Source of the DNA: a virus
Strand: one strand, 5' to 3'
IMG/VR virus record: IMGVR_UViG_3300032893_002193
Coordinates: 1-64,000 of that record
DNA length: 64,000 nt
Both the position numbers and the translations under genes were made by a program. Below are positions 1 through 64,000 of this stretch, piece after piece. Positions within the stretch are counted from its first letter, which is position 1. The number at the start of each line of letters is the position of its first letter. The notes beneath the pieces are model-generated. The model was not told the DNA's origin and did no database searches. It saw nothing but the letters and a program-made list of their open reading frames with translations.

Positions 1-2
1 TT

Positions 3-3000
3 GCAAGTAATCTTCCAAGCGGAACCGTTATCAACTCTTCAAACATTTCTCCTGCTGGTATACCAGGAATTACAGGTCCTACTGGTCCTCAAGGTCCTCA
101 AGGATCTCAGGGTTCACCAGGAGTTACGGGTCCTACAGGTCCCCAAGGTCCTCAAGGGTCTCAGGGTTCTCCTGGAGTTACTGGTCCTACAGGACCTCAG
201 GGAAATCAAGGTCCACAGGGATCTCCCGGAGTTACGGGTCCTACAGGTCCCCAAGGTCCTCAAGGGTCTCAGGGTTCTCCTGGAGTTACTGGTCCTACAG
301 GTCCTCAAGGTCCCCAGGGATCTCAGGGTTCACCGGGCGTTACAGGACCTACGGGCCCTCAAGGTCCTCAAGGACCTACCGGATCACAGGGTCCACAGGG
401 TTCTCCTGGAGTTACTGGGCCACAAGGACCTCCTGGTAGTGGTGGCGGCGCCGGAGTAACTCTTGCCTCTCAATCAACTCCTGGTATCATCTACCTTCCC
501 GCAGGAGATTTATCTGGTACGGGATCAAATGCATCTGGTCCAACCATTAGCAAAATAACCGGTGATAGTTCTGGAAGAGTGGGAATTGCAACTGGAATAT
601 GGTTCTATATAAATGGTGATGGAAATACCTTGCAACTTGCTGCCCCACTTTCATCTGCAACTGGAATAACTTCAACATTAAATGGTAAACTTGCAATAAA
701 TGTGAATGGAATTCCAACATCAACAAGATATCCGCAGGATGTACTTGCCGTTGTTGCTTCCGCTATGGATTTCCAGCAAATATTTATACAAAACTCAAGC
801 AATGCGACTACTGCCTCATCAGATATAGTTGCAACAAATGATATTGGAACTAATAATTCTTATTATGTTGATCTTGGTATTAATTCTTCAAAATATGGAA
901 TTTCTGGAGGAGTTGGTGGTCCAAATGATTCTTATTTATATTCTTCTAATAATAGGGTTCTTATAGGAACAATTGAAAGTACTCCAACTGGAGTAATTAG
1001 TTTCTTTACGCAATCTGGTGTCGCAGAGCAAGTTAGAATATTTAATGATGGAGGAGTAGCAGTTGGCGGTTCATTTATATTTTCGCCAGGAAGTGATAAT
1101 CTCTTTGTTCAAAATGCAATCGGTATAGGTGCAACTGGATCGTCGGGAATTATGTGGCAAACGGTTCAGTCTGGAACCAATAATTTTACTTTGCAGTGGC
1201 CAGGAGCACTTCCCGCGGCTTCTGGATATGCTTTATTGTCAGATGGTGTTGGTAGACTATATTGGGCTCAGGGAGGAGTTGGTGCAACCGGTCCTACTGG
1301 TCCACAGGGTCCGCAGGGTCCGCCAGGTGGTGGCGGCGGTGGAGGTGGTGTTACCTTAGCGTCGCAGTCAACTCCAGGTGTTATTTATTTACCCGCAGGA
1401 GACTTATCTGGAACCGGATCAAATGCTACTGGTCCAACTATAAGTAGATTAAGTGGAGATCCGTCTGGCAACATTCAAGTACCATCCAATGTTTCATTTG
1501 CAATTGCCGTATCAAACGGTGCCTCTACCGCTCCAACAGGATTATTTAGATTCCCCAGAGCAGGACAAGTTCAAGCTCCGATTATGGGCGCAATTGGTGT
1601 ATCAGGACCATATGTATTTATGCAATATGGAATAGATCCTCTTACCAATTTAGATGAGGTTAAATTTGGAACATCTGACGCTTTAGTTGGCAATGATAAG
1701 GTTAGTTTAAATGCACAAAGTAAGGTGTCATTTAGAATTAATGGAATTTCGCAAATATCTGAACCTGTTAGAGTTGCAGCAGAAATAGGGAGAGACCCGA
1801 CAACTCAGGGTCCATATTTGGGCATATATGGTCCATCTGGAGCCACAGGAATGATGGCTTTTAGAGTTCAATCTGGAGTTGCGTCATATACATTACAATG
1901 GCCGAGATCGTTGGCTGCTGCGTCTGGCTATGCTTTAAGTTCTGATGCCACTGGAATACTTTCATGGGTTCCAAATACGGCTCCACTTGCAACGTCTACT
2001 CTTCCCGGCTTAGTATATATTCCGGCAGGAGACCTTCAGGGTACAGGTTCAAGCGCCACCGGACCAACTATAAGTAAATTAAGCGGAGATGCAAGCGGGG
2101 CAATTAGAGTTCCATCATCGGCGTTTTTATATTTTGGCGGAGCTGTTCAATCCGCAGCACCAACCGGTCTAATTAGACTTCCGGCGTCCTCTAATAATAT
2201 GGTTCCAATTATTCAAAAAACACCAGTTGGAGCACTCGGGCAAAATATACTTTCATATGGAATGGACGCAGTTACTACCCTAGATACTGTAAATATTGGA
2301 GATGGTAGTTATTCTCAAATTAAATTGTTATCTTCTCAAGTAATTTATTTCTTTATTAATGGATATGGTAACGTAGCTCAAATAAGCGGTCCCGGAACTC
2401 CTGCGTTAGGAATGCTCGCCCCATATATTTATTTTGACGGAACTATAATTCCTGGTGGGCCGGTCATTCGAGTAACCGCTGATAACGGAGACTTTGCCGC
2501 TGTAGATTTTCAAATTGGTGCACAACCACCGTATTCTTCCGCTACTGTTAATAAATCTTCAGGTAATTTAAATCTTGCTGTAGCTATGCCGATTAAAGAT
2601 GGTAAGTATGGCGGAATTAACTTCATAGCCGGAGCTTCTGGAGGCTATACATTAATTGGACAGTTTGGCAGAGTTGCTCAAACTGGTATACCATATCTTG
2701 GTTTAGCTGGTCCGGCAACTGCAACCGGTATGATGACATTCCAGGTAGCATCTGGTGTGGCATCGTATGCTTTAATTTGGCCAAGAGCACTAGGAGCTTC
2801 AGGCAATCAATTATCTACCGATGGTTCTGGAAATCTTTCATGGTCAGCCGGTATTGCCGGTCCAACAGGCCCAACTGGTCCTCAGGGTCCTGCCGGCGCA
2901 AACGGTGTAAGCACTATTTGGCTACAAAATAACGGCGCAACATTGGCCCCAGTAAATACCGTTAACCTTTTGGGAGGTTTGGTTGGAACTACAGGAGCAG

Positions 3001-3503
3001 TTCCAGGAATTGTTAATATAAACTCTCTCAATGATTTTGCTATCCTTGGATTTACGGGTTCCAATTTAGCAACTGGAAACAATGCATCTGGTGCCATGGT
3101 ACGATGGACCAGTGAAATTATCACTCCAACAGGAGGCGCTATTGGACATACTACCATTGGAACTGCTGCGGCTTGGGTTACTGTTCAAAAAGCTGGCTGG
3201 TATGAAATAGATTATTCAATAGGATTTACTGGAGTTTCGGTTCCGCTGTTGTTAGTCCAGTGTTTTCTTGGAGCAACCGGAGGAAACGGTAGATTTGGAT
3301 TTGGATCAGGATCTCCAATTACTCAATCTGTTTCATATGGTATCGGTGGTTCGGGATTTGCTTCTCAAAGCTTCTTGGCTTATATACCATCTGGCAGCAG
3401 CATAGAAACATATGTATCACCATTTTCTCCGGCTGTGTATGGATTAAGCGGAATTTGCTTTAGCCCAACCGGTTCTAAATTCTCTATTAGAACAAGAGGA
3501 TAA
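3..3503 (+). CDS. Collagen-like modular fibre protein with C-terminal BclA-C/C1q(TNF)-like domain; 5'-truncated by the window edge
   Basis: Frame 3 is open from base 3 ([39 protein letters not shown]...) and is in frame with the tracked ORF 579..3503, so the GTG at 579 is internal. It has 42 consecutive Gly-X-Y triplets at 57-434 and shorter collagen runs near 1281-1325 and 2850-2900. The C-terminus has a jelly-roll-type signature ([17 protein letters not shown] ... [18 protein letters not shown]). Confidence 0.85.
57..434 (+). repeat. Coding tandem repeat, 7 x 54 bp (18 aa, consensus [18 protein letters not shown])
   Basis: 378 bp of degenerate 54-bp units with mostly third-position variation; encodes a collagen triple-helix region. 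Confidence 0.9.
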
Positions 3504-3534
3504 TAATTATTTAAAAAATTAATTTACTTTTCAT

Positions 3535-3545
3535 TTGATATATTT
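3535..3545 (+). promoter_or_regulatory. Recurrent intergenic motif B (TTGATATAT) upstream of the glycosylation cassette
   Basis: TTGATATATTT lies 28 nt before ATG 3563 and is followed by an AGGAG RBS at 3551. Similar motifs occur at 9776, 47133 and 62469. Confidence 0.45.
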
Positions 3546-3562
3546 CATTTAGGAGTAAGTTA

Positions 3563-6103
3563 ATGAAAGTATCTGCTTGTATTATAGCCAAAAATGAACC
3601 CCTTCTTGAGCAGTGTTTAAAATCAATTAAAGGATATGTTGACGAAATAGTTGTCGTGGATACCGGTTCCACTGATAATACTCCTGAAATAGCCAAAAAA
3701 TATGCTGATGTTTTTGAAGTATATACTGGATGTAATGATCCGAAAACAGGGCTAATTAATGATTTTTCGGACGCAAGAAAAAGATCATTTGATATTGCCA
3801 CTAATAAGGCCGTTATTTGGTTAGACGCCGATGATATTCTTGTTGGTGCAGAAAACATAAAAAAAATATTAGATGAATATGAAAAAACAACCTCTACTTT
3901 TGATGCGGTTGGTTTTATTTTTCCATATGAGTATTCCTATGATCAGGATGGAAATTGCACCTGCCGACACTATAGAGAAAGATTGTTTACTGATAAGAAT
4001 AAGTTTCGGTGGACAAACCCCGTACATGAGGTAGCGGTACCAATTGAAAGTTATAATATTAGTCTTATTCAAAAAGATGATGTAATATACAAACATCACA
4101 GACAATATAGTTCAAAACATATGGAGTCCGGCCGTAATCTTCGTATATTAAAAAAATATTTCGAAAAAGTAGGAGAATCAGACGCAAGACAGATGTATTA
4201 TCTCGGTCTTGAGTATGTGAATAATGGATTAGTTGATGAGTCAATTAAATGTTTAAGTAGATATATAGAAATTTCCGGCTGGGAAGATGAAAGAGTAATG
4301 GCATGTCTTAAATTAGTAGATATTTATCATGCATTAGTTCAATATGAAAAAGCTCTTGAATGGGGATTTAAGGCAATAGAAATAAAAGAAAACTGGGGAG
4401 AAGGATATTTTGCTTTAGCCAAGACTTTTTATTTTATGGCTATGCGAGGAGATGCAAATCAAACAAGATATTGGCAAAAGTGTGCTCATTATGCTAAAAT
4501 TGGTCTTGACCTTCCTCCAACACAAACTATGTTATTTATTAATCCGCTTGAAAGAGAAGCCGAGATACATAAATACTATAATGTTGCCTTAAGTAAATTA
4601 GGAGATATTAAGGGGGCATTAGAAAGCGTAAATATCGGAATTAGAAAACAGCCAAAAGATCCTCATTTAACCAATAATAAAAAAGTATATGAGATTTTTT
4701 TGGCCAAACATGATATAACCGTAGGCGTCAATAAATTAAATGAATATGGTGGAATAGATAAGATTACCACAGATAATATCATTTCTTTAATTAATAATCA
4801 AAAAATATCTATAGAAAATAATATAGAAAAAATTAGCATAAAAGAACCGGAAGATATAAAGATAAATATCTGGGAAATAGCGTCTGAATATGAAAAAGAA
4901 GGGTTTAAGTTAATAGATTGTCATTTATTAAAAAATAAATATGTAGTTTCTAATTTATTGCAAGAAGATAAGAATAGTCTTCTGAATATTGTCTTTTTTA
5001 TAGGAGATGGTGTTGAGGAGTGGACGCCAGAAACAGTTAAGTACACCGGTATAGGTGGCAGCGAGTTAATGGCTATTAATATATCAAAGAGATTAGCTAA
5101 ATTGGGCCATAATGTTTCAATATATTCTGGCTGCGGAGAAGCCGGCGAAGGAATATATGATGGCGTTAGATATTATAAAACAGAAAAATATCATGATTTA
5201 AGCTGTGATGTTTTAATTGTATCCAGAAGAGCAGATGCGTTAGATGATAAATACAATATAAAATCTAAAATAAAACTATTATGGGTTCACGATGTATTTG
5301 CCATTAATGCTACAAACGATCTCTTAGCAAAGGCAGATCGTATTTTAGCGCTGTCAGAGTGGCATAAAGATAATTTAGTTAACTATCATAATATTCATCC
5401 TAACAAAATTATTAAGACAAGAAACGGAATAGATTTAAAAAGATTTAATAAGAAAATAGAAAGAAATCGATTTAAGTGTATAAATAGCAGCAGCCCGGAT
5501 CGTTCTTGGCCAGTTTTACTACAAGCTTGGCCGGAAATAAAAAAACATGTTCCACAGGCAGAGCTTCATCTATATTATGGATTTAAAAACTGGAAATATT
5601 CGGCTCAGTTTAATCCCGGTCATAATGATTTGATTAATAAACTGGAAGAAATGATTGTCAATATGAAGGATCTTGGCGTTGTATTTCATGACAGAATTAG
5701 TCAGGATAAATTGTCGGACGAGATGCTTGGATCTGGAGCGTGGTTATACCCGAGTTGGTTCTGGGAAACATCATGTATATCTGCAATGGAAGCACAAGCA
5801 GCGGGATTAAGAATGATTACTTCTAATAGAGGGGCATTAACCGAAACTGTTGGATATAGAGGTACTTTAATTGATGGAGAGTGGACATCGCCAGAATATA
5901 TTAGTGTTTTTATTGGTAAAACAATAGAGGCTCTTACTAAAGAAGATCAGGATGATAGAATAGTGCTACAAAAATATGCTCAAGATCATTTTGATTTAGA
6001 TGATTTAGCAAATGAATGGAATGATATGCTTTATGAATTAATAGAGACAATTAAAATCAATCCAATTTGTCCTTATTATCCAACTGCCTCTTATAGAAAG
6101 TAA
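3563..6103 (+). CDS. Multidomain glycosyltransferase: GT2 (GT-A) + TPR repeats + GT4 (GT-B)
   Basis: N-terminal VSACIIAKNE, VVVDTGSTDNT, DFSDARKRS, WLDADD and PVHE motifs match SunS/SgtA-type GT2. A helical TPR-like middle follows (YYLGLEY, EKALEWGFKA, YFALAK). The C-terminal GT-B part has GGSE, NGID, SSSPDR and ETSCISAMEAQAAG. AGGAG RBS. Confidence 0.9.
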   Translation: MKVSACIIAKNEPLLEQCLKSIKGYVDEIVVVDTGSTDNTPEIAKKYADVFEVYTGCNDPKTGLINDFSDARKRSFDIATNKAVIWLDADDILVGAENIKKILDEYEKTTSTFDAVGFIFPYEYSYDQDGNCTCRHYRERLFTDKNKFRWTNPVHEVAVPIESYNISLIQKDDVIYKHHRQYSSKHMESGRNLRILKKYFEKVGESDARQMYYLGLEYVNNGLVDESIKCLSRYIEISGWEDERVMACLKLVDIYHALVQYEKALEWGFKAIEIKENWGEGYFALAKTFYFMAMRGDANQTRYWQKCAHYAKIGLDLPPTQTMLFINPLEREAEIHKYYNVALSKLGDIKGALESVNIGIRKQPKDPHLTNNKKVYEIFLAKHDITVGVNKLNEYGGIDKITTDNIISLINNQKISIENNIEKISIKEPEDIKINIWEIASEYEKEGFKLIDCHLLKNKYVVSNLLQEDKNSLLNIVFFIGDGVEEWTPETVKYTGIGGSELMAINISKRLAKLGHNVSIYSGCGEAGEGIYDGVRYYKTEKYHDLSCDVLIVSRRADALDDKYNIKSKIKLLWVHDVFAINATNDLLAKADRILALSEWHKDNLVNYHNIHPNKIIKTRNGIDLKRFNKKIERNRFKCINSSSPDRSWPVLLQAWPEIKKHVPQAELHLYYGFKNWKYSAQFNPGHNDLINKLEEMIVNMKDLGVVFHDRISQDKLSDEMLGSGAWLYPSWFWETSCISAMEAQAAGLRMITSNRGALTETVGYRGTLIDGEWTSPEYISVFIGKTIEALTKEDQDDRIVLQKYAQDHFDLDDLANEWNDMLYELIETIKINPICPYYPTASYRK

Positions 6104-6107
6104 AAAT

Positions 6108-6830
6108 ATGATAAAATTAAATATAGGATGTGGCCCCAATATTTTTCCATATGACGGATGGACTAATTATGATCGAGATGTTCAAAACGAATATTTTGAT
6201 TATATTAAATTAGTTGTAGATGGCATTTCTGCAAATCCTCCAAATCCATACTATATTGATGCTTTTAATCGAATGCCAAAACAGCAAAAAGATATTGTTT
6301 TATATATTAAGAGAGGTAAGAAACCAAACATTATTGTGCATAATGTTGTTAATGGTTTTCCTCAATATATAAATAATACCGTTGATTTTATTGTTGGAAA
6401 TCAGATGATAGAGCATTTTAATAAAATTTATGAAGTGCCAAAAATATTAAGCGAATGTTATAGAATTTTAAAGCCAGGAGGAATTATTAGATTATCAACT
6501 CCAGATCTTGATCTTTTATTAAACGCCTATATTAATAATGATATGGATAAATTTTCGGTAGAACAACCGGCATTCTATAAAGATGCTGATAAAGGATCTC
6601 AACTGGCATATTTAATGTTTGGAGCTTCTGGTCCCAACTGCAATAGTTCCGCATATGAAGGTCATTTCTTCATATTTAACAAAATATCTATGACGAAAAC
6701 ATTAAAAGAAATTGGTTTTAAAGATATTGAGTTTTATTATGAAACAAATAAAAGTAAGAGCAGCGTATTGTGTCAAGAAGTTGTAGATACCGGAATGACT
6801 CATAGTTTTATTGTAGAGGGAGTGAAATAG
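6108..6830 (+). CDS. Class I SAM-dependent methyltransferase (Methyltransf_11-like)
   Basis: KLNIGCG motif I, QMIEHF, and ECYRILKPGGIIRLSTPD. Confidence 0.85.
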   Translation: MIKLNIGCGPNIFPYDGWTNYDRDVQNEYFDYIKLVVDGISANPPNPYYIDAFNRMPKQQKDIVLYIKRGKKPNIIVHNVVNGFPQYINNTVDFIVGNQMIEHFNKIYEVPKILSECYRILKPGGIIRLSTPDLDLLLNAYINNDMDKFSVEQPAFYKDADKGSQLAYLMFGASGPNCNSSAYEGHFFIFNKISMTKTLKEIGFKDIEFYYETNKSKSSVLCQEVVDTGMTHSFIVEGVK

Positions 6831-6850
6831 GTAATGTACGGGGGCATCAA

Positions 6851-7960
6851 TTGAAAATAGGTATAATAACAACAAATTCTTTTCCTATTCCATATAAGAC
6901 TCATACTGGAGATATTGTTATTTTAGATCTCGCCTTATCTTTACACGATCTTGGCCACGAAATAACCTTATATGCTCCTGAAGGTAGTGTTTGTTATGAT
7001 AAAAAGATTAATGTAATTCCAACTCCTTGCTCATATGGCAGATATAATGAACATTCTCGTTTAGAAGAAAAAAAGTTTTTTGAAGAAAATAAAGATCATT
7101 TATTTTCAAATGACATAATGCATGACTTTAGTGAATCAAAAATGATATCGCACTATTTATATAATTCTGGATATCAAAACATTTTATTTACTCTTATGGG
7201 TGGCGCCTGGACAAAAGTATGGTCTCCTTATAATCCAGTTGCATGGTCGCAATCTCATAGGGATAGAATATTAAGAGGGGCCTCTGATTATGAGAATACT
7301 TTGATGCCAGAAGTTGCTAACCAGCCCTATTTAAAAGTTAAAGAGACTCATGTTGTTTCTGGCGGCATAGATACTAATTTTTATACACCAACATACGATA
7401 AGAAAAATTTTTTTTTATGGATGAATAGGTGGCATCCTGCAAAAGGATATAGAGAGGCCATAAAATTAGCACAAAAAACAGGAATAGAATTAATCATGGC
7501 TGGAGAATATCCAGAAAATGAGACATTTGCATCACAGAGAGATAATGCTATAGAAGCTGTTAAGTTGGCAAAAAATTGTAAAAATATTAAGTTTCATTGG
7601 CTGCCGAAAGATCCGTATCATCATATTACAAAAAGAGAGCTGTATAGACAGGCAAAGGCGCTTCTATATACTGTTCAATTTAATGAGCCCTTTGGATTAT
7701 CACAGGTTGAATCATTATCGTGTGGAACTCCTGTCATAGGAGTTAATTATGGATCTGTTCCTGAGATTATTAAGGACGGAGAGGTCGGATTCGTCAGAAA
7801 CAATGATATAAATCAATTAGCAACATCAATAGATCTGATAGAAAATATTAATCCAGAAAGATGTAGACAAGAAGCAATTGATAAATACGACAGAAGTGTA
7901 ATGGCAAAATCTTATATAAGAGAATATAATTTTATATTAAATAATCAAGGATGGACATGA
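6851..7960 (+). CDS. GT4 family glycosyltransferase (AviGT4-like)
   Basis: GHEITLYAP, GGID, RWHPAKG and EPFGLSQVESLSCGTPVIG...GSVPEII motifs. TTG start preceded by GGGGG. Confidence 0.9.
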   Translation: MKIGIITTNSFPIPYKTHTGDIVILDLALSLHDLGHEITLYAPEGSVCYDKKINVIPTPCSYGRYNEHSRLEEKKFFEENKDHLFSNDIMHDFSESKMISHYLYNSGYQNILFTLMGGAWTKVWSPYNPVAWSQSHRDRILRGASDYENTLMPEVANQPYLKVKETHVVSGGIDTNFYTPTYDKKNFFLWMNRWHPAKGYREAIKLAQKTGIELIMAGEYPENETFASQRDNAIEAVKLAKNCKNIKFHWLPKDPYHHITKRELYRQAKALLYTVQFNEPFGLSQVESLSCGTPVIGVNYGSVPEIIKDGEVGFVRNNDINQLATSIDLIENINPERCRQEAIDKYDRSVMAKSYIREYNFILNNQGWT

Positions 7961-8604
7961 CTAAAGAATATGTTTTTAAAAATAATAAATTTACAATATC
8001 TCAAGGAGGAGTTCATCCCGGATATTCATATTTTACATTTGAAGAAGAAGAGGTAGAATTTAGAAATAAATACTGGAATGTTAAAAATGATGATGTTGTT
8101 TTTGATATAGGGGCGTCGTATGGATCATATTCTTTAACTGCTTGTGCTATGGGTGCTCGGGTCTATTCTTTTGAACCAGAAACCTCTGTCTATGTTGATT
8201 TAGTTAATAATATCAAAATTAATAATTGGGAAAATAGATGTAGTGCATTTAATATTGGTTTGTGGGATAAATTAGAGCAAATAGACATGAGAACATATGC
8301 TCCACATTGGCCTGCTCACACAATAGCCGACAAATTTAATATGACAACATTAGATTTTTTCATTAAAAATTATTCAATAGATAAAATTGATTGGATGAAA
8401 ATAGATGTTGAAGGCGCCGAGGTCAATGTTGTTAAGGGAGGAATAGAAACAATTGAAAAATATAAGCCCAACATTATCATAGAGTGTCATAATTTTTTGG
8501 ATTTTAATATTAAAAACAAAATAAGGTCTTTGCTTGATTCGATATATTTGTTTGAAGAAGTTGATAGAGATCCGTGCACTATGTTGGTTGGAATTAAAAA
8601 ATAA
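7957..8604 (+). CDS. FkbM-family methyltransferase
   Basis: VVFDIGASYGSYS, VYSFEP and WMKIDVEGAE motifs. Start placed at the ATGA overlap with the upstream stop (the track gives 7951). Confidence 0.9.
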   Translation: MTKEYVFKNNKFTISQGGVHPGYSYFTFEEEEVEFRNKYWNVKNDDVVFDIGASYGSYSLTACAMGARVYSFEPETSVYVDLVNNIKINNWENRCSAFNIGLWDKLEQIDMRTYAPHWPAHTIADKFNMTTLDFFIKNYSIDKIDWMKIDVEGAEVNVVKGGIETIEKYKPNIIIECHNFLDFNIKNKIRSLLDSIYLFEEVDRDPCTMLVGIKK

Positions 8605-8612
8605 AGGAAAAA

Positions 8613-9761
8613 ATGAAAATTGCCGTTATATTAAGTCATTTAAGTGTCGGACAGAGACCTCTTGATTTTTGGTATGATAATATATATAAATCTTCTCGCG
8701 GATTAACTGGAACCGATTACTCTGCTGTTCAGATTTCAAAAGAATTAGTTGAAAGAGGGCATGATGTTCATTTATTTACCGTTCACGCTCAACCAAATAA
8801 TAAGCCAGACGAATGGATGGGCGTAAAGCTATATAATTGTGATGATAGATTTGCTGGCATAAATGATAGTTTTGATGTCATTTTATCTATTAATGATCCT
8901 AATGTATTTTTTAATTTAACAGAAAAACCCCTCAGAATATGTTGGGAATTTTTGAACGATTTTCCTTTTGCTCGGCCAGGGTTCGATGATAAGGTAGATA
9001 TGTGGCTTGCCGTATGTGAGCAGCATCGAGATTATTTATTTACCCAGATGCCAGAAGAAAAATACACAAAGCAAGAAAAGTGGCAGATATTAAATCTTGG
9101 CTGTGATCCTGATTGGTATGAAGATCGAAGAGTAAAAGGAAGAATTATTTGGGCAAGCTCACCGGATCGTGGTCTACATAATTTATTAGAAATTTTTCCA
9201 AGCATTAAAGAGGCAGTTCCAGAGGCTCATTTAAAGGTTTTCTATCATTTTGATTACGATCATATTAAAGATATTGATCCATATGGTCCCAATAATCACC
9301 CTCATGTGGCAGAAATGGCAAATAGAATTAAATATTGTAGATATGCATTGGAAAAATTGAAGCCTCTCGGTGTAGAGCATGTAGGTTCTGTTAGCCAATA
9401 TCAAATGAGACAAGAATTTAGCGAAGCGTCGGTATTAGCTTTTCCGACAGATACGATCGCTTTTTCTGAAGGATTTAGCGTTACGACATTGCAGGCCCAC
9501 GCGGGATATTGCGTTCCTGTAATTACAAATCAAGATTGTCTCGGCTCTATTTATAAAAATTCTGGAGCAGTAATTATAGATGCTCCTGTAAGAAAAAATT
9601 TAAAACAATATACCAATGCAGTTATCAGGGCTCTTACTGACCAGGAATTTGCGGACAATACCATACAAAAATGTAGAAAATTTGCAATTAAACATTCTTG
9701 GAAAAAAATTGCAGAACAAATGGAGGAGATTATTTTAAAATCTCCAAAAGTTAAAAAATAA
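8613..9761 (+). CDS. GT4-like (GT-B) glycosyltransferase, paralogous to the C-terminal half of 3563..6103
   Basis: GHDVHLF, WASSPDRGL, IKEAVPEAHLKVFY and EGFSVTTLQAHAG; shares SSPDR and VPxAxL motifs with the fusion GT. Confidence 0.85.
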   Translation: MKIAVILSHLSVGQRPLDFWYDNIYKSSRGLTGTDYSAVQISKELVERGHDVHLFTVHAQPNNKPDEWMGVKLYNCDDRFAGINDSFDVILSINDPNVFFNLTEKPLRICWEFLNDFPFARPGFDDKVDMWLAVCEQHRDYLFTQMPEEKYTKQEKWQILNLGCDPDWYEDRRVKGRIIWASSPDRGLHNLLEIFPSIKEAVPEAHLKVFYHFDYDHIKDIDPYGPNNHPHVAEMANRIKYCRYALEKLKPLGVEHVGSVSQYQMRQEFSEASVLAFPTDTIAFSEGFSVTTLQAHAGYCVPVITNQDCLGSIYKNSGAVIIDAPVRKNLKQYTNAVIRALTDQEFADNTIQKCRKFAIKHSWKKIAEQMEEIILKSPKVKK

Positions 9762-9775
9762 TTCAACAATTGATT

Positions 9776-9787
9776 TCGATATATATA
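9776..9787 (+). promoter_or_regulatory. Recurrent intergenic motif B (TCGATATATATA) upstream of the NDP-sugar genes
   Basis: Lies in the 50-bp gap before ATG 9812 and matches the motif at 3535, 47133 and 62469. Confidence 0.45.
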
Positions 9788-9811
9788 ATGAAAGTATTTG
9801 AAAGGTAAGTT

Positions 9812-10219
9812 ATGGATAATAAAAAATATGTAGATTTGGTTAACGATGGTCAGTTTCCAGAAAATATAAAAGTTCCAATAGACCTTCCGTATAAAGATGA
9901 GCGGGGCATTATTAAGAATTTATGGCTTGGTCATTCGGGCAGCGTCACATTAATTGAGAGTGTAAAAGGATCGGTAAGAGCTAAACATAGACATCTTAAT
10001 GGAGATTGGCACGCAACATATATTATCAATGGAAAAGTTGAGTATGTAGAAGGCGAAGGAGATAGGCAGACTAAAACTATTTTCAATACCGGAGATTTAT
10101 TTTTTACTAAGCCCGAAGTATATCACGAAATGCATTTTATTCAGGATACAAAAATGATTACAATGAATGGAATAGTAAAAAATCATACAAATTACGAAAA
10201 ATCAATTAAAAGAGGATAA
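9812..10219 (+). CDS. RmlC-like cupin (NDP-keto-sugar isomerase/epimerase candidate)
   Basis: DERG, RAKHRH, and GDLFFTKPEVYHEMHF cupin motifs; abuts the C-methyltransferase gene. Confidence 0.75.
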   Translation: MDNKKYVDLVNDGQFPENIKVPIDLPYKDERGIIKNLWLGHSGSVTLIESVKGSVRAKHRHLNGDWHATYIINGKVEYVEGEGDRQTKTIFNTGDLFFTKPEVYHEMHFIQDTKMITMNGIVKNHTNYEKSIKRG

Positions 10220-11479
10220 ATGCAAGATTTAATCAAAAGAAGAGAAGATTGTAGATTGTGTCATGGTCGCAATCTAAAATTAGTTCTAAAACTTGAAAAA
10301 TCTGCTCTTGCTAACGATTTTGTCTCAAACCCATTAGTCGTTCAGCAATCATTTCCTTTAGATTTATTTAGATGTGAGAGTTGCGGTAATTATCAAATTT
10401 TAGACATAATAGATCCGTCAATAATGTTTAGCAATTATAATTATGCAAGTTCTACCTCTAAATTGATGAGACAACATTTTAGAAATTATGTATGCGCTTT
10501 GGCCTCTGAATTTGATTTGTCCGAAGAGCATTTAGTTTGTGAAATAGCCTCTAATGATGGAGTTATGCTTCGATGGTTTAAGTGCCTTGGTATAGATGCC
10601 TTTGGAGTGGATCCTGCATCTAATTTAGCTCAAAAAGCAAATGATGAGGGATTAGAAACAATTAATGATTTCTTTAATACAAAAACCGCATCTGCAATAT
10701 TATCTACAAAAGGAAATGTAGATCTTGTTGTGGCTAATAATGTGTTTGCTCATGCTGATGATTTAGATGAAATTGTCAATGGAGTGAAAATTATCTTAAA
10801 AAAGGAAGGTTTTTTTGTTTTCGAAGTATCTTATTTTATGGATGTTTTAGAAAGCGGAGATTTTTCACAAATATATCACGAACATTTGCAATATTGGTTG
10901 GTTGGTCCGATGTATTCTTATTTTAAGAAGCACGGAATGACATTATATGATGTAAAACCGGTAGATGTCCACGGCGGATCTATTAGATGTTTTGTTTATA
11001 ATGGCATCTCAAATGATGTTTGTGATAGTGTTTCATATTATGCTGCAAAAGAAAGTAAAAACGGTTGCTATACAGATGAGTCCTGGTCTAAAGTTTCTAA
11101 ATTTGTGAAAAAGGTTAACGGAATAAAAGAAAATTTAAGACCAAAATTATTAGAGTTAAAGAGACAGGGAATGAAAATCGCCGGAGTAACAGCATCGGCA
11201 AAATCAACCACATTATTGCATCATTGTAATATAGGAAGTGATATTTTAGATTGTATTTATGATGATGCTCCAGAAAAAATCAATAAATATTCTCCTGGAA
11301 AACACATTCCAGTATTACCTTTTAGCAGAATGTATCAAGATAAGCCTGATTATTTAGTGACGCTATCTTTTAATTTTGTTGATTTTATTATTAACAAGCA
11401 TAAGGAATATCAGGGTAAATGGATCATACCTATTAATAAGAGCGATGAAATAATTGAATATTCTGGGGAAAATAAATGA
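10220..11479 (+). CDS. NDP-hexose C-methyltransferase (EryBIII/TylCIII/NovU-type)
   Basis: N-terminal zinc site CRLC...CESC, EIASNDG, ANNVFAH, IYHEH, HGGSIR, and C-terminal KINKYSPGKHIPV / DYLVTLSFNF. Confidence 0.9.
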   Translation: MQDLIKRREDCRLCHGRNLKLVLKLEKSALANDFVSNPLVVQQSFPLDLFRCESCGNYQILDIIDPSIMFSNYNYASSTSKLMRQHFRNYVCALASEFDLSEEHLVCEIASNDGVMLRWFKCLGIDAFGVDPASNLAQKANDEGLETINDFFNTKTASAILSTKGNVDLVVANNVFAHADDLDEIVNGVKIILKKEGFFVFEVSYFMDVLESGDFSQIYHEHLQYWLVGPMYSYFKKHGMTLYDVKPVDVHGGSIRCFVYNGISNDVCDSVSYYAAKESKNGCYTDESWSKVSKFVKKVNGIKENLRPKLLELKRQGMKIAGVTASAKSTTLLHHCNIGSDILDCIYDDAPEKINKYSPGKHIPVLPFSRMYQDKPDYLVTLSFNFVDFIINKHKEYQGKWIIPINKSDEIIEYSGENK

Positions 11480-12438
11480 AAAAAATATTGGTGACCGGAA
11501 CTGCCGGTTTTATTTTATCTAATTTTATGAGAATGGTAGAGAGGGATAATGCTTCTTATAAATTTGTCAGCATAGATAAAGTCATCGCTCCATATAATAG
11601 ATATAATGTTGAGTTAAATAGAAAATCTCATAATTTTTATATGGGAGATATTGCAGATGAAAAATTTATTGACAATATTTTTGCTATAGAAAGGCCGGAT
11701 ATTGTTATTCATGGAGCGGCTGAAAGTTTTGTTGATGATAGTATTAAAAGCGCCGGACCATTCATACACTCTAATGTTGTTGGAACTCAGGTTATGGTGG
11801 ATGCGGCGGTTAAATATGGCGTAGAAAGATTTGTTTATATTTCTACCGATGAGGTATACGGCCAATTAAAGTCTGGTGAAAAATCCTGGACTGAAGAGAG
11901 TTTGGTGAACCCGAGAAACCCATATAGTGCCTCTAAAGCTGCCGGAGAGTTAATTGTTAAAGCAGCCAATCAAACTCACGGTCTAAAATATAATATTACC
12001 CGATGCTGCAATAACTATGGTCCAAGCCAGCCTCCCAGAAATTTGGTTCCCAGAATTATTTATAGTGCTATCAATAACAAAAGCATTGGAATTCACGGAA
12101 ATGGTTTAAATATGAGGGAGTGGATCTGTGCCGAAGATCATTGCCGAGCTATTATGCATATTGTTGAAAATCTTCCTGTTAATGAAATATATAATATTGG
12201 AACTGGTATAGAATTAAGTAATTTAGATATGCTTAAATATATATCTAAAGTTTTAAACAAAAAAATAGAGCATCATTTTGTTAAAGATAGGGCCGGACAC
12301 GATTTTAGATATAGTGTTGATGTCAGTAAAATTGCTAAAACAGGATGGAAACCACGATTTTCATTTGAAGGCGGAATGAAAAAATGTGTTGATTGGTATG
12401 TTGAAAACTCTTGGTATTTTAAAAATTTTGACAAATGA
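11476..12438 (+). CDS. rfbB: dTDP-glucose 4,6-dehydratase (extended SDR)
   Basis: VTGTAGFI, HGAAESFVDDSI, ISTDEVYG, NPYSASKA, NNYGP, REWI and DRAGHDFRYS motifs. Confidence 0.9.
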   Translation: MKKILVTGTAGFILSNFMRMVERDNASYKFVSIDKVIAPYNRYNVELNRKSHNFYMGDIADEKFIDNIFAIERPDIVIHGAAESFVDDSIKSAGPFIHSNVVGTQVMVDAAVKYGVERFVYISTDEVYGQLKSGEKSWTEESLVNPRNPYSASKAAGELIVKAANQTHGLKYNITRCCNNYGPSQPPRNLVPRIIYSAINNKSIGIHGNGLNMREWICAEDHCRAIMHIVENLPVNEIYNIGTGIELSNLDMLKYISKVLNKKIEHHFVKDRAGHDFRYSVDVSKIAKTGWKPRFSFEGGMKKCVDWYVENSWYFKNFDK

Positions 12439-13262
12439 ACAATATTAATCTTGGAATAATTGGTTTAGGTAATTGGGGAAAAGTTTATCTTCCTAAATTA
12501 CGATCTCTTGGCGTTAATTTTTTTGTAGCACAGAATAATTTAGATACACTGATAGAAAAAAAGATTATTAATGGGCTTATTATTTCAACTCCACCGTCTT
12601 CACATATTCAAATTGCTAAGTATGCTTTAGATAATAATATTCCAGTGATGATAGAGAAGCCGCTTGCACTATCTCACAAAGAAGTAGAACAATTACAAGA
12701 TTATAATACACCAATTCTTGTTAACAATATACATTTGTTTTCTAATCCATATCAATATATTAAAAACAATATAGATTATAGTGGTATTAAAGGCATTCAG
12801 TTTATTAATGGAAACAATGGACCGGTTAGAAATTACTCCCCGTTGTATGATTATGGGTCGCACGATTTTGCTATGTTAATTGATTTGCTTGGAAGTGATT
12901 TAACTTATTTATATGGATTGGTTAATAAAAAAGAAAATAAAGAGCAATATCAAATTTCTTATTCTCATCATAAAATTGTTTGTAATTTGCACATAGGAAA
13001 TTGTTTTATGAAAAAACAAAGAATGTTAAAAATTATTACAAACGATGATGTATGGGAATATGATGATACAATTCAGAATAAATTAAAATTAAATTATGAA
13101 AATATTGAATATGATAAAACAGATCATCTTACAAATGCAATTAAGGTTTTTTTAAATTTAATTGAAGGAAAAGAAGATAAGAGATCTGGAATAAAATTAT
13201 CATTAGATGTTTTAAAATATTTAGATTATATTAGTAATAAATTAACTTTATCTTATTTTTAG
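12435..13262 (+). CDS. Gfo/Idh/MocA-family oxidoreductase (candidate NDP-keto-sugar reductase)
   Basis: GIIGLGNWG, STPPSSH, VMIEKPLA and DYGSHD motifs; ATGA overlap with rfbB. Confidence 0.85.
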   Translation: MNNINLGIIGLGNWGKVYLPKLRSLGVNFFVAQNNLDTLIEKKIINGLIISTPPSSHIQIAKYALDNNIPVMIEKPLALSHKEVEQLQDYNTPILVNNIHLFSNPYQYIKNNIDYSGIKGIQFINGNNGPVRNYSPLYDYGSHDFAMLIDLLGSDLTYLYGLVNKKENKEQYQISYSHHKIVCNLHIGNCFMKKQRMLKIITNDDVWEYDDTIQNKLKLNYENIEYDKTDHLTNAIKVFLNLIEGKEDKRSGIKLSLDVLKYLDYISNKLTLSYF

Positions 13263-13269
13263 GTTTAGA

Positions 13270-14127
13270 ATGAAAGCATTATGTTTATCTGGCGGTTCTG
13301 CAAAAGGCGCATTTCAGACCGGTGCAATTTTATATTTGCTTGGAAAAAAGAAAATAAAATATGATATTATGGCCGGAGTTTCTGTTGGAGCAATTAATGC
13401 TGCGGCCATTGGAATGTTTCCTGACGGCAAAGAATTAGAAGCGGCTGAATATTTAAGAGATATGTGGATTTCTATTGATGCCTCAAAAATTTATAAACGA
13501 TGGTGGCCGTTCGGTAGATGGCATGGATTATGGAAGGCCAGTTTATTCGATAGTTCTCCTCTTCATCATTTGGTTAAATCTAATATTGATATTGGTAGAA
13601 TTAGATCCTCTGGTAAAAAAGTATATTGTGGAACAGTTAATCTAACAACTGGAAAGTATACTGTTTTTAATAGTGAGCAAAATGATTTCGTTGATGCCGT
13701 AATAGCCAGTGCAAGTTTTCCTGGATTATTTACCCCTGTTCAGATAGGCGATCACTTATATACCGATGGAGGATCTAAAGAGATAAGTCCTATTTCGATT
13801 GCCATTAATCAGGGGTGTACAGAAATAGATTTGGTTATGACCTCTCCAGAAGTAAGAATTAAGAAATTTATCAATAATCCTAAAACAGTAGATGTGATAA
13901 ATAGAAGCTTCGATTTGTCTACTGAAAAAATAATGAGCAATGATTTAGAAAAAGCCATAATGTATAATAAATTGGCATCTACCGGGTTAACTGATAAAAA
14001 AGAAATCAAAATCAATGTAATTAGGCCATCTTTTAATCTTTTGGAGGATTTGCTTGACTTTGATCCTGAAAAAATTAGAAAAATGATGGAAATTGGTTAT
14101 CAAGAAGCAAAAAATAGATATGGGTAG
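13270..14127 (+). CDS. Patatin-like phospholipase
   Basis: LSGGSAKG oxyanion loop, GVSVG nucleophile elbow, ASASFPGLF and the catalytic DGG motif. Confidence 0.9.
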   Translation: MKALCLSGGSAKGAFQTGAILYLLGKKKIKYDIMAGVSVGAINAAAIGMFPDGKELEAAEYLRDMWISIDASKIYKRWWPFGRWHGLWKASLFDSSPLHHLVKSNIDIGRIRSSGKKVYCGTVNLTTGKYTVFNSEQNDFVDAVIASASFPGLFTPVQIGDHLYTDGGSKEISPISIAINQGCTEIDLVMTSPEVRIKKFINNPKTVDVINRSFDLSTEKIMSNDLEKAIMYNKLASTGLTDKKEIKINVIRPSFNLLEDLLDFDPEKIRKMMEIGYQEAKNRYG

Positions 14128-14199
14128 ACTAAATGCATAGAGATAAAAATAAGAGAGGCCTATAATATCAATATTGTTGGATATTATAAGGAGTAATAT

Positions 14200-14550
14200 A
14201 TGGTTAGCTACCCATTTAAAATAACAAAAACCCAAGGCAGAGACTATAATTTTTTTCAAAAAGTTACCGTCACATGGAATCAATTTGGAGGCGGAGCCAC
14301 TGATGGATATTCTCCTGACTGCATAATTACTCTTCCGTCTTCTTTTTCTTCATTATGGCTAATTAATGAAACTGGCTCGACAGTTGTAGAGGTTTCATAT
14401 AATGGGTATACAGTTCATGATGAGCTTAATCCAACCATATTGCCGCAAGGAGCACAATATCTCAATAGACCGGGCTGCTCTTTGATATGGTTGCGTCTAA
14501 AAACAGGCGCTTCGGCCACTGTTAGTATTCGTGCTTGGGGAGTAAGATAG
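14200..14550 (+). CDS. Small beta-rich hypothetical protein (possible virion decoration protein)
   Basis: 116 aa with an AAGGAG RBS and beta-strand patterning; contains one DGY. Confidence 0.7.
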   Translation: MVSYPFKITKTQGRDYNFFQKVTVTWNQFGGGATDGYSPDCIITLPSSFSSLWLINETGSTVVEVSYNGYTVHDELNPTILPQGAQYLNRPGCSLIWLRLKTGASATVSIRAWGVR

Positions 14551-14567
14551 TAAGAAAGGTAAGAATT

Positions 14568-14822
14568 ATGAGAAAAGAAAGAGGAAAGCAAATATTTTCA
14601 GAAAAAGAAACAAGACAACATCTAATTGATCTTGGTAAATTGCATGGCTTCGAAGGAGAAGTGAAGCAGATTTTTGATAAATATGATAGATTATTAAGAA
14701 ATTGCACCAACCAAATAGAAAAACAGGCAATTGCGATGGAGGGTGTTATTGCCGTTCATAACCTTCTTGGTGGATATAGCGATTTAGAAATTAATGGTAT
14801 TAAGATAAGAGGAAAGGTATAA
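14568..14822 (+). CDS. Hypothetical protein (84 aa)
   Basis: ATG at 14568 with an AAAGG RBS, in frame with the tracked 14535 ORF; TAATG overlap with the next gene. Confidence 0.65.
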
Positions 14823-15049
14823 TGTCAACGGTATATACTGGTAAGGTTATTTGGTTTAAAAATAAAAAGGGAATGGGCTTCATTGCTTGGGAAAAAGACG
14901 GTGTAGCTCAAACCGATATGTTTGTTCATTTTAGTGATATCCAAATGAATGGCTATAAAACATTATCCAAAGATGATGTGGTAGAATTTGAAATCGGACA
15001 AAATATTAAAGGTCAACCAAAAGCAATTAATGTTAAGGTTGTAAAATAA
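14822..15049 (+). CDS. Cold-shock domain (CSP) nucleic-acid-binding protein
   Basis: GKVIWF, KGMGFI (RNP1), DMFVHFS (RNP2), GYKTL and GQPKAINV motifs. Confidence 0.92.
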
Positions 15050-15442
15050 TTAGTGTTTTAAGAACATATTAATAACAGATATAATTGTTCCAACTCCAAC
15101 CGTTCCCAGTATAACAATTAATCTAAATATATTTTTCTCTATCTCTGATATCTTATCTTCTAGACTGGTTTTTACATGTTGTTTAAATCTTTCAAAATCT
15201 TCTATTTGAGTATCTACTGATGAATTTATGCCCTCAAGCAATTTAATTATATTTTTTTGCTGTTCATCATTTTCATTTAATTTATCAATTATATTTTCGT
15301 TTTGATTTTCATTTTTTTCTAATTTTTTAATAATTTCTTCGTTTTGCTTTTCGACTTCAATATAGATCTCTATTGATTTTTGGTTTGTCTCCAAAATAGA
15401 TTTAATTTCTGAAAGTGTTATGTTAGATTGCTTTTCGTTCAT
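15050..15442 (-). CDS. Coiled-coil protein with C-terminal transmembrane helix (holin/XhlA-like architecture)
   Basis: Heptad-rich body followed by the hydrophobic C-terminal segment LIVILGTVGVGTIISVINMFL; last gene of a three-gene minus-strand unit. Confidence 0.7.
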   Translation of the reverse strand: MNEKQSNITLSEIKSILETNQKSIEIYIEVEKQNEEIIKKLEKNENQNENIIDKLNENDEQQKNIIKLLEGINSSVDTQIEDFERFKQHVKTSLEDKISEIEKNIFRLIVILGTVGVGTIISVINMFLKH

Positions 15443-15605
15443 CGCCTTGGGTTTTTGATCTTTTGTTGCGTATTTTAGCTATTGTTTCGTTGACTTTCTG
15501 GTCTAATTCTTTATATCTTTTTATGATATTTTCGCTTTCACTATCTTCCTCTTGCAGTGGAGCTACCACTATTTCTGATATTGCTACTACTTTACCGTTT
15601 GACAT
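15423..15605 (-). CDS. Hypothetical protein (60 aa)
   Basis: Fits tightly between the two flanking minus-strand ORFs; AGGTGA precedes the start. Confidence 0.55.
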   Translation of the reverse strand: MSNGKVVAISEIVVAPLQEEDSESENIIKRYKELDQKVNETIAKIRNKRSKTQGDERKAI

Positions 15606-15608
15606 TTT

Positions 15609-15977
15609 TCACCTATTTCTATCCGCTTCTGCCAAGTCTGCATTTTCTGCGGCGTACTCTTCTTCGTTAATATTTAGTTCATCAAAGTTTGTTTTTTCAA
15701 TAATAATATCATTTTTTCTTGCGCCAATTAGCGGTAATTCATTAACTTTTTTTATAGGTCTTGCACTTTTAGGTAATTTATCATTAATAAATAAATTAGA
15801 CTTCTTTTTAAATATTGATCCAGAAGACATTGATGCATTAATTTGCTCTTCTGTTAGCCTCGAATGCTTAAAATCATAAAGATTAATGGATTTTTTAGAC
15901 GGAATAATTAAATTAAGATCATGCAGAGCAATATCTCTGTTTGAAATATTTGTAATCCATAGGTTTTTTGCTGACAT
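15609..15977 (-). CDS. Hypothetical protein (122 aa)
   Basis: First gene of the minus-strand unit, preceded by a reverse-strand TAATATT motif 24 nt upstream; acidic C-terminus. Confidence 0.7.
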   Translation of the reverse strand: MSAKNLWITNISNRDIALHDLNLIIPSKKSINLYDFKHSRLTEEQINASMSSGSIFKKKSNLFINDKLPKSARPIKKVNELPLIGARKNDIIIEKTNFDELNINEEEYAAENADLAEADRNR

Positions 15978-15994
15978 CTTAATATAAATATAAT

Positions 15995-16013
15995 AATATT
16001 AATATTTCTGCAT
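15995..16013. promoter_or_regulatory. Divergent regulatory site: 12-bp palindrome AATATTAATATT providing motif A on both strands
   Basis: Plus strand reads TAATATTTCTGCAT at 16000 (29 nt to ATG 16029). Minus strand reads TAATATTATTATAT from 16001 (24 nt to ATG 15977). Confidence 0.55.
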
Positions 16014-16028
16014 TTTTTAGAGGATCTA

Positions 16029-16367
16029 ATGACATACATTCTTGAATATAATCCTGGCCAACAGGTAACGGTCGTATTACAAACCCTTGATTCAAATGGA
16101 ACTCGCGTAGATGGATATTCAACACCAATTGTTAATCGTATTATTATGCCTAATCTTACTTTATCGCCGGTATATCCTGTAGTTATGAGCAGACTTGACA
16201 CCGGATTATATATTCATACATTTACATTACCGTCTGGAGCGTCATCTGTTGGTACATATATTGTTGATATTTTTTGGACAGATGCTACCACAATGAAGAC
16301 TAAAAATGAAATTTATCAGGTAATAGTAAAAGCGCCTTCTGGTCAGTTTAGCGCCTCTCCTGCATAA
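16029..16367 (+). CDS. Small Ig-like beta-sandwich protein, probably virion-associated
   Basis: MSRLDTGLYIHTFTLP...VGTYIVDIFW pattern resembles the N-terminal domain of the next gene; GAGG RBS. Confidence 0.7.
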   Translation: MTYILEYNPGQQVTVVLQTLDSNGTRVDGYSTPIVNRIIMPNLTLSPVYPVVMSRLDTGLYIHTFTLPSGASSVGTYIVDIFWTDATTMKTKNEIYQVIVKAPSGQFSASPA

Positions 16368-16405
16368 TATTTTTGTATCTTATTATAGCGATATTGGAGA
16401 TCTAA

Positions 16406-17305
16406 ATGGCCATAAAATCCAGGGGGCAGTTAATTGATGTGATGGATACAGTTCAATTAAGAATTGTTTTTAGGGATCAATTCGGCGCTCCTGCTAATTT
16501 AGATAGTTTTCCACAAATTACTATTACACAGCCATCAGGAAATATATTAACTGGGCCAACAAGTGCGGGTGTATATCAGGTTTCCACTGGTACATATGGT
16601 TTTGATTATACTATCGGAATGGCTGGTCCTTATGGTGTTTGGGTAGATACTTGGGTAGGATATCTCAATGGATTTAGAATGGAGGCGGCGTTTAATTTTG
16701 TCGTCTCGCATACAGATCAGCCTGCAATTAATTCTGATGGATATGTTTCAATTGGAGATGACCCCGGATTTAATTATTCTCAAACGGCAATTTTGAATTT
16801 AAATAAATTAATAAAAACACTAAAGGCCAGATTAAATAGCGGAGGAAAATCAAGAAGTACTGATAAATACGGCAATGTGGATTATGTAGATTGTGATATT
16901 TATAGTGTTGAAATGTTAGCTACTTTTATAGCTGCATCATTATCGCAATTTAATGAAGTCCCATATTTTACATTTTTTACTTTAGAAGACACGCAAATTA
17001 TTAATCAGTTTCATAATATTTTTGTAGAAGGCGCTACACTAATGGCATTGGCTTCACAATCATTAATAGAAAGAGGCAGAGAGTTTAACATAACTGATAA
17101 CGGAATAACCTTTACTCCGCCTTCTATGAGCGAGCTCTTAAACACTCAATACGGCACACTATTAACTAATTATTATGATAAACTAAAATATATTAAGAAC
17201 TCTATGCGCAGCAGTCCGCTTGGCCTTGGCACTCTTAAACCACTTACGGCAAATTCTCCATATATAATGAGATTGAGACATCTTAAAGAAAGACAGGTTA
17301 TTTAA
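16406..17305 (+). CDS. Putative head-tail connector/neck protein with N-terminal Ig-like domain
   Basis: Ig-like N-terminus followed by a helical C-terminal region (ASLSQFNEVP, EFNITDNGITF); GGAG RBS. Function inferred from architecture and position. Confidence 0.5.
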   Translation: MAIKSRGQLIDVMDTVQLRIVFRDQFGAPANLDSFPQITITQPSGNILTGPTSAGVYQVSTGTYGFDYTIGMAGPYGVWVDTWVGYLNGFRMEAAFNFVVSHTDQPAINSDGYVSIGDDPGFNYSQTAILNLNKLIKTLKARLNSGGKSRSTDKYGNVDYVDCDIYSVEMLATFIAASLSQFNEVPYFTFFTLEDTQIINQFHNIFVEGATLMALASQSLIERGREFNITDNGITFTPPSMSELLNTQYGTLLTNYYDKLKYIKNSMRSSPLGLGTLKPLTANSPYIMRLRHLKERQVI

Positions 17306-17307
17306 AA

Positions 17308-18231
17308 ATGAAGAAACAAGCCGGGATTATAGAACCTCCACATAAAATGCTGGATACATTATATCAATGGACGGCAAAGTACTTCGCCGGAATTATTTTA
17401 TATAATTATCAAGAAAAATTAAAAACTGCTACAGAAAATGAAATTCCTTCTATAAGAGAGGTTATTCAAGAGGCATTAAGATTTACCAATGAAAAAATAA
17501 ATACAAATTTTAATGAAGGCAAGAGGGGAACATCTCTGCGCTGGGAATTAGACGATTGGAAATATGCAGATGATAATAAGAAAAAAAGATTTAATGATTG
17601 GGTTAATGGTGGTTTGCTGAATAATTATGTTAAGGTAGTATTTATGACAAAAGACATAAATGCTAGGGGAATTTATCAAGATGAGTTAAATGTCATTGTA
17701 TTATTTTTTACTATACCGGAGTTATCGGGCGCGGCAAGTTTTCATTGGCATTTACTTCAGTGTTATAATACCGCAAAGCATGAATTAATCCATGCATCAC
17801 AGTTTTTACTTTCCAGACTGCTTGGATTTGAGCCAACTGGTTCGAATATAATGGTTGGATTACCTGGGAAAAAGAACAAGGAATATGATCCATTAGGAAG
17901 ACCATTCGGTGAAAATAAAGAAAGATTAAAACACGAATTGCACGATTTAGAGTTTTATACCAACCTAACATCTTCTTTAGATGATTATAGGCAAGCGATA
18001 ATTTTTGAGCCAACCACAGAATTGAAAAAAGAGTTAGCTAAAATGTGGGTTGGGGCTCCTAATAAATATTTAAAAATGAAAGAGGAAAGAAAAAAAGATC
18101 ATCCAGGCGAAAGAAATCCGATTGTAATGAGAGCAATGCCTCCTTTTAAAACATTAATATATTTAGATGATGATAAATATAAAAAAGCAGTCAAGTTGTT
18201 TATGATTGAAGTTGATAAGATGATATCCTAA
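17308..18231 (+). CDS. Hypothetical protein with zincin HExxH motif
   Basis: HELIH at 17779 with a downstream Glu (HDLEFY); N-terminal MKKQAG. Confidence 0.65.
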   Translation: MKKQAGIIEPPHKMLDTLYQWTAKYFAGIILYNYQEKLKTATENEIPSIREVIQEALRFTNEKINTNFNEGKRGTSLRWELDDWKYADDNKKKRFNDWVNGGLLNNYVKVVFMTKDINARGIYQDELNVIVLFFTIPELSGAASFHWHLLQCYNTAKHELIHASQFLLSRLLGFEPTGSNIMVGLPGKKNKEYDPLGRPFGENKERLKHELHDLEFYTNLTSSLDDYRQAIIFEPTTELKKELAKMWVGAPNKYLKMKEERKKDHPGERNPIVMRAMPPFKTLIYLDDDKYKKAVKLFMIEVDKMIS

Positions 18232-18243
18232 TATTTTGGCATA
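18229..18243 (+). promoter_or_regulatory. Recurrent motif A (TAATATTTTGGCATA), putative phage promoter
   Basis: Identical 15-mer at 50944; lies 28 nt before ATG 18257. Confidence 0.55.
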
Positions 18244-18256
18244 ATTTTGAGTTATT

Positions 18257-18775
18257 ATGCATAAAAAATATACCATAGAGCAAGTGAAAAAGATTAGCCC
18301 CTCTGTCTTATTAAAACTAATACAGAAAGCTAAAGATTTTGTTAAAAAAACAGAAGCTTTTACAGAGATGTGCGAAGATTTTGATGTAAAGCCGGATATT
18401 ATAGATTTGATACCGGTTAAATTTGATGATTTAGAGGTTTCTGCTAGAACAGAAAAAGGAATAATTATTTTAAATTATAAACTTTTATGTGATGGAGATT
18501 TTTTTAAAGATTATATGTATTTATGTCATGAGGCCAGACACTATTTGCAGCAATGTTATAACGAAAAGCCTACAAGAGCTGCCACAGATGATGACTATCT
18601 TGATAATAAAGATGAGGTTGATGCATTTAAAACTCAGGTTGGATATATCGATGAAATCTTTGGTGATGATGAGGCAGAAAAATATGTTGATCATCTAACC
18701 AAATATCACGGATTGAAGGGCAGTGAAAAAGAAGAAAAAGAAGAAGAGCTGTTGGAGAAAGTAAATGAAGATTAA
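18257..18775 (+). CDS. Small zincin-like metallopeptidase-motif protein
   Basis: IILN...HEARH (18527)...YLDNKDEVDAF, an HExxH motif with a downstream Glu. Confidence 0.7.
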   Translation: MHKKYTIEQVKKISPSVLLKLIQKAKDFVKKTEAFTEMCEDFDVKPDIIDLIPVKFDDLEVSARTEKGIIILNYKLLCDGDFFKDYMYLCHEARHYLQQCYNEKPTRAATDDDYLDNKDEVDAFKTQVGYIDEIFGDDEAEKYVDHLTKYHGLKGSEKEEKEEELLEKVNED

Positions 18776-21680
18776 AATTGCTCAAAATACCCTTCTTGAT
18801 GAGGCTCTTAATAGGCTATTAGATAGCTATCATAAACAATTATCTTTATTTCAAAAGGGATATGGGGGCAGACCGGCTCAAGAAAATATAGAACCTCCAA
18901 AAAAAGAACCGGAACCATATAAATTAGAATATCCAGAACTTTCACAAGAGCAGCTTAAAAGCAGAAAATTAACAACAGAAGAAATTGAGGAAAGTCAGAA
19001 AGAATTAGAAGAAATTAAAGATAGAAAATATTGGGAATTTGAAAGAAAAAAAGAAATAGAAGAACAATTAGAATTAAACAAAAGATTAGGTGTAGAAGAA
19101 ATTATTAAGAAAGAAATAATAAAAAAATATAATGAATTAAGAAATAAAAGCATAGAGTTTTATAAAGCCTATCAAGAAGCAAACGATCTGTGCGAAGAAG
19201 CCCCAGTAATTGACATTAATTTTGATACTGCAACATATATAGAAGTTTTTAAAACGCTTCCCGATGTAATAGAAACGGCTGCCAAAAATAATATAGGTTA
19301 TTTATTTGGATTAATTAAAAGCCAAACAAGATCTGGAAGATATGGCGGAGGGTTTCCTAACGATAGATATAGGCTTGATAAATTAGTAAATTTTATTAAT
19401 AAAGAAAAACTGAATATTTTTAATATTACTCCGGCTAATTTTAAAGATACGATTGATAAGATGTCTCAAATCATATCTATAATGGATGGAATATTATTAG
19501 AATACAATAAAAGGAAAAAATTATTATTATATTTAAAAAAGAATGTAAAACAAAACATTGATAATTTTTTGTCTGATCCAGAAACAATTAAATTTTTATC
19601 TTGGATGGATGAATATTATAAGGATGAAAAACAAGAGATATTTGAAACCTATTTAAATAAATTTTCTTCTGGGGACACAGATGTTATTCTAAATTTAAAA
19701 ACATATAAATCTATCTACGAATCCATATCTAATAAATTTAAATATTCTCTTAAAGATCTAAGAGAAGAGAAAGAGTATGAGATAGAAAAAGTTATATTTG
19801 AAGAATTAGAATTAATAACCAATGAGTATTTAAAACATCTTCGATCAAATATACTTCCGATGTGTTCGGTTGACAATATCGATCCATTATTTAAATATTT
19901 GCAAAAAGAAAATATTATGGATTTAAAATCAATTTTTTATTTCATAAAAAATTGTGTTAATCGAGAAGTTTCTGATTTTTTAAAAGATAAGGATAATGAG
20001 AAAAAACAAGCAAGAATAAAAGAAGTAATTGATGACTTTATACTTCACTTTATTAATGATATTTCGAAAAAAAAATTAAGTTTATATAAAAATACCCTTG
20101 TTTTATTGCTTCCTAAAAACATATCATTAATCGATCTTGCTTCAAAAATGACAAAAAAAGATATTTATGAAATGAGTAAGAAAGTAATTAGAGAATTTGT
20201 CTTAAAGTGTATACCGAGAATGGAGACTGGACATGGCTTTTCCTTGGAGGCAGATTACACCGGATACTTACCACCAATATCTGCTATAAATAATCTTTTA
20301 AATAATACTGGAAAAATTTCTATAGAAGCTATTACCAATCATTGTTTAGAAAAAAATCCAAGTATACCAAGAGATTTTTGCGCCGCTCTTGTTAAAAATA
20401 TTATTAATAGTGGTAGAAATTTAGAAATTTTAGAAAAAATGGGCAACTATGAAGAGCCTGGTTTTAAATTTATATTAGAGTTTCTTAAAAAAAATAATAA
20501 ATATGATACTAATAATTTTATTAACTTTGTCATAAATAATGGTTCTAAAGCTAATTATTTATTATATAGTATTGTTAGAGAAATGGGATTAAGTTATGAT
20601 GAGGCGGTTGAAGTGGCTGTCTCCGGCATCAGAAAAATAGAAACTTTTGATAAAGATCAGTCAAATTTAATTGATGCCGTTCGAGAATTACACAATTCTG
20701 TTAGCGGTGTTGGAACAAAAGCAATAATTAATATATTGAAAAATAGAAATTTTAATAATTTTAATAACACCGGAATAGTAAAAAAATTAATTATTGCATA
20801 TGCTCAACTTATGAAAGAGGGGGGGATAAAAGGAATTGAACAAAAATTCGGATCGTTATTATTAGAGTTTAAGCGAAGAGGATATATTAGCAAAGATTTT
20901 TCTAAAAATGCTAAATTAATTCAAAAATTTTTCGAATCAAATGAAGTAATTAATCCATCAAGCACATTATTTTCAGAAATTTTTCAGGCGACAACCAAAT
21001 TTGAAACAGATTTATCATTTTTACAAATGGGTGATGCTTTAATTGAATTAACCAAAGATTATCAGGTTAAAGATAAAAATTTATTTAAATTAAATCATTC
21101 TATGTCAGATAATTTAAGATTTTCCGTATTAAAAGATAAAGATCCAAGAATTTTAAGGGTAGGAATAGAAACCAATTGTTGTCAGCGAATTGGTGGTGTT
21201 GGCGAAGCTGCAGCCAGAGACTCCTTTATGAACCCGCTTTCTAGCGTTTTAATATTAGAGTGGAAGGATAACGAGGGCAAATGGAGAATATTGACTCAAA
21301 GCTATTTTCATTATGTGCCAAAAGATAATGGATTTATTCTTGATAACATTGAATATAATCGAGAAAATGTTCGAGAAAGCGGTGTAGATTTAGATAGGAT
21401 TTATGCCGAATATGCAAATTCAATGAAAGATAAATTAAAATTATCTTATTTTTTGGCAGGAAAGGGATATTCAAAAATAAATCCTGACAATTTTAAAACA
21501 TATGTAATTACCGGAGGAGATCCGAGATATTTTGATCCAAGGGCGACAAAAAATAATGAATATACTGATTTTAACCCCAGAGGCTCCATAGATTTGCTTT
21601 CTCCTAAATTTGAAATTAAAAAGAAAGCATTTATTCAAAATTTAAGAATGGTGATTTTTGGCGCCCCGATTTTCACTTAA
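18765..21680 (+). CDS. Large Lys/Glu-rich helical hypothetical protein (possible internal head or ejected protein)
   Basis: 971 aa, very A-rich and charged. The C-terminal globular domain looks conserved (VGIETNCCQRIGGVGE, ILDNIE). N-terminal MKIKIAQ. Confidence 0.75.
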   Translation: MKIKIAQNTLLDEALNRLLDSYHKQLSLFQKGYGGRPAQENIEPPKKEPEPYKLEYPELSQEQLKSRKLTTEEIEESQKELEEIKDRKYWEFERKKEIEEQLELNKRLGVEEIIKKEIIKKYNELRNKSIEFYKAYQEANDLCEEAPVIDINFDTATYIEVFKTLPDVIETAAKNNIGYLFGLIKSQTRSGRYGGGFPNDRYRLDKLVNFINKEKLNIFNITPANFKDTIDKMSQIISIMDGILLEYNKRKKLLLYLKKNVKQNIDNFLSDPETIKFLSWMDEYYKDEKQEIFETYLNKFSSGDTDVILNLKTYKSIYESISNKFKYSLKDLREEKEYEIEKVIFEELELITNEYLKHLRSNILPMCSVDNIDPLFKYLQKENIMDLKSIFYFIKNCVNREVSDFLKDKDNEKKQARIKEVIDDFILHFINDISKKKLSLYKNTLVLLLPKNISLIDLASKMTKKDIYEMSKKVIREFVLKCIPRMETGHGFSLEADYTGYLPPISAINNLLNNTGKISIEAITNHCLEKNPSIPRDFCAALVKNIINSGRNLEILEKMGNYEEPGFKFILEFLKKNNKYDTNNFINFVINNGSKANYLLYSIVREMGLSYDEAVEVAVSGIRKIETFDKDQSNLIDAVRELHNSVSGVGTKAIINILKNRNFNNFNNTGIVKKLIIAYAQLMKEGGIKGIEQKFGSLLLEFKRRGYISKDFSKNAKLIQKFFESNEVINPSSTLFSEIFQATTKFETDLSFLQMGDALIELTKDYQVKDKNLFKLNHSMSDNLRFSVLKDKDPRILRVGIETNCCQRIGGVGEAAARDSFMNPLSSVLILEWKDNEGKWRILTQSYFHYVPKDNGFILDNIEYNRENVRESGVDLDRIYAEYANSMKDKLKLSYFLAGKGYSKINPDNFKTYVITGGDPRYFDPRATKNNEYTDFNPRGSIDLLSPKFEIKKKAFIQNLRMVIFGAPIFT

Positions 21681-21691
21681 TATTTCGGCAT
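21678..21691 (+). promoter_or_regulatory. Recurrent motif A (TAATATTTCGGCAT)
   Basis: Lies 23 nt before ATG 21701; no Shine-Dalgarno sequence in the 20-nt gap. Confidence 0.55.
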
Positions 21692-21700
21692 TTTTAAGTA

Positions 21701-23311
21701 ATGCCATATTATTTAAATAATACCAACGAAGGCTTAAAAAAAACAACAAGTCTTGGGGACGGATCCTCAATTAAACTTGATTGGTATTCTGCTTATCCCA
21801 GTAATAGATCTAATAAAATTGCCTATAATATATATGTTGATACAAATCCAATTACCTTTGAAGATAATTTTTTTAATAAAACGCCAGTATTTATTTCTGT
21901 CGGAGGGGCAACAAGCGCAACTATAACCGGATTAACTCCAGGCGTTTTGTATCATTTTGGTGTAAGGGCAGTAGAATATGATCCGAGCAGCGTAGATTTT
22001 AGCAAGCTTCCTCAACAAAATGGAATATATATTTATCCATCATCATTATTGAGATCGAGTATTACCGCTACCAGTTCTATAATACCACTTGCCGATGCAG
22101 AGTTTTTTCCTAATCACGGTGTTATAAAAATAGGGGTTGAATTAATTTATTATTCTTCTGTTGATTATGTTAATAATAATTTGTTGCTAAATAATCCTAC
22201 TATTCAAAGGGGATATAATGGCACAACTGCAACATTTCATACTACAGATGGATATGATGGATACACATACTGGGACCCATCTGTAATATTTTATCCAATT
22301 GATTCTGAAGAGCAAAATACGGTTGTCTTTGAATGTCAGAATAGGTTTGATGTTGGCAATTATTCTTTTACTTTAATTGACGGATATCATCAAAAAACAA
22401 AAGATATATTAAATACTGATTTATCTGGAAGTGATGCTGGGAATGTGAATTTTCCATCGTATGATTATAGCGGATATCATAGAACAGATCCGACGCTATT
22501 ATTCTCTGGAGCTTGTGTTGGTAGCTATATCGGCGGAGAGTATTATTGTGCAGACGGATATAGCGGCGTAGGTAGAAAGTTACGCGGACTCAATTTACAA
22601 AATATTAATGATCAAAGACAAGAGCAGTTATTATTGTTAACTGGAGAACCTTGTTGCATTATAAGAAGAAATTTTACAGGCATAACTTGTGATTGTTATA
22701 TTCCTGGACGAGAATATCCCGAAAGCAGGTGCGAAAGCTGCTTCGGCACAGGTCAGGTAGTGGGCTATATTCAGCTTTTTAATTTTGGACGACGAAGTGA
22801 TTTAAGGTTTTTAATTAGATTTAGTCCGGCAGACGATCAGGTTAAAATGTTAGATACCGGATTAGAGAGTGAATTAAATGTTTCTGCTTGGACCTTAACA
22901 TATCCATCAATACATTCTCGTGATGTTATTTGTAGATTCGATGAAAATGGCAACGATGAATTTAGATATGAAGTAATTTCTGTTAATAGAAATAAGATGA
23001 TGTTTAGTCTTTCTGGCGGACAACATATGAGTTTGCAAAGAATTAGAAAAACAGATCCTATTTATCAGGTTCCAGTTTTACGAGATGGTTCTGACTTTCC
23101 ACAATCTATTAATACTTCAGTTGGTTCTGCTATACCGGCAATTGCTCCACATATCCATGAAATAGTTATTAATGAAAAATATCCACAGTTACTTCCGCAG
23201 CTCACATCTGTAAATGCCGGTCATAACCACGCAATATCTTATGATAAAAATAGCGGAACAATAACCCTATTGCCAGAATTAGGACATTCGCATACTATTG
23301 TATATCCTTAA
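21701..23311 (+). CDS. Putative neck/head-closure protein with N-terminal fibronectin type III domain and Cys/His metal sites
   Basis: FN3 pattern (IKLDW, YNIY, ITGLTPGVLYHFGVRAV), CDC...CESCFGTG zinc motif, beta-barrel-like middle, and C-terminal HIH/HNH/HSH. The neck role is an inference. Confidence 0.6.
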   Translation: MPYYLNNTNEGLKKTTSLGDGSSIKLDWYSAYPSNRSNKIAYNIYVDTNPITFEDNFFNKTPVFISVGGATSATITGLTPGVLYHFGVRAVEYDPSSVDFSKLPQQNGIYIYPSSLLRSSITATSSIIPLADAEFFPNHGVIKIGVELIYYSSVDYVNNNLLLNNPTIQRGYNGTTATFHTTDGYDGYTYWDPSVIFYPIDSEEQNTVVFECQNRFDVGNYSFTLIDGYHQKTKDILNTDLSGSDAGNVNFPSYDYSGYHRTDPTLLFSGACVGSYIGGEYYCADGYSGVGRKLRGLNLQNINDQRQEQLLLLTGEPCCIIRRNFTGITCDCYIPGREYPESRCESCFGTGQVVGYIQLFNFGRRSDLRFLIRFSPADDQVKMLDTGLESELNVSAWTLTYPSIHSRDVICRFDENGNDEFRYEVISVNRNKMMFSLSGGQHMSLQRIRKTDPIYQVPVLRDGSDFPQSINTSVGSAIPAIAPHIHEIVINEKYPQLLPQLTSVNAGHNHAISYDKNSGTITLLPELGHSHTIVYP

Positions 23312-23320
23312 GGAGATTTT

Positions 23321-25786
23321 ATGTCGCTGAATTATAAACCCGGAGTAGGAAGAATAACAACAAATAGATATGATTTTCAAGATCATATTACAGGCGCTAA
23401 TTTTAGACATAATGCCAGCTCTATAGATATTATTCCGTCATTACAAATTTCTGGTATTAGCTACACTACAGTTTATGATTTTTTAAATGCAGCCAGCCAT
23501 GTAATATCATCGATGCCTTCATTGGTATATGTCAATGTTAAAGATTATGGTGCAGTTGGTAATGGTGTCGCAAATGATACCAGTGCTTTTAATTCGGCCT
23601 ATTTAGCACTATCTTCTTCAGGCGGAACTATGTATGTTCCTCCGGGTACATATTATATTTCTTCTTCACTGGCATTTACAAAACCAGTTCATATGATTTT
23701 AGATCATGCCAAATTGTCTTCTGTGGGTAGTGGTATTAATTATATAATTTCTACAACTAAAAATCTAAAAATTGTTGGAAATGATTTTTATAGCTGTGGA
23801 TTTTCTCCAGATACGGCAAAAACAGCTATTAAGTTAATTGATGGTTGGTTTAGCTCAGCTCCAGAAGGTGAGCCTTATGTTACTATAGATTCATGTGGTT
23901 TTAATTCGGGTTCAAATGTCATAGATTGTTCAACTGTATCGACATTTTCTGGCGGTCTTTTTAGAATTCATAATTGTTCGTTCTTTGAATCTGCGGGAAT
24001 TTGTATAGTATTGCCTAATAGCTTTTTTTACTCTAAAATAGATGATACTCAATTTGTTTCTTGTTATAGTATAGCAACTATAGGCTCTAATACAGAAACT
24101 ATTTTTTCACATTGCAGTATAGAAGGAAGTTCTTCGGCTCCGGGTATTACATTAAACGGCCCTCATCATTTAATGTTTGATAGATGTGAATTTTATGGAA
24201 GCGTTAATGATGCATATCCAGATTTATTAATTTCTGCCACATCTAATTTGTCAACCGGATGGACATATATAGAAAACTGTAAATTTGGAGGAGAAAGAGA
24301 ATATTGGTTGAATTCCTCTAGAAATAGAATTCAGGTATATAATGTTTCGTCTCCCTCTAATCTTGCTAACAGAATAGTAATAAAGAATAATGAATTTTTT
24401 GGACCAGCATTATTACAGTTAAATAGTATAGGAAGAAGTGCTGGTACAGCTACGGCTACAGTTCAATGTAATAGTACTGCCGGTCATGGTCTTCAGGCCG
24501 GAGATAAAATAGTAATAGTTCAGGTATCAAACGGAACTTTCTGCGGAGAGCACGTTGTGACTGCAGTTGGCGCTCCAGGAATTACCCAAACTGTTAGCTG
24601 GGCAGATAGCGGATCTTCTGTATCACAAAGCAATCTCGGTGGATACATAGGGGTTTTGTCAAATTCAGCTATAAGTCTAAAAAGCGGAATAGCTAATAGT
24701 ATTATTGAGGGAAATTATTTCTATAATTATGGATATGCTGTTGATGATTCTTTCGTAAATACGGCAGATGCTAGAGATGGTTCCGGTCAAAATATATGGA
24801 GAGACAATAGATTATTTGGACCAATAGGATTTAGATGCTATGATTTTACCAGTGGCGCCGGAAATTCTTTTCAAAGAGTCGAGTCAGAAACGACAAGCCC
24901 ACTTAGAAGTATTTCTAGCAACTCTCTAAAAAATGAAAGCAGACAAATTCAAAATAGACTTCCATATAGCGATGCATTTAATAGTTGGAGTAATGCGGGA
25001 ATTACCGTAACTACTGGACAATCAGATCCTTTCGGTGGAACTGCGGCCTGTAAATTAGCAAGAAGTGGCACAAATTCAGTATTTACCTCCTATCCATATA
25101 CAACAATCAATGAGGGTATTTATACTACTATAGATTTAACAAGCGTTGGAAATGTATTATATTTTAGATTTTGGGCAAAATCAGGGTCCGCAACCAGTAT
25201 GATGTTATTGGTAATAGATTCTGCCGGATATGCTAAAGAATCTACAAATATAAAACTGCATTCTACCTGGGAAGAATATGAATATCGAGTTCCAATTACC
25301 AGTTATACGGGTTCATTGACATTATTGCTTGTTCCTGGTGCCCTCGATGCACAGCTTGGCGATACATATATTTATCGTATTGGATGTCATGACTATCCAA
25401 ATCAGCCGGTAGTTTATGCCAATGGAACCGGTTATTCTATCGATACTACTACTGGTACCGTTTTAAATAGAAACGCGGTATTTAATGGTAAAATTAGTGT
25501 ACTTGGTGGACAATTTGATTCATTTAAGAGCGTTTCAACAAGCTATTCTATAGATAGTGGGCCTCAACTTGATAAACAAATTCAGGTTACCTCCGGCGTT
25601 ACTGTGACCCTTCCCAATCCACTAAATAATGCCGGAAGAGTGTTAGAGATTTGGGCAACTTCAGCGGCTGCTACCTTGGCCAGATATGGGTCTGAACATA
25701 TCAATGGAGCCTCTTCTAATCTTACATTAACTCAATATAAAGTATATGAAGTTAGGTGTAATGGAACAGACTGGTTTACGAATTAA
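23321..25786 (+). CDS. Tailspike/depolymerase-like parallel beta-helix protein (pectate-lyase-3 type) with carbohydrate-binding-like C-terminal domain
   Basis: VNVKDYGAVGNGVANDTSAF and MYVPPGTYYI, repeated I-x-x-C-x-F rungs, CBM-like FRFWAKSG...WEEY; AAGGAG RBS. Confidence 0.8.
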   Translation: MSLNYKPGVGRITTNRYDFQDHITGANFRHNASSIDIIPSLQISGISYTTVYDFLNAASHVISSMPSLVYVNVKDYGAVGNGVANDTSAFNSAYLALSSSGGTMYVPPGTYYISSSLAFTKPVHMILDHAKLSSVGSGINYIISTTKNLKIVGNDFYSCGFSPDTAKTAIKLIDGWFSSAPEGEPYVTIDSCGFNSGSNVIDCSTVSTFSGGLFRIHNCSFFESAGICIVLPNSFFYSKIDDTQFVSCYSIATIGSNTETIFSHCSIEGSSSAPGITLNGPHHLMFDRCEFYGSVNDAYPDLLISATSNLSTGWTYIENCKFGGEREYWLNSSRNRIQVYNVSSPSNLANRIVIKNNEFFGPALLQLNSIGRSAGTATATVQCNSTAGHGLQAGDKIVIVQVSNGTFCGEHVVTAVGAPGITQTVSWADSGSSVSQSNLGGYIGVLSNSAISLKSGIANSIIEGNYFYNYGYAVDDSFVNTADARDGSGQNIWRDNRLFGPIGFRCYDFTSGAGNSFQRVESETTSPLRSISSNSLKNESRQIQNRLPYSDAFNSWSNAGITVTTGQSDPFGGTAACKLARSGTNSVFTSYPYTTINEGIYTTIDLTSVGNVLYFRFWAKSGSATSMMLLVIDSAGYAKESTNIKLHSTWEEYEYRVPITSYTGSLTLLLVPGALDAQLGDTYIYRIGCHDYPNQPVVYANGTGYSIDTTTGTVLNRNAVFNGKISVLGGQFDSFKSVSTSYSIDSGPQLDKQIQVTSGVTVTLPNPLNNAGRVLEIWATSAAATLARYGSEHINGASSNLTLTQYKVYEVRCNGTDWFTN

Positions 25787-25845
25787 TATTCGCTCATAAA
25801 TTAGCTTATCTTGAGCATATATTTGCATATCTTAAGAGGTGCAAG

Positions 25846-26235
25846 ATGGATAACGCATTATCTGCTTTACTGAGCACGGAATTTATCTTCTTTTGTTTAA
25901 TGATTTCTGGTGTCACTTATGTTTTGAGAGTAGTGGTAGAATATTTTTCTCCAAAACTATATAACTCAAAAGCTTGGAATGATTTGATTATGCCCATTAT
26001 GCCAATTCTATTAGGCGCTACTGTTGGGGTTTTTGCAAAATTATATCCATATCCTACTGGAGTTGGCAGCGCCCTGTCTTCTCGGGTTATATTTGGTTTT
26101 GCCGGTGGATTACTCGGATCTCAAATTTATCGTTTTATAAAGACTGCAATTAATTTGAGAATAGGAACAAAAGATGATTGCGATAATGATGAACGGCCGG
26201 CTCCATTACATCCTCCGTCTCCTCCAAATCCTTAA
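25846..26235 (+). CDS. Holin-like membrane protein (3 predicted TM helices)
   Basis: Three hydrophobic segments followed by a charged and Pro-rich C-tail; GAGGTG RBS. Confidence 0.6.
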   Translation: MDNALSALLSTEFIFFCLMISGVTYVLRVVVEYFSPKLYNSKAWNDLIMPIMPILLGATVGVFAKLYPYPTGVGSALSSRVIFGFAGGLLGSQIYRFIKTAINLRIGTKDDCDNDERPAPLHPPSPPNP

Positions 26236-26289
26236 TAGCGATAAAAACGCATTAATATGTAAATAAAAAGATGCCTTCCAAGGAAGAGA

Positions 26290-29200
26290 ATGACTAATTT
26301 TCCAACAAATATAGATGACGATACAACACTATATCCTGTTTTTGACAATATTACAGAAATAGGTGGAACTGCGATAAATCAACTTCGTTCTGCTATATTT
26401 GCAATAGAGAATAATATAGGTTTGGTGGCAAATGGCTCTACTGCCTCAATAGCGTCGAGGTTAAATGTATCAATAAATGCTGATGGAAGCTTAAAGGCAT
26501 CTGCTTTAACTGCCGCTGGACTTGTATCACTTCCAATTTTTGACTTTCAGATCTCGGCAAATGCTCAAATTCAAGAAAGCAAGATTAAACTAAATTATAC
26601 TACACAATATTTAAAGAATTTAATCGATCTTTTAAACAGCAGCGTACAAGTATTAGATAATTGGTTATCGGTTACCGGAGTCAAGGTAGAGCCACATATT
26701 GCTGGAACTAATTATAGACATAAATTAAGTCATATCGATGTTGATAATCCTCCTGGCGCCTATAAAAATGCACCAATAGCTAACTTACCAACATCAGGCA
26801 CATCTGTTGTTTCAAGAAATATTTTTAATGCAGATACTTTAGTTAAAGATATTAATGATGATTTGGTTGTTCATGAAAAATCAGACGGAACACAAAATAT
26901 AACCGTAACTTCGGGTGGAACAATACCCCCTATTAACTACGCCCACATGGCAGCCGGTGTATTTATAGATACATCGAGATTTTCAACAATTCCAACAACT
27001 ATTAATGATGCCCAACAATTTGCTAATTTCGTAGATAATTCAAGTCTTCTATTATTAGGCGGAAGAACACAGACTTTATTTTCTAACGGTATATCAAGAT
27101 CTTCAAGATCATCTGTTTTATGGAGTGATATAGGCGGACAACAAATAGTATCTCCAACTCCATGCACGGCTTATTTGCTTTTCTCTGGAAGTAATAATCC
27201 AGTAGATGATATTTCTCACGGGGATGATATAATTTTATTCAATCCACCGTCATCTGTCTTAAGCAACAGTGTATTTGATGCACAGTTTGCCTTGGTGAAA
27301 CCTGGAGATATTATAGTAATAAATTATAATAATGGAACCCCACAAGTTTCGTTCACTATTGATGGCACAAGAGCAATAATAAATGGAAGCTCCAGAACAT
27401 ATGAAGTGAGAATAAATGGTAAAAATATTTATTCTTCAAGTACCGCCACAGCAAGTATATATAAGACCTTCTATAATGAAAATAAATATGGTGAACTTGC
27501 ATTAGGAGTTGCCCATAATTTTTTTGGCGTACAAGACACTCTCATTGCAGGACAGCCCAGAAGCGCAAGTGCTCTTGGATTAGGGTTTAGTCCAGATCAA
27601 ATAGATTCTACTCACTATAATTTATATCTAATGTTTTATCCTACCGGAAATCCATTAGATGCTGCTGTAGCACTGCCTCCAATTGATATCACTGGAAACC
27701 AAGGAATTACTCCTGGACAATATACACTTGATTCACTAATCGCGGCAACAAATAAGGCATTTAGACAGCCAGGATATAACTATAGATTTATGGCATTCTC
27801 ATATAAGGGAGAATTTGGCATTATGTTAGCCGATCCCTACAATGATGCCAGTTTCTCAATTATAAGCGGCGTGGTTAATTCTACCGGTTCATATGACAGC
27901 AGCTCATTATTAAGCTATCCTAATAACATTGTAGATAACTATAACAATATAGATCCTCTTGGATTTGGATTAAATGGAGCTGTAATTGCATCTCCTCCCT
28001 ACTCGTCTTCATATACTAATCCAATAGCAGCCCAGGTTCCTACTCTATTTTTTGCACCGTTAAAAAGAAAATATTATTATGTCAATGGTGCTGAAAGAGA
28101 AAGATTTAATCAGGAAGTATTTACGATTTTAGATGGATATGGAGATGGTTATTGGATAGCCTCAATAACAAATCAACAATCTTTTGGAAGCAGAATAGAA
28201 ACAACTTATACTGTAAATCTAGATCTTTCAACTTCATCACTAAAAGTTGGTAAGACATTAGTTGTTCAGCCGGCAATTCCAGTTGGTAGTTCTGGATATA
28301 ATCAAAACGATTATGGTAGATTTATAATTGATAATGTGGTATTTAATAACTGTCCTGGGCCATCTCCAACTACTTTAATCACCGTTTATGATGCTGTGGC
28401 GGGTGTAGGAATATCTCCCGCCCCAGTATCTCCATTAGGAACTCAGGTATTAATATATTTCAATGATGATTCTGTTGCGTTTGATGCAGAAAATGTTTCG
28501 GATCCAAGTATATCTGCTTCGTTTAAGAGATATTTCGAGATATTAGGCAATCAATACGGAAGAGTATTCTCGCATGAAAGAGCCAGATTAAATCTTAGCG
28601 GATCAAATTTAACAGTTGATGCTACTAATGGTTTTATACTCTATAGTACTTCAGAAATGTCTTATGTTAACATATATGAAGTATCTCCAAAATTAAGAGG
28701 ATATAAGTCTTTAGTTTATAGTAAGATACACCTATTCTTAACAAGTTATGATGGGGCCAGCGGTGTATTTACTGGATATCTTTGCAAATACGATGGTTCT
28801 ACTTATTCTCATTTTGGAACTACTGTAACTGGCAAAAAGGGCGAGATAACAAGATTCTACGATGAATCTAATGTCGATTATATTGATGTTGTTTTTGATT
28901 TCTCTGATAGTATTAGCTCTTTTGTTAATAGAGGAATAGATATACAGCTCTTCCCGTCTTTGGCTCTAAATGAAGAAAAGATCTTTTTCGGAAGCTGTCA
29001 AGTAAATGATAGTTCGAAATCAGTAGATCATATAAGAGATGGAAGACAGTTTGGGAATACCAGCGAGAAACAATTATCTACTTCTGCAATAGATTTTATT
29101 AACTCAGCAAATAGATTAACCAGAGAAAACGGTCTTGTTGTTGGATTTGATGTACAAACTCCAAGCGGGGCACCATTAAATCAAATATTCTTAACAGGAG

Positions 29201-30777
29201 GAACCGCCTTAATAAACGGTAAGGTTGTAAATAGTAATGAAACTATCTCAATACTTCCGGCGGTTCAAGAAACACTATATCCATCATTCTCTACAACAAC
29301 AAATACTATAAATTGGTTTGTTTGTTTAAATGATAAGGGTAAAATAGAGCTTGTGGCAAATGCTGACTATCTGCCAACGCTCTCGGCATTCTATGGTTCA
29401 TTAGATCAAAATCGAGTATTCTATGTTCAAAATCCAAATGCCATATCTCCCTCTCCATATGCGGTTAGATCTGGATATTTAGCGAAAATCATGACATCAT
29501 ATAAAGACTTATTGCCTCTTTATATGATTACATCGATTGTAGCTCAGGTCAGCGGTAAATATGTAGTTAATTCTATTAGAACATATGATTTAAGAAGATA
29601 TGTTGCTAATGGTTATGGTGGGTTAAATAATCCATTTGTTCTCGGACCTAATGGAAGTTTTAGAAGCTTCGATACACTAAACACATATTTAAATCTGTTG
29701 AATAACTATGTTTCTGGTTCAACTAATTCTATAGGAAATAGGGTTTTAGTAAAAGGCATTACCAACATAACTTCAACAGAAACTCTCAATTACTCCAACA
29801 AAGTTTCCTTTATAGGAGATTATGGCGGATTCAATGTAAGTGTTGCAACTGGTTTTGAAATAAGAAATAATGTTGAATTCGATGGAATTAACTTTACCTA
29901 TAATTATGACGCAACATCGGATCCGTCATATTCATCTGCAAGTTTAATTAATTATGCTAATGGATGCATTCATTGTTTGGCAGATGCTGTAAATGGAAAT
30001 CAAAATATAACAATTAAAAACTGTACATTTACATCATCTAATATTCTCAACAAATATGCATTTATGGCCTTTAATTTGCAAACAAACACATGCCAGGTTC
30101 AAAATGTTGTTATAAAGGACAACATATTTAATATATCTTTGCCCCCAATAGGTCCTACAGAAGATTATTCGGCAGTAATTGCATTTGTCGGACCGTCCAC
30201 TTCTCCGTCCTCAACAAGTTCTGCGAGATTAATAAATTGTGTGATAGACGGAAATATTACTAATAAAAATAATATGATAGCAGTAGCCGGATATTATTCT
30301 GCCGGACTTGGTAAGATTGTAGATGCAATTAATCCAATAAATGTTAAGATTACCAATAATATTTGCGGATCCATTAACTTCTTAACCAGAAGAGGTGGAA
30401 TTTCTACAGTTGCTAACTCAACATTCAATGATAATAAAGAATCTTCAATGTTAATAGCAAATAATAATTGCAAGCTAATATTCACCGGAACTCATACCGG
30501 TTCTGTGACAACAAGTAGCATAACAACAATATCTGGAGAGGCATTAAATACTGGTCTATTTAGCGCTAATACAATTATAGAAAATAACTCTGCACACTGG
30601 ATACAGTATGGCATTAGAGTTCCAAATATACCGAATTTAAGAAATGTCTCTCCAACAATAGTTCTTAAAAATAATAAATTAACTGCCTATAATCCAGCCT
30701 ATCTTAGCAGCTATTATCAATATAGTGCCGGTGGATATAATACAGCGATCATCTCTCATAGAACGGTAGGTACATAA
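26290..30777 (+). CDS. Large virion structural protein (tail fibre/baseplate-attached) with C-terminal beta-helix
   Basis: MTNFPTNIDD start resembles phage fibre anchors; Ser/Thr/Asn-rich; IKNCTF/IKDNIF/IDGN/ITNN rungs at the C-terminus. Confidence 0.75.
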   Translation: MTNFPTNIDDDTTLYPVFDNITEIGGTAINQLRSAIFAIENNIGLVANGSTASIASRLNVSINADGSLKASALTAAGLVSLPIFDFQISANAQIQESKIKLNYTTQYLKNLIDLLNSSVQVLDNWLSVTGVKVEPHIAGTNYRHKLSHIDVDNPPGAYKNAPIANLPTSGTSVVSRNIFNADTLVKDINDDLVVHEKSDGTQNITVTSGGTIPPINYAHMAAGVFIDTSRFSTIPTTINDAQQFANFVDNSSLLLLGGRTQTLFSNGISRSSRSSVLWSDIGGQQIVSPTPCTAYLLFSGSNNPVDDISHGDDIILFNPPSSVLSNSVFDAQFALVKPGDIIVINYNNGTPQVSFTIDGTRAIINGSSRTYEVRINGKNIYSSSTATASIYKTFYNENKYGELALGVAHNFFGVQDTLIAGQPRSASALGLGFSPDQIDSTHYNLYLMFYPTGNPLDAAVALPPIDITGNQGITPGQYTLDSLIAATNKAFRQPGYNYRFMAFSYKGEFGIMLADPYNDASFSIISGVVNSTGSYDSSSLLSYPNNIVDNYNNIDPLGFGLNGAVIASPPYSSSYTNPIAAQVPTLFFAPLKRKYYYVNGAERERFNQEVFTILDGYGDGYWIASITNQQSFGSRIETTYTVNLDLSTSSLKVGKTLVVQPAIPVGSSGYNQNDYGRFIIDNVVFNNCPGPSPTTLITVYDAVAGVGISPAPVSPLGTQVLIYFNDDSVAFDAENVSDPSISASFKRYFEILGNQYGRVFSHERARLNLSGSNLTVDATNGFILYSTSEMSYVNIYEVSPKLRGYKSLVYSKIHLFLTSYDGASGVFTGYLCKYDGSTYSHFGTTVTGKKGEITRFYDESNVDYIDVVFDFSDSISSFVNRGIDIQLFPSLALNEEKIFFGSCQVNDSSKSVDHIRDGRQFGNTSEKQLSTSAIDFINSANRLTRENGLVVGFDVQTPSGAPLNQIFLTGGTALINGKVVNSNETISILPAVQETLYPSFSTTTNTINWFVCLNDKGKIELVANADYLPTLSAFYGSLDQNRVFYVQNPNAISPSPYAVRSGYLAKIMTSYKDLLPLYMITSIVAQVSGKYVVNSIRTYDLRRYVANGYGGLNNPFVLGPNGSFRSFDTLNTYLNLLNNYVSGSTNSIGNRVLVKGITNITSTETLNYSNKVSFIGDYGGFNVSVATGFEIRNNVEFDGINFTYNYDATSDPSYSSASLINYANGCIHCLADAVNGNQNITIKNCTFTSSNILNKYAFMAFNLQTNTCQVQNVVIKDNIFNISLPPIGPTEDYSAVIAFVGPSTSPSSTSSARLINCVIDGNITNKNNMIAVAGYYSAGLGKIVDAINPINVKITNNICGSINFLTRRGGISTVANSTFNDNKESSMLIANNNCKLIFTGTHTGSVTTSSITTISGEALNTGLFSANTIIENNSAHWIQYGIRVPNIPNLRNVSPTIVLKNNKLTAYNPAYLSSYYQYSAGGYNTAIISHRTVGT

Positions 30778-31779
30778 ATGAGTAATACCCTAACACTCGG
30801 AAATACTCTTATCACTGGAAACATCATTACATCTGGTAGTGATACAAGTGGAACTATGTACTATTATGATCAGTGCATAAATGCTTCCTCAGAGGCTACA
30901 ATACAGGCAAATACAATTGGTGGTATAAATAGTTCTGGAACCGCCGTCATGATTAAGTTAGGAGATGAGTCGGCATCTAATGTTATAGTTAATAATACTT
31001 TCTATAGAGCCAATTCTGTTATAGGAGCATATATTGCAGATGCCTCGTTATCTACTACTGATCATATTATAACAAATAATATTTTTGATCAGCCAACAGT
31101 AGATGGTACAAACGAAACGATATGTTCAAATTTATCGCAAGGAACGCTTTACAATAATAATAAAAATCAAACAGGATATCTAACCATTCCTCTTGGTCCT
31201 AATTACACTAACTTATATAGTGGAGCAGATATACAAATATCCAATGTGTTGTTCTCCGTATCAACACCAATTAATATATATTCTGCATTAACTTTTACTA
31301 ATAGTGGCGGAGCTAAAGAAGAGGCCGCAACTATGTATTTAGTTAATATATCTGATTATTTACCTGCTGGAACCAAGGTATTAAACTCGGTTCTTGGTAT
31401 AGCGTTTTCAAATAACGGAATTGATACTACCAGCACAAGTACTTTTAAGTGCGATCTGTTTGAGACCATAAATACAAATTATACCCTAAGTACATTATCG
31501 CAATCTATAGCAGATGTATACTATCATGTAAGTATTGCCGATTATGGAGCATTAATTGCAACACAGCGAACATCAAATATTTTAAGCATAGCGAGTCCAT
31601 CTGATTTGACCGCTGCATTGGGTCATACAACATTCCTTTCGATTGATACCTCTTCTTTTAACTATTGTTCTTCAGAAAATAATAAGATATTTGTTAGAAT
31701 ATTATACGATGTTTGGACTGCTGCCTCTTCTCAGGTTCAAGTTGAGCAATCTCCTCTTATAATTAAATATAGGTGGTGA
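30778..31779 (+). CDS. Beta-helix-containing structural protein
   Basis: ITGNII, IQANTI, IVNNTF and ITNNIF rungs; starts immediately after, and in frame with, the upstream stop. Confidence 0.7.
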   Translation: MSNTLTLGNTLITGNIITSGSDTSGTMYYYDQCINASSEATIQANTIGGINSSGTAVMIKLGDESASNVIVNNTFYRANSVIGAYIADASLSTTDHIITNNIFDQPTVDGTNETICSNLSQGTLYNNNKNQTGYLTIPLGPNYTNLYSGADIQISNVLFSVSTPINIYSALTFTNSGGAKEEAATMYLVNISDYLPAGTKVLNSVLGIAFSNNGIDTTSTSTFKCDLFETINTNYTLSTLSQSIADVYYHVSIADYGALIATQRTSNILSIASPSDLTAALGHTTFLSIDTSSFNYCSSENNKIFVRILYDVWTAASSQVQVEQSPLIIKYRW

Positions 31780-31780
31780 T

Positions 31781-32572
31781 ATGACCACTAATAATATCTG
31801 GAGAAGTGATTTACCATCTCTGTATAACTTGGTACAAAATTCGATGATTTTGTATCCAAAAGAAATTATTATAGCTACATTAAGAGATTATTATTCAAAA
31901 GACTCTTACTATCATTTTGCTACTGATAATTTTGGATTCCCGCAAACTCCAGATCATACTGATTTGCCAAGAGACTCCGGTTTTCATGATAATACAACTA
32001 CCCGAGTGTTTATAGGAGAAAGTTATAGATATGATGTTATTTATTATCCGGCCATTATAGTTAGATCTGGAGGTTCTAATTCAGTTCCTATATCAATGAA
32101 CAGAGAGACAGGATCGGTCCAGTGGGAGTACATGACTTTCTCGGATGGATGTGGTAATACGCTATCCTATAAATATCCGGCGAGTTTTATTTTTGCTGGC
32201 GCGTGGGAGGGTAGCATCAATATAGATATTTCTACAAGAGACTTGCGTTCGAGAGACGATCTTGTTGACGCAACATCTATATTGTTTACTGATTTCGCAG
32301 TAAATGATTTAATAAAATCTGGAATTTTAATAAAAAATGTTTCGGCCGGATCTCCAACAGAAGTTCCAGACAGAACCGACATGTTATTTAAGCAGACGGT
32401 GACCCTACAAATTAGATCCGAGTGGCGTAGAGAAATTCCAATATCAAATGTAATAGATACCATAAAATTTGCCGTAGATATCGGTAGAGTTAATCCAGAA
32501 AGTTCTCCGGCAGCACCCAATATGAGGATAGATATAACCGAAACATTATCTGAAATTCTATCCAACATATAA
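31781..32572 (+). CDS. Putative tail completion/terminator protein
   Basis: Immediately upstream of the sheath gene; YPAIIV...INIDIST...RDDLVD...TVTLQIRSEW pattern resembles tail-terminator folds. Confidence 0.55.
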   Translation: MTTNNIWRSDLPSLYNLVQNSMILYPKEIIIATLRDYYSKDSYYHFATDNFGFPQTPDHTDLPRDSGFHDNTTTRVFIGESYRYDVIYYPAIIVRSGGSNSVPISMNRETGSVQWEYMTFSDGCGNTLSYKYPASFIFAGAWEGSINIDISTRDLRSRDDLVDATSILFTDFAVNDLIKSGILIKNVSAGSPTEVPDRTDMLFKQTVTLQIRSEWRREIPISNVIDTIKFAVDIGRVNPESSPAAPNMRIDITETLSEILSNI

Positions 32573-32688
32573 TTAAAAATAAAACTTTTAAAAGGCTTGA
32601 TAGTGGTATAATATGGCATTTATAAAGAAGAAGTAGAAAATACGATGTTTTACACTAATAATAGACTTTTTCAATATAGAGGATTAGT

Positions 32689-35490
32689 ATGAGTAATATA
32701 CCCGGAGCACCTGGCGCACTTCCTGGAGTTTTTACAGATGTCGTAACCCAGAGTCGGGGCGTGGCAATAAACTCGGGAATTAGAGTTTCATGTATAGTTG
32801 GAGAGGGATTAAGAAGCGAAGTAATTGTTTCTTCTGCTAACGGTGGAGGAAATGATGGTTTTAATTCTTCATATACATCAACCAGTGGCAGCGATGGCAG
32901 ACACTTTACGCTAACATATGCTCCAGTTATCTCAAATAGAACCACACTGTATAAAAATGGCCTTCCGCTAGTTGGATTAGAGGCAAGCATAGATAATAAT
33001 CCATTTAGCTTTGTTTATGATTATAGAATAGATATAAGTACAGGAAGAATTCAACTTCAGGCGTCACAATTAGTTGACCAAGGCGGAACATATTATTCTA
33101 CAGGATCGACAAACGTTGGTGTTGGAGTTGTCGATGGTTACGGTGGGTCCGGAATTAAACTCATAGATACCAATGCTCCAACAGAAACATGGACAATTAA
33201 GTGCATTTCTGTACTGAGAAACAATCTTAATCAACCAATAGCGGGTACAGCAAAGTTTATAGCTTTTGGTTCGGTTTCAGGAAATGTTTTAGATGCAAAT
33301 GGAAATGTAATTACCTGGATAGCAAACGGCCAAGAGGTAAATAACGGAATACTAAGCTTTAATATTACAGAAACAACTGTCGGTGGTAATGCAGTTTCTG
33401 TATTTAGAGAGGGCGATTACTTTACAATTCAGGTTAAAGGCGGAGTGTTGGTTAAAAACGATACACTAACAGCCACTTATATCTCAGTTGCCGACATTAA
33501 TGATCCTACTTTCTTTACCGATATGGCTTCATTAACAGCCAAACACGGATCAGTTAGTCTTACAAATAGACTTTCTCTCGGTGCACAATTAGCATTTGAT
33601 AATGGTACTCCTGGAGTTTTGGCAATGCAAGCCGCTCCGCCATTACCGCGTAGAACATCATATGTATTAGAAAGTACATTCAATTCTTTATCAACAAATC
33701 CAGATGATTATAAGCTTCCATTACCATATGGAGTGACACCTAATCTAACATCTGACATACACTTCTTTGTTACCAATCCTGCTACTGGAGTTGAAACACA
33801 AATACTTCCCAATAAGTATTCTTTCTATACTCTTGATACAGCAGGCAATCCAACATCAAGTCAGTTCATATTTAGTGCGGTTAATCCTCCTTCAGGATAT
33901 AACTATTCATATACCGTAACCTCCAGCTCTGCTACATTAAATTTTGCAACTGATGGTTATCTAAACAGAAACCTAACCTCACAAACTCTCGCTACGCTTA
34001 GCACTGGAACCGCAACCTTCGGGCTTTCGTATGTTGGTAAACAAGTTAAGATTATAGATTCAAATAATCTTGCCAATATAGGAACATTCTCGATTGTGGG
34101 CGTTAGCAATGGAATGTTAAACATTTCTGCTACCGGTTCTCCTCCGTTCTCGGCATATGTAAACGATGCTGCTTGTAGCTTTCAATTAATTAATCCGGTT
34201 ACTGGCTTAACTGTTGGCGGAAGTTCAGGAACAGATGGTACTTTGGTTTCTATACCATCCACAAGTACCGGAACATTACATAGCGTTGCCGTTAACTTCA
34301 ATAGCTTCGCTGGTCTTGGTTTGCTTGGATTAAAGCTCAAGATTACCGCTTCAACTACAGCTACAAACTTAGGCCTATTTGACATTACTGGATATAACAG
34401 TGGTACAAATACATTAACAATAGCCAAATCATTTGTTAGTGAATCAAATCTAAAATTTGAAGTTTTAGACCCAACTAATACAAGCAACTATGTTGTTGTA
34501 AATCAAAATGTTGTTCCAAATGGATATAGCGTTAGAGTTACAATCGTTGATTCAAGAGACTTCTCCTTCTATGATGCTGGATGGCTTACTGCATTAAGCA
34601 CTCTTGAGGCCTTTGAACTTGATATATTGGTACCTCTACCAAGCTCAACAATCTCAGCTGTGTTTGAAAATTCACTAAACCACTGCATTACTATGAGCAA
34701 TACACTTAATCGTAAAGAAAGAGTGTTGTTTATAGGAGCAATCAACGGTCTTACTCCGGATAATCTAACCGGAGCTAAATTAGCAGCTGTTGAAAACATA
34801 GGTATACTTGAAGGAATTCAAGGAGCTACAGTTAGCGATATTCTTGCAGGAAAGACTGAAGACCTCGCGAATTACTCTGTACCAAATGCTTATGGTAATA
34901 CATATCGTTGTGTTTACTTCTATCCTGATCAGATCGTGGTTGAAGTCGGTGGAGACAATCAGATTATTGATGGTTTCTATTTGGCGGCAGCAGCAGCTGG
35001 TTATTGCTCGGCGACATCGAACATTTCAATGCCGCTAACTAACAAGGTCCTATCTGGATTTACTATACTTAAAAATAAAACCTTCTCAAATACTGTTTTG
35101 ACCAATCTAGCAAATGCCGGAGTTTGTGTTCTTCAGCCGGTCAGTGGCGGAGGAAAGGTTGTCTGGGGCCTAACTACAACTCAAAGTGGTTATCCGGAAG
35201 AACAGGAAATCTCTATTGTTTTCATTAGAGATCGTGTAGCTAAGTCCCTTCGTGCTGGATTTGCCGGATATGTTGGTTTGCCAGAAGATATAGACACCAT
35301 TTCTGTTCTTACTACAAGAGCAAAGGCACTATTAAATGGATTCGTGTCTCAAAAACTAATAACTGACTGGGCTGACTTAGTTGTTAGTAGAGATTCGGTA
35401 GATCCAAGACAGTGGGATATTAGTGTTAGAGTTCAGCCGACTTATCCAATAAACTGGATTTACATAAGGGTTGGAATAGGACAAATATAA
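32689..35490 (+). CDS. Contractile tail sheath protein with inserted domains
   Basis: N-terminal PGVFT; C-terminal GLTT...EEQEISIVFIRDRVAKSLR...DPRQWDISVRVQPTYPINWIYI sheath signature; GAGG RBS. Confidence 0.9.
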   Translation: MSNIPGAPGALPGVFTDVVTQSRGVAINSGIRVSCIVGEGLRSEVIVSSANGGGNDGFNSSYTSTSGSDGRHFTLTYAPVISNRTTLYKNGLPLVGLEASIDNNPFSFVYDYRIDISTGRIQLQASQLVDQGGTYYSTGSTNVGVGVVDGYGGSGIKLIDTNAPTETWTIKCISVLRNNLNQPIAGTAKFIAFGSVSGNVLDANGNVITWIANGQEVNNGILSFNITETTVGGNAVSVFREGDYFTIQVKGGVLVKNDTLTATYISVADINDPTFFTDMASLTAKHGSVSLTNRLSLGAQLAFDNGTPGVLAMQAAPPLPRRTSYVLESTFNSLSTNPDDYKLPLPYGVTPNLTSDIHFFVTNPATGVETQILPNKYSFYTLDTAGNPTSSQFIFSAVNPPSGYNYSYTVTSSSATLNFATDGYLNRNLTSQTLATLSTGTATFGLSYVGKQVKIIDSNNLANIGTFSIVGVSNGMLNISATGSPPFSAYVNDAACSFQLINPVTGLTVGGSSGTDGTLVSIPSTSTGTLHSVAVNFNSFAGLGLLGLKLKITASTTATNLGLFDITGYNSGTNTLTIAKSFVSESNLKFEVLDPTNTSNYVVVNQNVVPNGYSVRVTIVDSRDFSFYDAGWLTALSTLEAFELDILVPLPSSTISAVFENSLNHCITMSNTLNRKERVLFIGAINGLTPDNLTGAKLAAVENIGILEGIQGATVSDILAGKTEDLANYSVPNAYGNTYRCVYFYPDQIVVEVGGDNQIIDGFYLAAAAAGYCSATSNISMPLTNKVLSGFTILKNKTFSNTVLTNLANAGVCVLQPVSGGGKVVWGLTTTQSGYPEEQEISIVFIRDRVAKSLRAGFAGYVGLPEDIDTISVLTTRAKALLNGFVSQKLITDWADLVVSRDSVDPRQWDISVRVQPTYPINWIYIRVGIGQI

Positions 35491-35571
35491 TCAAATAATA
35501 TAATATATGGTTATTTTTTAAAAACTTTTGTTATATAATATATGTAAGTAGACTTTTCTGGAGATTTCATC

Positions 35572-36198
35572 ATGGCTCTTTTAACACCACAAACCGGATC
35601 GATTATAGAAAATCCAAATGGATCTAATAGAACCGGCACAGCACTATCTACTAACATAGTAATTAGAGTTGGACCTAACGCAGTAGGTGCGGTTCAAAGC
35701 TTAAGTGTAACCGAAGAAAGATCAATTATAATGATAGATGAAGTCGGCACAGATGGTCATATTGATTCCGCCCCACAAAGAAGTACAAATATAACCGGAT
35801 CGTGCAACAGAATTCGTTTTGATAGACTTCGCGTTTCAGAGGCATTTTCTAGAGGATTTTTACACGCACATGCTCAACGCATTCCTTTTGATATAGATAT
35901 TTATGACAAATGGAATGGCGATGGCAATAGCATGATTGTCACTACGATTAAAAATGTATGGATTTCTAATATATCATATGATTATAGATCGGAAAACTTC
36001 ATCATAGCCGATACAATGCAGTGGCAAGCAGAAGCCATTTCTAGCTCAATTAATGGCGCCAGCGCTGCAGTTGGTGGTGCTAGAAACCTAGTTCTTCAAA
36101 CAGATACTCTAGGAATTGAGCAGCAAGCAGATAGAGGACAGCGTAGAGGTTCGTTAGACGCTCCTGGTTTAATTAATGCTGTTTTCGCAAATTTCTAA
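35572..36198 (+). CDS. Tail tube protein
   Basis: Follows the sheath gene; VGAVQSLSVTEER, PFDIDIYD and TIKNVWISNISYDY motifs fit gp19-like tubes. Confidence 0.8.
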   Translation: MALLTPQTGSIIENPNGSNRTGTALSTNIVIRVGPNAVGAVQSLSVTEERSIIMIDEVGTDGHIDSAPQRSTNITGSCNRIRFDRLRVSEAFSRGFLHAHAQRIPFDIDIYDKWNGDGNSMIVTTIKNVWISNISYDYRSENFIIADTMQWQAEAISSSINGASAAVGGARNLVLQTDTLGIEQQADRGQRRGSLDAPGLINAVFANF

Positions 36199-36274
36199 TT
36201 AGTATTTTCTCTGCAATATTTTAAAAACTTCGGATATAGTATAGGTGTAACCTAGTAATTTATCTGGAGTTTTT

Positions 36275-36925
36275 ATGTCTATTAATGATCCTATAGCACG
36301 AAGAAATTTTGCCATTGGTAATCAACAGCGAACATTTGTTGTTGAGGACCCGACATTAGCGCAACCTCAAAATAGGCCGCCACAACCAAATGCGCCTCAA
36401 ACTCAACCCCCTCCTGTTCAAAATTTTATTCAACAGGGAGAGCGATCATTGTCTCAAAAGGAAATAGAAGAATATCACAGAATGAGAAAAGAGCAACTTG
36501 AGTCTAATAGTATGATTAGCGATTATGCCAAAAAAAGAGTTGAAATTATAACAGGAACCGGAAGTCTAACAAAAGATGTAGATTTAGATGGTCATAAATT
36601 TTCTTTAAGAACTTTAAAAAATAAAGAAACAAAAGAAGCAATGATGGAGTCAATAGGAGCTTCTAAAAATGATATGGAAGCGATGTATGAAACAAGAAGG
36701 CAGTTCTTAGCAAGGTCATTGTTTAGAATTGATGATGCTGACATTGCTCTTGTTCTTGGAAGTTCAGATTTATCCACCAGATTATATTTTATTGATGAAT
36801 TAGAAGAATCAGTTGTCGATAAATTATATGTAGAGTTTAATAATTTAAGAAATGAAGTAAGAGACAAATATACTCCAAAAACAAGTCAAGAGGTTAAGGA
36901 GGTAATTGAAGATATAAAAAAATAG
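36275..36925 (+). CDS. Tail assembly chaperone (lambda G-like)
   Basis: Lies between tube and tape measure; FSLRTL...VVDKLYVEF pattern; ends in a slippery sequence. Confidence 0.75.
   Translation: MSINDPIARRNFAIGNQQRTFVVEDPTLAQPQNRPPQPNAPQTQPPPVQNFIQQGERSLSQKEIEEYHRMRKEQLESNSMISDYAKKRVEIITGTGSLTKDVDLDGHKFSLRTLKNKETKEAMMESIGASKNDMEAMYETRRQFLARSLFRIDDADIALVLGSSDLSTRLYFIDELEESVVDKLYVEFNNLRNEVRDKYTPKTSQEVKEVIEDIKK
36916..36922 (+). other. Programmed -1 ribosomal frameshift site A AAA AAA
   Basis: ATA AAA AAA TAG. The -1 frame is open from 36922 (IVKDPSQRFLWFLSKTYKKFPDDPEFEEM) into ORF 37006..37278. Confidence 0.8.
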
Positions 36926-37278
36926 TTAAGGATCCATCACAGAGATTTTTATGGTTTTTAAGCAAAACATATAAAAAATTTCCAGATGATCCTGAATTTG
37001 AAGAGATGGATCCAAATCTTAAATTTCTAATGTTTAGTCATTGGATAGAAGACCAGTCAGAGAAAATTGATATTTTAAAAAATCACGGATATTTGATTGG
37101 TTCGTTTATTAATCCGGAAGCGGTTAGCAAGATACTTGGATCTGGTAGTAAGCACTTCGAATCTACAGAAGAAGATTTTGAAGAAACATCTCGCTTAATT
37201 TTTGAGCATAATAATATGGAAGAAAAAAAAGAACAATCTAAACGCAAGAAAAAGAAAAAAAAGTTAATAAGAGCGTAA
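36922..37278 (+). CDS. C-terminal extension of the frameshifted tail chaperone (lambda GT-like; fusion about 334 aa)
   Basis: The open frame extends 28 codons upstream of the tracked ATG 37006 back to the slippery site, and ends 1 nt before the tape measure start. Confidence 0.75.
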   Translation: MVKDPSQRFLWFLSKTYKKFPDDPEFEEMDPNLKFLMFSHWIEDQSEKIDILKNHGYLIGSFINPEAVSKILGSGSKHFESTEEDFEETSRLIFEHNNMEEKKEQSKRKKKKKKLIRA

Positions 37279-37279
37279 T

Positions 37280-39259
37280 ATGGCCGATAGTATAGAAAAT
37301 CTACTGCAAGCGTTTGTAAAAGCAAAATTAAATACCGATGATCTTACAAATAGCGTAAGTAAATTAGGAGATAGCATATCTGGTATGATGTCTTCATATA
37401 CTAACTATGCCAATGAATATATTAACTCAATGAAAAATATGACGGCATCTACTACTGATTTTTCTAATCAGGCAATAAGATCCTTTGAAACATTAAATAG
37501 AGTATATTCAACATTTAGCAAAATAGATCCTTTTGCCGGTCTTGAAAAAAGTGGAGGACGAGCAATTACATCTATTACAGATCAAACGAAAAGACTACTT
37601 GAAGTCTCTGAAATGGCCGGACAATTAATTCCTGATAAACTAAAAAATGCCTTCGCTGATTTGCATCTTGATATTGGAACCAAGGCTTTTTCTGGATTTA
37701 TTGATTCTGCAAACAGAATGCGAGAGGCCCAACAGTTTGTTCTGGGTATGGCTTCTGCTACCGGAAAACTTACCGATATATTAGGAAAATCAGGACCACA
37801 ACTAGAAGGACTAAATGATTTAATTGGCGTCTATGGAGATAAGATTACCGTTGCAGCTGAGGCTAATAATATGGCCGATTCTGCTGTTAGAGATTTTTTG
37901 TCATCAGCATCTAATATTCCCGGTGTTTTTGAAGATAGTACATTACAAATAGGAAAGAATGGAGAACATCTTGATAGATTAACATCAATATTAAGAATAT
38001 CTGCCGGCGCACAAATCAGTAATGCCGATACTACAAAAATATTACAAACCGCATATGAAAAATTAGGAAATGCTCAAGGAGAAGTGACTGATAGCATAGA
38101 AAAGGGAGAGCAAATCATTTCTCTAATGTCAGAATCATCTAATAAGTTTGGTGTTAGATTGTCTGATATGGAAGATTTTCTAAGCAATACCGCAGAAACT
38201 TTTAAGGATGTCGGTGATAATACTGAATCTGCAACAAGAATATTAAATAATTATGTTGGAGCATTACGCCAAACTGGTCTTACAACAAAAGAATCAGTCT
38301 CTATAACAAATGATCTGGTATCGGGATTAAATCGATTATCTACTGGAACAAAGGCGGTAGTTTCTGCAAGAAGTGGAGGTCCCGGTGGCTTACAAGGCAT
38401 GTTTAGAATTGAGCAGATGTTAAGAGAGGGTAAGGCCGATGAAGTTTTAGCCATGACTCAAAGGACCTTAAGACAACAGTTTGGTGGAAGGATATATACG
38501 CAGGCAGAGGCAGCATCAAGTCCAGAGGCAGCTGCGCAATTCTATAGGCAGAGGGCATTACTACAGAGCGGCGTCCTTGGTCCAAAAATAGAAGATCCTG
38601 AAAAGGCTACAAGATTACTAGAAGCTATGAAAAGCGGCATTGGTGGAGAAGATATTATAAGCGGACAAGATGCTGTTAAAAATACCGCCGAAAGAGGCAA
38701 TGAGATACTTTTAAAACAAGCAAATTATTTACAGCATATTGATAATGTATTGACTCAACAGGCGCGCGAAGGAGATAAGAAAAATTTGCAGTTATTTGAA
38801 AAAATTGCAGGTTCTGGTGGTATTGAGAGCAGAGGGGCAATGATAGATGCTCAATCAAGATACGCTGGACAAACTGCAATGATATCTAGAGAAATAAATA
38901 AAAGGTCTTCTGATAGAAAAGATTTAAGTTTAAGTATGTTAGAGGCTAATATAAAAACGCTATCTGATGGTTCAAAAATAACCGCCTCTGCGTTTAAAGA
39001 AATTAGTTCTGCCGCGCAAAGTTTTGCAAAAATAATTCAAGAGGGATCTTCTATTATAAATAAGGCTACACAAGAAACAAGAGATAAGGTAAGCCTCAAA
39101 GAGGGGCAAGAAAGAACCGCGGCTTCACAAAAAATAACCCTGGATATTAAGATACAAGACGGTTTGGCTGTAAATGTAAGTACCGCTAAGGGGGCAAGCA
39201 GGGCCGTAGGAACTGGCGGGGTGACATCTAATACATATGAAGTAGAGTTTCAAAAATAG
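37280..39259 (+). CDS. Tape measure protein
   Basis: Follows the chaperone pair; 659 aa, Ala/Gly/Ser/Gln-rich and helical, with few Pro or aromatic residues. Confidence 0.75.
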   Translation: MADSIENLLQAFVKAKLNTDDLTNSVSKLGDSISGMMSSYTNYANEYINSMKNMTASTTDFSNQAIRSFETLNRVYSTFSKIDPFAGLEKSGGRAITSITDQTKRLLEVSEMAGQLIPDKLKNAFADLHLDIGTKAFSGFIDSANRMREAQQFVLGMASATGKLTDILGKSGPQLEGLNDLIGVYGDKITVAAEANNMADSAVRDFLSSASNIPGVFEDSTLQIGKNGEHLDRLTSILRISAGAQISNADTTKILQTAYEKLGNAQGEVTDSIEKGEQIISLMSESSNKFGVRLSDMEDFLSNTAETFKDVGDNTESATRILNNYVGALRQTGLTTKESVSITNDLVSGLNRLSTGTKAVVSARSGGPGGLQGMFRIEQMLREGKADEVLAMTQRTLRQQFGGRIYTQAEAASSPEAAAQFYRQRALLQSGVLGPKIEDPEKATRLLEAMKSGIGGEDIISGQDAVKNTAERGNEILLKQANYLQHIDNVLTQQAREGDKKNLQLFEKIAGSGGIESRGAMIDAQSRYAGQTAMISREINKRSSDRKDLSLSMLEANIKTLSDGSKITASAFKEISSAAQSFAKIIQEGSSIINKATQETRDKVSLKEGQERTAASQKITLDIKIQDGLAVNVSTAKGASRAVGTGGVTSNTYEVEFQK

Positions 39260-39268
39260 CGAGACATT

Positions 39269-40111
39269 ATGAGCTTAACTAACGATCCAACAAGTCAAAT
39301 TAGTAATGCAATATCAGGAGTAAGCTCTTTAGATAGATATACTCTTGAATCACAAAATGCATCCTCAAATAGTGGATTTTCTGCTCCACCGGTACCGTCC
39401 GCTGATAATAATGGTTTGCCATCAAGCAATGTTCCATACAATATAAGAAATTTTTCCCAACAAAGAAATATGGTTCATTTTTTTGTTCCAGAAGTTGGGA
39501 CAGTATCAATGTATATAAATCCACAATCAATCAATTATTCCTTTGAGAAGGTTATTTCACAAGAGAGAACAAAGGGAGGATATTCATTACAATATTGGGG
39601 AGAAACATTACCTACCATTAGATTATCTGGACATACCGGAAGTTCTGGAGTAGAAGGAATAAATGTCTTATATGAGGTTTATAGATCCGAACAATATGTT
39701 TTTGATTCGATTGGTTTAACTATCGCTTCAAATAATTCGGTGTCTGGGTTATCGGATTTATCAACTAATTTATTGGGAAATACTGTTGGTTCTTTAACAA
39801 ATGGATTATTTGATTTAAATCCAATTTCTCAAAGTATTCTACCAAGAAATATACCGACATTAGCTTCTATGGCCTTTACTGTGGAAATGTATTATTCTGG
39901 ATGGGTTTTTAGAGGATATTTTAAATCATTCGGTTTTAATGAATCGGCCGATAGGTTGGGTATATTTAATTATGATATAGATTTTGTCGTAACCCAACGC
40001 AGAGGATATCGAACAAATTCTCTTCCATGGCAACACAGCGCAACATCTGGTCCTAGCAATAATGGTCAAGGAGGAATTCCTTATACATTTGATGGCACCA
40101 CAACATATTAA
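39269..40111 (+). CDS. Baseplate tube-initiator-like protein
   Basis: MYINPQSINYS...TKGGYSLQYWGE...IRLSGHTG and FRGYFKSFGFNESA...FNYDIDFVV tube-like fold pattern; follows the tape measure. Confidence 0.65.
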   Translation: MSLTNDPTSQISNAISGVSSLDRYTLESQNASSNSGFSAPPVPSADNNGLPSSNVPYNIRNFSQQRNMVHFFVPEVGTVSMYINPQSINYSFEKVISQERTKGGYSLQYWGETLPTIRLSGHTGSSGVEGINVLYEVYRSEQYVFDSIGLTIASNNSVSGLSDLSTNLLGNTVGSLTNGLFDLNPISQSILPRNIPTLASMAFTVEMYYSGWVFRGYFKSFGFNESADRLGIFNYDIDFVVTQRRGYRTNSLPWQHSATSGPSNNGQGGIPYTFDGTTTY

Positions 40112-40120
40112 GGTAAGTTA

Positions 40121-43100
40121 ATGGCTTTTTTTGATAATTTAGGATCCCAGTTAGAACAGCAATTTGGATTAGGAGAGAATAAACTTTCTAATTTAGATAT
40201 TGTTAGAGATGGAACCGCTCAAAAATATGGAAAGCTTGGGGATTTTGCAAAAAATATAGATCAATCAGCAGAAAGAAAATGGGTAGAAGATGGTTTCTAT
40301 CGTCCGGATCTTTATAATCAGCAGGCTAAAAATCTTGAAGTTTTGATGCAAGAGCCCGATATAACGGTTTTAATCAAAAAAAGAGCTTTCTCGTCCTTAG
40401 CAGAAAACTTTAGAAGAGATTTAGTAAGCGAGCAGGATACTTTATTTTTAAAAGCAACTAAAATATTATTTCAAAATAAATGTAAACAAATAGCTGCCTT
40501 TGAAAGACTATCTAAAATAGAATCAATCTCAAAGGAATATGGAAGAATAGATTATCACCTTTTACCAATTTTGTTTGCGTCTACCGATGCGCTGGATTCT
40601 TTATCCGGTTCATTAAGTACACCGTTGCAGCAATCATTATCTGGATTTAAAAAAACAGTAGATAAGGTAAGAGAAATTTTAACTCTAAACCGGGACACCA
40701 ATTATACATCGTGGATAGTGGATCTTGATAGTATCTTTAAAACAGATTTTGGAGAAGGATCTGGCGTTATAGAATTAACTTCGATTACTGGAATATCAAC
40801 AACCACAACAATTAGATTTAATGATGGTGGCGCTTCCTTAAATGTAGAAGATCCATACAATATAATGCTAATTACTAATTTGGATATAGATAAGGCTTTA
40901 TCAGATGCACAGAATGTAAATTATAATAGCTCTTTTTATCAACTCGGCATACAGGCATTAAATCAAACAATTAGCGATAGTACTACCAAATTAAATCAAA
41001 TAAGAGCAAACAGAGGGGCAAATCCAATTAGATTTATTGCCAATCCAGATACTTTTCTTGGTAAAAGATTGAGGGCCATTATAGATTATTCTGGAGATGA
41101 AATTAATTTTAATTACTCTCCTCTTGGAACTATCGAAAGCCAATCAAATTATTCCAATGCAGTAAATAGTGTTATCGGAATTACTTCTAATGCAACAAGT
41201 GCGTCCACAGCATTAAGTTTAGACCCAAAAGATTTAATTAATGGGGTTCTCGGTATTAACGGTTTGACTCCGGAAGAAGTACAAATATTTGAGCAAATAG
41301 CGTCTCAATATTTTAATTTAATGCAGGAACAACAAAATGCAAGAAAGGAATATAAGAATTATAACCAAGATCCAAAAATAGAATATGCAAGAAAAAAATT
41401 AAGATTACATTATGGTAATAAATTAATTTTTCAGCCAATGGATGTTGTCCATATTTATATTGATTCTAAAAGACAGCTTGATTCAAAAATTACCGGAGGA
41501 CTACAAACATCATTTAATGCAAATGGATTTTTGCAGAGCGCATCAAATACCGTTCAAGATATAAAAGACTTTTTTAATGTAGCCACCAATCAATCTATCG
41601 AAAAATCCATTATAGTTGGCAATGATTTTCCTAATTGGTTATGGATGATATTTAGAAATCAAATAGTTAACGACACTTCCGGAACACATGTATTTGCCGG
41701 AATTGTTGGAGATTCATCCGTAAGTTATTCTAACGGAAAATATAATATAAGTGTTAATATAAATAATCAAGCCAAATATTTCAATATGGGGGTGGTTAAT
41801 TTTAAACCGGCCGCAGATGTATTTAACGGGGCTCTTTTTGATCCGCTAACTCCATTTGATATACAATTTGATAGCGTTACCGGCTTTCAAAAAGATAGCG
41901 TTCCAGACCTATTGCCAGAAAATAAAGAAATCATAAAATCTACCTTTATTAAATATAAAAATGGACCATATTCTGGCAGAAGACCAACGGAAAAAAATTA
42001 TTTACAAGATGCAGATAGAATTAAAAATAATTCGGTTAGAAGAGTATTCTATGATCCCGATGGCTTTGTTTATAAATGGAAAGAGGGGATAGGAGCCATC
42101 ACATTATTTGGGCAGTCTAATTTACCAAACGATGAAATCTCTCCCGCTTCACCCGCACTAACAGCAGATCCATTTGCAGGACAAGATGTAATGAATGCCT
42201 TGTCTTTGCTTATTTGCGGAGAGCCTTATAATTTTGCAACTTTCTATAAGGCCGCATCAAAAATAGATAATTATGCTCCAGATCCAATAACCGGAAAAAA
42301 TTCTTCTACATCATATTTTAGATCTTTACAGTCAGATTTAAAATATAGAAATTTAATATATGGTGATTTTATTCCATTTAAAAAATTAACCGTTGATAAT
42401 AATACATTTGCCAAAATGGTTTCCGGAGAAATCAGGGCTAACAACTTAAATAGTGAGCTTGCCGTTTTAAATAAGAGAAGGGCAGATCTTGCTGATAAGA
42501 TAGCAACATTTCAATCAAGCGCAAAAACACAATATTTCGATGACACTGCTAAAAAAATAGCCGCTGAAATTTTAGATTTGGACAAACAAATAAATGATAA
42601 GATAGAGGCAATAAATAGAGAGTTAGATACCGGAAATTCTACAAAAGGAAACAAAAAACCATTTTCTGTTATTGGAAATGATATCTCTTATAATTATGAT
42701 GAAAGTTTTTCTGTTGGCCCTGATGATAAAAATAATTTGAGCGAAGAACAGGCCGATGAAATAAGAAAGAAAGTTAATTTTTTGACAAGAAGATTATCGT
42801 GGAAAGTAAGAGCCAATCAAGACGCAAATTTATTTATTGTTGACGATTCATATGATAAGGATTATGACATACAGGCATTTACTTATGATTTCGTTAATCC
42901 AGAATTATTTAAAAGCGAGTACACTACTCCAGGCGATAAAATACCAGATATAGCAATGAAATTAGAACTTGAGGTATTTATAGATACTCAAGGCCATATT
43001 CAAGTAAGACCTCCAAAATATAATAGAATACCAAGTAGCGTTTTTTATAGAATGTTAAGATTAAAAAACGATTACGGAATACAATTATATCCACAATTTC

Positions 43101-45109
43101 TAGAAGAATTATTTGTTAATCAAATAAATAACGCATTATCTTTAGTTGAAACAAAAGAAGATGAAATTAGAATATTTTGTGCAGCTATAGGTAAGACTAC
43201 CGATAAGGATGCTGAAGATTTTATTAATAAGAGCTCGGCATCGTATGGTTCTGGTGGCAATAAATTTAAGTTTTTATCGAGCAGAGTAACCGGAAAAATT
43301 CTTTCTGGTTATGAGGGATTATATAATTTATTTATTTCAAAAGATCCTGATGTTCAAAATGCATCTCAACAAGGAAAATTAGAGGCACAAAACGCAACAC
43401 TTAATCGTGCATTAGGGGCAGTGGTTTCGCAAAATTCAATATCTCAACTTTTTGATTTTAAGACACAATCAGATATAGTTAATAGAAACTTCGTTATTCA
43501 ACAAGATTCAAATAATAACTATAAGGTTTCTCCGGTTTATAGTGATGCTCCAAAACTAACAACTACAGAAGATGCGGCATATAATACTATTGATTCCATT
43601 AACAATAGATTAATGATATCTACCGGACAAAAGATCGATATTAAACAATTATTTTCCAATAGCACTAAATATTTAAGTGGCGCAGGGTTAAGTAGTGTTG
43701 ACTTATTAAATATTACTCAAAACATAGCCGAAAGACTAAATGAAAGACAGAGATTAATTAAAGTTGCCTCAAATGCTATTAAAAATGCTAAAGAGGGAGC
43801 GTCATTAGCAGAAAATAAAGATAACGAAGGTAATAAATTACTATATCCAAATCTTTACGATACTAAAAATATTCCAGCAGCATTAAAATATATGATTGAA
43901 GATGAATCATATGATGATCTTGGTCCTGGATCTGGGAAAAGATATGTTATTGAAGATTATGATATTATAAGTTTTACATATAACGAGAAGGCTCCTGAAC
44001 ATACGGTAATACAAGTATCAGGAGTAATAGATTTAGCGTTAGGCCAGAATAATGTAGATGGGGTCTCTGCATTTGATGATAATGCGAATGGAATAACTAC
44101 CGCCGCCGCAGTGGATTATGATATGTGGAGAATGTACGGAGTAAGATCTCCTCAAACAATTACGGCTCCATTTTTAAATAATCCAGAAACACAATCTGCT
44201 CCATATGCAGTCTCTCTTTTAAATCAATCAAGAAAGAATATTTTAAGAGCATCAATGACTGTTGTTGGAAATGAGTATTATCAGCCAGGAGAAGTTGTTT
44301 ATGTAAAGAAATTAGATATGTTATTTTATGTAGAGGCAGTAAATCATAATTTTACATATGGATCGTCATTTACTACATCTCTAACACTATGTTATGGTCA
44401 TAATCCGGGAGAATATATTCCGACCGCAGTTGATGTAATCGGAAAAATATTATATAAAAATAAAGACATAACAAATTTGGTTCATAATGGTCATGGGCAA
44501 GGCGATGTGTATAATCAACAACCACTAGGGGCTATAATTGGTAATGCTCAAAATATGAATGACGGCTCTCTTCTCACTAATTCAGATGCGGTTAGAGACT
44601 TGACTTATAATAGTAAGACTTTAGCAAATATATTACAACTTGCAAGACCGGCATTAGCAGGATCTACTAAAGATACAGAGGTAACGCTGGAATTAAGATA
44701 TTTTTATGATAGCTCTACCACTTCTTTTGTCACCGCATCTTCTTATGCCACCAATTTAGCAACAGAAATTAAGAAGTTTCTAATAGGCGGAAATGAGTTG
44801 GAGGATACATTATTTAGCTCAACGGCAAAACAAAATAACTTAACATATCTAAAAGAATTTGAACAACAAATAATAATTACTCCGGTCGATACGAATATAA
44901 AAAATAAAAGCATTAATGTCGGAACTACAAGTGCATCTGCTGATTTTAGATATCCATCAAAAGAGGCTTATGCTCAGGCAAGAACGATGCTTTTGTCGCA
45001 ATCACAAAACTCTAATACATTATCTTCATCTGATATAGATAATGTGATATATAATTATGTTGTAGATTGTTGGTTATTCTTTAATAATAAAAATAATACG
45101 AGGCAATAG
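40121..45109 (+). CDS. Baseplate hub protein (T4 gp27/Mu gp44-like), greatly expanded
   Basis: HVFAGIVGD, LEVFIDTQGHIQVRPP and SMTVVGNEYYQPGEVVYV...FYVEAVNHNFTYGSSFTTSLTL hub signatures; coiled-coil insertions. Confidence 0.75.
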   Translation: MAFFDNLGSQLEQQFGLGENKLSNLDIVRDGTAQKYGKLGDFAKNIDQSAERKWVEDGFYRPDLYNQQAKNLEVLMQEPDITVLIKKRAFSSLAENFRRDLVSEQDTLFLKATKILFQNKCKQIAAFERLSKIESISKEYGRIDYHLLPILFASTDALDSLSGSLSTPLQQSLSGFKKTVDKVREILTLNRDTNYTSWIVDLDSIFKTDFGEGSGVIELTSITGISTTTTIRFNDGGASLNVEDPYNIMLITNLDIDKALSDAQNVNYNSSFYQLGIQALNQTISDSTTKLNQIRANRGANPIRFIANPDTFLGKRLRAIIDYSGDEINFNYSPLGTIESQSNYSNAVNSVIGITSNATSASTALSLDPKDLINGVLGINGLTPEEVQIFEQIASQYFNLMQEQQNARKEYKNYNQDPKIEYARKKLRLHYGNKLIFQPMDVVHIYIDSKRQLDSKITGGLQTSFNANGFLQSASNTVQDIKDFFNVATNQSIEKSIIVGNDFPNWLWMIFRNQIVNDTSGTHVFAGIVGDSSVSYSNGKYNISVNINNQAKYFNMGVVNFKPAADVFNGALFDPLTPFDIQFDSVTGFQKDSVPDLLPENKEIIKSTFIKYKNGPYSGRRPTEKNYLQDADRIKNNSVRRVFYDPDGFVYKWKEGIGAITLFGQSNLPNDEISPASPALTADPFAGQDVMNALSLLICGEPYNFATFYKAASKIDNYAPDPITGKNSSTSYFRSLQSDLKYRNLIYGDFIPFKKLTVDNNTFAKMVSGEIRANNLNSELAVLNKRRADLADKIATFQSSAKTQYFDDTAKKIAAEILDLDKQINDKIEAINRELDTGNSTKGNKKPFSVIGNDISYNYDESFSVGPDDKNNLSEEQADEIRKKVNFLTRRLSWKVRANQDANLFIVDDSYDKDYDIQAFTYDFVNPELFKSEYTTPGDKIPDIAMKLELEVFIDTQGHIQVRPPKYNRIPSSVFYRMLRLKNDYGIQLYPQFLEELFVNQINNALSLVETKEDEIRIFCAAIGKTTDKDAEDFINKSSASYGSGGNKFKFLSSRVTGKILSGYEGLYNLFISKDPDVQNASQQGKLEAQNATLNRALGAVVSQNSISQLFDFKTQSDIVNRNFVIQQDSNNNYKVSPVYSDAPKLTTTEDAAYNTIDSINNRLMISTGQKIDIKQLFSNSTKYLSGAGLSSVDLLNITQNIAERLNERQRLIKVASNAIKNAKEGASLAENKDNEGNKLLYPNLYDTKNIPAALKYMIEDESYDDLGPGSGKRYVIEDYDIISFTYNEKAPEHTVIQVSGVIDLALGQNNVDGVSAFDDNANGITTAAAVDYDMWRMYGVRSPQTITAPFLNNPETQSAPYAVSLLNQSRKNILRASMTVVGNEYYQPGEVVYVKKLDMLFYVEAVNHNFTYGSSFTTSLTLCYGHNPGEYIPTAVDVIGKILYKNKDITNLVHNGHGQGDVYNQQPLGAIIGNAQNMNDGSLLTNSDAVRDLTYNSKTLANILQLARPALAGSTKDTEVTLELRYFYDSSTTSFVTASSYATNLATEIKKFLIGGNELEDTLFSSTAKQNNLTYLKEFEQQIIITPVDTNIKNKSINVGTTSASADFRYPSKEAYAQARTMLLSQSQNSNTLSSSDIDNVIYNYVVDCWLFFNNKNNTRQ

Positions 45110-47130
45110 TGGTTAAATTTAAAAATTCAGAAGAAATAACCATTCAAAGGTTGCAAGGACCGCTTCGTACTGGGACTATCGTAGGATTTAATCCAGATAC
45201 AAGTATCGTTGATGTAGAGTTTGGTCAATCTATCTTTGGTCCTAAAAATTATAAAAGAGTGCAAGCACAATTGCCCGCTTCATTTTTGGGAACAAAGTCT
45301 GGCTCTTATATTGGTGGATATCCTGAATCTGGAACGCCTGTATTGATGGCGCCGGGAGATGGAAATATTTGGTTTATTGTTAGCTATTTACCGCAAGATC
45401 CATCAACGCAAAGTTCATTAAAGCCATCATCTGTTCCTGATTTAAAAAGTGGAACTATAAATATAAGAAATAAAAATAATTATATTAATTTAGATTATAA
45501 TGATGGTATATTTGCCGGAGATGATGTTAGCCAAAAAATTCTTGATACAAAAAGATCTATTGCCGCAAATACATTTAAAAACAATTATTCATTTTCTGAA
45601 GGCGGAAGATCTATAGATGGTATAATTTTTAGAGATGTTAAACCAAATGCATACCAAGCTGGGTCATTAAAAGAAACTGATTTAAAATATACAGATACAT
45701 TAAAAATAATTGGTATGGATCCTGTTGTTAGAAATAGCAGCTCGAATGAGGGCAGCTATATTAAAAATCCCAGCAGGGTAGAAAAAAGAGAAATAGTCTT
45801 CGAATATGCTAAAAGTTATAATGTCTCATCTAATGATGTAGAGTTAAATTCATACAAAGACTCTAAAAACATAACCATATCAAGTGCTATTACGAGAAGA
45901 AATAGCCGGGCAGATGCATTAAGTTTAAGTTTAGTTTCTCCTAATTTTTTAATGGAAACTATTAAGGGGACAGTTGTAGACATATACGGAAATATACTTG
46001 ATTTAAATAGAAATGTTATTCCAATTGGCAAAACCGATGATTTATCATTGTCTAAAATTAAAGATACTGCAAGCAATGTTGATGATGGTAGTAATGTTTA
46101 TTTAAATATCAAAAGATCTGAACGGCGAAGTGTTGCATTTCATTTCGAGTTAAATGCAAGAAAAGATTTACTATCTCCTCCAGAGGCCTCTAATCAATCA
46201 ATTGCCACTCAAAATTATGGAAGAGATAGAAGTAGATTTTATTTCGATGTAGATAAGGAAGGGCAGTTCAAATTAAATGTTCCCGCCTCATCTGAATACG
46301 GAAATGTTGGATTGCTGGCAAGATATGAAAATTATTCTACAGTTTATCCAAATGATCAAACCAAAGATCCTAATGATTATTCTCCAAATGATGACAATAT
46401 AGATGTGTTGTTAGATAGTTTTGCTAAAGGAGTTGTAGATATTGTTGATAAAAATGGAAGAATAGTATCTCCATTAGATAGATTTTCATCATCATCTAAA
46501 CACCTTAAGCATGGAACGGTATATCATGATATCTCTAATACATGTATAGCATTTCAGAGCAGTCAAATATCTTCAAATGAATATCAACCTACGACAAGTT
46601 ATGGTTTAGGAAGAATACCATTTGTGCAAAATATAGTTAGTAATAATATTATTTTTGGCAAAAATGCTGGCGGTAGATCTGGAAATATTAATTTTGACGG
46701 ATCTATAGAGGTGAATATTGGCGCTAACACCATAGATAGACAATCTGTTTGGCTTGACACTCAGGGCGGAATCATAGGAAATGTCGGAAGAGACCTAAAT
46801 AACAATATAAGTGTTGCATTAAGTTGTGACGGTGAGATTTTAATTTCTTCTGGCGGAACTACACCAAGCGAAGACACCAGATTTACTGGACAAAATAATG
46901 CTCATATGTCAGGCGTTATTGATATGAGAGTATTTAATTCCAATTCAAATGAGATAACTATGATTAGAATAGATTCGGAAGGCGTTACTGTTAGCACTCC
47001 TGGACGAATTGTATTTTACTCTAATCAAGATATGCTTTTCCGTTCTAAGAGCAGAATAGCTATGGAGGCGCCGGTTTTGGAGTTACAGGATAGAATAGTT
47101 AAGAGAGATCCGGGAGCAGGAAGTATATAG
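45109..47130 (+). CDS. Baseplate central spike protein (gp5/gpV-like)
   Basis: N-terminal OB-fold pattern (GTIVGFN...GGYPESGTPVLM...WFIVSY) and C-terminal beta-strand repeats; GTG start overlaps the hub stop. Confidence 0.7.
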   Translation: MVKFKNSEEITIQRLQGPLRTGTIVGFNPDTSIVDVEFGQSIFGPKNYKRVQAQLPASFLGTKSGSYIGGYPESGTPVLMAPGDGNIWFIVSYLPQDPSTQSSLKPSSVPDLKSGTINIRNKNNYINLDYNDGIFAGDDVSQKILDTKRSIAANTFKNNYSFSEGGRSIDGIIFRDVKPNAYQAGSLKETDLKYTDTLKIIGMDPVVRNSSSNEGSYIKNPSRVEKREIVFEYAKSYNVSSNDVELNSYKDSKNITISSAITRRNSRADALSLSLVSPNFLMETIKGTVVDIYGNILDLNRNVIPIGKTDDLSLSKIKDTASNVDDGSNVYLNIKRSERRSVAFHFELNARKDLLSPPEASNQSIATQNYGRDRSRFYFDVDKEGQFKLNVPASSEYGNVGLLARYENYSTVYPNDQTKDPNDYSPNDDNIDVLLDSFAKGVVDIVDKNGRIVSPLDRFSSSSKHLKHGTVYHDISNTCIAFQSSQISSNEYQPTTSYGLGRIPFVQNIVSNNIIFGKNAGGRSGNINFDGSIEVNIGANTIDRQSVWLDTQGGIIGNVGRDLNNNISVALSCDGEILISSGGTTPSEDTRFTGQNNAHMSGVIDMRVFNSNSNEITMIRIDSEGVTVSTPGRIVFYSNQDMLFRSKSRIAMEAPVLELQDRIVKRDPGAGSI

Positions 47131-47133
47131 AAT

Positions 47134-47174
<41 letters not shown>

Positions 47175-47181
47175 GAATCTA

Positions 47182-49269
47182 ATGTCACCTTGTACGCCAT
47201 TACAATCATCTGTTATAATTCCAGGGCCTTCTTCTGGAATATCTGGATTTGCCCCACAAACTCCTTCATTACAATTTCCTTTTCCGACCCTTCCGTTTGA
47301 AGATTTAGGAGGAATATTTGATAGTCTTTCTTTAATCTTACCAAGCGGAACATTAAGGCCGGAGTTATCTGCTAATTTCTCAAGAGATATACTCGATGGT
47401 GTTTCTTCGTTGTTGTCAAAGTTTGCTCCATTCTTATCGATGTATACATTCTTTTTGCCGGTTTTAAATTTAATTTTATGTATTATTGAGGTTATATGTA
47501 GTATTCCTAATCCATTTAAATTGATTAGGGCGGTTATTAGATTATTTAGAAACTGTATTCCAGAATTCTTAGCGCTATTCCCTATGTTTGCGCTTCCGAT
47601 TATGATATTATCGTTATTATTATTGATATTAACTTTAATTATCTATTTATTAGAAAGAATATTAACCATTATACAATTAATTATAGATAATATTAATACT
47701 CTTGGTAAGGCATCGGCAAGACTTGATAATGATAGTATAATAGCAATAACAAGAAAAATAGGTGATTTGATTTGTTTATTGCAGAATTTATTTGTTGTTT
47801 TAGGCGGAATAATTTTAATTATACAAGTCATAGAATCAATTATAAAGCTCTCATTTAAAATACCTCCGTGTGATGATGGTGATAGTAGTAATGATGGTTG
47901 CTGCACTCCAGATATATGTCCGTCATTCTTAAAAAATAATAATACAATTACCGGATCTTCTGGATTCTTGCAGTATTTTAATGAAGTTGGAAAAGATTCT
48001 GGATTATCTTTGCCTCCAGGATTTCCTCCAATATCATCTGCACTTAGAAATGAAAGCTGGCAGTTCTACGATCCAAATCTAACTGGATATAGTCAATTTA
48101 ATAATATTACCCATGCAGTTGATTTACCGGCCGGCACAACAAAGATATTTTTCCCGACAACAAAAACATTTACTGCAACAACACCTTCTGATCAGGCACC
48201 ATATACCGTTGATTTAAGACTTTTCTACAATCCAACTTCATTTGGACGAGTCGATATACTTGGACCCAGATATTTAAGAGTAAACGGATGCGTGGTTACA
48301 TCTCCTCCTGTTGATGGGGTATCAGACTATGAGAATAATCTACAGTCTCCAACCAACGGAACCTTATTTTTAGCTGGTGGAATGGCATATGAGGATGACA
48401 ATCAAACAGTTATGAAGATTAACCCTTCAGATACATCTCCGGCAACACTGAATACTCTGGTTCACACAGATGCCGTTATATCATCAAGCCCGTCCTTATC
48501 TCCTACTGATGGATATTTATTCCAAGATATAACATATACATTTAACATTAATCACTCAATTCTTCTTGGCGATGGACTAATTACTACCGGATGTGTTCCA
48601 GAAGTTAATCAGAATAAAAACATAATTAATAATGCTTTAAATTTGCCGGATCTTACAGGTATTATTTTGCCAGATGTAAATGCTGCAAAAGAATGTGTAA
48701 TTAATGCGCTAACTACATTTAGACAAAGCGTTTCTATTGACTCTGCTAATAAACTACAAGAAGATATTACAAATTGTCTAAATATATTAAAAAATGATAC
48801 CTCTGCAGCTGCCATACAAGCAATTTTAGCCGCTTATAGTCAATATAAGAGTTATTGTGTGGTAGATCCAACAATTCAATTTACGACATATCCAATTAAG
48901 GTTTCTGTTCATCTAAATGATCAAAATGGAAACTCTATAATTAATAATTTGCCAGCAGACATAGCAAGCGCGCTGATTCCAAAATTGAAGGCAGATATTA
49001 ATTTTGGAAATATCAGTCCCTTCACATATGATGGATATGGCTTATTCATTGCGGATATAACAAGCAATGTTCCAGGAAACGGAACAATTCAAATGTCTTT
49101 TGATAATAAATATTTCAGTACATTCGTTAATCCTTCAGATATTACTCAGCTTCCAAGTGTATCAATTAATAAGGTTCCATATACATTCGTTCTTGCTGGT
49201 CCAATGAAAGATATTGCGAGAAGAGATGAAGGCGATGTATCAAGAGCCAATAGCGATGGAAGTGGATAA
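47182..49269 (+). CDS. Baseplate-region protein with long hydrophobic helical N-terminal domain and C-terminal Ig-like domain
   Basis: Residues about 80-220 are strongly hydrophobic (e.g. FALPIMILSLLLLILTLIIYLL), followed by Cys-rich CDDG...GCCTPDICP; AGGA RBS. Confidence 0.75.
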   Translation: MSPCTPLQSSVIIPGPSSGISGFAPQTPSLQFPFPTLPFEDLGGIFDSLSLILPSGTLRPELSANFSRDILDGVSSLLSKFAPFLSMYTFFLPVLNLILCIIEVICSIPNPFKLIRAVIRLFRNCIPEFLALFPMFALPIMILSLLLLILTLIIYLLERILTIIQLIIDNINTLGKASARLDNDSIIAITRKIGDLICLLQNLFVVLGGIILIIQVIESIIKLSFKIPPCDDGDSSNDGCCTPDICPSFLKNNNTITGSSGFLQYFNEVGKDSGLSLPPGFPPISSALRNESWQFYDPNLTGYSQFNNITHAVDLPAGTTKIFFPTTKTFTATTPSDQAPYTVDLRLFYNPTSFGRVDILGPRYLRVNGCVVTSPPVDGVSDYENNLQSPTNGTLFLAGGMAYEDDNQTVMKINPSDTSPATLNTLVHTDAVISSSPSLSPTDGYLFQDITYTFNINHSILLGDGLITTGCVPEVNQNKNIINNALNLPDLTGIILPDVNAAKECVINALTTFRQSVSIDSANKLQEDITNCLNILKNDTSAAAIQAILAAYSQYKSYCVVDPTIQFTTYPIKVSVHLNDQNGNSIINNLPADIASALIPKLKADINFGNISPFTYDGYGLFIADITSNVPGNGTIQMSFDNKYFSTFVNPSDITQLPSVSINKVPYTFVLAGPMKDIARRDEGDVSRANSDGSG

Positions 49270-50918
49270 TGGTTTCTAATAATAAAAATATCAATTATTA
49301 TAGCACCCAGGATTCGGTTAATGTCGATATCGATGATCTTTATAATAAGATCATAAAGCAAATAGATTTTTTCAGAAGCCACTGTTATGCCTTGATTCCA
49401 AAGTTAAATAATGCGTTATCAGTCTCTTCTATTGATGATATACTTTCCGACTCAGATGTTATAACAACAGCCTATCAAGAAAGCAGGTGCAGCGCTTTTT
49501 ATAGAATGGTTGGCTTTCCAGTAGTTGATAAAGATTTGAAATTTTATAGCCCAGGATTTGATCCAACATTAAATAGAAATGAAGATTTGCTTGAAAATAA
49601 TATAAAAATAGCTAATAATATGGCTCCAAACTTAAAAACAATTCTTAATCAAAGAGAAGCTATATTTGTAAAAAATAAAAATCTATTGGCTAAACAGGAT
49701 ATCAATTCTATTAGTGCATCTATAGCATCTATATATGTAAGACCGTTTGATCTTCAGATTAAAAATCCAGATAAACCATTTGATATAGATTTCAAAGATC
49801 AGGTTTTTAAAATATCAAACAGAACCTTAATAAAAACAACATACTTTCAAGATCTTTCTAACGACATTACCTTTCCAATAGATCAAAGCGTTCATCCTAT
49901 TGCTCCATTTATGGCCGATCCAAGAATAGATTTTACTGTTATGCCTACAAAAAACAGAATAACAGTTCCTTTTCCATTAGATGCGGCCGACACAAGAATA
50001 AATGGCGGCTCTAATCAAATAAATTTAAAAAGACCATACATAGAGAAGGTAATTACAACTCGTCTAAATAATAGGAATGTATTTAATGACAGTACGATTG
50101 ATCAGTCGGTGCAAAGTAATTTAGATTCCGTTCTTTCTGACATACAAGAGTTATCCGCAATAAAAGATCCTAAATTTGATGATATTAAATCGAATATAGC
50201 GAAAAATTTATATGGTTCTGAGGTTTTTACACTAACTAAATATCTCAATATGATGACTGATATAATTGATATTTTGTGCAAATCAATAGAACTAATTAAT
50301 AACACAAGAAATAAAATAAACTGGATGCCCGTTCCGTCTGATAGGTATGGTTTAGAGCAAGATATAACAAATAAAGAACCAACGATAGCAGATGATTTAA
50401 GAAATAGTCAGATAGACCGGGATATTATTGAGCTGACAAACAAAAAAATAGTTCACGAATTTAATTTAGTTGGAAATACCGATACCGATGTTGGTGGGTT
50501 TGCGTTTTCAAATTTAGATGACATAGTTCTTGGAGATTTTAAAAGCACCACCAGCTATTTTGATAACCAGATTGACTCTCTTAATAATCAGAGGAAAAAT
50601 CTATATAAAAAAGCAAATGATGCCTTGCGTACGGTAGAAATAATTACCGGAGAATTTAGTGGTTTAGGCTTAATAGATATATTAGCAATTCAAGCCGCTC
50701 TATGGTCTATTAGTATAGAATCGCTGGTCGGGCTAATAGATAAAAGAGCATTTGATAGAATGAGCAATATTCCTTATTTACAACAGGCCGTTCAAAGCAC
50801 TGCAAGAAATGATATAACGACCTCTATGCAGGAATTTGGAAGAAAATTATCTGATATTTATACCTTATTACAAAAGCAATTTAATGGAGAAATTGCCTAT
50901 TTTTCAACAAATAGTTAA
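49269..50918 (+). CDS. Hypothetical baseplate-region protein
   Basis: 549 aa, TAATG-coupled to the upstream gene; conserved-looking ESRCSAFYRMVGFPV and GEFSGLGLIDI segments. Confidence 0.75.
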   Translation: MVSNNKNINYYSTQDSVNVDIDDLYNKIIKQIDFFRSHCYALIPKLNNALSVSSIDDILSDSDVITTAYQESRCSAFYRMVGFPVVDKDLKFYSPGFDPTLNRNEDLLENNIKIANNMAPNLKTILNQREAIFVKNKNLLAKQDINSISASIASIYVRPFDLQIKNPDKPFDIDFKDQVFKISNRTLIKTTYFQDLSNDITFPIDQSVHPIAPFMADPRIDFTVMPTKNRITVPFPLDAADTRINGGSNQINLKRPYIEKVITTRLNNRNVFNDSTIDQSVQSNLDSVLSDIQELSAIKDPKFDDIKSNIAKNLYGSEVFTLTKYLNMMTDIIDILCKSIELINNTRNKINWMPVPSDRYGLEQDITNKEPTIADDLRNSQIDRDIIELTNKKIVHEFNLVGNTDTDVGGFAFSNLDDIVLGDFKSTTSYFDNQIDSLNNQRKNLYKKANDALRTVEIITGEFSGLGLIDILAIQAALWSISIESLVGLIDKRAFDRMSNIPYLQQAVQSTARNDITTSMQEFGRKLSDIYTLLQKQFNGEIAYFSTNS

Positions 50919-50943
50919 TAATTAGTATTGCGAAAATTGTCTC

Positions 50944-50958
50944 TAATATTTTGGCATA
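50944..50958 (+). promoter_or_regulatory. Recurrent motif A (TAATATTTTGGCATA)
   Basis: Identical to 18229-18243, does not overlap a stop codon, and lies 24 nt before ATG 50968. Confidence 0.6.
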
Positions 50959-50967
50959 TTCTTAAGA

Positions 50968-51402
50968 ATGTCATTCGATCTAAAAATATCAGCCGGAGAT
51001 TTAGTTTTAAAGAATGGTCAGCTTGATGTAGTCACTGGCCAGCAAAAACTAATTCAGGATATATTAAAAATTTGTTTAACCAAGGCAGGAACGAATATCT
51101 ATCAGCCGTGGTATGGTTCATTTTTAAGCAAGTCTGTAATAGGATCTGGATTAGATGCGTCTATAATGTTTGATGTTGCAAGAAGTCAATTACAAACAGC
51201 TATTGAAAATCTTAAAAAAGTTCAAGAATTACAGTCATCTAGTGGCCAAAAAATGACTCCAGATGAACAAATATCATATATTAGTGATATATCTATTAAT
51301 AGGAACCAGATCGATCCTAGATTAATAGAGGTTTATGTAAGCGTTTTAACAAGAGCATTTACTAGAGCTAATGCCAGCTTCCAGATAAATAATCTAACAT
51401 AA
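50968..51402 (+). CDS. Baseplate wedge / sheath initiator (T4 gp25/P2 gpW-like)
   Basis: DLKI..GDL, KLIQDILK.CLT..GT...PWYGS.L and DPRLIEVYVSV motifs; precedes baseplate J. Confidence 0.85.
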   Translation: MSFDLKISAGDLVLKNGQLDVVTGQQKLIQDILKICLTKAGTNIYQPWYGSFLSKSVIGSGLDASIMFDVARSQLQTAIENLKKVQELQSSSGQKMTPDEQISYISDISINRNQIDPRLIEVYVSVLTRAFTRANASFQINNLT

Positions 51403-51416
51403 ATTAGTGGTTAAAA

Positions 51417-54400
51417 ATGGTAAAAATAAGATCCGCAAACGAGATTATACTAAATTTGTTAGATTTTTATCGAACATCTCAACCTGAAGCAAATATTAGC
51501 CCAGGAAGTGTTATTCGAGATCTTTTTATTGAGGCTCCGGCTGGACAAATATCTCTATTATATGATGAATTGTCAAAGATATCTAATCTTCAGGCGTTAA
51601 GACTGGCGGTAGGGTCTGATCTTGATAAATTAGCTCAAAATTTTGGAGTATCAAGAAAGGCCGCCGCAAAATCATCTGGTGTTGCCATATTTACATTTAG
51701 TTCAATACCGGCTACTGTCAGTCTTTCTGCCGGAGAATTGGTTTTCTCATCAAACGGATCCTCTTTCTCGATTGCAAATGGAGTTTCGGTCAATCCAAAT
51801 TATTTAAATTTATATAAATCTGTAGCCGCCAAGTATGCTAATGATTTATCATTTTTAAATATCACAGATCAGTATGCAATAGAAGTAACGGTTCAGTGCA
51901 CAACCCCCGGATCTTCTGGCAATATCGATAAATATGCAATAAATTCAACAAATATAGTTGGTGTTAGCAATGTAACAAATGTAATTCCCTTTACTGGCGG
52001 TACAGATCAAGAGGATGACGCTACCTTTAGAAATAGAGTATTAGCAATATTTAGCGGATCTAATGTCGGAACTGCGCTTGGATATAAGAACACGGCTCTT
52101 TCAGATCCAAGCGTATTAGATGCTTTGGTTATTGAGCCAGGCGACCCTCTAATGACCAGAGACGGAAGCGTCGTAACATTAAATTCAGATGGTTCTTATA
52201 CTATAGTTTCTGAAGGTCAGGGTGGCAAGGTAGATGTTATTATTTTGGGCACCAGAGAATCAGAATATATAGATACTTTTATTTACCAAGATAAAAGCAA
52301 CAATAATGATCCAACAGATACAAAAAATATATATGTATTAGGACAAATTGCGGCAGATGCTAATAAAACCGTTACAAGAAGAAGAATAGACGATATAAAC
52401 AACTCAACCTTACCAGCCCAACCAGTAGATGAGGTATTAGAAGTAACCGGTTCTTTAAGCGGATCAAATTTCGTACCTAAAACTACAGATAGTCTTGGAA
52501 GAATTTCCGGAAATTATGAATTAATTAAGGATACAGGAATTTATGCAGGAAGTCCATTTGGTTTTGATAAGTTTCATTGGGTTTCAAATAAAATATCTCT
52601 CTTTGAAGAAGACAGGGTTAAGGGAAAATTTTGTGGCCAGGATAATCTAACATTTACTGATGTTTTAGAAATACCTCAGATACAACAAAATATATCTATA
52701 ATTAACGAAAATAGCACCATATCTAACGGTGATAGATCTTATCTGCAGCTATTGCACACTCCTATTACAAATGTCACCAGAGTTTTCAATGTAAACACTG
52801 GAGAAAGATATACAATTGTTAATCAGAACCCGGATGGAAATGGGTCTGTTAATACAACCGGAAGAATTCAAATAAGCGGAAATACTCTTCCAACAAGCAG
52901 CGATGTTTTACAAGTTGATTATACATGGATATTAAACTTCGATCCATATGTTGATTACGATGGAAGATATCTTAATAATAATCCTAGATCAGTTCAGGAT
53001 AGCATAGATTGGGGTATAGCTAATACAGTTAGAAAAGAATTTATATCATTTTCTCTTGATGGTTCCGGTGCCTTTTATTCTGGGCTATCAAAACATCCGG
53101 TAAATTACATTGTTTCTGCAAATGTTTTTAGCAGAATGGATGGATATGTTTCTACCGTTTCTTCTGGAAATTTTGCAGGAAGAATGGCCATCTATTTAAA
53201 TGGAATTGCTCAGGATATTGCAAATATAGATAGCATTAGATTGCAGAATAGTAATCTTGAGGTATACAATACTGCTCAAAATGATGGAGTATTCTTTAGC
53301 CAGAGAGTGGTTCTTGGAGCAAACATAGTATACAACTATACTATCATACTTCCTAGCGATACTCCGGTAGTTCAAAATGAGCACGTAACTGTAATATACA
53401 ATGTTTATGATTCATTTAGAGTTGGCAACATAAACGGAAACTTCTCTAATAATCAAATTACTATACCGGCAGCCAATATAGTGTCGGCCGCTTCCTTAAC
53501 TTCTCCGATAGCATCAATTGTTCTTGATGTCTCATATGTTTCAAATGTACAGAATGCTCTTGTAAACAGTATAACTAACTTCCCAATAAGTAGACTTGGT
53601 AATGGTTTCATCTCTTCTTCTAATGCCGGATTTTTAAATAATTTCGTAGATAATGTTTCAAAAATCGAAAATCAGGTTGTTCAAAAAAATTCACTAAATC
53701 AATTATATATTACCTTAAGCATAAATTCAAATGATTATTATTTATCGGCAAATAATGTATTGTCCGCGATTAGGCTTGGTGATGGAAAAGAATTATGGAA
53801 CGCCGATAATCTTGGTACAGTATCTCAAGACAGCAATAGTAATTACCTGCTAATATTTAATGGATATAATTCTCCAGCTGTTGGCGACAAGGTTATGATT
53901 GTTTATTATCCATTAGATAATAATAGAAGTCAGCCATTTACTTTCTTAAATTCAACAATTAGAAGAGATATATCTACTCTTCAATTTGATTATGTTAATA
54001 GTAATTTCTATGTTCCGTTTTATACATTAACAAGTCAGGCATCAGTACAATTTCAATTAATAGACCCTACTACGGGCCTTGTTGTTTCAAGTGGTTCTGA
54101 TGGGTATATTGTTCCTTCTTTAGATTTTTCACAGGCAGTTTTTGGAAGTCTCTCGTTTAATTTTGGAAGCATCATAAATATTCCATCTTTAAAATTAAGA
54201 GTAATGAACTCATCAATAGTAAATAATAATGCAATATATGATATTGATGGATACAACTCTACAAATAATACGATTAATATTTTAAATGTATTAAGTAATT
54301 TGGATTTAAGTCAAATCAGTATTATAAGGGTTCTCGATGGAAAAGATCTGTGGAATTCGTCTTGTTCGATAGATTTTGTTAATAGAAGATTTATCATACC

Positions 54401-55517
54401 GAACGATGATGTTATGTCGGCCGGAGATGAGGTTCTTGTTGTTTACTTTGTATCAAGAAATTTAAGACAAACACCATCAAGATTAGCGATTACTACTACC
54501 GATCAAATAAATAATAGCGGCGTAATTACCGTTTACGGAGAGACAATTACGAAGGTAGCTGATGTTGTATTTACTGCAATTTATACTGGATTAAAGCAAA
54601 ATATTTCAGAGGCAATAAGAACATTTTTATCAATAAATTCAAATACATCGATACCATCTAATACTTCATTAATTAGAGTTGTTAAGCTTGAAAAAGTTAA
54701 TGCCACCACAGATAATCAGGTTATATCGGTTATAAATTCATTTGATGTGCAGGGAACGCAAATCAAAAATGGTATTTATTACTCAAATGAAATGATAGTT
54801 AATAATTCATTAGATGTTTTTGATTTGATTTTGCCGCCAACAGAAAATAATAACACTTATGTTCCACAAATAGGCGATAAATTAAGAATAACTTTTTATT
54901 ACTCTACTGTTGGAGATAATGAGGCTCTCTTCTTTACTAGAAATGGAACCCTCTATACTAATAAAATATTTGCCTTTATAGACAAGGCATATATTTCTAG
55001 CGGATTTACGGCCTCACAGTCAACTAAATTTACTATAAGTTATTTTAATCAACCCGCTAATGGATCGAGATATCAGGCTTTTTACGACTATCTGGCCCCA
55101 AAACAAAATGAAAGAATTACAATAAGATATAATTATAACAAATTAATAGGAGATACCACTTTTAATATAGAGAGTTCAAGACCTATTACGGCAGATGTTT
55201 TAGTAAAGGCCGCAACTAAGGTTTTAGTTGATATTACTATGAATATAGTGGTTAAAACCGAGTTCTCTTCATCTTCTGATGTTGTCGTTCAGGATGTAAA
55301 AGATAAGATAACCTCAGCAATCAATACAAATGTTCTTGGAGATGTATTAAACGGCTCTGATCTAATTAGTGTTGCTCAGGGAGTGAATGGCGTTGATAGA
55401 GTTAGAATAATTTATTTTAATAAGGACGGTGTTACTGGTCAGGTATTAACTATAACTGCTCAAAAAAATGAATATTTTTCCGCAAATAGTGTTATAATTA
55501 ATACTGAGAGCAGATAA
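51417..55517 (+). CDS. Baseplate J-like wedge protein (T4 gp6/P2 gpJ) with large insertions
   Basis: PGSVIRDL, GSDLDKLAQNFGVSRKAA, CTTPGSSGN, TGGTDQEDDATFRNR, GGKVDV and C-terminal VNGVDRV. Confidence 0.9.
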   Translation: MVKIRSANEIILNLLDFYRTSQPEANISPGSVIRDLFIEAPAGQISLLYDELSKISNLQALRLAVGSDLDKLAQNFGVSRKAAAKSSGVAIFTFSSIPATVSLSAGELVFSSNGSSFSIANGVSVNPNYLNLYKSVAAKYANDLSFLNITDQYAIEVTVQCTTPGSSGNIDKYAINSTNIVGVSNVTNVIPFTGGTDQEDDATFRNRVLAIFSGSNVGTALGYKNTALSDPSVLDALVIEPGDPLMTRDGSVVTLNSDGSYTIVSEGQGGKVDVIILGTRESEYIDTFIYQDKSNNNDPTDTKNIYVLGQIAADANKTVTRRRIDDINNSTLPAQPVDEVLEVTGSLSGSNFVPKTTDSLGRISGNYELIKDTGIYAGSPFGFDKFHWVSNKISLFEEDRVKGKFCGQDNLTFTDVLEIPQIQQNISIINENSTISNGDRSYLQLLHTPITNVTRVFNVNTGERYTIVNQNPDGNGSVNTTGRIQISGNTLPTSSDVLQVDYTWILNFDPYVDYDGRYLNNNPRSVQDSIDWGIANTVRKEFISFSLDGSGAFYSGLSKHPVNYIVSANVFSRMDGYVSTVSSGNFAGRMAIYLNGIAQDIANIDSIRLQNSNLEVYNTAQNDGVFFSQRVVLGANIVYNYTIILPSDTPVVQNEHVTVIYNVYDSFRVGNINGNFSNNQITIPAANIVSAASLTSPIASIVLDVSYVSNVQNALVNSITNFPISRLGNGFISSSNAGFLNNFVDNVSKIENQVVQKNSLNQLYITLSINSNDYYLSANNVLSAIRLGDGKELWNADNLGTVSQDSNSNYLLIFNGYNSPAVGDKVMIVYYPLDNNRSQPFTFLNSTIRRDISTLQFDYVNSNFYVPFYTLTSQASVQFQLIDPTTGLVVSSGSDGYIVPSLDFSQAVFGSLSFNFGSIINIPSLKLRVMNSSIVNNNAIYDIDGYNSTNNTINILNVLSNLDLSQISIIRVLDGKDLWNSSCSIDFVNRRFIIPNDDVMSAGDEVLVVYFVSRNLRQTPSRLAITTTDQINNSGVITVYGETITKVADVVFTAIYTGLKQNISEAIRTFLSINSNTSIPSNTSLIRVVKLEKVNATTDNQVISVINSFDVQGTQIKNGIYYSNEMIVNNSLDVFDLILPPTENNNTYVPQIGDKLRITFYYSTVGDNEALFFTRNGTLYTNKIFAFIDKAYISSGFTASQSTKFTISYFNQPANGSRYQAFYDYLAPKQNERITIRYNYNKLIGDTTFNIESSRPITADVLVKAATKVLVDITMNIVVKTEFSSSSDVVVQDVKDKITSAINTNVLGDVLNGSDLISVAQGVNGVDRVRIIYFNKDGVTGQVLTITAQKNEYFSANSVIINTESR

Positions 55518-58500
55518 TGTCAAACCTTAGAATAATTTCTGTAAATGTTATAGATAGTACGCATATATCCGTAAAATTTACCGCTAATCTTATACAAAAC
55601 TTATCAACACTAAATGTGTCTATAGCCTCTCAGGTTACAGGTATACCAGATTCGTCTGCTGTCGAAGTTTCTGTTTCTGGAGATACGCTAGAAATAACAT
55701 GTTTGCCGTTAACTCCGGTTACTGCATATTTTTTAACATTACAATCGACCAGCTCAAATCCATTTACCTCAATCAATGGCGACGCTATCTTACTTGAAGA
55801 TGGTGTGGCCAATCAAAAATTAATATTTGGGCCGGTAGAGGCAGAAAATGATGTAAAAACAAATTTAGTAAATTATTTAAGAGATACTATTTATAATACT
55901 GACAATGGAACAATTATATCCAGCTATCTTGATGCCGTTGCCTTATTATTCTCTAAGGCGCTATATGATATTAAGCAGGTAAAAAACGAAAATTATATTT
56001 CTACCTTAATTACCGATGAACAGAAAACAAGATCTAGCGGCCCATTTGATAGACTTAATGAAGAAGGCGCATACGAGATATTAAGAGTTAGCAAATACAA
56101 AACTGGTACGCAAAATCCATTTAGTTTTACATATTCTGATTTTCCGTCTAATCCCGTTTCTTTGCAGCAACTTGAAACAGAAGATAGTCTAACCGCAAAT
56201 TCTATAGATGGAGATTTGTTATTTAATATCAATACATTTGTTCTTAATTTATCAAGAAGATTTGTTATTAAGGTTAACTCTATAACTTTTAATTATTCTA
56301 ATGGAATGAATCCATATGTTTATAATATTTCTGAGTATGGATATCAAATACTTGATTCTACCTACGATCAAGACAATGCCTTTACATATTTATTGTTAAA
56401 CGATAATCAGATCAAATTAAATGAAAAAATTCTTCAAGATAGCAATTTCTCAACACAAAATATTTCGAGCATAATTGTTGATTATTATTATAAAGACACA
56501 GGAAGGATAGTTTCTTCAGCCTCTGTTAATGTCTACGCAATAATGCCTTCGGGTAGGGAAGTGTTGCCTGCATTAGAAAATATATTTAATCTTCAACATG
56601 CTCCGCTAACCGATTTAAATGGTAATAGCGTATCCTTAAACGGAATTTCATTTATTAATCCAAATAGCATACCGGAATTAAATTCTCCTCATCCCGCCTT
56701 TTTGTATGAGGTTCCCTTTAGATTAGATTATCTGCCATCAAGACCGGGAGAATATTCCGTTGATTATTCTACCGGTACGGTTTATGTATTTGGAGCAGAT
56801 AATACTCAAGATGGAACCGGGCCAACTCCTCCTTTAGCAGTTTATTACTATAAATATAGTTTCGTTTCAAATGTAGACTATATATATGATGAAGATCTTT
56901 GTGAGCTTGTTGCCCTACCTAATGGAAGCCTAACCGGCAATCCTGGAATAATAAATTTTACCGCAGAGCCTGGATTAGCCCTCGATATAGATTACAGGGC
57001 CAATATACATCAAGAATCGTTAAATGAAAGAATAAAAAATAATTTAACATCTCTTGGTTCTCTTCTTACATCTAATTCTCCAATAACAAATGTTTTTAGA
57101 ATATATAATGAAACATCTGGAGAAATATATACGCCGACAAGATGGAATAATAATAAAGTTTATTTTTCATATAATAAACCACCAAGATTAATTGCCGCTA
57201 CAAGAGAGCGCGCTACATTTGAGGTTGTTAGCAATGAAATATTATTTGTCAATAATACTATTTCTACATCTAATCCATCTATAAATATTTTTAAAATATT
57301 ATTAACTAACAATAATATCATATCTCAAAGCGAAGATTGTATAGGATCTTCATTAAATACAAGCGTCTCATTTTCAAATAACAGCATATTTTCTCAAGAA
57401 GTATATTATGATAATACACAATCAGAAACTGCTAACCTAACAAGACTTGGACAAGTTGGATATTATCAAATAAATTATACCAATGGAATAGTATATGTCG
57501 CAGTTCAGTCAACTCAAGGGCTAAATATTGGATCTGTCTCATATAAGAAAGATAGTATTTCTCCAAATAATCCGCATGTAACCAGCGTAGAAGATATTTA
57601 TTATCAATTTAGTTCAATATCTCAAAAAGAAAAACACTTTGATTATATTAGTTTTTCTGATGGAAGTATAATACCAAGAACATTTGATGTATCAAACGAA
57701 AGATTTTTAAATAATAATGCAGCCTACCAATATATCCTGTCCTATGGAACAGTCGGTACATTCTTAGATTCTATTTTTGTTGCTGGTGTTTCTCAAAATA
57801 TTAAATTTATAAGAGGAGTTTATGAAATTACAGATGTATTAAATAATATATCTCCAATAAACTTCTCTGCATCATCAACTTTCAATGGAACCACATTAAA
57901 TGTCAATCCATTAATTTATAACGAGTATCATACTATTCAATATGATGGTGTCCACTATTACATAACACTAAATACTCCACTTTACTTTCTATCACCAAAT
58001 ATTTCATTAAATATTAGTGTTATAAGAAGCTCGGATAGTGCGTCATTATGGAATAATTCTGGCACAATTTCTTTAGGAAATCCATTAAAATTAATTTTAC
58101 CAGGCATTAATTCCCCACATGCCGGAGATTTTGTGGATGTAACCTATACATTTACTATTAATAATTTTTCAAGCGTTATAATAGATTATAATAAAGGTGA
58201 TTATTATATTGACTATACATATCTTGCCGATGAGATATTGGTTAGTTATGAATATGGAGACAATGTTCTTGATTTTCGCCAATCACAAGCATTAGATATT
58301 GGAGATACCTACTATGTTTCTTATAGAGTTGGGGCTTTAAGAGACGCATTACTAAAAAATTTCGGAACATTAATAAATATACCATTATTAACAAATTTTT
58401 CTATTGATTTCGAAAGAGAAAGATACAGAGATGCAATTCAAGCCGCAATGCATTCTTTCGTTGATGGCCCTACCGTTTCTTCTATTAAAAATATAGTTTC

Positions 58501-61500
58501 AACAATCACTCATACTCCAACAGAAATTATAGAATCAGCCTTTAATAATTGGTCTCTTGGAAATAGTATATTGGTTCCTGAACAATTTTCTACTACCGGC
58601 TCATTTGCATTAGTTCCGGCAAAATTTGGATCTGGAGTAAAAATAGATCAACCAGATCAAACCATAAAACTTCCAGTTGCAGGAAATTTAAGAATAGAGG
58701 AAGGAACGATTGAATCGTGGGTATTTCCTGAATGGAATGGATTAGATAATTTGTCCCAACTTACCTTACAAATTAATAAAAACGGTTCTCCATTACCAGA
58801 AAATATGATTTTTCTTGGTCCCAGTGAATATCATCCAGAATACACATATAATTTCGGAACCTATTCTATTACTATTGATAAAAATAGCAATGTACAGGGT
58901 AAACCAAATAAAAATAAAAATGGTGTATTTATTTATTATGATAAGGACCAGAGCGGACTATTTTCTCGTTGGTATTTAGAGGTTATTGATGGCTATGATG
59001 ATGGATATTCGTTAAAAAACTACAATATATCTATTAAAACAAACGGTAATTTCTACGATTCAAAGTTTTTATATACATTTAAGCCAGCAACAGGATCAAT
59101 ATTTACCGGAACCAATTCTCTTACCTATAACATTACAAATGATGCTAATGTTGGTCAAGGAATAACTTTTATAGCCGATAATAGACATTATTTGTTTGAT
59201 TATGGAGAGGCGGCAGATAAAAACAGAATATCTATTTATAAAGATGAGAGCGGGTATTTAAATTTCAAAGTTTATGATAAAAACTCAAACTCATCCTCTA
59301 TATCGGCCGATGTTTCTTCATGGGTTTCAGGAAATCCTCACTATATCTCTGCTTCATGGAAAATTAACAATAGCACCAACAGAGATGAGCTGCATTTGTT
59401 TATTGATGGTTTAGAAGTTCCGAATATTATTAGATATGGAAATACTGTATATCCGTATCTGCATGAAAAATTTAGGACGGTCAATCCAGAAGAAATTGTG
59501 GGTGTAATCGGATCTAATATAGTTGCCTCTAATGATCTTGTTGTAATTGCAGGATCTAATGTAGTATCATCATCATTAAATTTTTCGGCATACGGTATTG
59601 TGAACGGAAACACCATTTACATTGAAGAGTCTGGGTTTAGTCCATCTGGATATACAATAACAAATGTTAATGGAAATAATTTAACACTGTCTACAACGAT
59701 GCCGTCCTCAGCAACTGGCGCATCCTTCTCTGTGAATAAGACAACCTTTAATGTTAGCACAGAAGTAAGTATTTATGATAATATAGCCATATCATTACTT
59801 CATTCTGCCCTCACATCTAATGACATGCAGACATTTGCTGGTTCCTATACAGTAAATACTACTACTACAAATTTTACCACTCATAATATTCTTCCCGGTT
59901 ATTATTTGAGAATTATCGGAGGTTCATTTACCTCTGTTTATACTATTTTAAGTGTTTCATCAAATATGTTGGTGTTAAATAACCCTATGCCAACTACAGC
60001 ATCTAATTTAACATTTTTTGTCTACTCAAATCAGGATCAAGAAATACCCGGACAGCGCGCTCTTTATCCAGCATATACAATAAATTCAGTTAATAATATT
60101 TCTATTAGAGATAAGGCTCTTGCTAACGATATTGTTTTAATAAAAACTCTTGGTATCAATCATAGAAGAACAAGACAGCGATATTATTTATGGGGCAATT
60201 CATCTAATATTATAAAAACACAATTGCCACCACCATCATCATTAAGTCAAGTAAATATATATAAGGTTTTATTAACAAAGACCGCGATAGGTCCGTTAAA
60301 TTCAACATTAATGGCCGGAATTTTTCAATCCAACAATATATCTACCGATCAAACAACCAATAATATTAGCGGAAGAAGTCTCTCTGTATCTATTAATGGA
60401 ACTAATATAGATTTTTCTTATCCTGTAGCAGTTTCTATTAATGGAACAATCGTTAACCAAATTACCGGAGCGCAGTCTACCGGAACAGAAACATTGTCAT
60501 TTACTGGTGTCGGAAGTCTTGGAACACTAAATACCACCAATATGTTTGCATCTGTTAACTACATTCAGGTAAATTGCAAACCAATTAATTCAACACAAAA
60601 TTGTCTTTATGTTGAAGTTAAAGAAAGATACTCCTTAACCCAATTAGAAAATAACGCAGGCTATGTATCTAATATTGGTCCAATCGTTTATCCGTTAATT
60701 AGATTTAGTTATCAGGTATCATATGGAAATACATTAGATGGATATGGTAATGGATTTACCGTTCACGATGCTAATAATTTATTCTCTAACACATTAATTG
60801 GAAATTACTTACATATTATGAGTCCGCCACAGGTTGCTGGATATTATAATATTTCCGGAGTCTCTTCTGATTTCAAGACTTTAACTCTAACACAATTATC
60901 AGGATCGCATAGTTTACCGCTACCGTCCTTCTCTAATGGAACATATGAGGTATTAAATATCTCTACTTCTAATAGCGGTTTACAAAATGGTTTCTTCACA
61001 TTTGAAAGCAATCAATATGCCGGGATACCATATTTATTAACTCAAGGGGCATATGATTTTGATTATTACACCTACTTATCTATACCGTTTGAAATAAATA
61101 GTCCTTATTTTTATATTGGATCTAATCTCTTTGGAAATAACCAATTTGATGGGGTCATAGATGAATTTAAAATAACAGATTCTATGCTCACAGATACAAG
61201 AACGGGAGAAATAGTTAGCTCTTCTCAAGAAACAATTACTAAAAACTATAATTCATTAAAGCCACTAAATATAAGTAAAAATACTTTGGTTATGGCCAGA
61301 TTTGATGTATATCCATTTGTTAATGATGCAGATTTCTACATAACATCTAATACCAATTACATTCAATCTGGATATAGCGTTAATAGTAATTTTAATAAAA
61401 GCATATCCATTAAAAATAATTTCATTAGAGTGGAAAATGATGGAATTTTAAATACAAAAACAGAAGGAACTATAGAGTTTTGGATCAATCCCATCTATGA

Positions 61501-62458
61501 TACTTTTAATGACCCGAATTATAGGTTTTATTTTGATGCTACTTCAATAGTTAGTGAGAATATTGTAAGCACTAATAATGTTACCGCCGTTGTTTCTGGA
61601 AAAATTGGTAAGGTAGTTAGTGTTAAGATGCAATTTGGAGACAGCTCTATTGATTATTTTGTCGGTGGAACAGTAGATAGTGATGGACAAACAATAAGGT
61701 TAAATAGAGATCTTCCTGCACAAAATACTCCGGTTATAGTTCAATATATACCATCTGGAACAAATGGAAATAGAATATCTATCTATAAAGATCCCTATGG
61801 TTATGTTAATTTTACTATAAACGCAGATAGTATAGAATATCAGGTTAGAGCCCCAATTTTCTGGAGTGGCGGTAGCTGGCATAGAATAAAGGCCAGCTAT
61901 AAGATGAATAAGGGAGTTGGAAGTGATGAATTGCGCCTATTCGTTGACGGCTACGAAAGAGGAAATATATTGTGGGGTAACGGATTAATATTTGGTCAGG
62001 GTCTAGTTTTCGGATCTTCCTATGTAGGATCTAATCAGGTTAATGCTAATCTGAAATTTGCCGATACTATTAATGAGTTTTATATAGGCTCTGATTTCAC
62101 TGGCAATAACTGCGCATATTCCTTATTTGATAATTTGAGAATTAGCAATATATCAAGGTCTATATATAAGCCTTTCGGTGAGTCTATAGATCCTAATTAC
62201 AGCTCTAATTTAAATATTGTTTTGCCGGTTACCCAAGATCTATACACTACACTTTTGCTTGATTTTGAAACCGCCATACAGAAAAATACTGATTTTTCGG
62301 TTATTAGAAACGGTCAGGTCGGCCTGTTTGATTTCCAGGTTAATGTTTATGACTCTTTTGACCTAATAGGATCTAATCAAGCACTAAAAAATGTTCTAGA
62401 AACACTGGTTAATAGTCTTAAGCCAGCTAACTCTCGCGTTTTCTTTGTATATAAATGA
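55517..62458 (+). CDS. Giant baseplate wedge protein (gp7/gpI-like) with two LamG/concanavalin-like domains
   Basis: NFGTLINIP...ERYRDAIQA...GPTVSSIKNIV and terminal LKPANSR are gpI-like elements. Duplicated EGTIE.W / RISIYKD / DEL.LF.DG / FYIGS motifs mark the LamG domains. Confidence 0.75.
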   Translation: MSNLRIISVNVIDSTHISVKFTANLIQNLSTLNVSIASQVTGIPDSSAVEVSVSGDTLEITCLPLTPVTAYFLTLQSTSSNPFTSINGDAILLEDGVANQKLIFGPVEAENDVKTNLVNYLRDTIYNTDNGTIISSYLDAVALLFSKALYDIKQVKNENYISTLITDEQKTRSSGPFDRLNEEGAYEILRVSKYKTGTQNPFSFTYSDFPSNPVSLQQLETEDSLTANSIDGDLLFNINTFVLNLSRRFVIKVNSITFNYSNGMNPYVYNISEYGYQILDSTYDQDNAFTYLLLNDNQIKLNEKILQDSNFSTQNISSIIVDYYYKDTGRIVSSASVNVYAIMPSGREVLPALENIFNLQHAPLTDLNGNSVSLNGISFINPNSIPELNSPHPAFLYEVPFRLDYLPSRPGEYSVDYSTGTVYVFGADNTQDGTGPTPPLAVYYYKYSFVSNVDYIYDEDLCELVALPNGSLTGNPGIINFTAEPGLALDIDYRANIHQESLNERIKNNLTSLGSLLTSNSPITNVFRIYNETSGEIYTPTRWNNNKVYFSYNKPPRLIAATRERATFEVVSNEILFVNNTISTSNPSINIFKILLTNNNIISQSEDCIGSSLNTSVSFSNNSIFSQEVYYDNTQSETANLTRLGQVGYYQINYTNGIVYVAVQSTQGLNIGSVSYKKDSISPNNPHVTSVEDIYYQFSSISQKEKHFDYISFSDGSIIPRTFDVSNERFLNNNAAYQYILSYGTVGTFLDSIFVAGVSQNIKFIRGVYEITDVLNNISPINFSASSTFNGTTLNVNPLIYNEYHTIQYDGVHYYITLNTPLYFLSPNISLNISVIRSSDSASLWNNSGTISLGNPLKLILPGINSPHAGDFVDVTYTFTINNFSSVIIDYNKGDYYIDYTYLADEILVSYEYGDNVLDFRQSQALDIGDTYYVSYRVGALRDALLKNFGTLINIPLLTNFSIDFERERYRDAIQAAMHSFVDGPTVSSIKNIVSTITHTPTEIIESAFNNWSLGNSILVPEQFSTTGSFALVPAKFGSGVKIDQPDQTIKLPVAGNLRIEEGTIESWVFPEWNGLDNLSQLTLQINKNGSPLPENMIFLGPSEYHPEYTYNFGTYSITIDKNSNVQGKPNKNKNGVFIYYDKDQSGLFSRWYLEVIDGYDDGYSLKNYNISIKTNGNFYDSKFLYTFKPATGSIFTGTNSLTYNITNDANVGQGITFIADNRHYLFDYGEAADKNRISIYKDESGYLNFKVYDKNSNSSSISADVSSWVSGNPHYISASWKINNSTNRDELHLFIDGLEVPNIIRYGNTVYPYLHEKFRTVNPEEIVGVIGSNIVASNDLVVIAGSNVVSSSLNFSAYGIVNGNTIYIEESGFSPSGYTITNVNGNNLTLSTTMPSSATGASFSVNKTTFNVSTEVSIYDNIAISLLHSALTSNDMQTFAGSYTVNTTTTNFTTHNILPGYYLRIIGGSFTSVYTILSVSSNMLVLNNPMPTTASNLTFFVYSNQDQEIPGQRALYPAYTINSVNNISIRDKALANDIVLIKTLGINHRRTRQRYYLWGNSSNIIKTQLPPPSSLSQVNIYKVLLTKTAIGPLNSTLMAGIFQSNNISTDQTTNNISGRSLSVSINGTNIDFSYPVAVSINGTIVNQITGAQSTGTETLSFTGVGSLGTLNTTNMFASVNYIQVNCKPINSTQNCLYVEVKERYSLTQLENNAGYVSNIGPIVYPLIRFSYQVSYGNTLDGYGNGFTVHDANNLFSNTLIGNYLHIMSPPQVAGYYNISGVSSDFKTLTLTQLSGSHSLPLPSFSNGTYEVLNISTSNSGLQNGFFTFESNQYAGIPYLLTQGAYDFDYYTYLSIPFEINSPYFYIGSNLFGNNQFDGVIDEFKITDSMLTDTRTGEIVSSSQETITKNYNSLKPLNISKNTLVMARFDVYPFVNDADFYITSNTNYIQSGYSVNSNFNKSISIKNNFIRVENDGILNTKTEGTIEFWINPIYDTFNDPNYRFYFDATSIVSENIVSTNNVTAVVSGKIGKVVSVKMQFGDSSIDYFVGGTVDSDGQTIRLNRDLPAQNTPVIVQYIPSGTNGNRISIYKDPYGYVNFTINADSIEYQVRAPIFWSGGSWHRIKASYKMNKGVGSDELRLFVDGYERGNILWGNGLIFGQGLVFGSSYVGSNQVNANLKFADTINEFYIGSDFTGNNCAYSLFDNLRISNISRSIYKPFGESIDPNYSSNLNIVLPVTQDLYTTLLLDFETAIQKNTDFSVIRNGQVGLFDFQVNVYDSFDLIGSNQALKNVLETLVNSLKPANSRVFFVYK

Positions 62459-62468
62459 TCTCATTTTT

Positions 62469-62480
62469 TTGATATATATA
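62469..62480 (+). promoter_or_regulatory. Recurrent intergenic motif B (TTGATATATATA)
   Basis: Lies 26 nt before ATG 62495 and is followed by an AAGG RBS. Confidence 0.5.
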
Positions 62481-62494
62481 ATAAGAAGGTATAA

Positions 62495-64000
62495 ATGACA
62501 AGGTTGCCAGTTTCCTCACAACAAAATAGATGGTTTAATACAGAGAATGTTGATGATACGGCATTAACTCTAGAGCAAAATTATAATAACCAAAAGTTTT
62601 CATCTATAATAAACAATCATTTTGGTTCGGGCGTTTTACTTGAATCCTTGGTGCCGAATACTATCTTTGATTCATCTTTAGTATCTGGATTGCTTGATGG
62701 TAAGGGAGTAAGTGTTCAGTTTCAACCATCAGATCAAAATCTTGGAAATCAATTATCTGTCTCACTCACTAATTCATTAGCAAAAGGAAAGAGAACTGTT
62801 AAAATACTTATTGTTGGATTGGATTTTCAAAACTCGCTACAATATGACACATTAATATTCTCTACAAATGAAGTTCAAATTACATCAAAGCATTATACCA
62901 AGGTTTTACAGTTATTTTTTAATGATTTTATAGGGGATCCGAAACAATCCTTTAATCTTGGTGGCAGAATTGTAATAACAGAAGCTCAAGCCATGACAAT
63001 TTCTCGTGATTGCAAAATGGTAGCTCAGGATGTAGAACCTAATATTTTTATGAGAGATTTTTATGTTACCGGCTCTAATACCCTATCGAATGTTCTTACA
63101 AATGCTCTGCCAAGCTATAATATCGATACATTAGATATAACTACTGGCTATAAACAGTTAAGAAGCATTATAGAAAACGATGTAACTTCACAAATAGGTC
63201 AGAAGTTTTTAGCTACCACAAATAATATTCAAAAAATTACATTATTAATGTCTGTAACGAACGGTATAAATCCAAACGATCTTGCTTGGACCGGAGATTT
63301 AATTATTAGCATATATCCGCTTCAATCTTCTATAACTTGCCTTACTGATATAACTCCATCGTTAGCAATAAACTTTCCACCATCAAATACTCCGGTAGCA
63401 CAATTAAGCACTAACTATGCTACTCTTCTTGCTAGCGGCGTTCAATTAAATACGGTTCCACAGCCAGTTGACTTTATTTTCAGCAATACTCCGGTTGGCT
63501 CAGGATTATCTATTGTATCTGGCAATTACTATATTGTGACCGTAAAGAGGGCAGGATCGGCTAATAAGTGCCAGATACAGCTTGCTAGCGGTAGTGATAG
63601 AGTAGCCAACTCTAATTTGGCGCTATATGATGGTAATTCATGGATTGATGTGCCCGAGGAAGATCTTTGGTTTCAGGTATGGACCGATGCTGCCAAGGTT
63701 TCTGATGGTCAGGCATATGATCAGGGAAATGGCATAATTATAGAAAAAACATATATAAGCCCATCTACAGGAGCAAATGCCGATTATTCATATAATCAGG
63801 TACAGCTCTCTAATAGCGACACTTATTATGCTGTAATGCAAGCCACTACGCTTCAATCTGGACAGGTTCAAGATCAGAGAACCGGCAATCCAGTAAATTC
63901 CAAGCAACAGTTTGTGCCGACATTATCTTTGATTAACTCTTTTGCTCTATTATCTTTACAAAATTCATCCAGTCCACTTATTCTTGGAACAATAGCAGAT
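62495..64000 (+). CDS. Baseplate/fibre-attachment structural protein, 3'-truncated (absent from the ORF track)
   Basis: ATG 62495 with a GAAGG RBS reads MTRLPVSSQQNRWFNTENVDDTALTLEQNY...NHFGSGV. The frame appears open to the window end (...LGTIAD, 502 codons); I spot-checked it rather than reading every codon. Confidence 0.75.
   Translation, partial: MTRLPVSSQQNRWFNTENVDDTALTLEQNYNNQKFSSIINNHFGSGVLLESLVPNTIFDSSLVSGLLDGKGVSVQFQPSDQNLGNQLSVSLTNSLAKGKRTVKILIVGLDFQNSLQYDTLIFSTNEVQITSKHYTKVLQLFFNDFIGDPKQSFNLGGRIVITEAQAMTISRDCKMVAQDVEPNIFMRDFYVTGSNTLSNVLTNALPSYNIDTLDITTGYKQLRSIIENDVTSQIGQKFLATTNNIQKITLLMSVTNGINPNDLAWTGDLIISIYPLQSSITCLTDITPSLAINFPPSNTPVAQLSTNYATLLASGVQLNTVPQPVDFIFSNTPVGSGLSIVSGNYYIVTVKRAGSANKCQIQLASGSDRVANSNLALYDGNSWIDVPEEDLWFQVWTDAAKVSDGQAYDQGNGIIIEKTYISPSTGANADYSYNQVQLSNSDTYYAVMQATTLQSGQVQDQRTGNPVNSKQQFVPTLSLINSFALLSLQNSSSPLILGTIAD

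Follow-up and report, generated by a model that had tools for sequence, protein, structure and literature searches.

A collagen-like fibre gene and an adjoining candidate protein O-glycosylation cassette in a jumbo phage

Introduction

Nine enzyme genes lie directly behind a collagen-like gene at the edge of a phage contig, which raises the question of what these enzymes modify. We analysed a window of 64 kb, the first part of a viral record of 80,057 bp that is estimated to be 19% complete. The record is a fragment of an uncultured wetland jumbo myophage (giant phage), a complete relative of which measures 472.7 kb. The C. difficile enzyme SgtA, encoded beside bclA3, adds beta-O-GlcNAc to Thr residues of GPT repeats (PMC7157674). 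On balance we favour a phage system for protein O-glycosylation that most likely acts mainly on the neighbouring collagen-like virion fibre. A literature search returned no paper describing the pairing of a GT2-TPR glycosyltransferase (GT) with collagen in phages.

Results

All features described here lie on the plus strand. The fibre gene (3..3503) is truncated at its 5' end by the contig end and encodes the C-terminal 1166 aa of the protein. A near-identical full-length form, P0002, has 1714 aa with 176 Gly-X-Y triplets, which would give a triple helix of ~150 nm in five segments. The protein matches the collagen family PF01391 (8.8e-15) and PHROG tail-fibre families (e.g. phrog_5073 at 3.6e-42). 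The main collagen run in the window (57..434) comprises 42 triplets, by regular-expression count on the translation, and is built from an 18-residue unit, in keeping with the Thr-rich collagen with GVT-GPT repeats that the first-pass annotation had described. It is followed by three paralogous non-collagen modules of ~210-290 aa each (456..2849, delimited by motif positions). Each starts with PGxxYxPAGDL (aa 160, 458, 668) and ends with WP(G/R)(A/S)L (aa 399, 633, 926), and a short collagen/Gly run (1281-1325) lies within their region. A Pfam search of the modules gave no match and an Atlas search gave weak viral leads and nothing stronger; the phrog_5073 match reaches into the first of them. 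Motif and triplet analysis assigns 2850..3011 to a last collagen run of 7 triplets and a small beta linker domain, copies of which also follow the N-terminal collagen runs in the full-length fibre. In the latter, Gly-X-Thr accounts for 54 of the 176 triplets (31%) and GSP or GSQ for a further 43. These triplets offer candidate Thr/Ser acceptor sites and thus favour glycosylation of the fibre, but Gly-X-Thr abundance is non-discriminating because it is common among prokaryotic collagens.

The fibre ends in a head of 163 aa (3012..3500), which we modelled with AlphaFold2 on 28 sequences (pLDDT 79.6, pTM 0.77). Foldseek comparison with the PDB gave 335 matches at E<=1e-3, with the TNF/C1q/BclA-C fold in all matches listed. 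The best structural matches by VIA-align were F-BclA (9h38, Z 16.4) and BclA (3twi and 1wck, Z 15.8 and 15.6), with an rmsd of 2.0-2.4 over 130-131 residues at 16-19% identity. Thus the modelled head has the same fold as BclA-C/C1q, a TNF-like jelly roll, as had been proposed for 3030-3503. The Pfam BclA_C match (PF18573, 3084-3236) scores 16 bits, under the cut-off of 38, and the head family is rare, with 33 representatives among 1.84 billion proteins. The fold is also found in phage receptor-binding domains, including those of TM4 gp23 and lactococcal phage 1358. Likewise, PRD1 P5 (1yq5/1yq8) and the fibres of cyanophages A-1(L) and A4 carry it at the distal end of a trimeric fibre (Z 12-13.6), which supports a virion role, probably receptor binding, for the protein studied here. 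The collagen-like shafts of these three are far shorter than that of our phage, and we know of no glycosylation genes linked to them.

A 59-bp gap (3504-3562) containing an AGGAG ribosome-binding site separates the fibre gene from nine co-oriented genes, abutting or overlapping, that span 3563-13262. ORF analysis reproduces the annotated layout, and examination of the gap revealed no terminator-like hairpin. The short gap and the tight gene packing count in favour of fibre glycosylation. Pfam, NCBIfam and PDB searches agree with the annotated content of four GT domains (one of them TPR-fused), three methyltransferases and NDP-sugar enzymes.

The first gene (3563..6103) encodes an 846-aa GT2-TPR-GT4 fusion (Pfam; SunS-family NCBIfam match at 1.9e-8; phrog_13126 at 1.8e-42). 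Its GT2 domain carries the DxD motif as an invariant DADD. A suggested comparison with SunS established kinship at the sequence level to both GmaR (3.4e-15 against the PDB), the flagellin O-GlcNAc transferase, and SunS (3e-7); TPR proteins were also matched. The best solved relatives of this domain are therefore protein and peptide glycosyltransferases, which favours a protein acceptor. We propose that the fusion joins an initiating protein O-glycosyltransferase to the next glycosyltransferase.

The genes that follow encode a class-I SAM-dependent methyltransferase, probably acting on sugar hydroxyls (6108..6830; Pfam, 48-50% identity in relatives), a GT4 (GT-B) glycosyltransferase (6851..7960; PF00534 3.4e-21, NCBIfam) and an FkbM-family methyltransferase (7951..8604; PF05050 2.7e-20, TIGR01444 at 88 bits, above cut-off). 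Next comes a GT4-like glycosyltransferase (8613..9761; weak PF00534, 47-56% identity in relatives), which is paralogous to the fusion's C-terminal half and also matches the GT4 half of a podovirus fusion. A small cupin (9812..10219; Cupin_2 2e-5, below cut-off) is, from its context, a putative NDP-sugar epimerase or ketoisomerase; a PDB search gave no informative match for it, and its position beside the C-methyltransferase gene is conserved in relatives. That neighbour (10220..11479; Methyltransf_13 and Methyltransf_14) is an NDP-hexose 3-C-methyltransferase of the TylC3/TcaB9/KijD1 type, matching D-mycarose 3-C-methyltransferase (4rv9, 2.2e-68) and TcaB9 (1e-58) over its full length. The cassette closes with an RmlB-like dTDP-glucose 4,6-dehydratase (11476..12438; TIGR01181 7e-100, 334 bits against a cut-off of 365) and a Gfo/Idh/MocA oxidoreductase (12435..13262; Pfam, NCBIfam), a putative NDP-ketosugar reductase. 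We found no nucleotidyltransferase gene, the complete relative included. None of the nine proteins has a hydrophobic segment (maximum Kyte-Doolittle 19-residue mean <=1.37), so that, judged by hydropathy, the cassette chemistry is cytoplasmic.

The cassette had been described as lying just upstream of a contractile-tail region. In fact the tail sheath gene (32689-35490) is ~19 kb 3' of it, with tailspike-like and other fibre-like genes between the two. In the complete relative, a cyanophage-type virion structural protein is encoded upstream of the collagen/cassette block. This setting amid virion genes favours glycosylation of the fibre.

Examination of collagen and GT-TPR synteny in relatives had been proposed; we found the linkage in every relative with enough flanking sequence. 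In loci fetched with the head alone (L005/L006, L007, L008), the cassette lay 0.1-1.4 kb downstream in all, and the same held for all metagenome loci whose flank exceeded 1 kb. Of the viral contigs encoding a GT2-TPR with >=50% identity, 15 of 16 had a collagen ORF no more than 6 kb away. In three genomes the head-bearing collagen occurs once, in every case adjoining the cassette, and each relative has a second collagen gene remote from the cassette. Distant viral GT2-TPR homologues had a collagen ORF nearby in just 13 of 64 cases, a count that lacks a proper control; the homologues of cultured phages PaBG and Tunturi_5 have no adjoining annotated collagens. These observations and the second collagen gene count against the favoured reading. 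Among the five bacterial homologues closest to the phage enzyme, three (L012, 30% identical over 377 aa, L013 and L015) lie next to GPT-rich collagen genes, and L086, from Paenibacillus and more distant, neighbours a gene for a protein whose BclA_C domain is bona fide (128.7 bits). Chance adjacency of the two genes is at most ~3% per genome.

Discussion

We lean towards a cytoplasmic, SgtA/BclA3-like O-glycosylation of the fibre that would end in a methylated branched 6-deoxysugar. The fibre and the nine soluble enzymes would be synthesised in the cytoplasm of the host at a late stage of infection, probably from a single transcript. The TPR domain of the fusion may recognise the Gly-X-Thr/Ser collagen repeats while GT2 adds the first sugar to Thr/Ser, which by analogy with SgtA and GmaR would be a beta-O-HexNAc drawn from the host UDP-sugar pool. 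The fused GT4 and the two free GT4 enzymes would then extend the chain. The RmlB-like dehydratase would convert host dTDP-glucose to dTDP-4-keto-6-deoxyglucose, which the 3-C-methyltransferase, cupin and Gfo/Idh/MocA reductase could turn into a 3-C-methyl-branched 6-deoxyhexose. The two other methyltransferases would O-methylate the glycan. B. anthracis offers a parallel, with rhamnose (rml) genes beside bclA and a glycan ending in a methylated 6-deoxysugar. Finally, the fibre would trimerise via its head and be mounted on the virion. If so, glycosylated Thr at the Y position would likely stabilise a hydroxyproline-free triple helix and shield it from proteases, and the glycan would likely alter the surface shown by the particle.

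The support comes from gene content, enzyme families, head fold, absence of membrane segments, linkage and bacterial recurrence. Virion glycosylation by phage-encoded enzymes also has a reported precedent in mycobacteriophages (Freeman et al. 2023, as summarised in PMC12619734). The first-pass interpretation stands in part: head fold, enzyme build, linkage, bacterial neighbours and the case against LPS or DNA uphold it, whereas the collagen Thr/Ser as acceptors, the make-up of the glycan, a nap or coat in place of a few receptor-binding fibres, and roles in shielding, adhesion or host mimicry are candidates only.

The claimed likeness to SgtA holds for the GT-A domain followed by TPRs, which agrees with the published description of SgtA (PMC7157674). 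Likewise, in both systems the enzyme gene adjoins a GPT-rich collagen-like gene and the enzyme is soluble and acts in the cytoplasm (as predicted for the phage), and bacterial members of the phage enzyme's family adjoin collagen/BclA genes. In contrast to SgtA, the phage enzyme carries a fused GT4 domain; its gene lies after the collagen gene and is followed by eight more, which include methyltransferases and a putative de novo branched-deoxysugar pathway. The substrate candidate is a multi-segment virion fibre, whereas BclA3 is a spore protein. Bacillus BclA and F-BclA (PMC12357932) share the Gly-X-Thr-rich stalk as well as the C-terminal jelly-roll head, but the low head identity and sub-threshold Pfam score set the phage fibre apart. 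Moreover, it has no spore or exosporium-targeting context, and its stalk is broken by the three large modules and several small beta domains. Mimivirus also encodes collagen-like proteins and an enzyme, L230, that glycosylates them, and giant viruses cluster rare-sugar genes whose products decorate surface fibrils (PMC9614988). However, L230 hydroxylates Lys and glucosylates the hydroxylysine (PMC9614988), whereas Pfam found no 2OG-oxygenase domain in the cassette, Gly-X-Lys is absent from the 20 commonest fibre triplet types, and the phage has a bacterial host and predicted Thr/Ser-type chemistry.

It is possible, but unlikely, that the targets of the cassette are instead different proteins of the virion (capsid, sheath, other fibres, tailspikes), or these far more than the collagen, and that it sits beside the latter merely through a shared structural gene block. 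In the mycobacteriophage case (PMC12619734), GTs encoded near structural genes modify the phage's own virion proteins, at the C-termini of capsid and tail-tube subunits; collagen, a TPR enzyme and a deoxysugar pathway do not figure in that summary. In the 42.5-kb podovirus MW202524, which has no collagen gene, a fused GT2-TPR-GT4 lies in the structural module directly after the major capsid protein gene, in a GT cluster enclosing a Ser/Thr/Gly/Asn-rich repeat protein. This, together with the frequency of the head fold among phage receptor-binding domains, weakens strict collagen specificity. Another glycosylation cluster, with a GT4, a GT2 and a further RmlB-like dehydratase, borders the tail module on its opposite side, suggesting several targets. 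Against this, it is specifically collagen/BclA genes that the closest bacterial homologues adjoin, and a head-bearing collagen lies directly next to the cassette in every case, with such genes bracketing it on both sides in one 96-kb contig.

That the two are neighbours by inheritance only seems improbable. The fibre would then be an ordinary unmodified receptor-binding fibre, for which TNF-like heads are common, and the cassette would serve elsewhere, for example by modifying a non-structural protein of host or phage or by producing free or small-molecule glycoconjugates. The linked phage relatives form one lineage with the whole structural region syntenic, so linkage within it could be inheritance alone, and solved 3-C-methyltransferase relatives are annotated in mycarose- or tetronitrose-type deoxysugar pathways, which are antibiotic pathways. 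However, the TPR-bearing GT2 is of a protein-glycosylating type, collagen association recurs in unrelated bacteria, and Pfam searches of the region found no aglycone-biosynthesis genes.

We consider it quite improbable that the cassette remodels the host envelope (LPS, capsule, teichoic acid) to bring about superinfection exclusion or to time lysis. O-antigen clusters typically contain GT4, GT2, Rml-type and methyltransferase genes, and in PHROGs these GTs are assigned to 'moron, auxiliary metabolic gene and host takeover', but the cassette contains no lipid-carrier, flippase, polymerase, ligase, polyprenyl-phosphate transferase or membrane-spanning genes and is embedded in the block of structural genes of a jumbo phage of lytic type. 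Hypermodification of phage DNA bases is very doubtful: phage GTs classically glucosylate hydroxymethylated bases (PMC9614988, PMC12619734) and just 19% of the source genome is seen, but base hydroxymethylase, TET/JBP and kinase genes are absent near the cassette, the TPR fusion and GmaR/SunS kinship point to protein acceptors, and the only thymidylate-synthase-family gene of the complete relative, which scores as full-length ThyA, lies at 437 kb, ~340 kb from the cassette. The soluble enzymes and the distant thymidylate synthase thus argue against LPS and DNA as targets.

Directly after the cassette, in relatives too, comes a patatin-like phospholipase gene (13270..14127; PF01734, 1.1e-27). 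It is followed by a gene for a 116-aa protein without assigned function (14200..14550), conserved in relatives, where its stop codon and the start of a gene for a short collagen-plus-head protein overlap.

Genome context of the window

The source record is viral (IMG/VR) and comprises 80,057 bp, with an estimated completeness of 19%. Domain searches placed a tail sheath at 32689-35490, besides weak tube-initiator and tape-measure-like matches, and a tailspike-like pectate-lyase protein is also encoded within the window. Beyond the window, the record encodes a TubZ-like tubulin, a GH25 lysozyme, a helicase and a DNA methylase. Viral contigs with relatives span 120-473 kb, among them G001 (472,749 bp), rated 100% complete. 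Wetland metagenomes contain the window DNA, and no RNA holders of its sequence are listed. Given the phage gene content, the sizes of the relatives and the wetland occurrence, we conclude that the window represents part of the genome of a jumbo or mega myophage that has not been cultured. The TubZ/PhuZ-like tubulin gene (record 73641-75035, L009:11642-13036; PF00091 2e-14, TubZ-like C-terminal domain 8e-7), which is followed by the GH25 lysozyme gene, recalls nucleus-forming or spindle-forming jumbo phages.

A long collagen-like fibre with a BclA-like head

The window opens with a frame (3-3503) that is open up to the contig start and whose 1166-aa product matches PF01391 (Collagen, 8.8e-15). 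Collagen-like fibres are a widespread component of phage appendages, on both tail and head, and PHROG tail-fibre profiles span the collagen of this protein, extending into the first of its three paralogous modules. A near-identical full-length protein, P0002 (1714 aa), is encoded on a 158.7-kb contig. Its collagen is divided into seven runs that add up to 528 residues (176 triplets), with GPQ (43), GPT (29), GSP (24), GVT (23) and GSQ (19) as the most frequent triplets. Gly-X-Thr accounts for 54 of the 176, and Gly-X-Lys is absent among the 20 commonest triplet types of the fibre collagen. Since a collagen triple helix rises ~0.29 nm per residue, the helix of P0002 would total ~150 nm. A block of 99 aa distinguishes the collagen repeats of the window (3-700) from those of P0002, and the repeats are cut by the contig end, so that repeat copy number in the window is uncertain from the assembly; either the assembly broke or collapsed within the repeat array, it seems, or copy number truly varies. 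Between the collagen runs lie small beta domains of ~42 aa, one 74-aa spacer and the three paralogous modules (~210-290 aa), whose start and end motifs are conserved. A Pfam search assigned these modules to no family, and an Atlas search with an internal module returned sub-threshold leads only.

The head (3012-3500) comprises the last 163 aa and belongs to a rare family, with 33 representatives at E<=1e-3 among 1.84 billion proteins. Almost all matches are C-terminal, and collagen lies upstream in several of the proteins examined. An alignment of five sequences yielded an AlphaFold2 model with a pLDDT of only 52; a 28-sequence alignment was used instead and raised it to 79.6 (pTM 0.77). With this model, Foldseek found 335 matches in the PDB at E<=1e-3; those listed are all TNF/C1q-type jelly rolls. 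A structure search independent of Foldseek placed the F-BclA C-terminal domain at the top (9h38, Z 16.4, rmsd 2.0, 130 residues), followed by BclA (3twi, Z 15.8; 1wck, Z 15.6; identity 19%) and then by APRIL, EDA, BAFF and C1q (Z 14-15). The same fold is common to phage receptor-binding heads, namely those of cyanophage A4, A-1(L), PRD1 P5, TM4 gp23 and lactococcal phage 1358. Sequence comparison gave less: Pfam BclA_C (PF18573) reached 16.2 bits (E 4.3e-4, cut-off 38 bits) over profile positions 6-59 only, in a search where 7 of 14 control genomes also had below-cut-off matches. Pfam C1q did not match the head, nor did any PDB sequence, whether the query was the single sequence or the family profile. 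The first-pass annotation had called this a BclA-C/C1q-like domain, which, judging from the model, is right at the level of fold.

No spore or exosporium context with an N-terminal targeting region was found; the fibre gene lies among virion genes of a viral contig. The fibre probably works like BclA, yet it is a phage protein and not an exosporium protein.

The GT2-TPR-GT4 enzyme resembles protein glycosyltransferases

A hairpin-free gap of 59 bp that contains an AGGAG site separates the fibre gene from the nine cassette genes (3563-13262), which abut or overlap one another; scans for sigma-70 promoters and terminators stayed at background level. The first enzyme of the cassette (3563-6103), the candidate for the initiating step, is an 846-aa GT2-TPR-GT4 fusion whose N-terminal GT2 domain matches PF00535 (8.7e-17) and carries a DxD motif, DADD, invariant in six homologues. 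The TPR_1 match is weak (0.0026), MamA TPR matches at 1e-6, and a PDB search matched residues 207-307 to TPR proteins (HOP TPR1 6e-4, CTPR3 0.004). The GT2-TPR part also aligns end to end with a 366-aa GT2-TPR protein of Phototrophicaceae (locus L012; TPR_2 1.3e-12).

Among solved proteins, the closest to the GT2 part are GmaR (22ao, 3.4e-15), the Listeria flagellin O-GlcNAc transferase, and SunS (7msp 3e-7, 7msk 5e-5), a peptide S-glycosyltransferase. The comparison with SunS had been suggested from the sequence alone, and the similarity extends to the TIGR04195 SunS family (1.9e-8), far below the equivalog cut-off; the enzyme is related to GmaR and SunS in sequence. The GT2-TPR family holds >2,500 proteins at E<=1e-10 with a typical length of 360-380 aa, and its phage members are frequently fused to GT4 or methyltransferase domains.

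The GT-A plus TPR build of the phage enzyme is the one described for C. difficile SgtA, a protein of 358 aa. The sgtA gene directly precedes bclA3, and in GPT collagen peptides SgtA puts beta-O-GlcNAc on Thr and also on Ser (PMC7157674). No entry in the large list of GT2-TPR homologues is named SgtA.

The cassette encodes a predicted branched-deoxysugar pathway

Like TylC3, TcaB9 and KijD1, the predicted NDP-hexose 3-C-methyltransferase combines a Zn-binding N-domain, a SAM methyltransferase domain and a C-terminal Methyltransf_14 domain (PF08421 8.5e-14, PF08484 5e-37), with full-length similarity to solved relatives (4rv9 2.2e-68 over residues 10-404, TcaB9 1e-58, 5t64 7e-58). The RmlB-like protein matches TIGR01181 over its full length (334 bits, 7e-100; curated cut-off 365) and by its sequence is clearly an NDP-hexose 4,6-dehydratase, probably specific for dTDP. 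The cupin has no informative relative among solved structures, and its position among these genes suggests a role in the sugar pathway. Together with an oxidoreductase, these enzymes are predicted to make a 3-C-methyl-branched 6-deoxyhexose, the exact sugar being our best guess. 3-C-methyl sugars are reportedly found on B. cereus spores, which we do not count as evidence. Neither the 80-kb record nor the complete relative G001 encodes an NTP-sugar nucleotidyltransferase; therefore NDP-glucose would be supplied by the host.

Directly after the cassette, in the window as in all relatives, lies a gene for a patatin-like phospholipase (13270-14127; PF01734 1.1e-27) that weakly resembles the CBASS CapV lipase (50 bits vs a cut-off of 200).

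Collagen and cassette are linked in related phages

With the GT fusion as query against viral contigs, we found G001, which encodes a 2353-aa collagen bearing the same head at 43% identity. This gene, a second collagen gene (335 aa) and a tailspike-like gene all precede GT2-TPR-GT4, which is followed by the cupin, C-methyltransferase, dehydratase, oxidoreductase and patatin genes in the order of the window. A 425-aa ORF upstream in G001 had no phage match. A gene for a receiver-domain and dual-specificity phosphatase protein, absent from the window, sits between the C-methyltransferase and dehydratase genes of G001 (L004:20430-21341).

Searching with the head alone revealed three further distinct phages, in all of which a collagen of 2258 aa or more is encoded 0.1-1.4 kb upstream of the cassette. 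Metagenomes added thirteen loci; wherever the flank exceeds 1 kb, cassette genes stand beside the head. One 96-kb contig has collagen genes on both sides of the cassette, upstream for a giant collagen and downstream for a 301-aa collagen plus TNF-like-head protein; the latter protein is absent from the window. The window does encode a conserved 113-116-aa protein (14200-14550) whose stop, in some relatives, overlaps the start of the 301-aa gene (L100:7309-8552); it may assist the short fibre as a partner or chaperone. One further collagen-like gene each, without a TNF-like head and far from the cassette, was seen in G001 (808 aa, C1:~465000-466200) and in another larger relative, G002 (706 aa, C1:~186900-187900).

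Overall, a collagen ORF lies within 6 kb in 15 of the 16 viral contigs whose GT2-TPR is at least 50% identical. The expected synteny of collagen and GT-TPR genes in related large-phage contigs holds, in these 15 as at all head loci with enough flank. In this lineage synteny extends over the whole structural region, with a sheath that is 56% identical and lies ~20 kb downstream in both genomes, and the conserved linkage could thus reflect vertical inheritance.

Outside the lineage, bacteria provide independent support: collagen-like ORFs occur within 6 kb at 5 of 80 genomic loci that encode GT2(-TPR) relatives, including three of the five closest. At the Phototrophicaceae locus (30% identity over 377 aa, E 8e-61) a GPT-rich collagen gene follows the GT2-TPR gene, and in Paenibacillus roseus a 382-aa GT2-TPR is encoded between two collagen genes, one with a bona fide BclA_C domain (128.7 bits). 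These bacteria carry 1 to ~20 collagen genes per genome, so that chance adjacency is at most ~3%. Distant viral GT2-TPR homologues have collagen nearby in 13 of 64 loci, a figure that we do not count as evidence because it lacks a matched control and collagen fibre genes are common in phages. In PaBG and Tunturi_5, no annotated collagen adjoins the GT2-TPR homologues.

Candidate targets of the cassette

The first-pass annotation's observation of a collagen fibre gene followed by a nine-gene cassette is confirmed by the ORFs, the domains and the head fold. Its interpretation, a glycan coat on the fibre, stands in part: the BclA-like head fold, the GT2-TPR kinship and the conserved linkage favour it, and the roles in coating, shielding and mimicry are speculative. 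With its good comparative support, we regard glycosylation of the fibre by the cassette as a strong, testable hypothesis.

Other virion proteins are a live possibility as glycan acceptors. In podovirus MW202524 (Manatee Spring, 42.5 kb), a full-length GT2-TPR-GT4 homologue (28% identity) is encoded right after the major capsid protein gene, in a cluster (L002:3147-11978) with more GTs and two methyltransferases, and the podovirus encodes no collagen. A Ser/Thr/Gly/Asn-rich repeat protein of 599 aa, encoded inside this cluster (L002:8340-10136), is a candidate non-collagen acceptor. Furthermore, a second sugar cluster lies 4.4-9.1 kb past the window end (record 68397-73093, L009:6398-11094), with genes for a GT4, a GT2, a 328-aa protein with an N-terminal TM helix, a 276-aa protein and a second, RmlB-like dTDP-glucose 4,6-dehydratase paralogue (TIGR01181, 342 bits). 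Since it directly follows the last large structural genes, the tail module is bracketed by two sugar clusters.

DNA modification is disfavoured, since no base-hydroxymethylating enzyme was found near the cassette and the only ThyA-family gene of the complete relative lies ~340 kb from it. Remodelling of the host envelope is disfavoured as well: membrane or lipid-carrier enzymes were not found in the cassette, and none of its nine proteins has a hydrophobic segment.

Known systems and implications of a glycosylated fibre

If the fibre is the acceptor, the phage system would operate as SgtA/BclA3 do, and as BclA does together with the sugar genes beside it. It would share its virion context with mycobacteriophage virion glycosylation (PMC12619734). 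Its chemistry differs from that of Mimivirus L230, which acts on hydroxylysine (PMC9614988); no cassette protein contains a 2OG-Fe oxygenase (lysyl hydroxylase) domain. No paper describing phage collagen fibres as glycosylated turned up in literature searches, and what stands out in this locus is the verified BclA-like head fold, the GT4 fusion and the complete nine-gene cassette with its branched-deoxysugar pathway.

Tentatively, and with somewhat less than an even chance of being right, we propose that one lineage of megaphages from wetlands and freshwater, with genomes of up to 473 kb, carries very long collagen fibres decorated with a phage-made O- and C-methylated oligosaccharide, a viral counterpart of the BclA/SgtA spore nap. 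If true, this would be the first pathway for collagen O-glycosylation that a phage encodes together with branched-deoxysugar biosynthesis of its own, and the GT2-TPR family would be a general collagen Thr-glycosyltransferase common to spores, phages and giant viruses. A glycosylated fibre would likewise offer a second phage route to virion protein glycosylation, one tied to collagen-like fibres, beyond the capsid and tail-tube case of mycobacteriophages, and glycan-coated fibres would alter host recognition, particle stability and antigenicity of large phages. GT2-TPR(-GT4) and Gly-X-Thr collagen form a candidate, testable enzyme-substrate pair for asking what stabilises prokaryotic and viral collagens that lack hydroxyproline. 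The cassette provides a compact, soluble predicted pathway to a rare 3-C-methyl-6-deoxyhexose, and the fibre brings a rare TNF-like head family. Together they tie spore-surface biology (BclA, F-BclA, SgtA) to virion architecture and raise the question whether genes have moved between phages and spore-formers.

Other features of the window

The sequence TAATATTNNNGCAT occurs in four exact copies on the + strand, at 16000, 18229, 21678 and 50944, just upstream of structural genes, and is found neither in nor before the glycosylation cassette. We rejected it as a late-promoter motif, as one-mismatch matches are not enriched (10 vs 6.7 expected); none of them falls in 1-16000. By eye, a 75-aa ORF at 14822-15049 encodes a putative cold-shock (CspA-type) protein.

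Follow-up and report, generated by a model that had tools for sequence, protein, structure and literature searches.

A recurrent Asp-Gly-Tyr tripeptide in predicted outer virion proteins of a huge-phage clade: a candidate surface tag

DGY tripeptides in the virion gene module

The window, which comprises positions 1–64,000 of IMG/VR record IMGVR_UViG_3300032893_002193 from an uncultured huge phage, contains 20 copies of the tripeptide Asp-Gly-Tyr (DGY). All 20 codon starts listed in a preliminary description of this DNA were found in frame on translation, and they fall in nine plus-strand open reading frames (ORFs). The first three proteins hold one DGY each. The 116-aa protein (14200..14550, +; DGY at 14302) has no PHROG or Pfam match, the 112-aa protein (16029..16367, +; 16110) belongs to a DGY-rich family (22 versus 0.6 expected in 12 homologues), and the single site of the 299-aa protein (16406..17305, +; 16736) is invariant in 13 of 13 homologues. 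A 536-aa fibre-like neck/fibre protein (21701..23311, +), with a weak N-terminal FN3 match, conserved Cys residues and HxH motifs, carries four copies (22247, 22256, 22379 and 22553). These are kept in 10 of 24 homologues at residue 183, in 15/24 at residue 186, in 24/24 at residue 227 and in 16/24 at residue 285. The AF2 model of this protein has pLDDT below 50 at residues 216–305 and is therefore silent on sites 227 and 285. The 1495-aa virion protein (26290..30777, +) bears the tandem DGYGDGY (28132 and 28144), whose two sites are kept in 26/46 and 42/46 homologues, and its family holds 232 DGY versus 17 expected.

The 933-aa contractile tail sheath (32689..35490, +), assigned by PHROG and Pfam matches, contains DGY at residue 149 (33133) and at residue 422 (33952), the latter kept in 63 of 70 homologues. 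All 28 DGY columns of the sheath family are located in the insertion domains (residues 59–611), and none in the conserved C-terminal core (630–933). The sites had been expected in exposed loop insertions. Most of the sporadic sheath sites do lie in loops, insertions and strand ends, but residue 422 is placed within a predicted strand. Neither site forms a two-residue hairpin in the sheath model.

Downstream of the sheath, seven plus-strand genes (35572..47130) encode no DGY; their order suggests a tube, assembly proteins, a 1662-aa tape-measure-like protein and a hub/spike. The tripeptide reappears in a 695-aa protein between this inner-tail block and a gp25-like gene (47182..49269, +; 48508 and 49030), whose homologue in the complete relative G003 has three DGY. 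A 1366-aa baseplate J-like protein (51417..55517, +) carries three copies (53139, 54099 and 54246), all outside the Baseplate_J core (residues 2–277). A 2313-aa baseplate/fibre protein with a LamG-like domain (55517..62458, +) carries four, namely the tandem DGYDDGY (58988 and 59000), 60737 and 61946; the last falls in the LamG strand 'l.lfVDG'. The window's own dockerin-like loop reads DGV. The window ends within the gene of a 1078-aa fibre protein (5' part at 62495..64000, +), which has DGY at contig positions 64907, 65201 and 65450, and the following gene (contig 65741-68359) encodes nine Big_3_5 repeats and four DGY (66716, 67004, 67295 and 67457). An eighth copy outside the window starts at contig position 79739.

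The preliminary description called the nine proteins otherwise unrelated. This is mostly correct, except for one domain of about 90 aa that is common to the sheath (residues 486–578), the baseplate J-like protein (867–955), and the 2313-aa and 1078-aa proteins. Sites 54099 and 54246 fall inside this domain. Hidden paralogy as a general cause was rejected, since an all-against-all BLAST gave only this one small shared domain, which accounts for 2 of 28 sites. It had also been stated that the enzyme cassette, the charged proteins that follow it and the inner tail genes lack DGY, and translation of 3563-14127, 17308-21680 and 35572-47130 bears this out. Within the window alone, the absence from the inner and the enzyme genes is not significant because only about 0.7 and 2 sites, respectively, are expected there.

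Excess and exactness of the tripeptide

A rough estimate from composition had been about five DGY. The 39 ORFs of the window comprise 20,731 aa, for which 4.1 (global composition) or 3.8 (per protein) are expected. Under a first-order Markov model (DG x GY / G) the expectation is 6.6 DGY versus 20 observed, so that the excess survives correction both for composition and for DG and GY frequencies in the kind of enrichment test that the description had proposed. Within-protein shuffles never reached 20 DGY (0/5000; maximum 13). Among the 8000 tripeptides DGY ranks third most enriched in the window ORFs, preceded only by the collagen repeats GPQ and PQG. All three tandem forms that had been reported, DGYDGY (22247/22256), DGYGDGY (28132/28144) and DGYDDGY (58988/59000), are present, which exceeds chance (3 versus 0.24 expected). 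Over the whole 80,057-bp contig, 28 in-frame DGY were counted versus 4.6 expected from composition (P = 1.7e-13) or 8.4 from the Markov model (P = 8e-8).

The nucleotide pattern GAYGGNTAY occurs 29 times on the plus strand of the contig, 28 of these in frame, and three times on the minus strand, and codon choice within DGY equals the background. The bias in frame and strand, together with background codon usage, places the signal at the protein level, as had been proposed, and a DNA-level motif was rejected.

The tripeptide is exact in sequence. In about 100 sheath and neck loci, 807 DGY were found versus 82 expected, and in the comparison with variant tripeptides over about 100 relatives DGY is enriched 9.4-fold; pooled counts of this kind are not independent because the relatives are homologous. 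Single-residue variants in the relatives remain far lower (NGY 0.94x, EGY 1.2x, DAY 0.5x, DGW 0.5x, DGF 2.0x, DGV 1.1x and DGI 0.9x), and permuted tripeptides of identical composition reach 0.7–2.3x. In the contig, D-x-Y with any residue other than Gly in the middle is at expectation. The flanks show no consensus except a preference for hydrophobic residues at -1 (0.41) and +1 (0.45) relative to a background of 0.33. Such residues just before Asp and just after Tyr suggest, at the level of sequence, that the Asp and Tyr side chains may lie on the exposed side.

An excess without selection would have to be a composition artefact, a repeated counting of inherited sites or a DNA-level signal. The homology of the pooled relatives and the two window sites in the shuffled paralogous domain speak for this account. 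It is hardly credible, since the single genome alone gives P = 8e-8 under a conservative Markov model, permuted tripeptides are at chance, off-frame and minus-strand GAYGGNTAY are rare, codon usage within DGY is that of the background, and the excess in relatives persists from 29% to 48% GC. When related contexts are collapsed, DG is still followed by Tyr in 149 of 419 non-redundant contexts of the outer families, versus 2 of 165 in the inner families (Fisher P = 6e-23).

Distribution over the clade and over the virion

The DGY excess is specific to one huge-phage clade and is found clade-wide. The virion module of Eggerthella phage LE2-3 has 2 DGY versus 2.9 expected and Bacillus phage G has 4 versus 3.7, and the virion genes of T4 show a mild excess (6 versus 2.3). 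In the complete 448-kb relative G003, 41 of 50 DGY lie in the virion module at 300–400 kb; the remainder of its proteome (82,000 aa) holds 9 versus 10 expected, which is chance level without depletion. Among the relatives, 630 DGY are encoded 5' of a conserved glycosyltransferase gene (GT4) versus 38.6 expected, and 15 are encoded 3' of it versus 24 expected. Families of the inner block (35572..47130) contain 2 DGY in 132,193 aa of homologues, and the tube-position family has none in 66 homologues; with redundancy among homologues removed, the shortage in inner tail proteins does not reach significance (2/165, P = 0.11).

Conservation in homologues had been named as a check on the sites, and the outcome is mixed. 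Some sites are kept (63/70 and 24/24 for the best sheath and neck/fibre sites), and others were gained anew. The DGY columns of six families divide into 11 conserved, 11 intermediate and 85 sporadic columns, versus 7–20 sporadic columns for each permuted tripeptide. Substitutions at the conserved sites put Phe in place of Tyr most often (21 cases) and Ala, Thr or Lys in place of Gly, which implies that each residue may also have a structural role. Known DG-containing domains have been retro-fitted with Tyr: in the relatives, 33 of 53 LamG-like 'l.lYvDG' strands have Tyr directly after DG, as do 23 of 68 dockerin-like Ca loops. A Big_3_5-like context holds just 7 of the 630 fibre DGY sites.

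These contexts bear on the view that DGY is an intrinsic structural micro-motif, an Asx-turn or strand end in which Asp caps the backbone, Gly provides the geometry, the Tyr hydroxyl makes a fixed hydrogen bond and nothing reads the tripeptide. Domain shuffling and convergent stabilisation would have spread it through the beta-rich outer domains of this lineage. Tight turns classically contain the dipeptide Asp-Gly, and sites do occur where known folds keep DG (LamG 'l.lYvDG', Big_3_5 'V.F.DG' and dockerin loops). Strict conservation over 40–60% identity is seen at many sites, Phe is the commonest replacement of Tyr, the DGY-free families include the helical tape-measure-like protein, and T4 shows its mild excess. 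However, a turn accepts Asn at the Asp position and Phe, Val or Ile at the Tyr position, yet NGY is at chance and DGF reaches only 2x against 9.4x for DGY. If the motif were universal, LE2-3 and phage G ought to show an excess too, and neither does; the rest of the G003 proteome is at chance, and the 85 sporadic, lineage-specific columns lack shared flanks. We consider this explanation rather unlikely.

Three specific structural candidates were rejected as sufficient or general explanations. A generic hairpin in which DG joins two strands and Tyr opens the second is contradicted by the lack of enrichment of NGY and of DGF, DGV and DGI, by unrelated phages without an excess, by the absence of a flank consensus and by the sheath model, which has no two-residue hairpin at either site. 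The Greek-key tyrosine corner has the form (L)-x-(P/D)-G-x-Y, with Tyr four residues from the start of the corner and two positions after Gly; this DG.Y spacing occurs 8 times in the contig, versus 28 DGY, and is not enriched. Finally, only 23 of more than 1300 DGY in the clade lie in dockerin- or EF-hand-like Ca loops, whose pattern is D-x-[DN]-x-D-G followed by [IVL]-x3-[DE].

Another alternative is direct ligand binding, in which the carboxylate and the phenol would form many weak sites for host surface glycans or metal ions and make the tail sticky towards the host envelope. Sugars are commonly bound by Asp together with an aromatic residue, the domains that bear DGY face outward, some relatives place DGY in Ca-binding dockerin-like loops, and the protein at 21701-23311 has HxH metal-type motifs. 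A ligand site usually involves a defined pocket and more than two side chains, however, and the calcium pattern D-x-[DN]-x-DG is missing around most DGY. There is also no preference after DG for Trp or Phe, both of which stack on sugars no less well than Tyr. Direct binding appears quite improbable.

DGY looks like a surface tag, apparently hitherto undescribed, on outward-facing neck, sheath, baseplate and fibre proteins. The short surface tag selected at the protein level that the preliminary description proposed fits the exactness, the outward restriction, the recurrent gain and the clade specificity. These data are best read as a tag that a clade-specific factor recognises, and a generic beta-turn is insufficient. 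The best-conserved sheath site, predicted within a strand rather than at a loop tip, speaks against the tag. To a self-contained tag read by a trans-acting factor, with Tyr O-glycosylation by a conserved glycosyltransferase block as the leading candidate, we assign a probability of roughly 0.4.

Candidate readers and comparison with known systems

According to this proposal, the clade would have repeatedly installed three residues on the outward-facing parts of the neck, sheath, baseplate and fibres. Asp and Tyr are two positions apart with a side-chain-free Gly between them, and in an extended chain they would face the same side, where the pair may be read by a clade-specific trans-acting factor. 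The leading candidate is a covalent modification of the Tyr hydroxyl, with Tyr as the putative acceptor. The reader may be a GT4-GT2-GT2 block with an NDP-sugar 4,6-dehydratase, which would carry out cytoplasmic O-glycosylation, and the Asp at -2 would act like the acidic -2 residue of the PglB sequon. Tyr O-glycosylation is rare, and for DGY it is a candidate only. The more specific claim, that DGY is the sequon of an undescribed Tyr-directed modification, most simply O-glycosylation by the GT4/GT2/GT2 block, which coats the exterior of tail, baseplate and fibres across a clade of 350–480-kb phages, is put forward tentatively as a possible but doubtful extension. As the non-virion proteins of G003 are not depleted in DGY, they would have to tolerate a promiscuous reader in the cytoplasm.

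Two glycosyltransferase loci were considered. The accessory glycosyltransferase and NDP-sugar cassette in the window (3563..13262, +) contains no DGY and has no counterpart in four complete relatives. The suggested co-occurrence of DGY with this cassette is not supported: three of these four relatives were checked for DGY, and all three keep the excess. Because it is not conserved, the cassette is not the general reader of the tag. It lies directly behind a Thr-rich collagen-like gene, whose product is its more obvious substrate. The separate GT4-GT2-GT2-dehydratase block is located at contig 68397-73093, outside the window and directly after the fibre genes. A single-sequence locus search with GT4 returned two weak matches, and a profile search returned 75, all in this clade. 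Two proteins beside GT4 were at first unassigned; one is the second GT2 and the other a possible beta-barrel protein. In a profile search of solved structures, GT4 resembles generic GT-B enzymes only. The block is present in every relative examined (G001–G005 and 75 contigs), and no clade member without GT4 was found among them, so that its co-occurrence with DGY is inseparable from clade membership and carries no information. The enzymes of the block could also act on something else, for example Thr-rich collagen-like fibres, DNA or host polymers.

The reader could instead be a binding partner. A decoration protein, a collagen-like fibre or an assembly chaperone would then dock non-covalently along the neck, sheath and baseplate through the avidity of many weak copies. 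Exactness, outward location, recurrence and tandem clustering fit docking as well as they fit a sequon, and the products of the contig include a collagen-like fibre whose C-terminal domain is globular, as well as several small uncharacterised virion proteins. For specific docking between proteins, however, three residues on folded domains form a very small interface, no potential partner co-varies with DGY, and the collagen gene and the cassette are not conserved in complete relatives that keep DGY. Docking is judged unlikely.

If DGY is read, it would be the first known sequon-like code across the exterior of a phage particle. The tag reading would probably add a new acceptor chemistry (Tyr) for virus-encoded modification and would be relevant to the way in which the large tails of huge phages are shielded or targeted. 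It would also supply protein engineers with a minimal portable tag, and a sequence signature by which virion-exposed, uncharacterised proteins of these uncultured phages could be recognised. As a sequon, it would form a virion-wide three-residue code in dozens of unrelated structural proteins. Even with a purely structural role, this lineage would, by its tenfold excess of an exact tripeptide, offer an unusual example of convergent motif fixation.

A literature search for a DGY motif in phages or for Asp-Gly-Tyr found nothing relevant. Like Asp-Gly turns (the type I' beta-turn and the Asx-turn) and the tyrosine corner, the tripeptide places DG at strand ends with Tyr close to the turn. Turn statistics admit Asn at the Asp position and a variety of residues behind Gly, whereas the excess described here concerns exactly D-G-Y and is confined to one phage clade. 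Short bacterial sequons are a closer parallel: Campylobacter PglB uses D/E-X-N-X-S/T, NGT/HMW1C enzymes N-X-S/T, and Bacteroidota O-glycosylation D-(S/T)-(A/I/L/V/M/T). Like DGY, these sequons are short (three to five residues), carry an acidic residue at -1 or -2 relative to the acceptor, are scattered over many unrelated surface proteins, and are gained and lost in evolution. DGY differs in its presumed Tyr acceptor (rather than Asn, Ser or Thr), its fixed middle Gly, and its targets, which are cytoplasmically assembled virion proteins.

Glycosylation at the Tyr hydroxyl is found in S-layers of Paenibacillus alvei and Thermoanaerobacter (reviewed in PMC2943079). The acceptor group, putative for DGY, and its display on a repetitive surface array are shared. 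The S-layer systems differ in employing a membrane oligosaccharyltransferase outside the cytoplasm and lipid-linked glycans, and they are not known to have a DGY consensus. Among phages, PMC12619734 applies the name 'moraphage' to phages of 200–307 kb with four core glycosyltransferases; the DGY clade has genomes of 435–480 kb, and no tie between the two was found. As cited in the same source, mycobacteriophage virions are glycosylated by phage-encoded glycosyltransferases on the C-terminal tails of capsid and tail-tube subunits (Freeman et al. 2023, Cell Host Microbe 31:1216). Unlike those tails, DGY lies inside the polypeptides of neck, sheath, baseplate and fibre proteins, and it is absent from the tube-position family. 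As in the mycobacteriophages, phage-encoded soluble glycosyltransferases (here GT4, GT2 and a second GT2 after the fibre genes) adjoin the structural genes, and the virion exterior is the proposed target.

Excess and exactness of the DGY tripeptide

The tripeptide Asp-Gly-Tyr (DGY) occurs 20 times in the window. Each site listed in the preliminary description translates in frame, and the tandem forms are present as it described them. Composition predicts 3.8-4.1 occurrences and a first-order Markov model predicts 6.6. Enrichment over shuffled proteins was borne out, with a maximum of 13 DGY in 5000 within-protein shuffles. DGY ranks third of the 8000 tripeptides in the window, exceeded only by collagen repeats in the first ORF. 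The whole contig contains 28 DGY compared with 4.6 expected by composition (P 1.7e-13) and 8.4 under the Markov model (P 8e-8), which is conservative because the DGY sites themselves raise the DG and GY counts. Three tandem copies are found in the contig genome, compared with 0.24 by chance. Tyr follows DG in 28 of 129 cases in the contig, and no matching preference for Tyr is found after NG. On the plus strand of the contig, 28 of 29 occurrences of the nucleotide pattern are in frame, the minus strand has three occurrences, and the codons inside DGY follow background usage. The frame and strand bias with background codons indicates that the signal resides in the protein, in agreement with the earlier claim of selection at protein level. 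The DGY observation is real and strong, and no description of such a motif was found in the literature searched.

Variants were compared in a pool of 708 non-identical clade ORFs, in which DGY is enriched 9.4-fold. Far lower values were obtained for changes of the first position (NGY 0.94, EGY 1.2, SGY 1.1), the middle position (DAY 0.5, DSY 1.8) and the third position (DGF 2.0, DGW 0.5, DGV 1.1, DGI 0.9), and for the five permutations (0.7-2.3). Control phages exhibit little or no excess: 2 DGY compared with 2.9 expected in the virion module of Eggerthella phage LE2-3, 4 compared with 3.7 in Bacillus phage G, and 6 compared with 2.3 in the annotated virion genes of T4. These variants and controls show that a general beta-turn preference cannot be the full explanation. 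In the 70-120 kb region of T4, 4 of 11 DGY belong to SegB, SegC, SegD and SegE, GIY-YIG homing endonucleases that are paralogues of one another, indicating that paralogy can imitate a motif excess.

Distribution across the phage clade

The viral contig totals 80,057 bp, of which the 64-kb window forms the first four fifths, and nearly all window genes lie on the plus strand. The window encodes a pectate-lyase-like spike N-terminus (23321-25786), a contractile sheath (32689-35490; PHROG and Pfam, with Foldseek matches to phage sheaths at E 1e-12), a gp25-like baseplate protein (50968-51402), a baseplate J-like protein (51417-55517) and a 2313-aa protein with LamG. Beyond it, the contig encodes a fibre with a dockerin and a protein that contains nine Big_3_5 repeats. 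Among GenBank phages, the sheath has only remote relatives (LE2-3 and phage G). Approximately 100 relatives are found in IMG/VR; their contigs reach 480 kb and their sheaths are 46-70% identical. The window is therefore a piece of an uncultured huge phage. Three relatives of 435-480 kb (G001, G002 and G004), with completeness estimated at 100%, bear the IMG/VR label 'provirus', which is odd at such size and may be an artefact of classification.

Around the sheath and neck genes of approximately 100 relatives (GC 29-48%) there are 807 DGY compared with 82 expected. In 75 contigs, the fibre genes in the 10 kb upstream of a conserved GT4 gene contain 630 (38.6 expected), and the 10 kb downstream contain 15 (24 expected). 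In the complete relative G003 (447,763 bp), 41 of 50 DGY fall inside the virion module (300-400 kb), and the approximately 82,000 aa outside it contain 9 compared with 10 expected. DGY is abundant in the families of the sheath, of the 263-aa protein encoded before it, of the 536-aa and 1495-aa proteins and of the neck proteins. In 132,193 aa from the families of the tube-position protein, its neighbours and the 1662-aa tape-measure-like protein, DGY occurs twice. With related contexts collapsed, Tyr follows DG in 149 of 419 cases in outer families and in 2 of 165 in these inner families (Fisher P 6e-23); with the same collapse, the inner families show no significant shortfall from Tyr frequency (P 0.11). 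DGY enrichment is absent from the inner tail families, and avoidance is not demonstrated. At the distal end of the G003 virion module, next to a collagen-like gene, lies a 1226-aa ORF with seven DGY (G003:C1:395566-399243, minus strand); a counterpart of this ORF is absent from the 80,057-bp contig.

Glycosyltransferase genes and the tag reading

The most economical reading is that DGY is a self-contained surface tag whose reader is a clade-specific factor. Co-occurrence with the glycosyltransferase cassette in the window had been proposed. A Thr-rich collagen-like gene immediately precedes this cassette (3563-13262; glycosyltransferase, methyltransferase and NDP-sugar genes). A counterpart of the cassette, including the GT2-TPR-GT4 fusion and the C-methyltransferase, is absent from four complete relatives (435-480 kb), and the three checked for DGY retain the excess, so the proposed co-occurrence is not supported. 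Gene content indicates that the cassette is an accessory module and not the DGY reader, and its likelier substrate is the Thr-rich collagen-like protein.

A separate block (contig 68397-73093) follows the fibre genes outside the window and comprises GT4, GT2, a possible beta-barrel protein, a second GT2 and an NDP-sugar 4,6-dehydratase. It is kept in G001-G005 and 75 contigs. No clade member without it was found among these, and its association with DGY is therefore inseparable from shared ancestry. The GT4 resembles generic GT-B enzymes only. Atlas look-alikes of a conserved 328-aa protein inside the block (L001:8302-9288, on the stretch of the contig running past the window end) are the outer-membrane beta-barrels CopB, PagL and usher, with low TM scores (0.26-0.31). 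A surface tag with Tyr modification, for which this conserved block is the leading candidate enzyme set and would modify the Tyr of DGY, is given a probability of about 0.4; a structural micro-motif, docking and ligand binding follow in that order. Downstream of the block lie a PhuZ-type tubulin/TubZ-like gene and, after it, a gene for a GH25 muramidase (L001:11641-13880), both with homologues in G003.

Evolution and structural placement of the sites

The expected conservation in homologues stood for sites fixed in four families: sheath residue 422 (DGY in 63 of 70 homologues), residue 227 of the 536-aa protein (24 of 24), residue 619 of the 1495-aa protein (42 of 46) and residue 111 of the 299-aa protein (13 of 13). 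It failed for the 85 sporadic columns in six families (beside 11 conserved and 11 intermediate), a count that misalignment in variable regions may inflate somewhat; each permuted tripeptide has 7-20 sporadic columns in the same families. Many sites are lineage-specific. The flanks of 247 non-redundant contexts have no consensus except raised hydrophobicity directly before Asp (0.41) and directly after Tyr (0.45, compared with a background of 0.33), which in a strand would place Asp and Tyr on the polar face. An intrinsic structural micro-motif is a serious rival, less probable than a tag with Tyr modification.

The clade often has Tyr behind a DG already conserved in known domains: Tyr follows in 33 of 53 LamG-like strands with conserved DG and in 23 of 68 dockerin-like calcium loops. 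In EF-hand-type loops, the residue after DG faces solvent. For DGY in general, a non-covalent docking site is unlikely and direct ligand binding more doubtful still. The 1078-aa fibre protein carries a dockerin type I calcium-binding repeat (L001:2250-2324, contig 64250-64324; Pfam E 3.5e-6), and relatives have two dockerin loops, often with Tyr next after DG. The sheath insertion region (34144-34422) and the baseplate J-like protein (54015-54281) have in common a domain of approximately 90 aa, 40% identical between the two, with weaker copies in the 2313-aa and 1078-aa proteins; DGY at two positions of the baseplate copy corresponds to DGT and TGY in the sheath copy.

In the sheath model (pLDDT 78), residue 149 lies at a strand end leading into a short helix, and residue 422 lies within a long strand of an insertion domain. 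All 28 DGY columns of the family fall in residues 59-611, mostly in loops, insertions and strand edges, and none in the conserved core (630-933), which we take from known sheath architecture to be the inner layer. The predicted placement in loop insertions, which would be exposed, appears to hold for most columns and not for residue 422.

The model of the 536-aa protein (21701-23311) is too poor at its DGY sites for use. This protein has invariant cysteines (C272, C283, C330, C332, C344 and C347) and three HxH motifs near the C-terminus (H484/H486, H508/H510 and H529/H531). The analogy suggests a fibre of the neck or collar that is trimeric and stabilised by metal, since the Cys/HxH pattern is reminiscent of the metal-binding tips in T4-type fibres.
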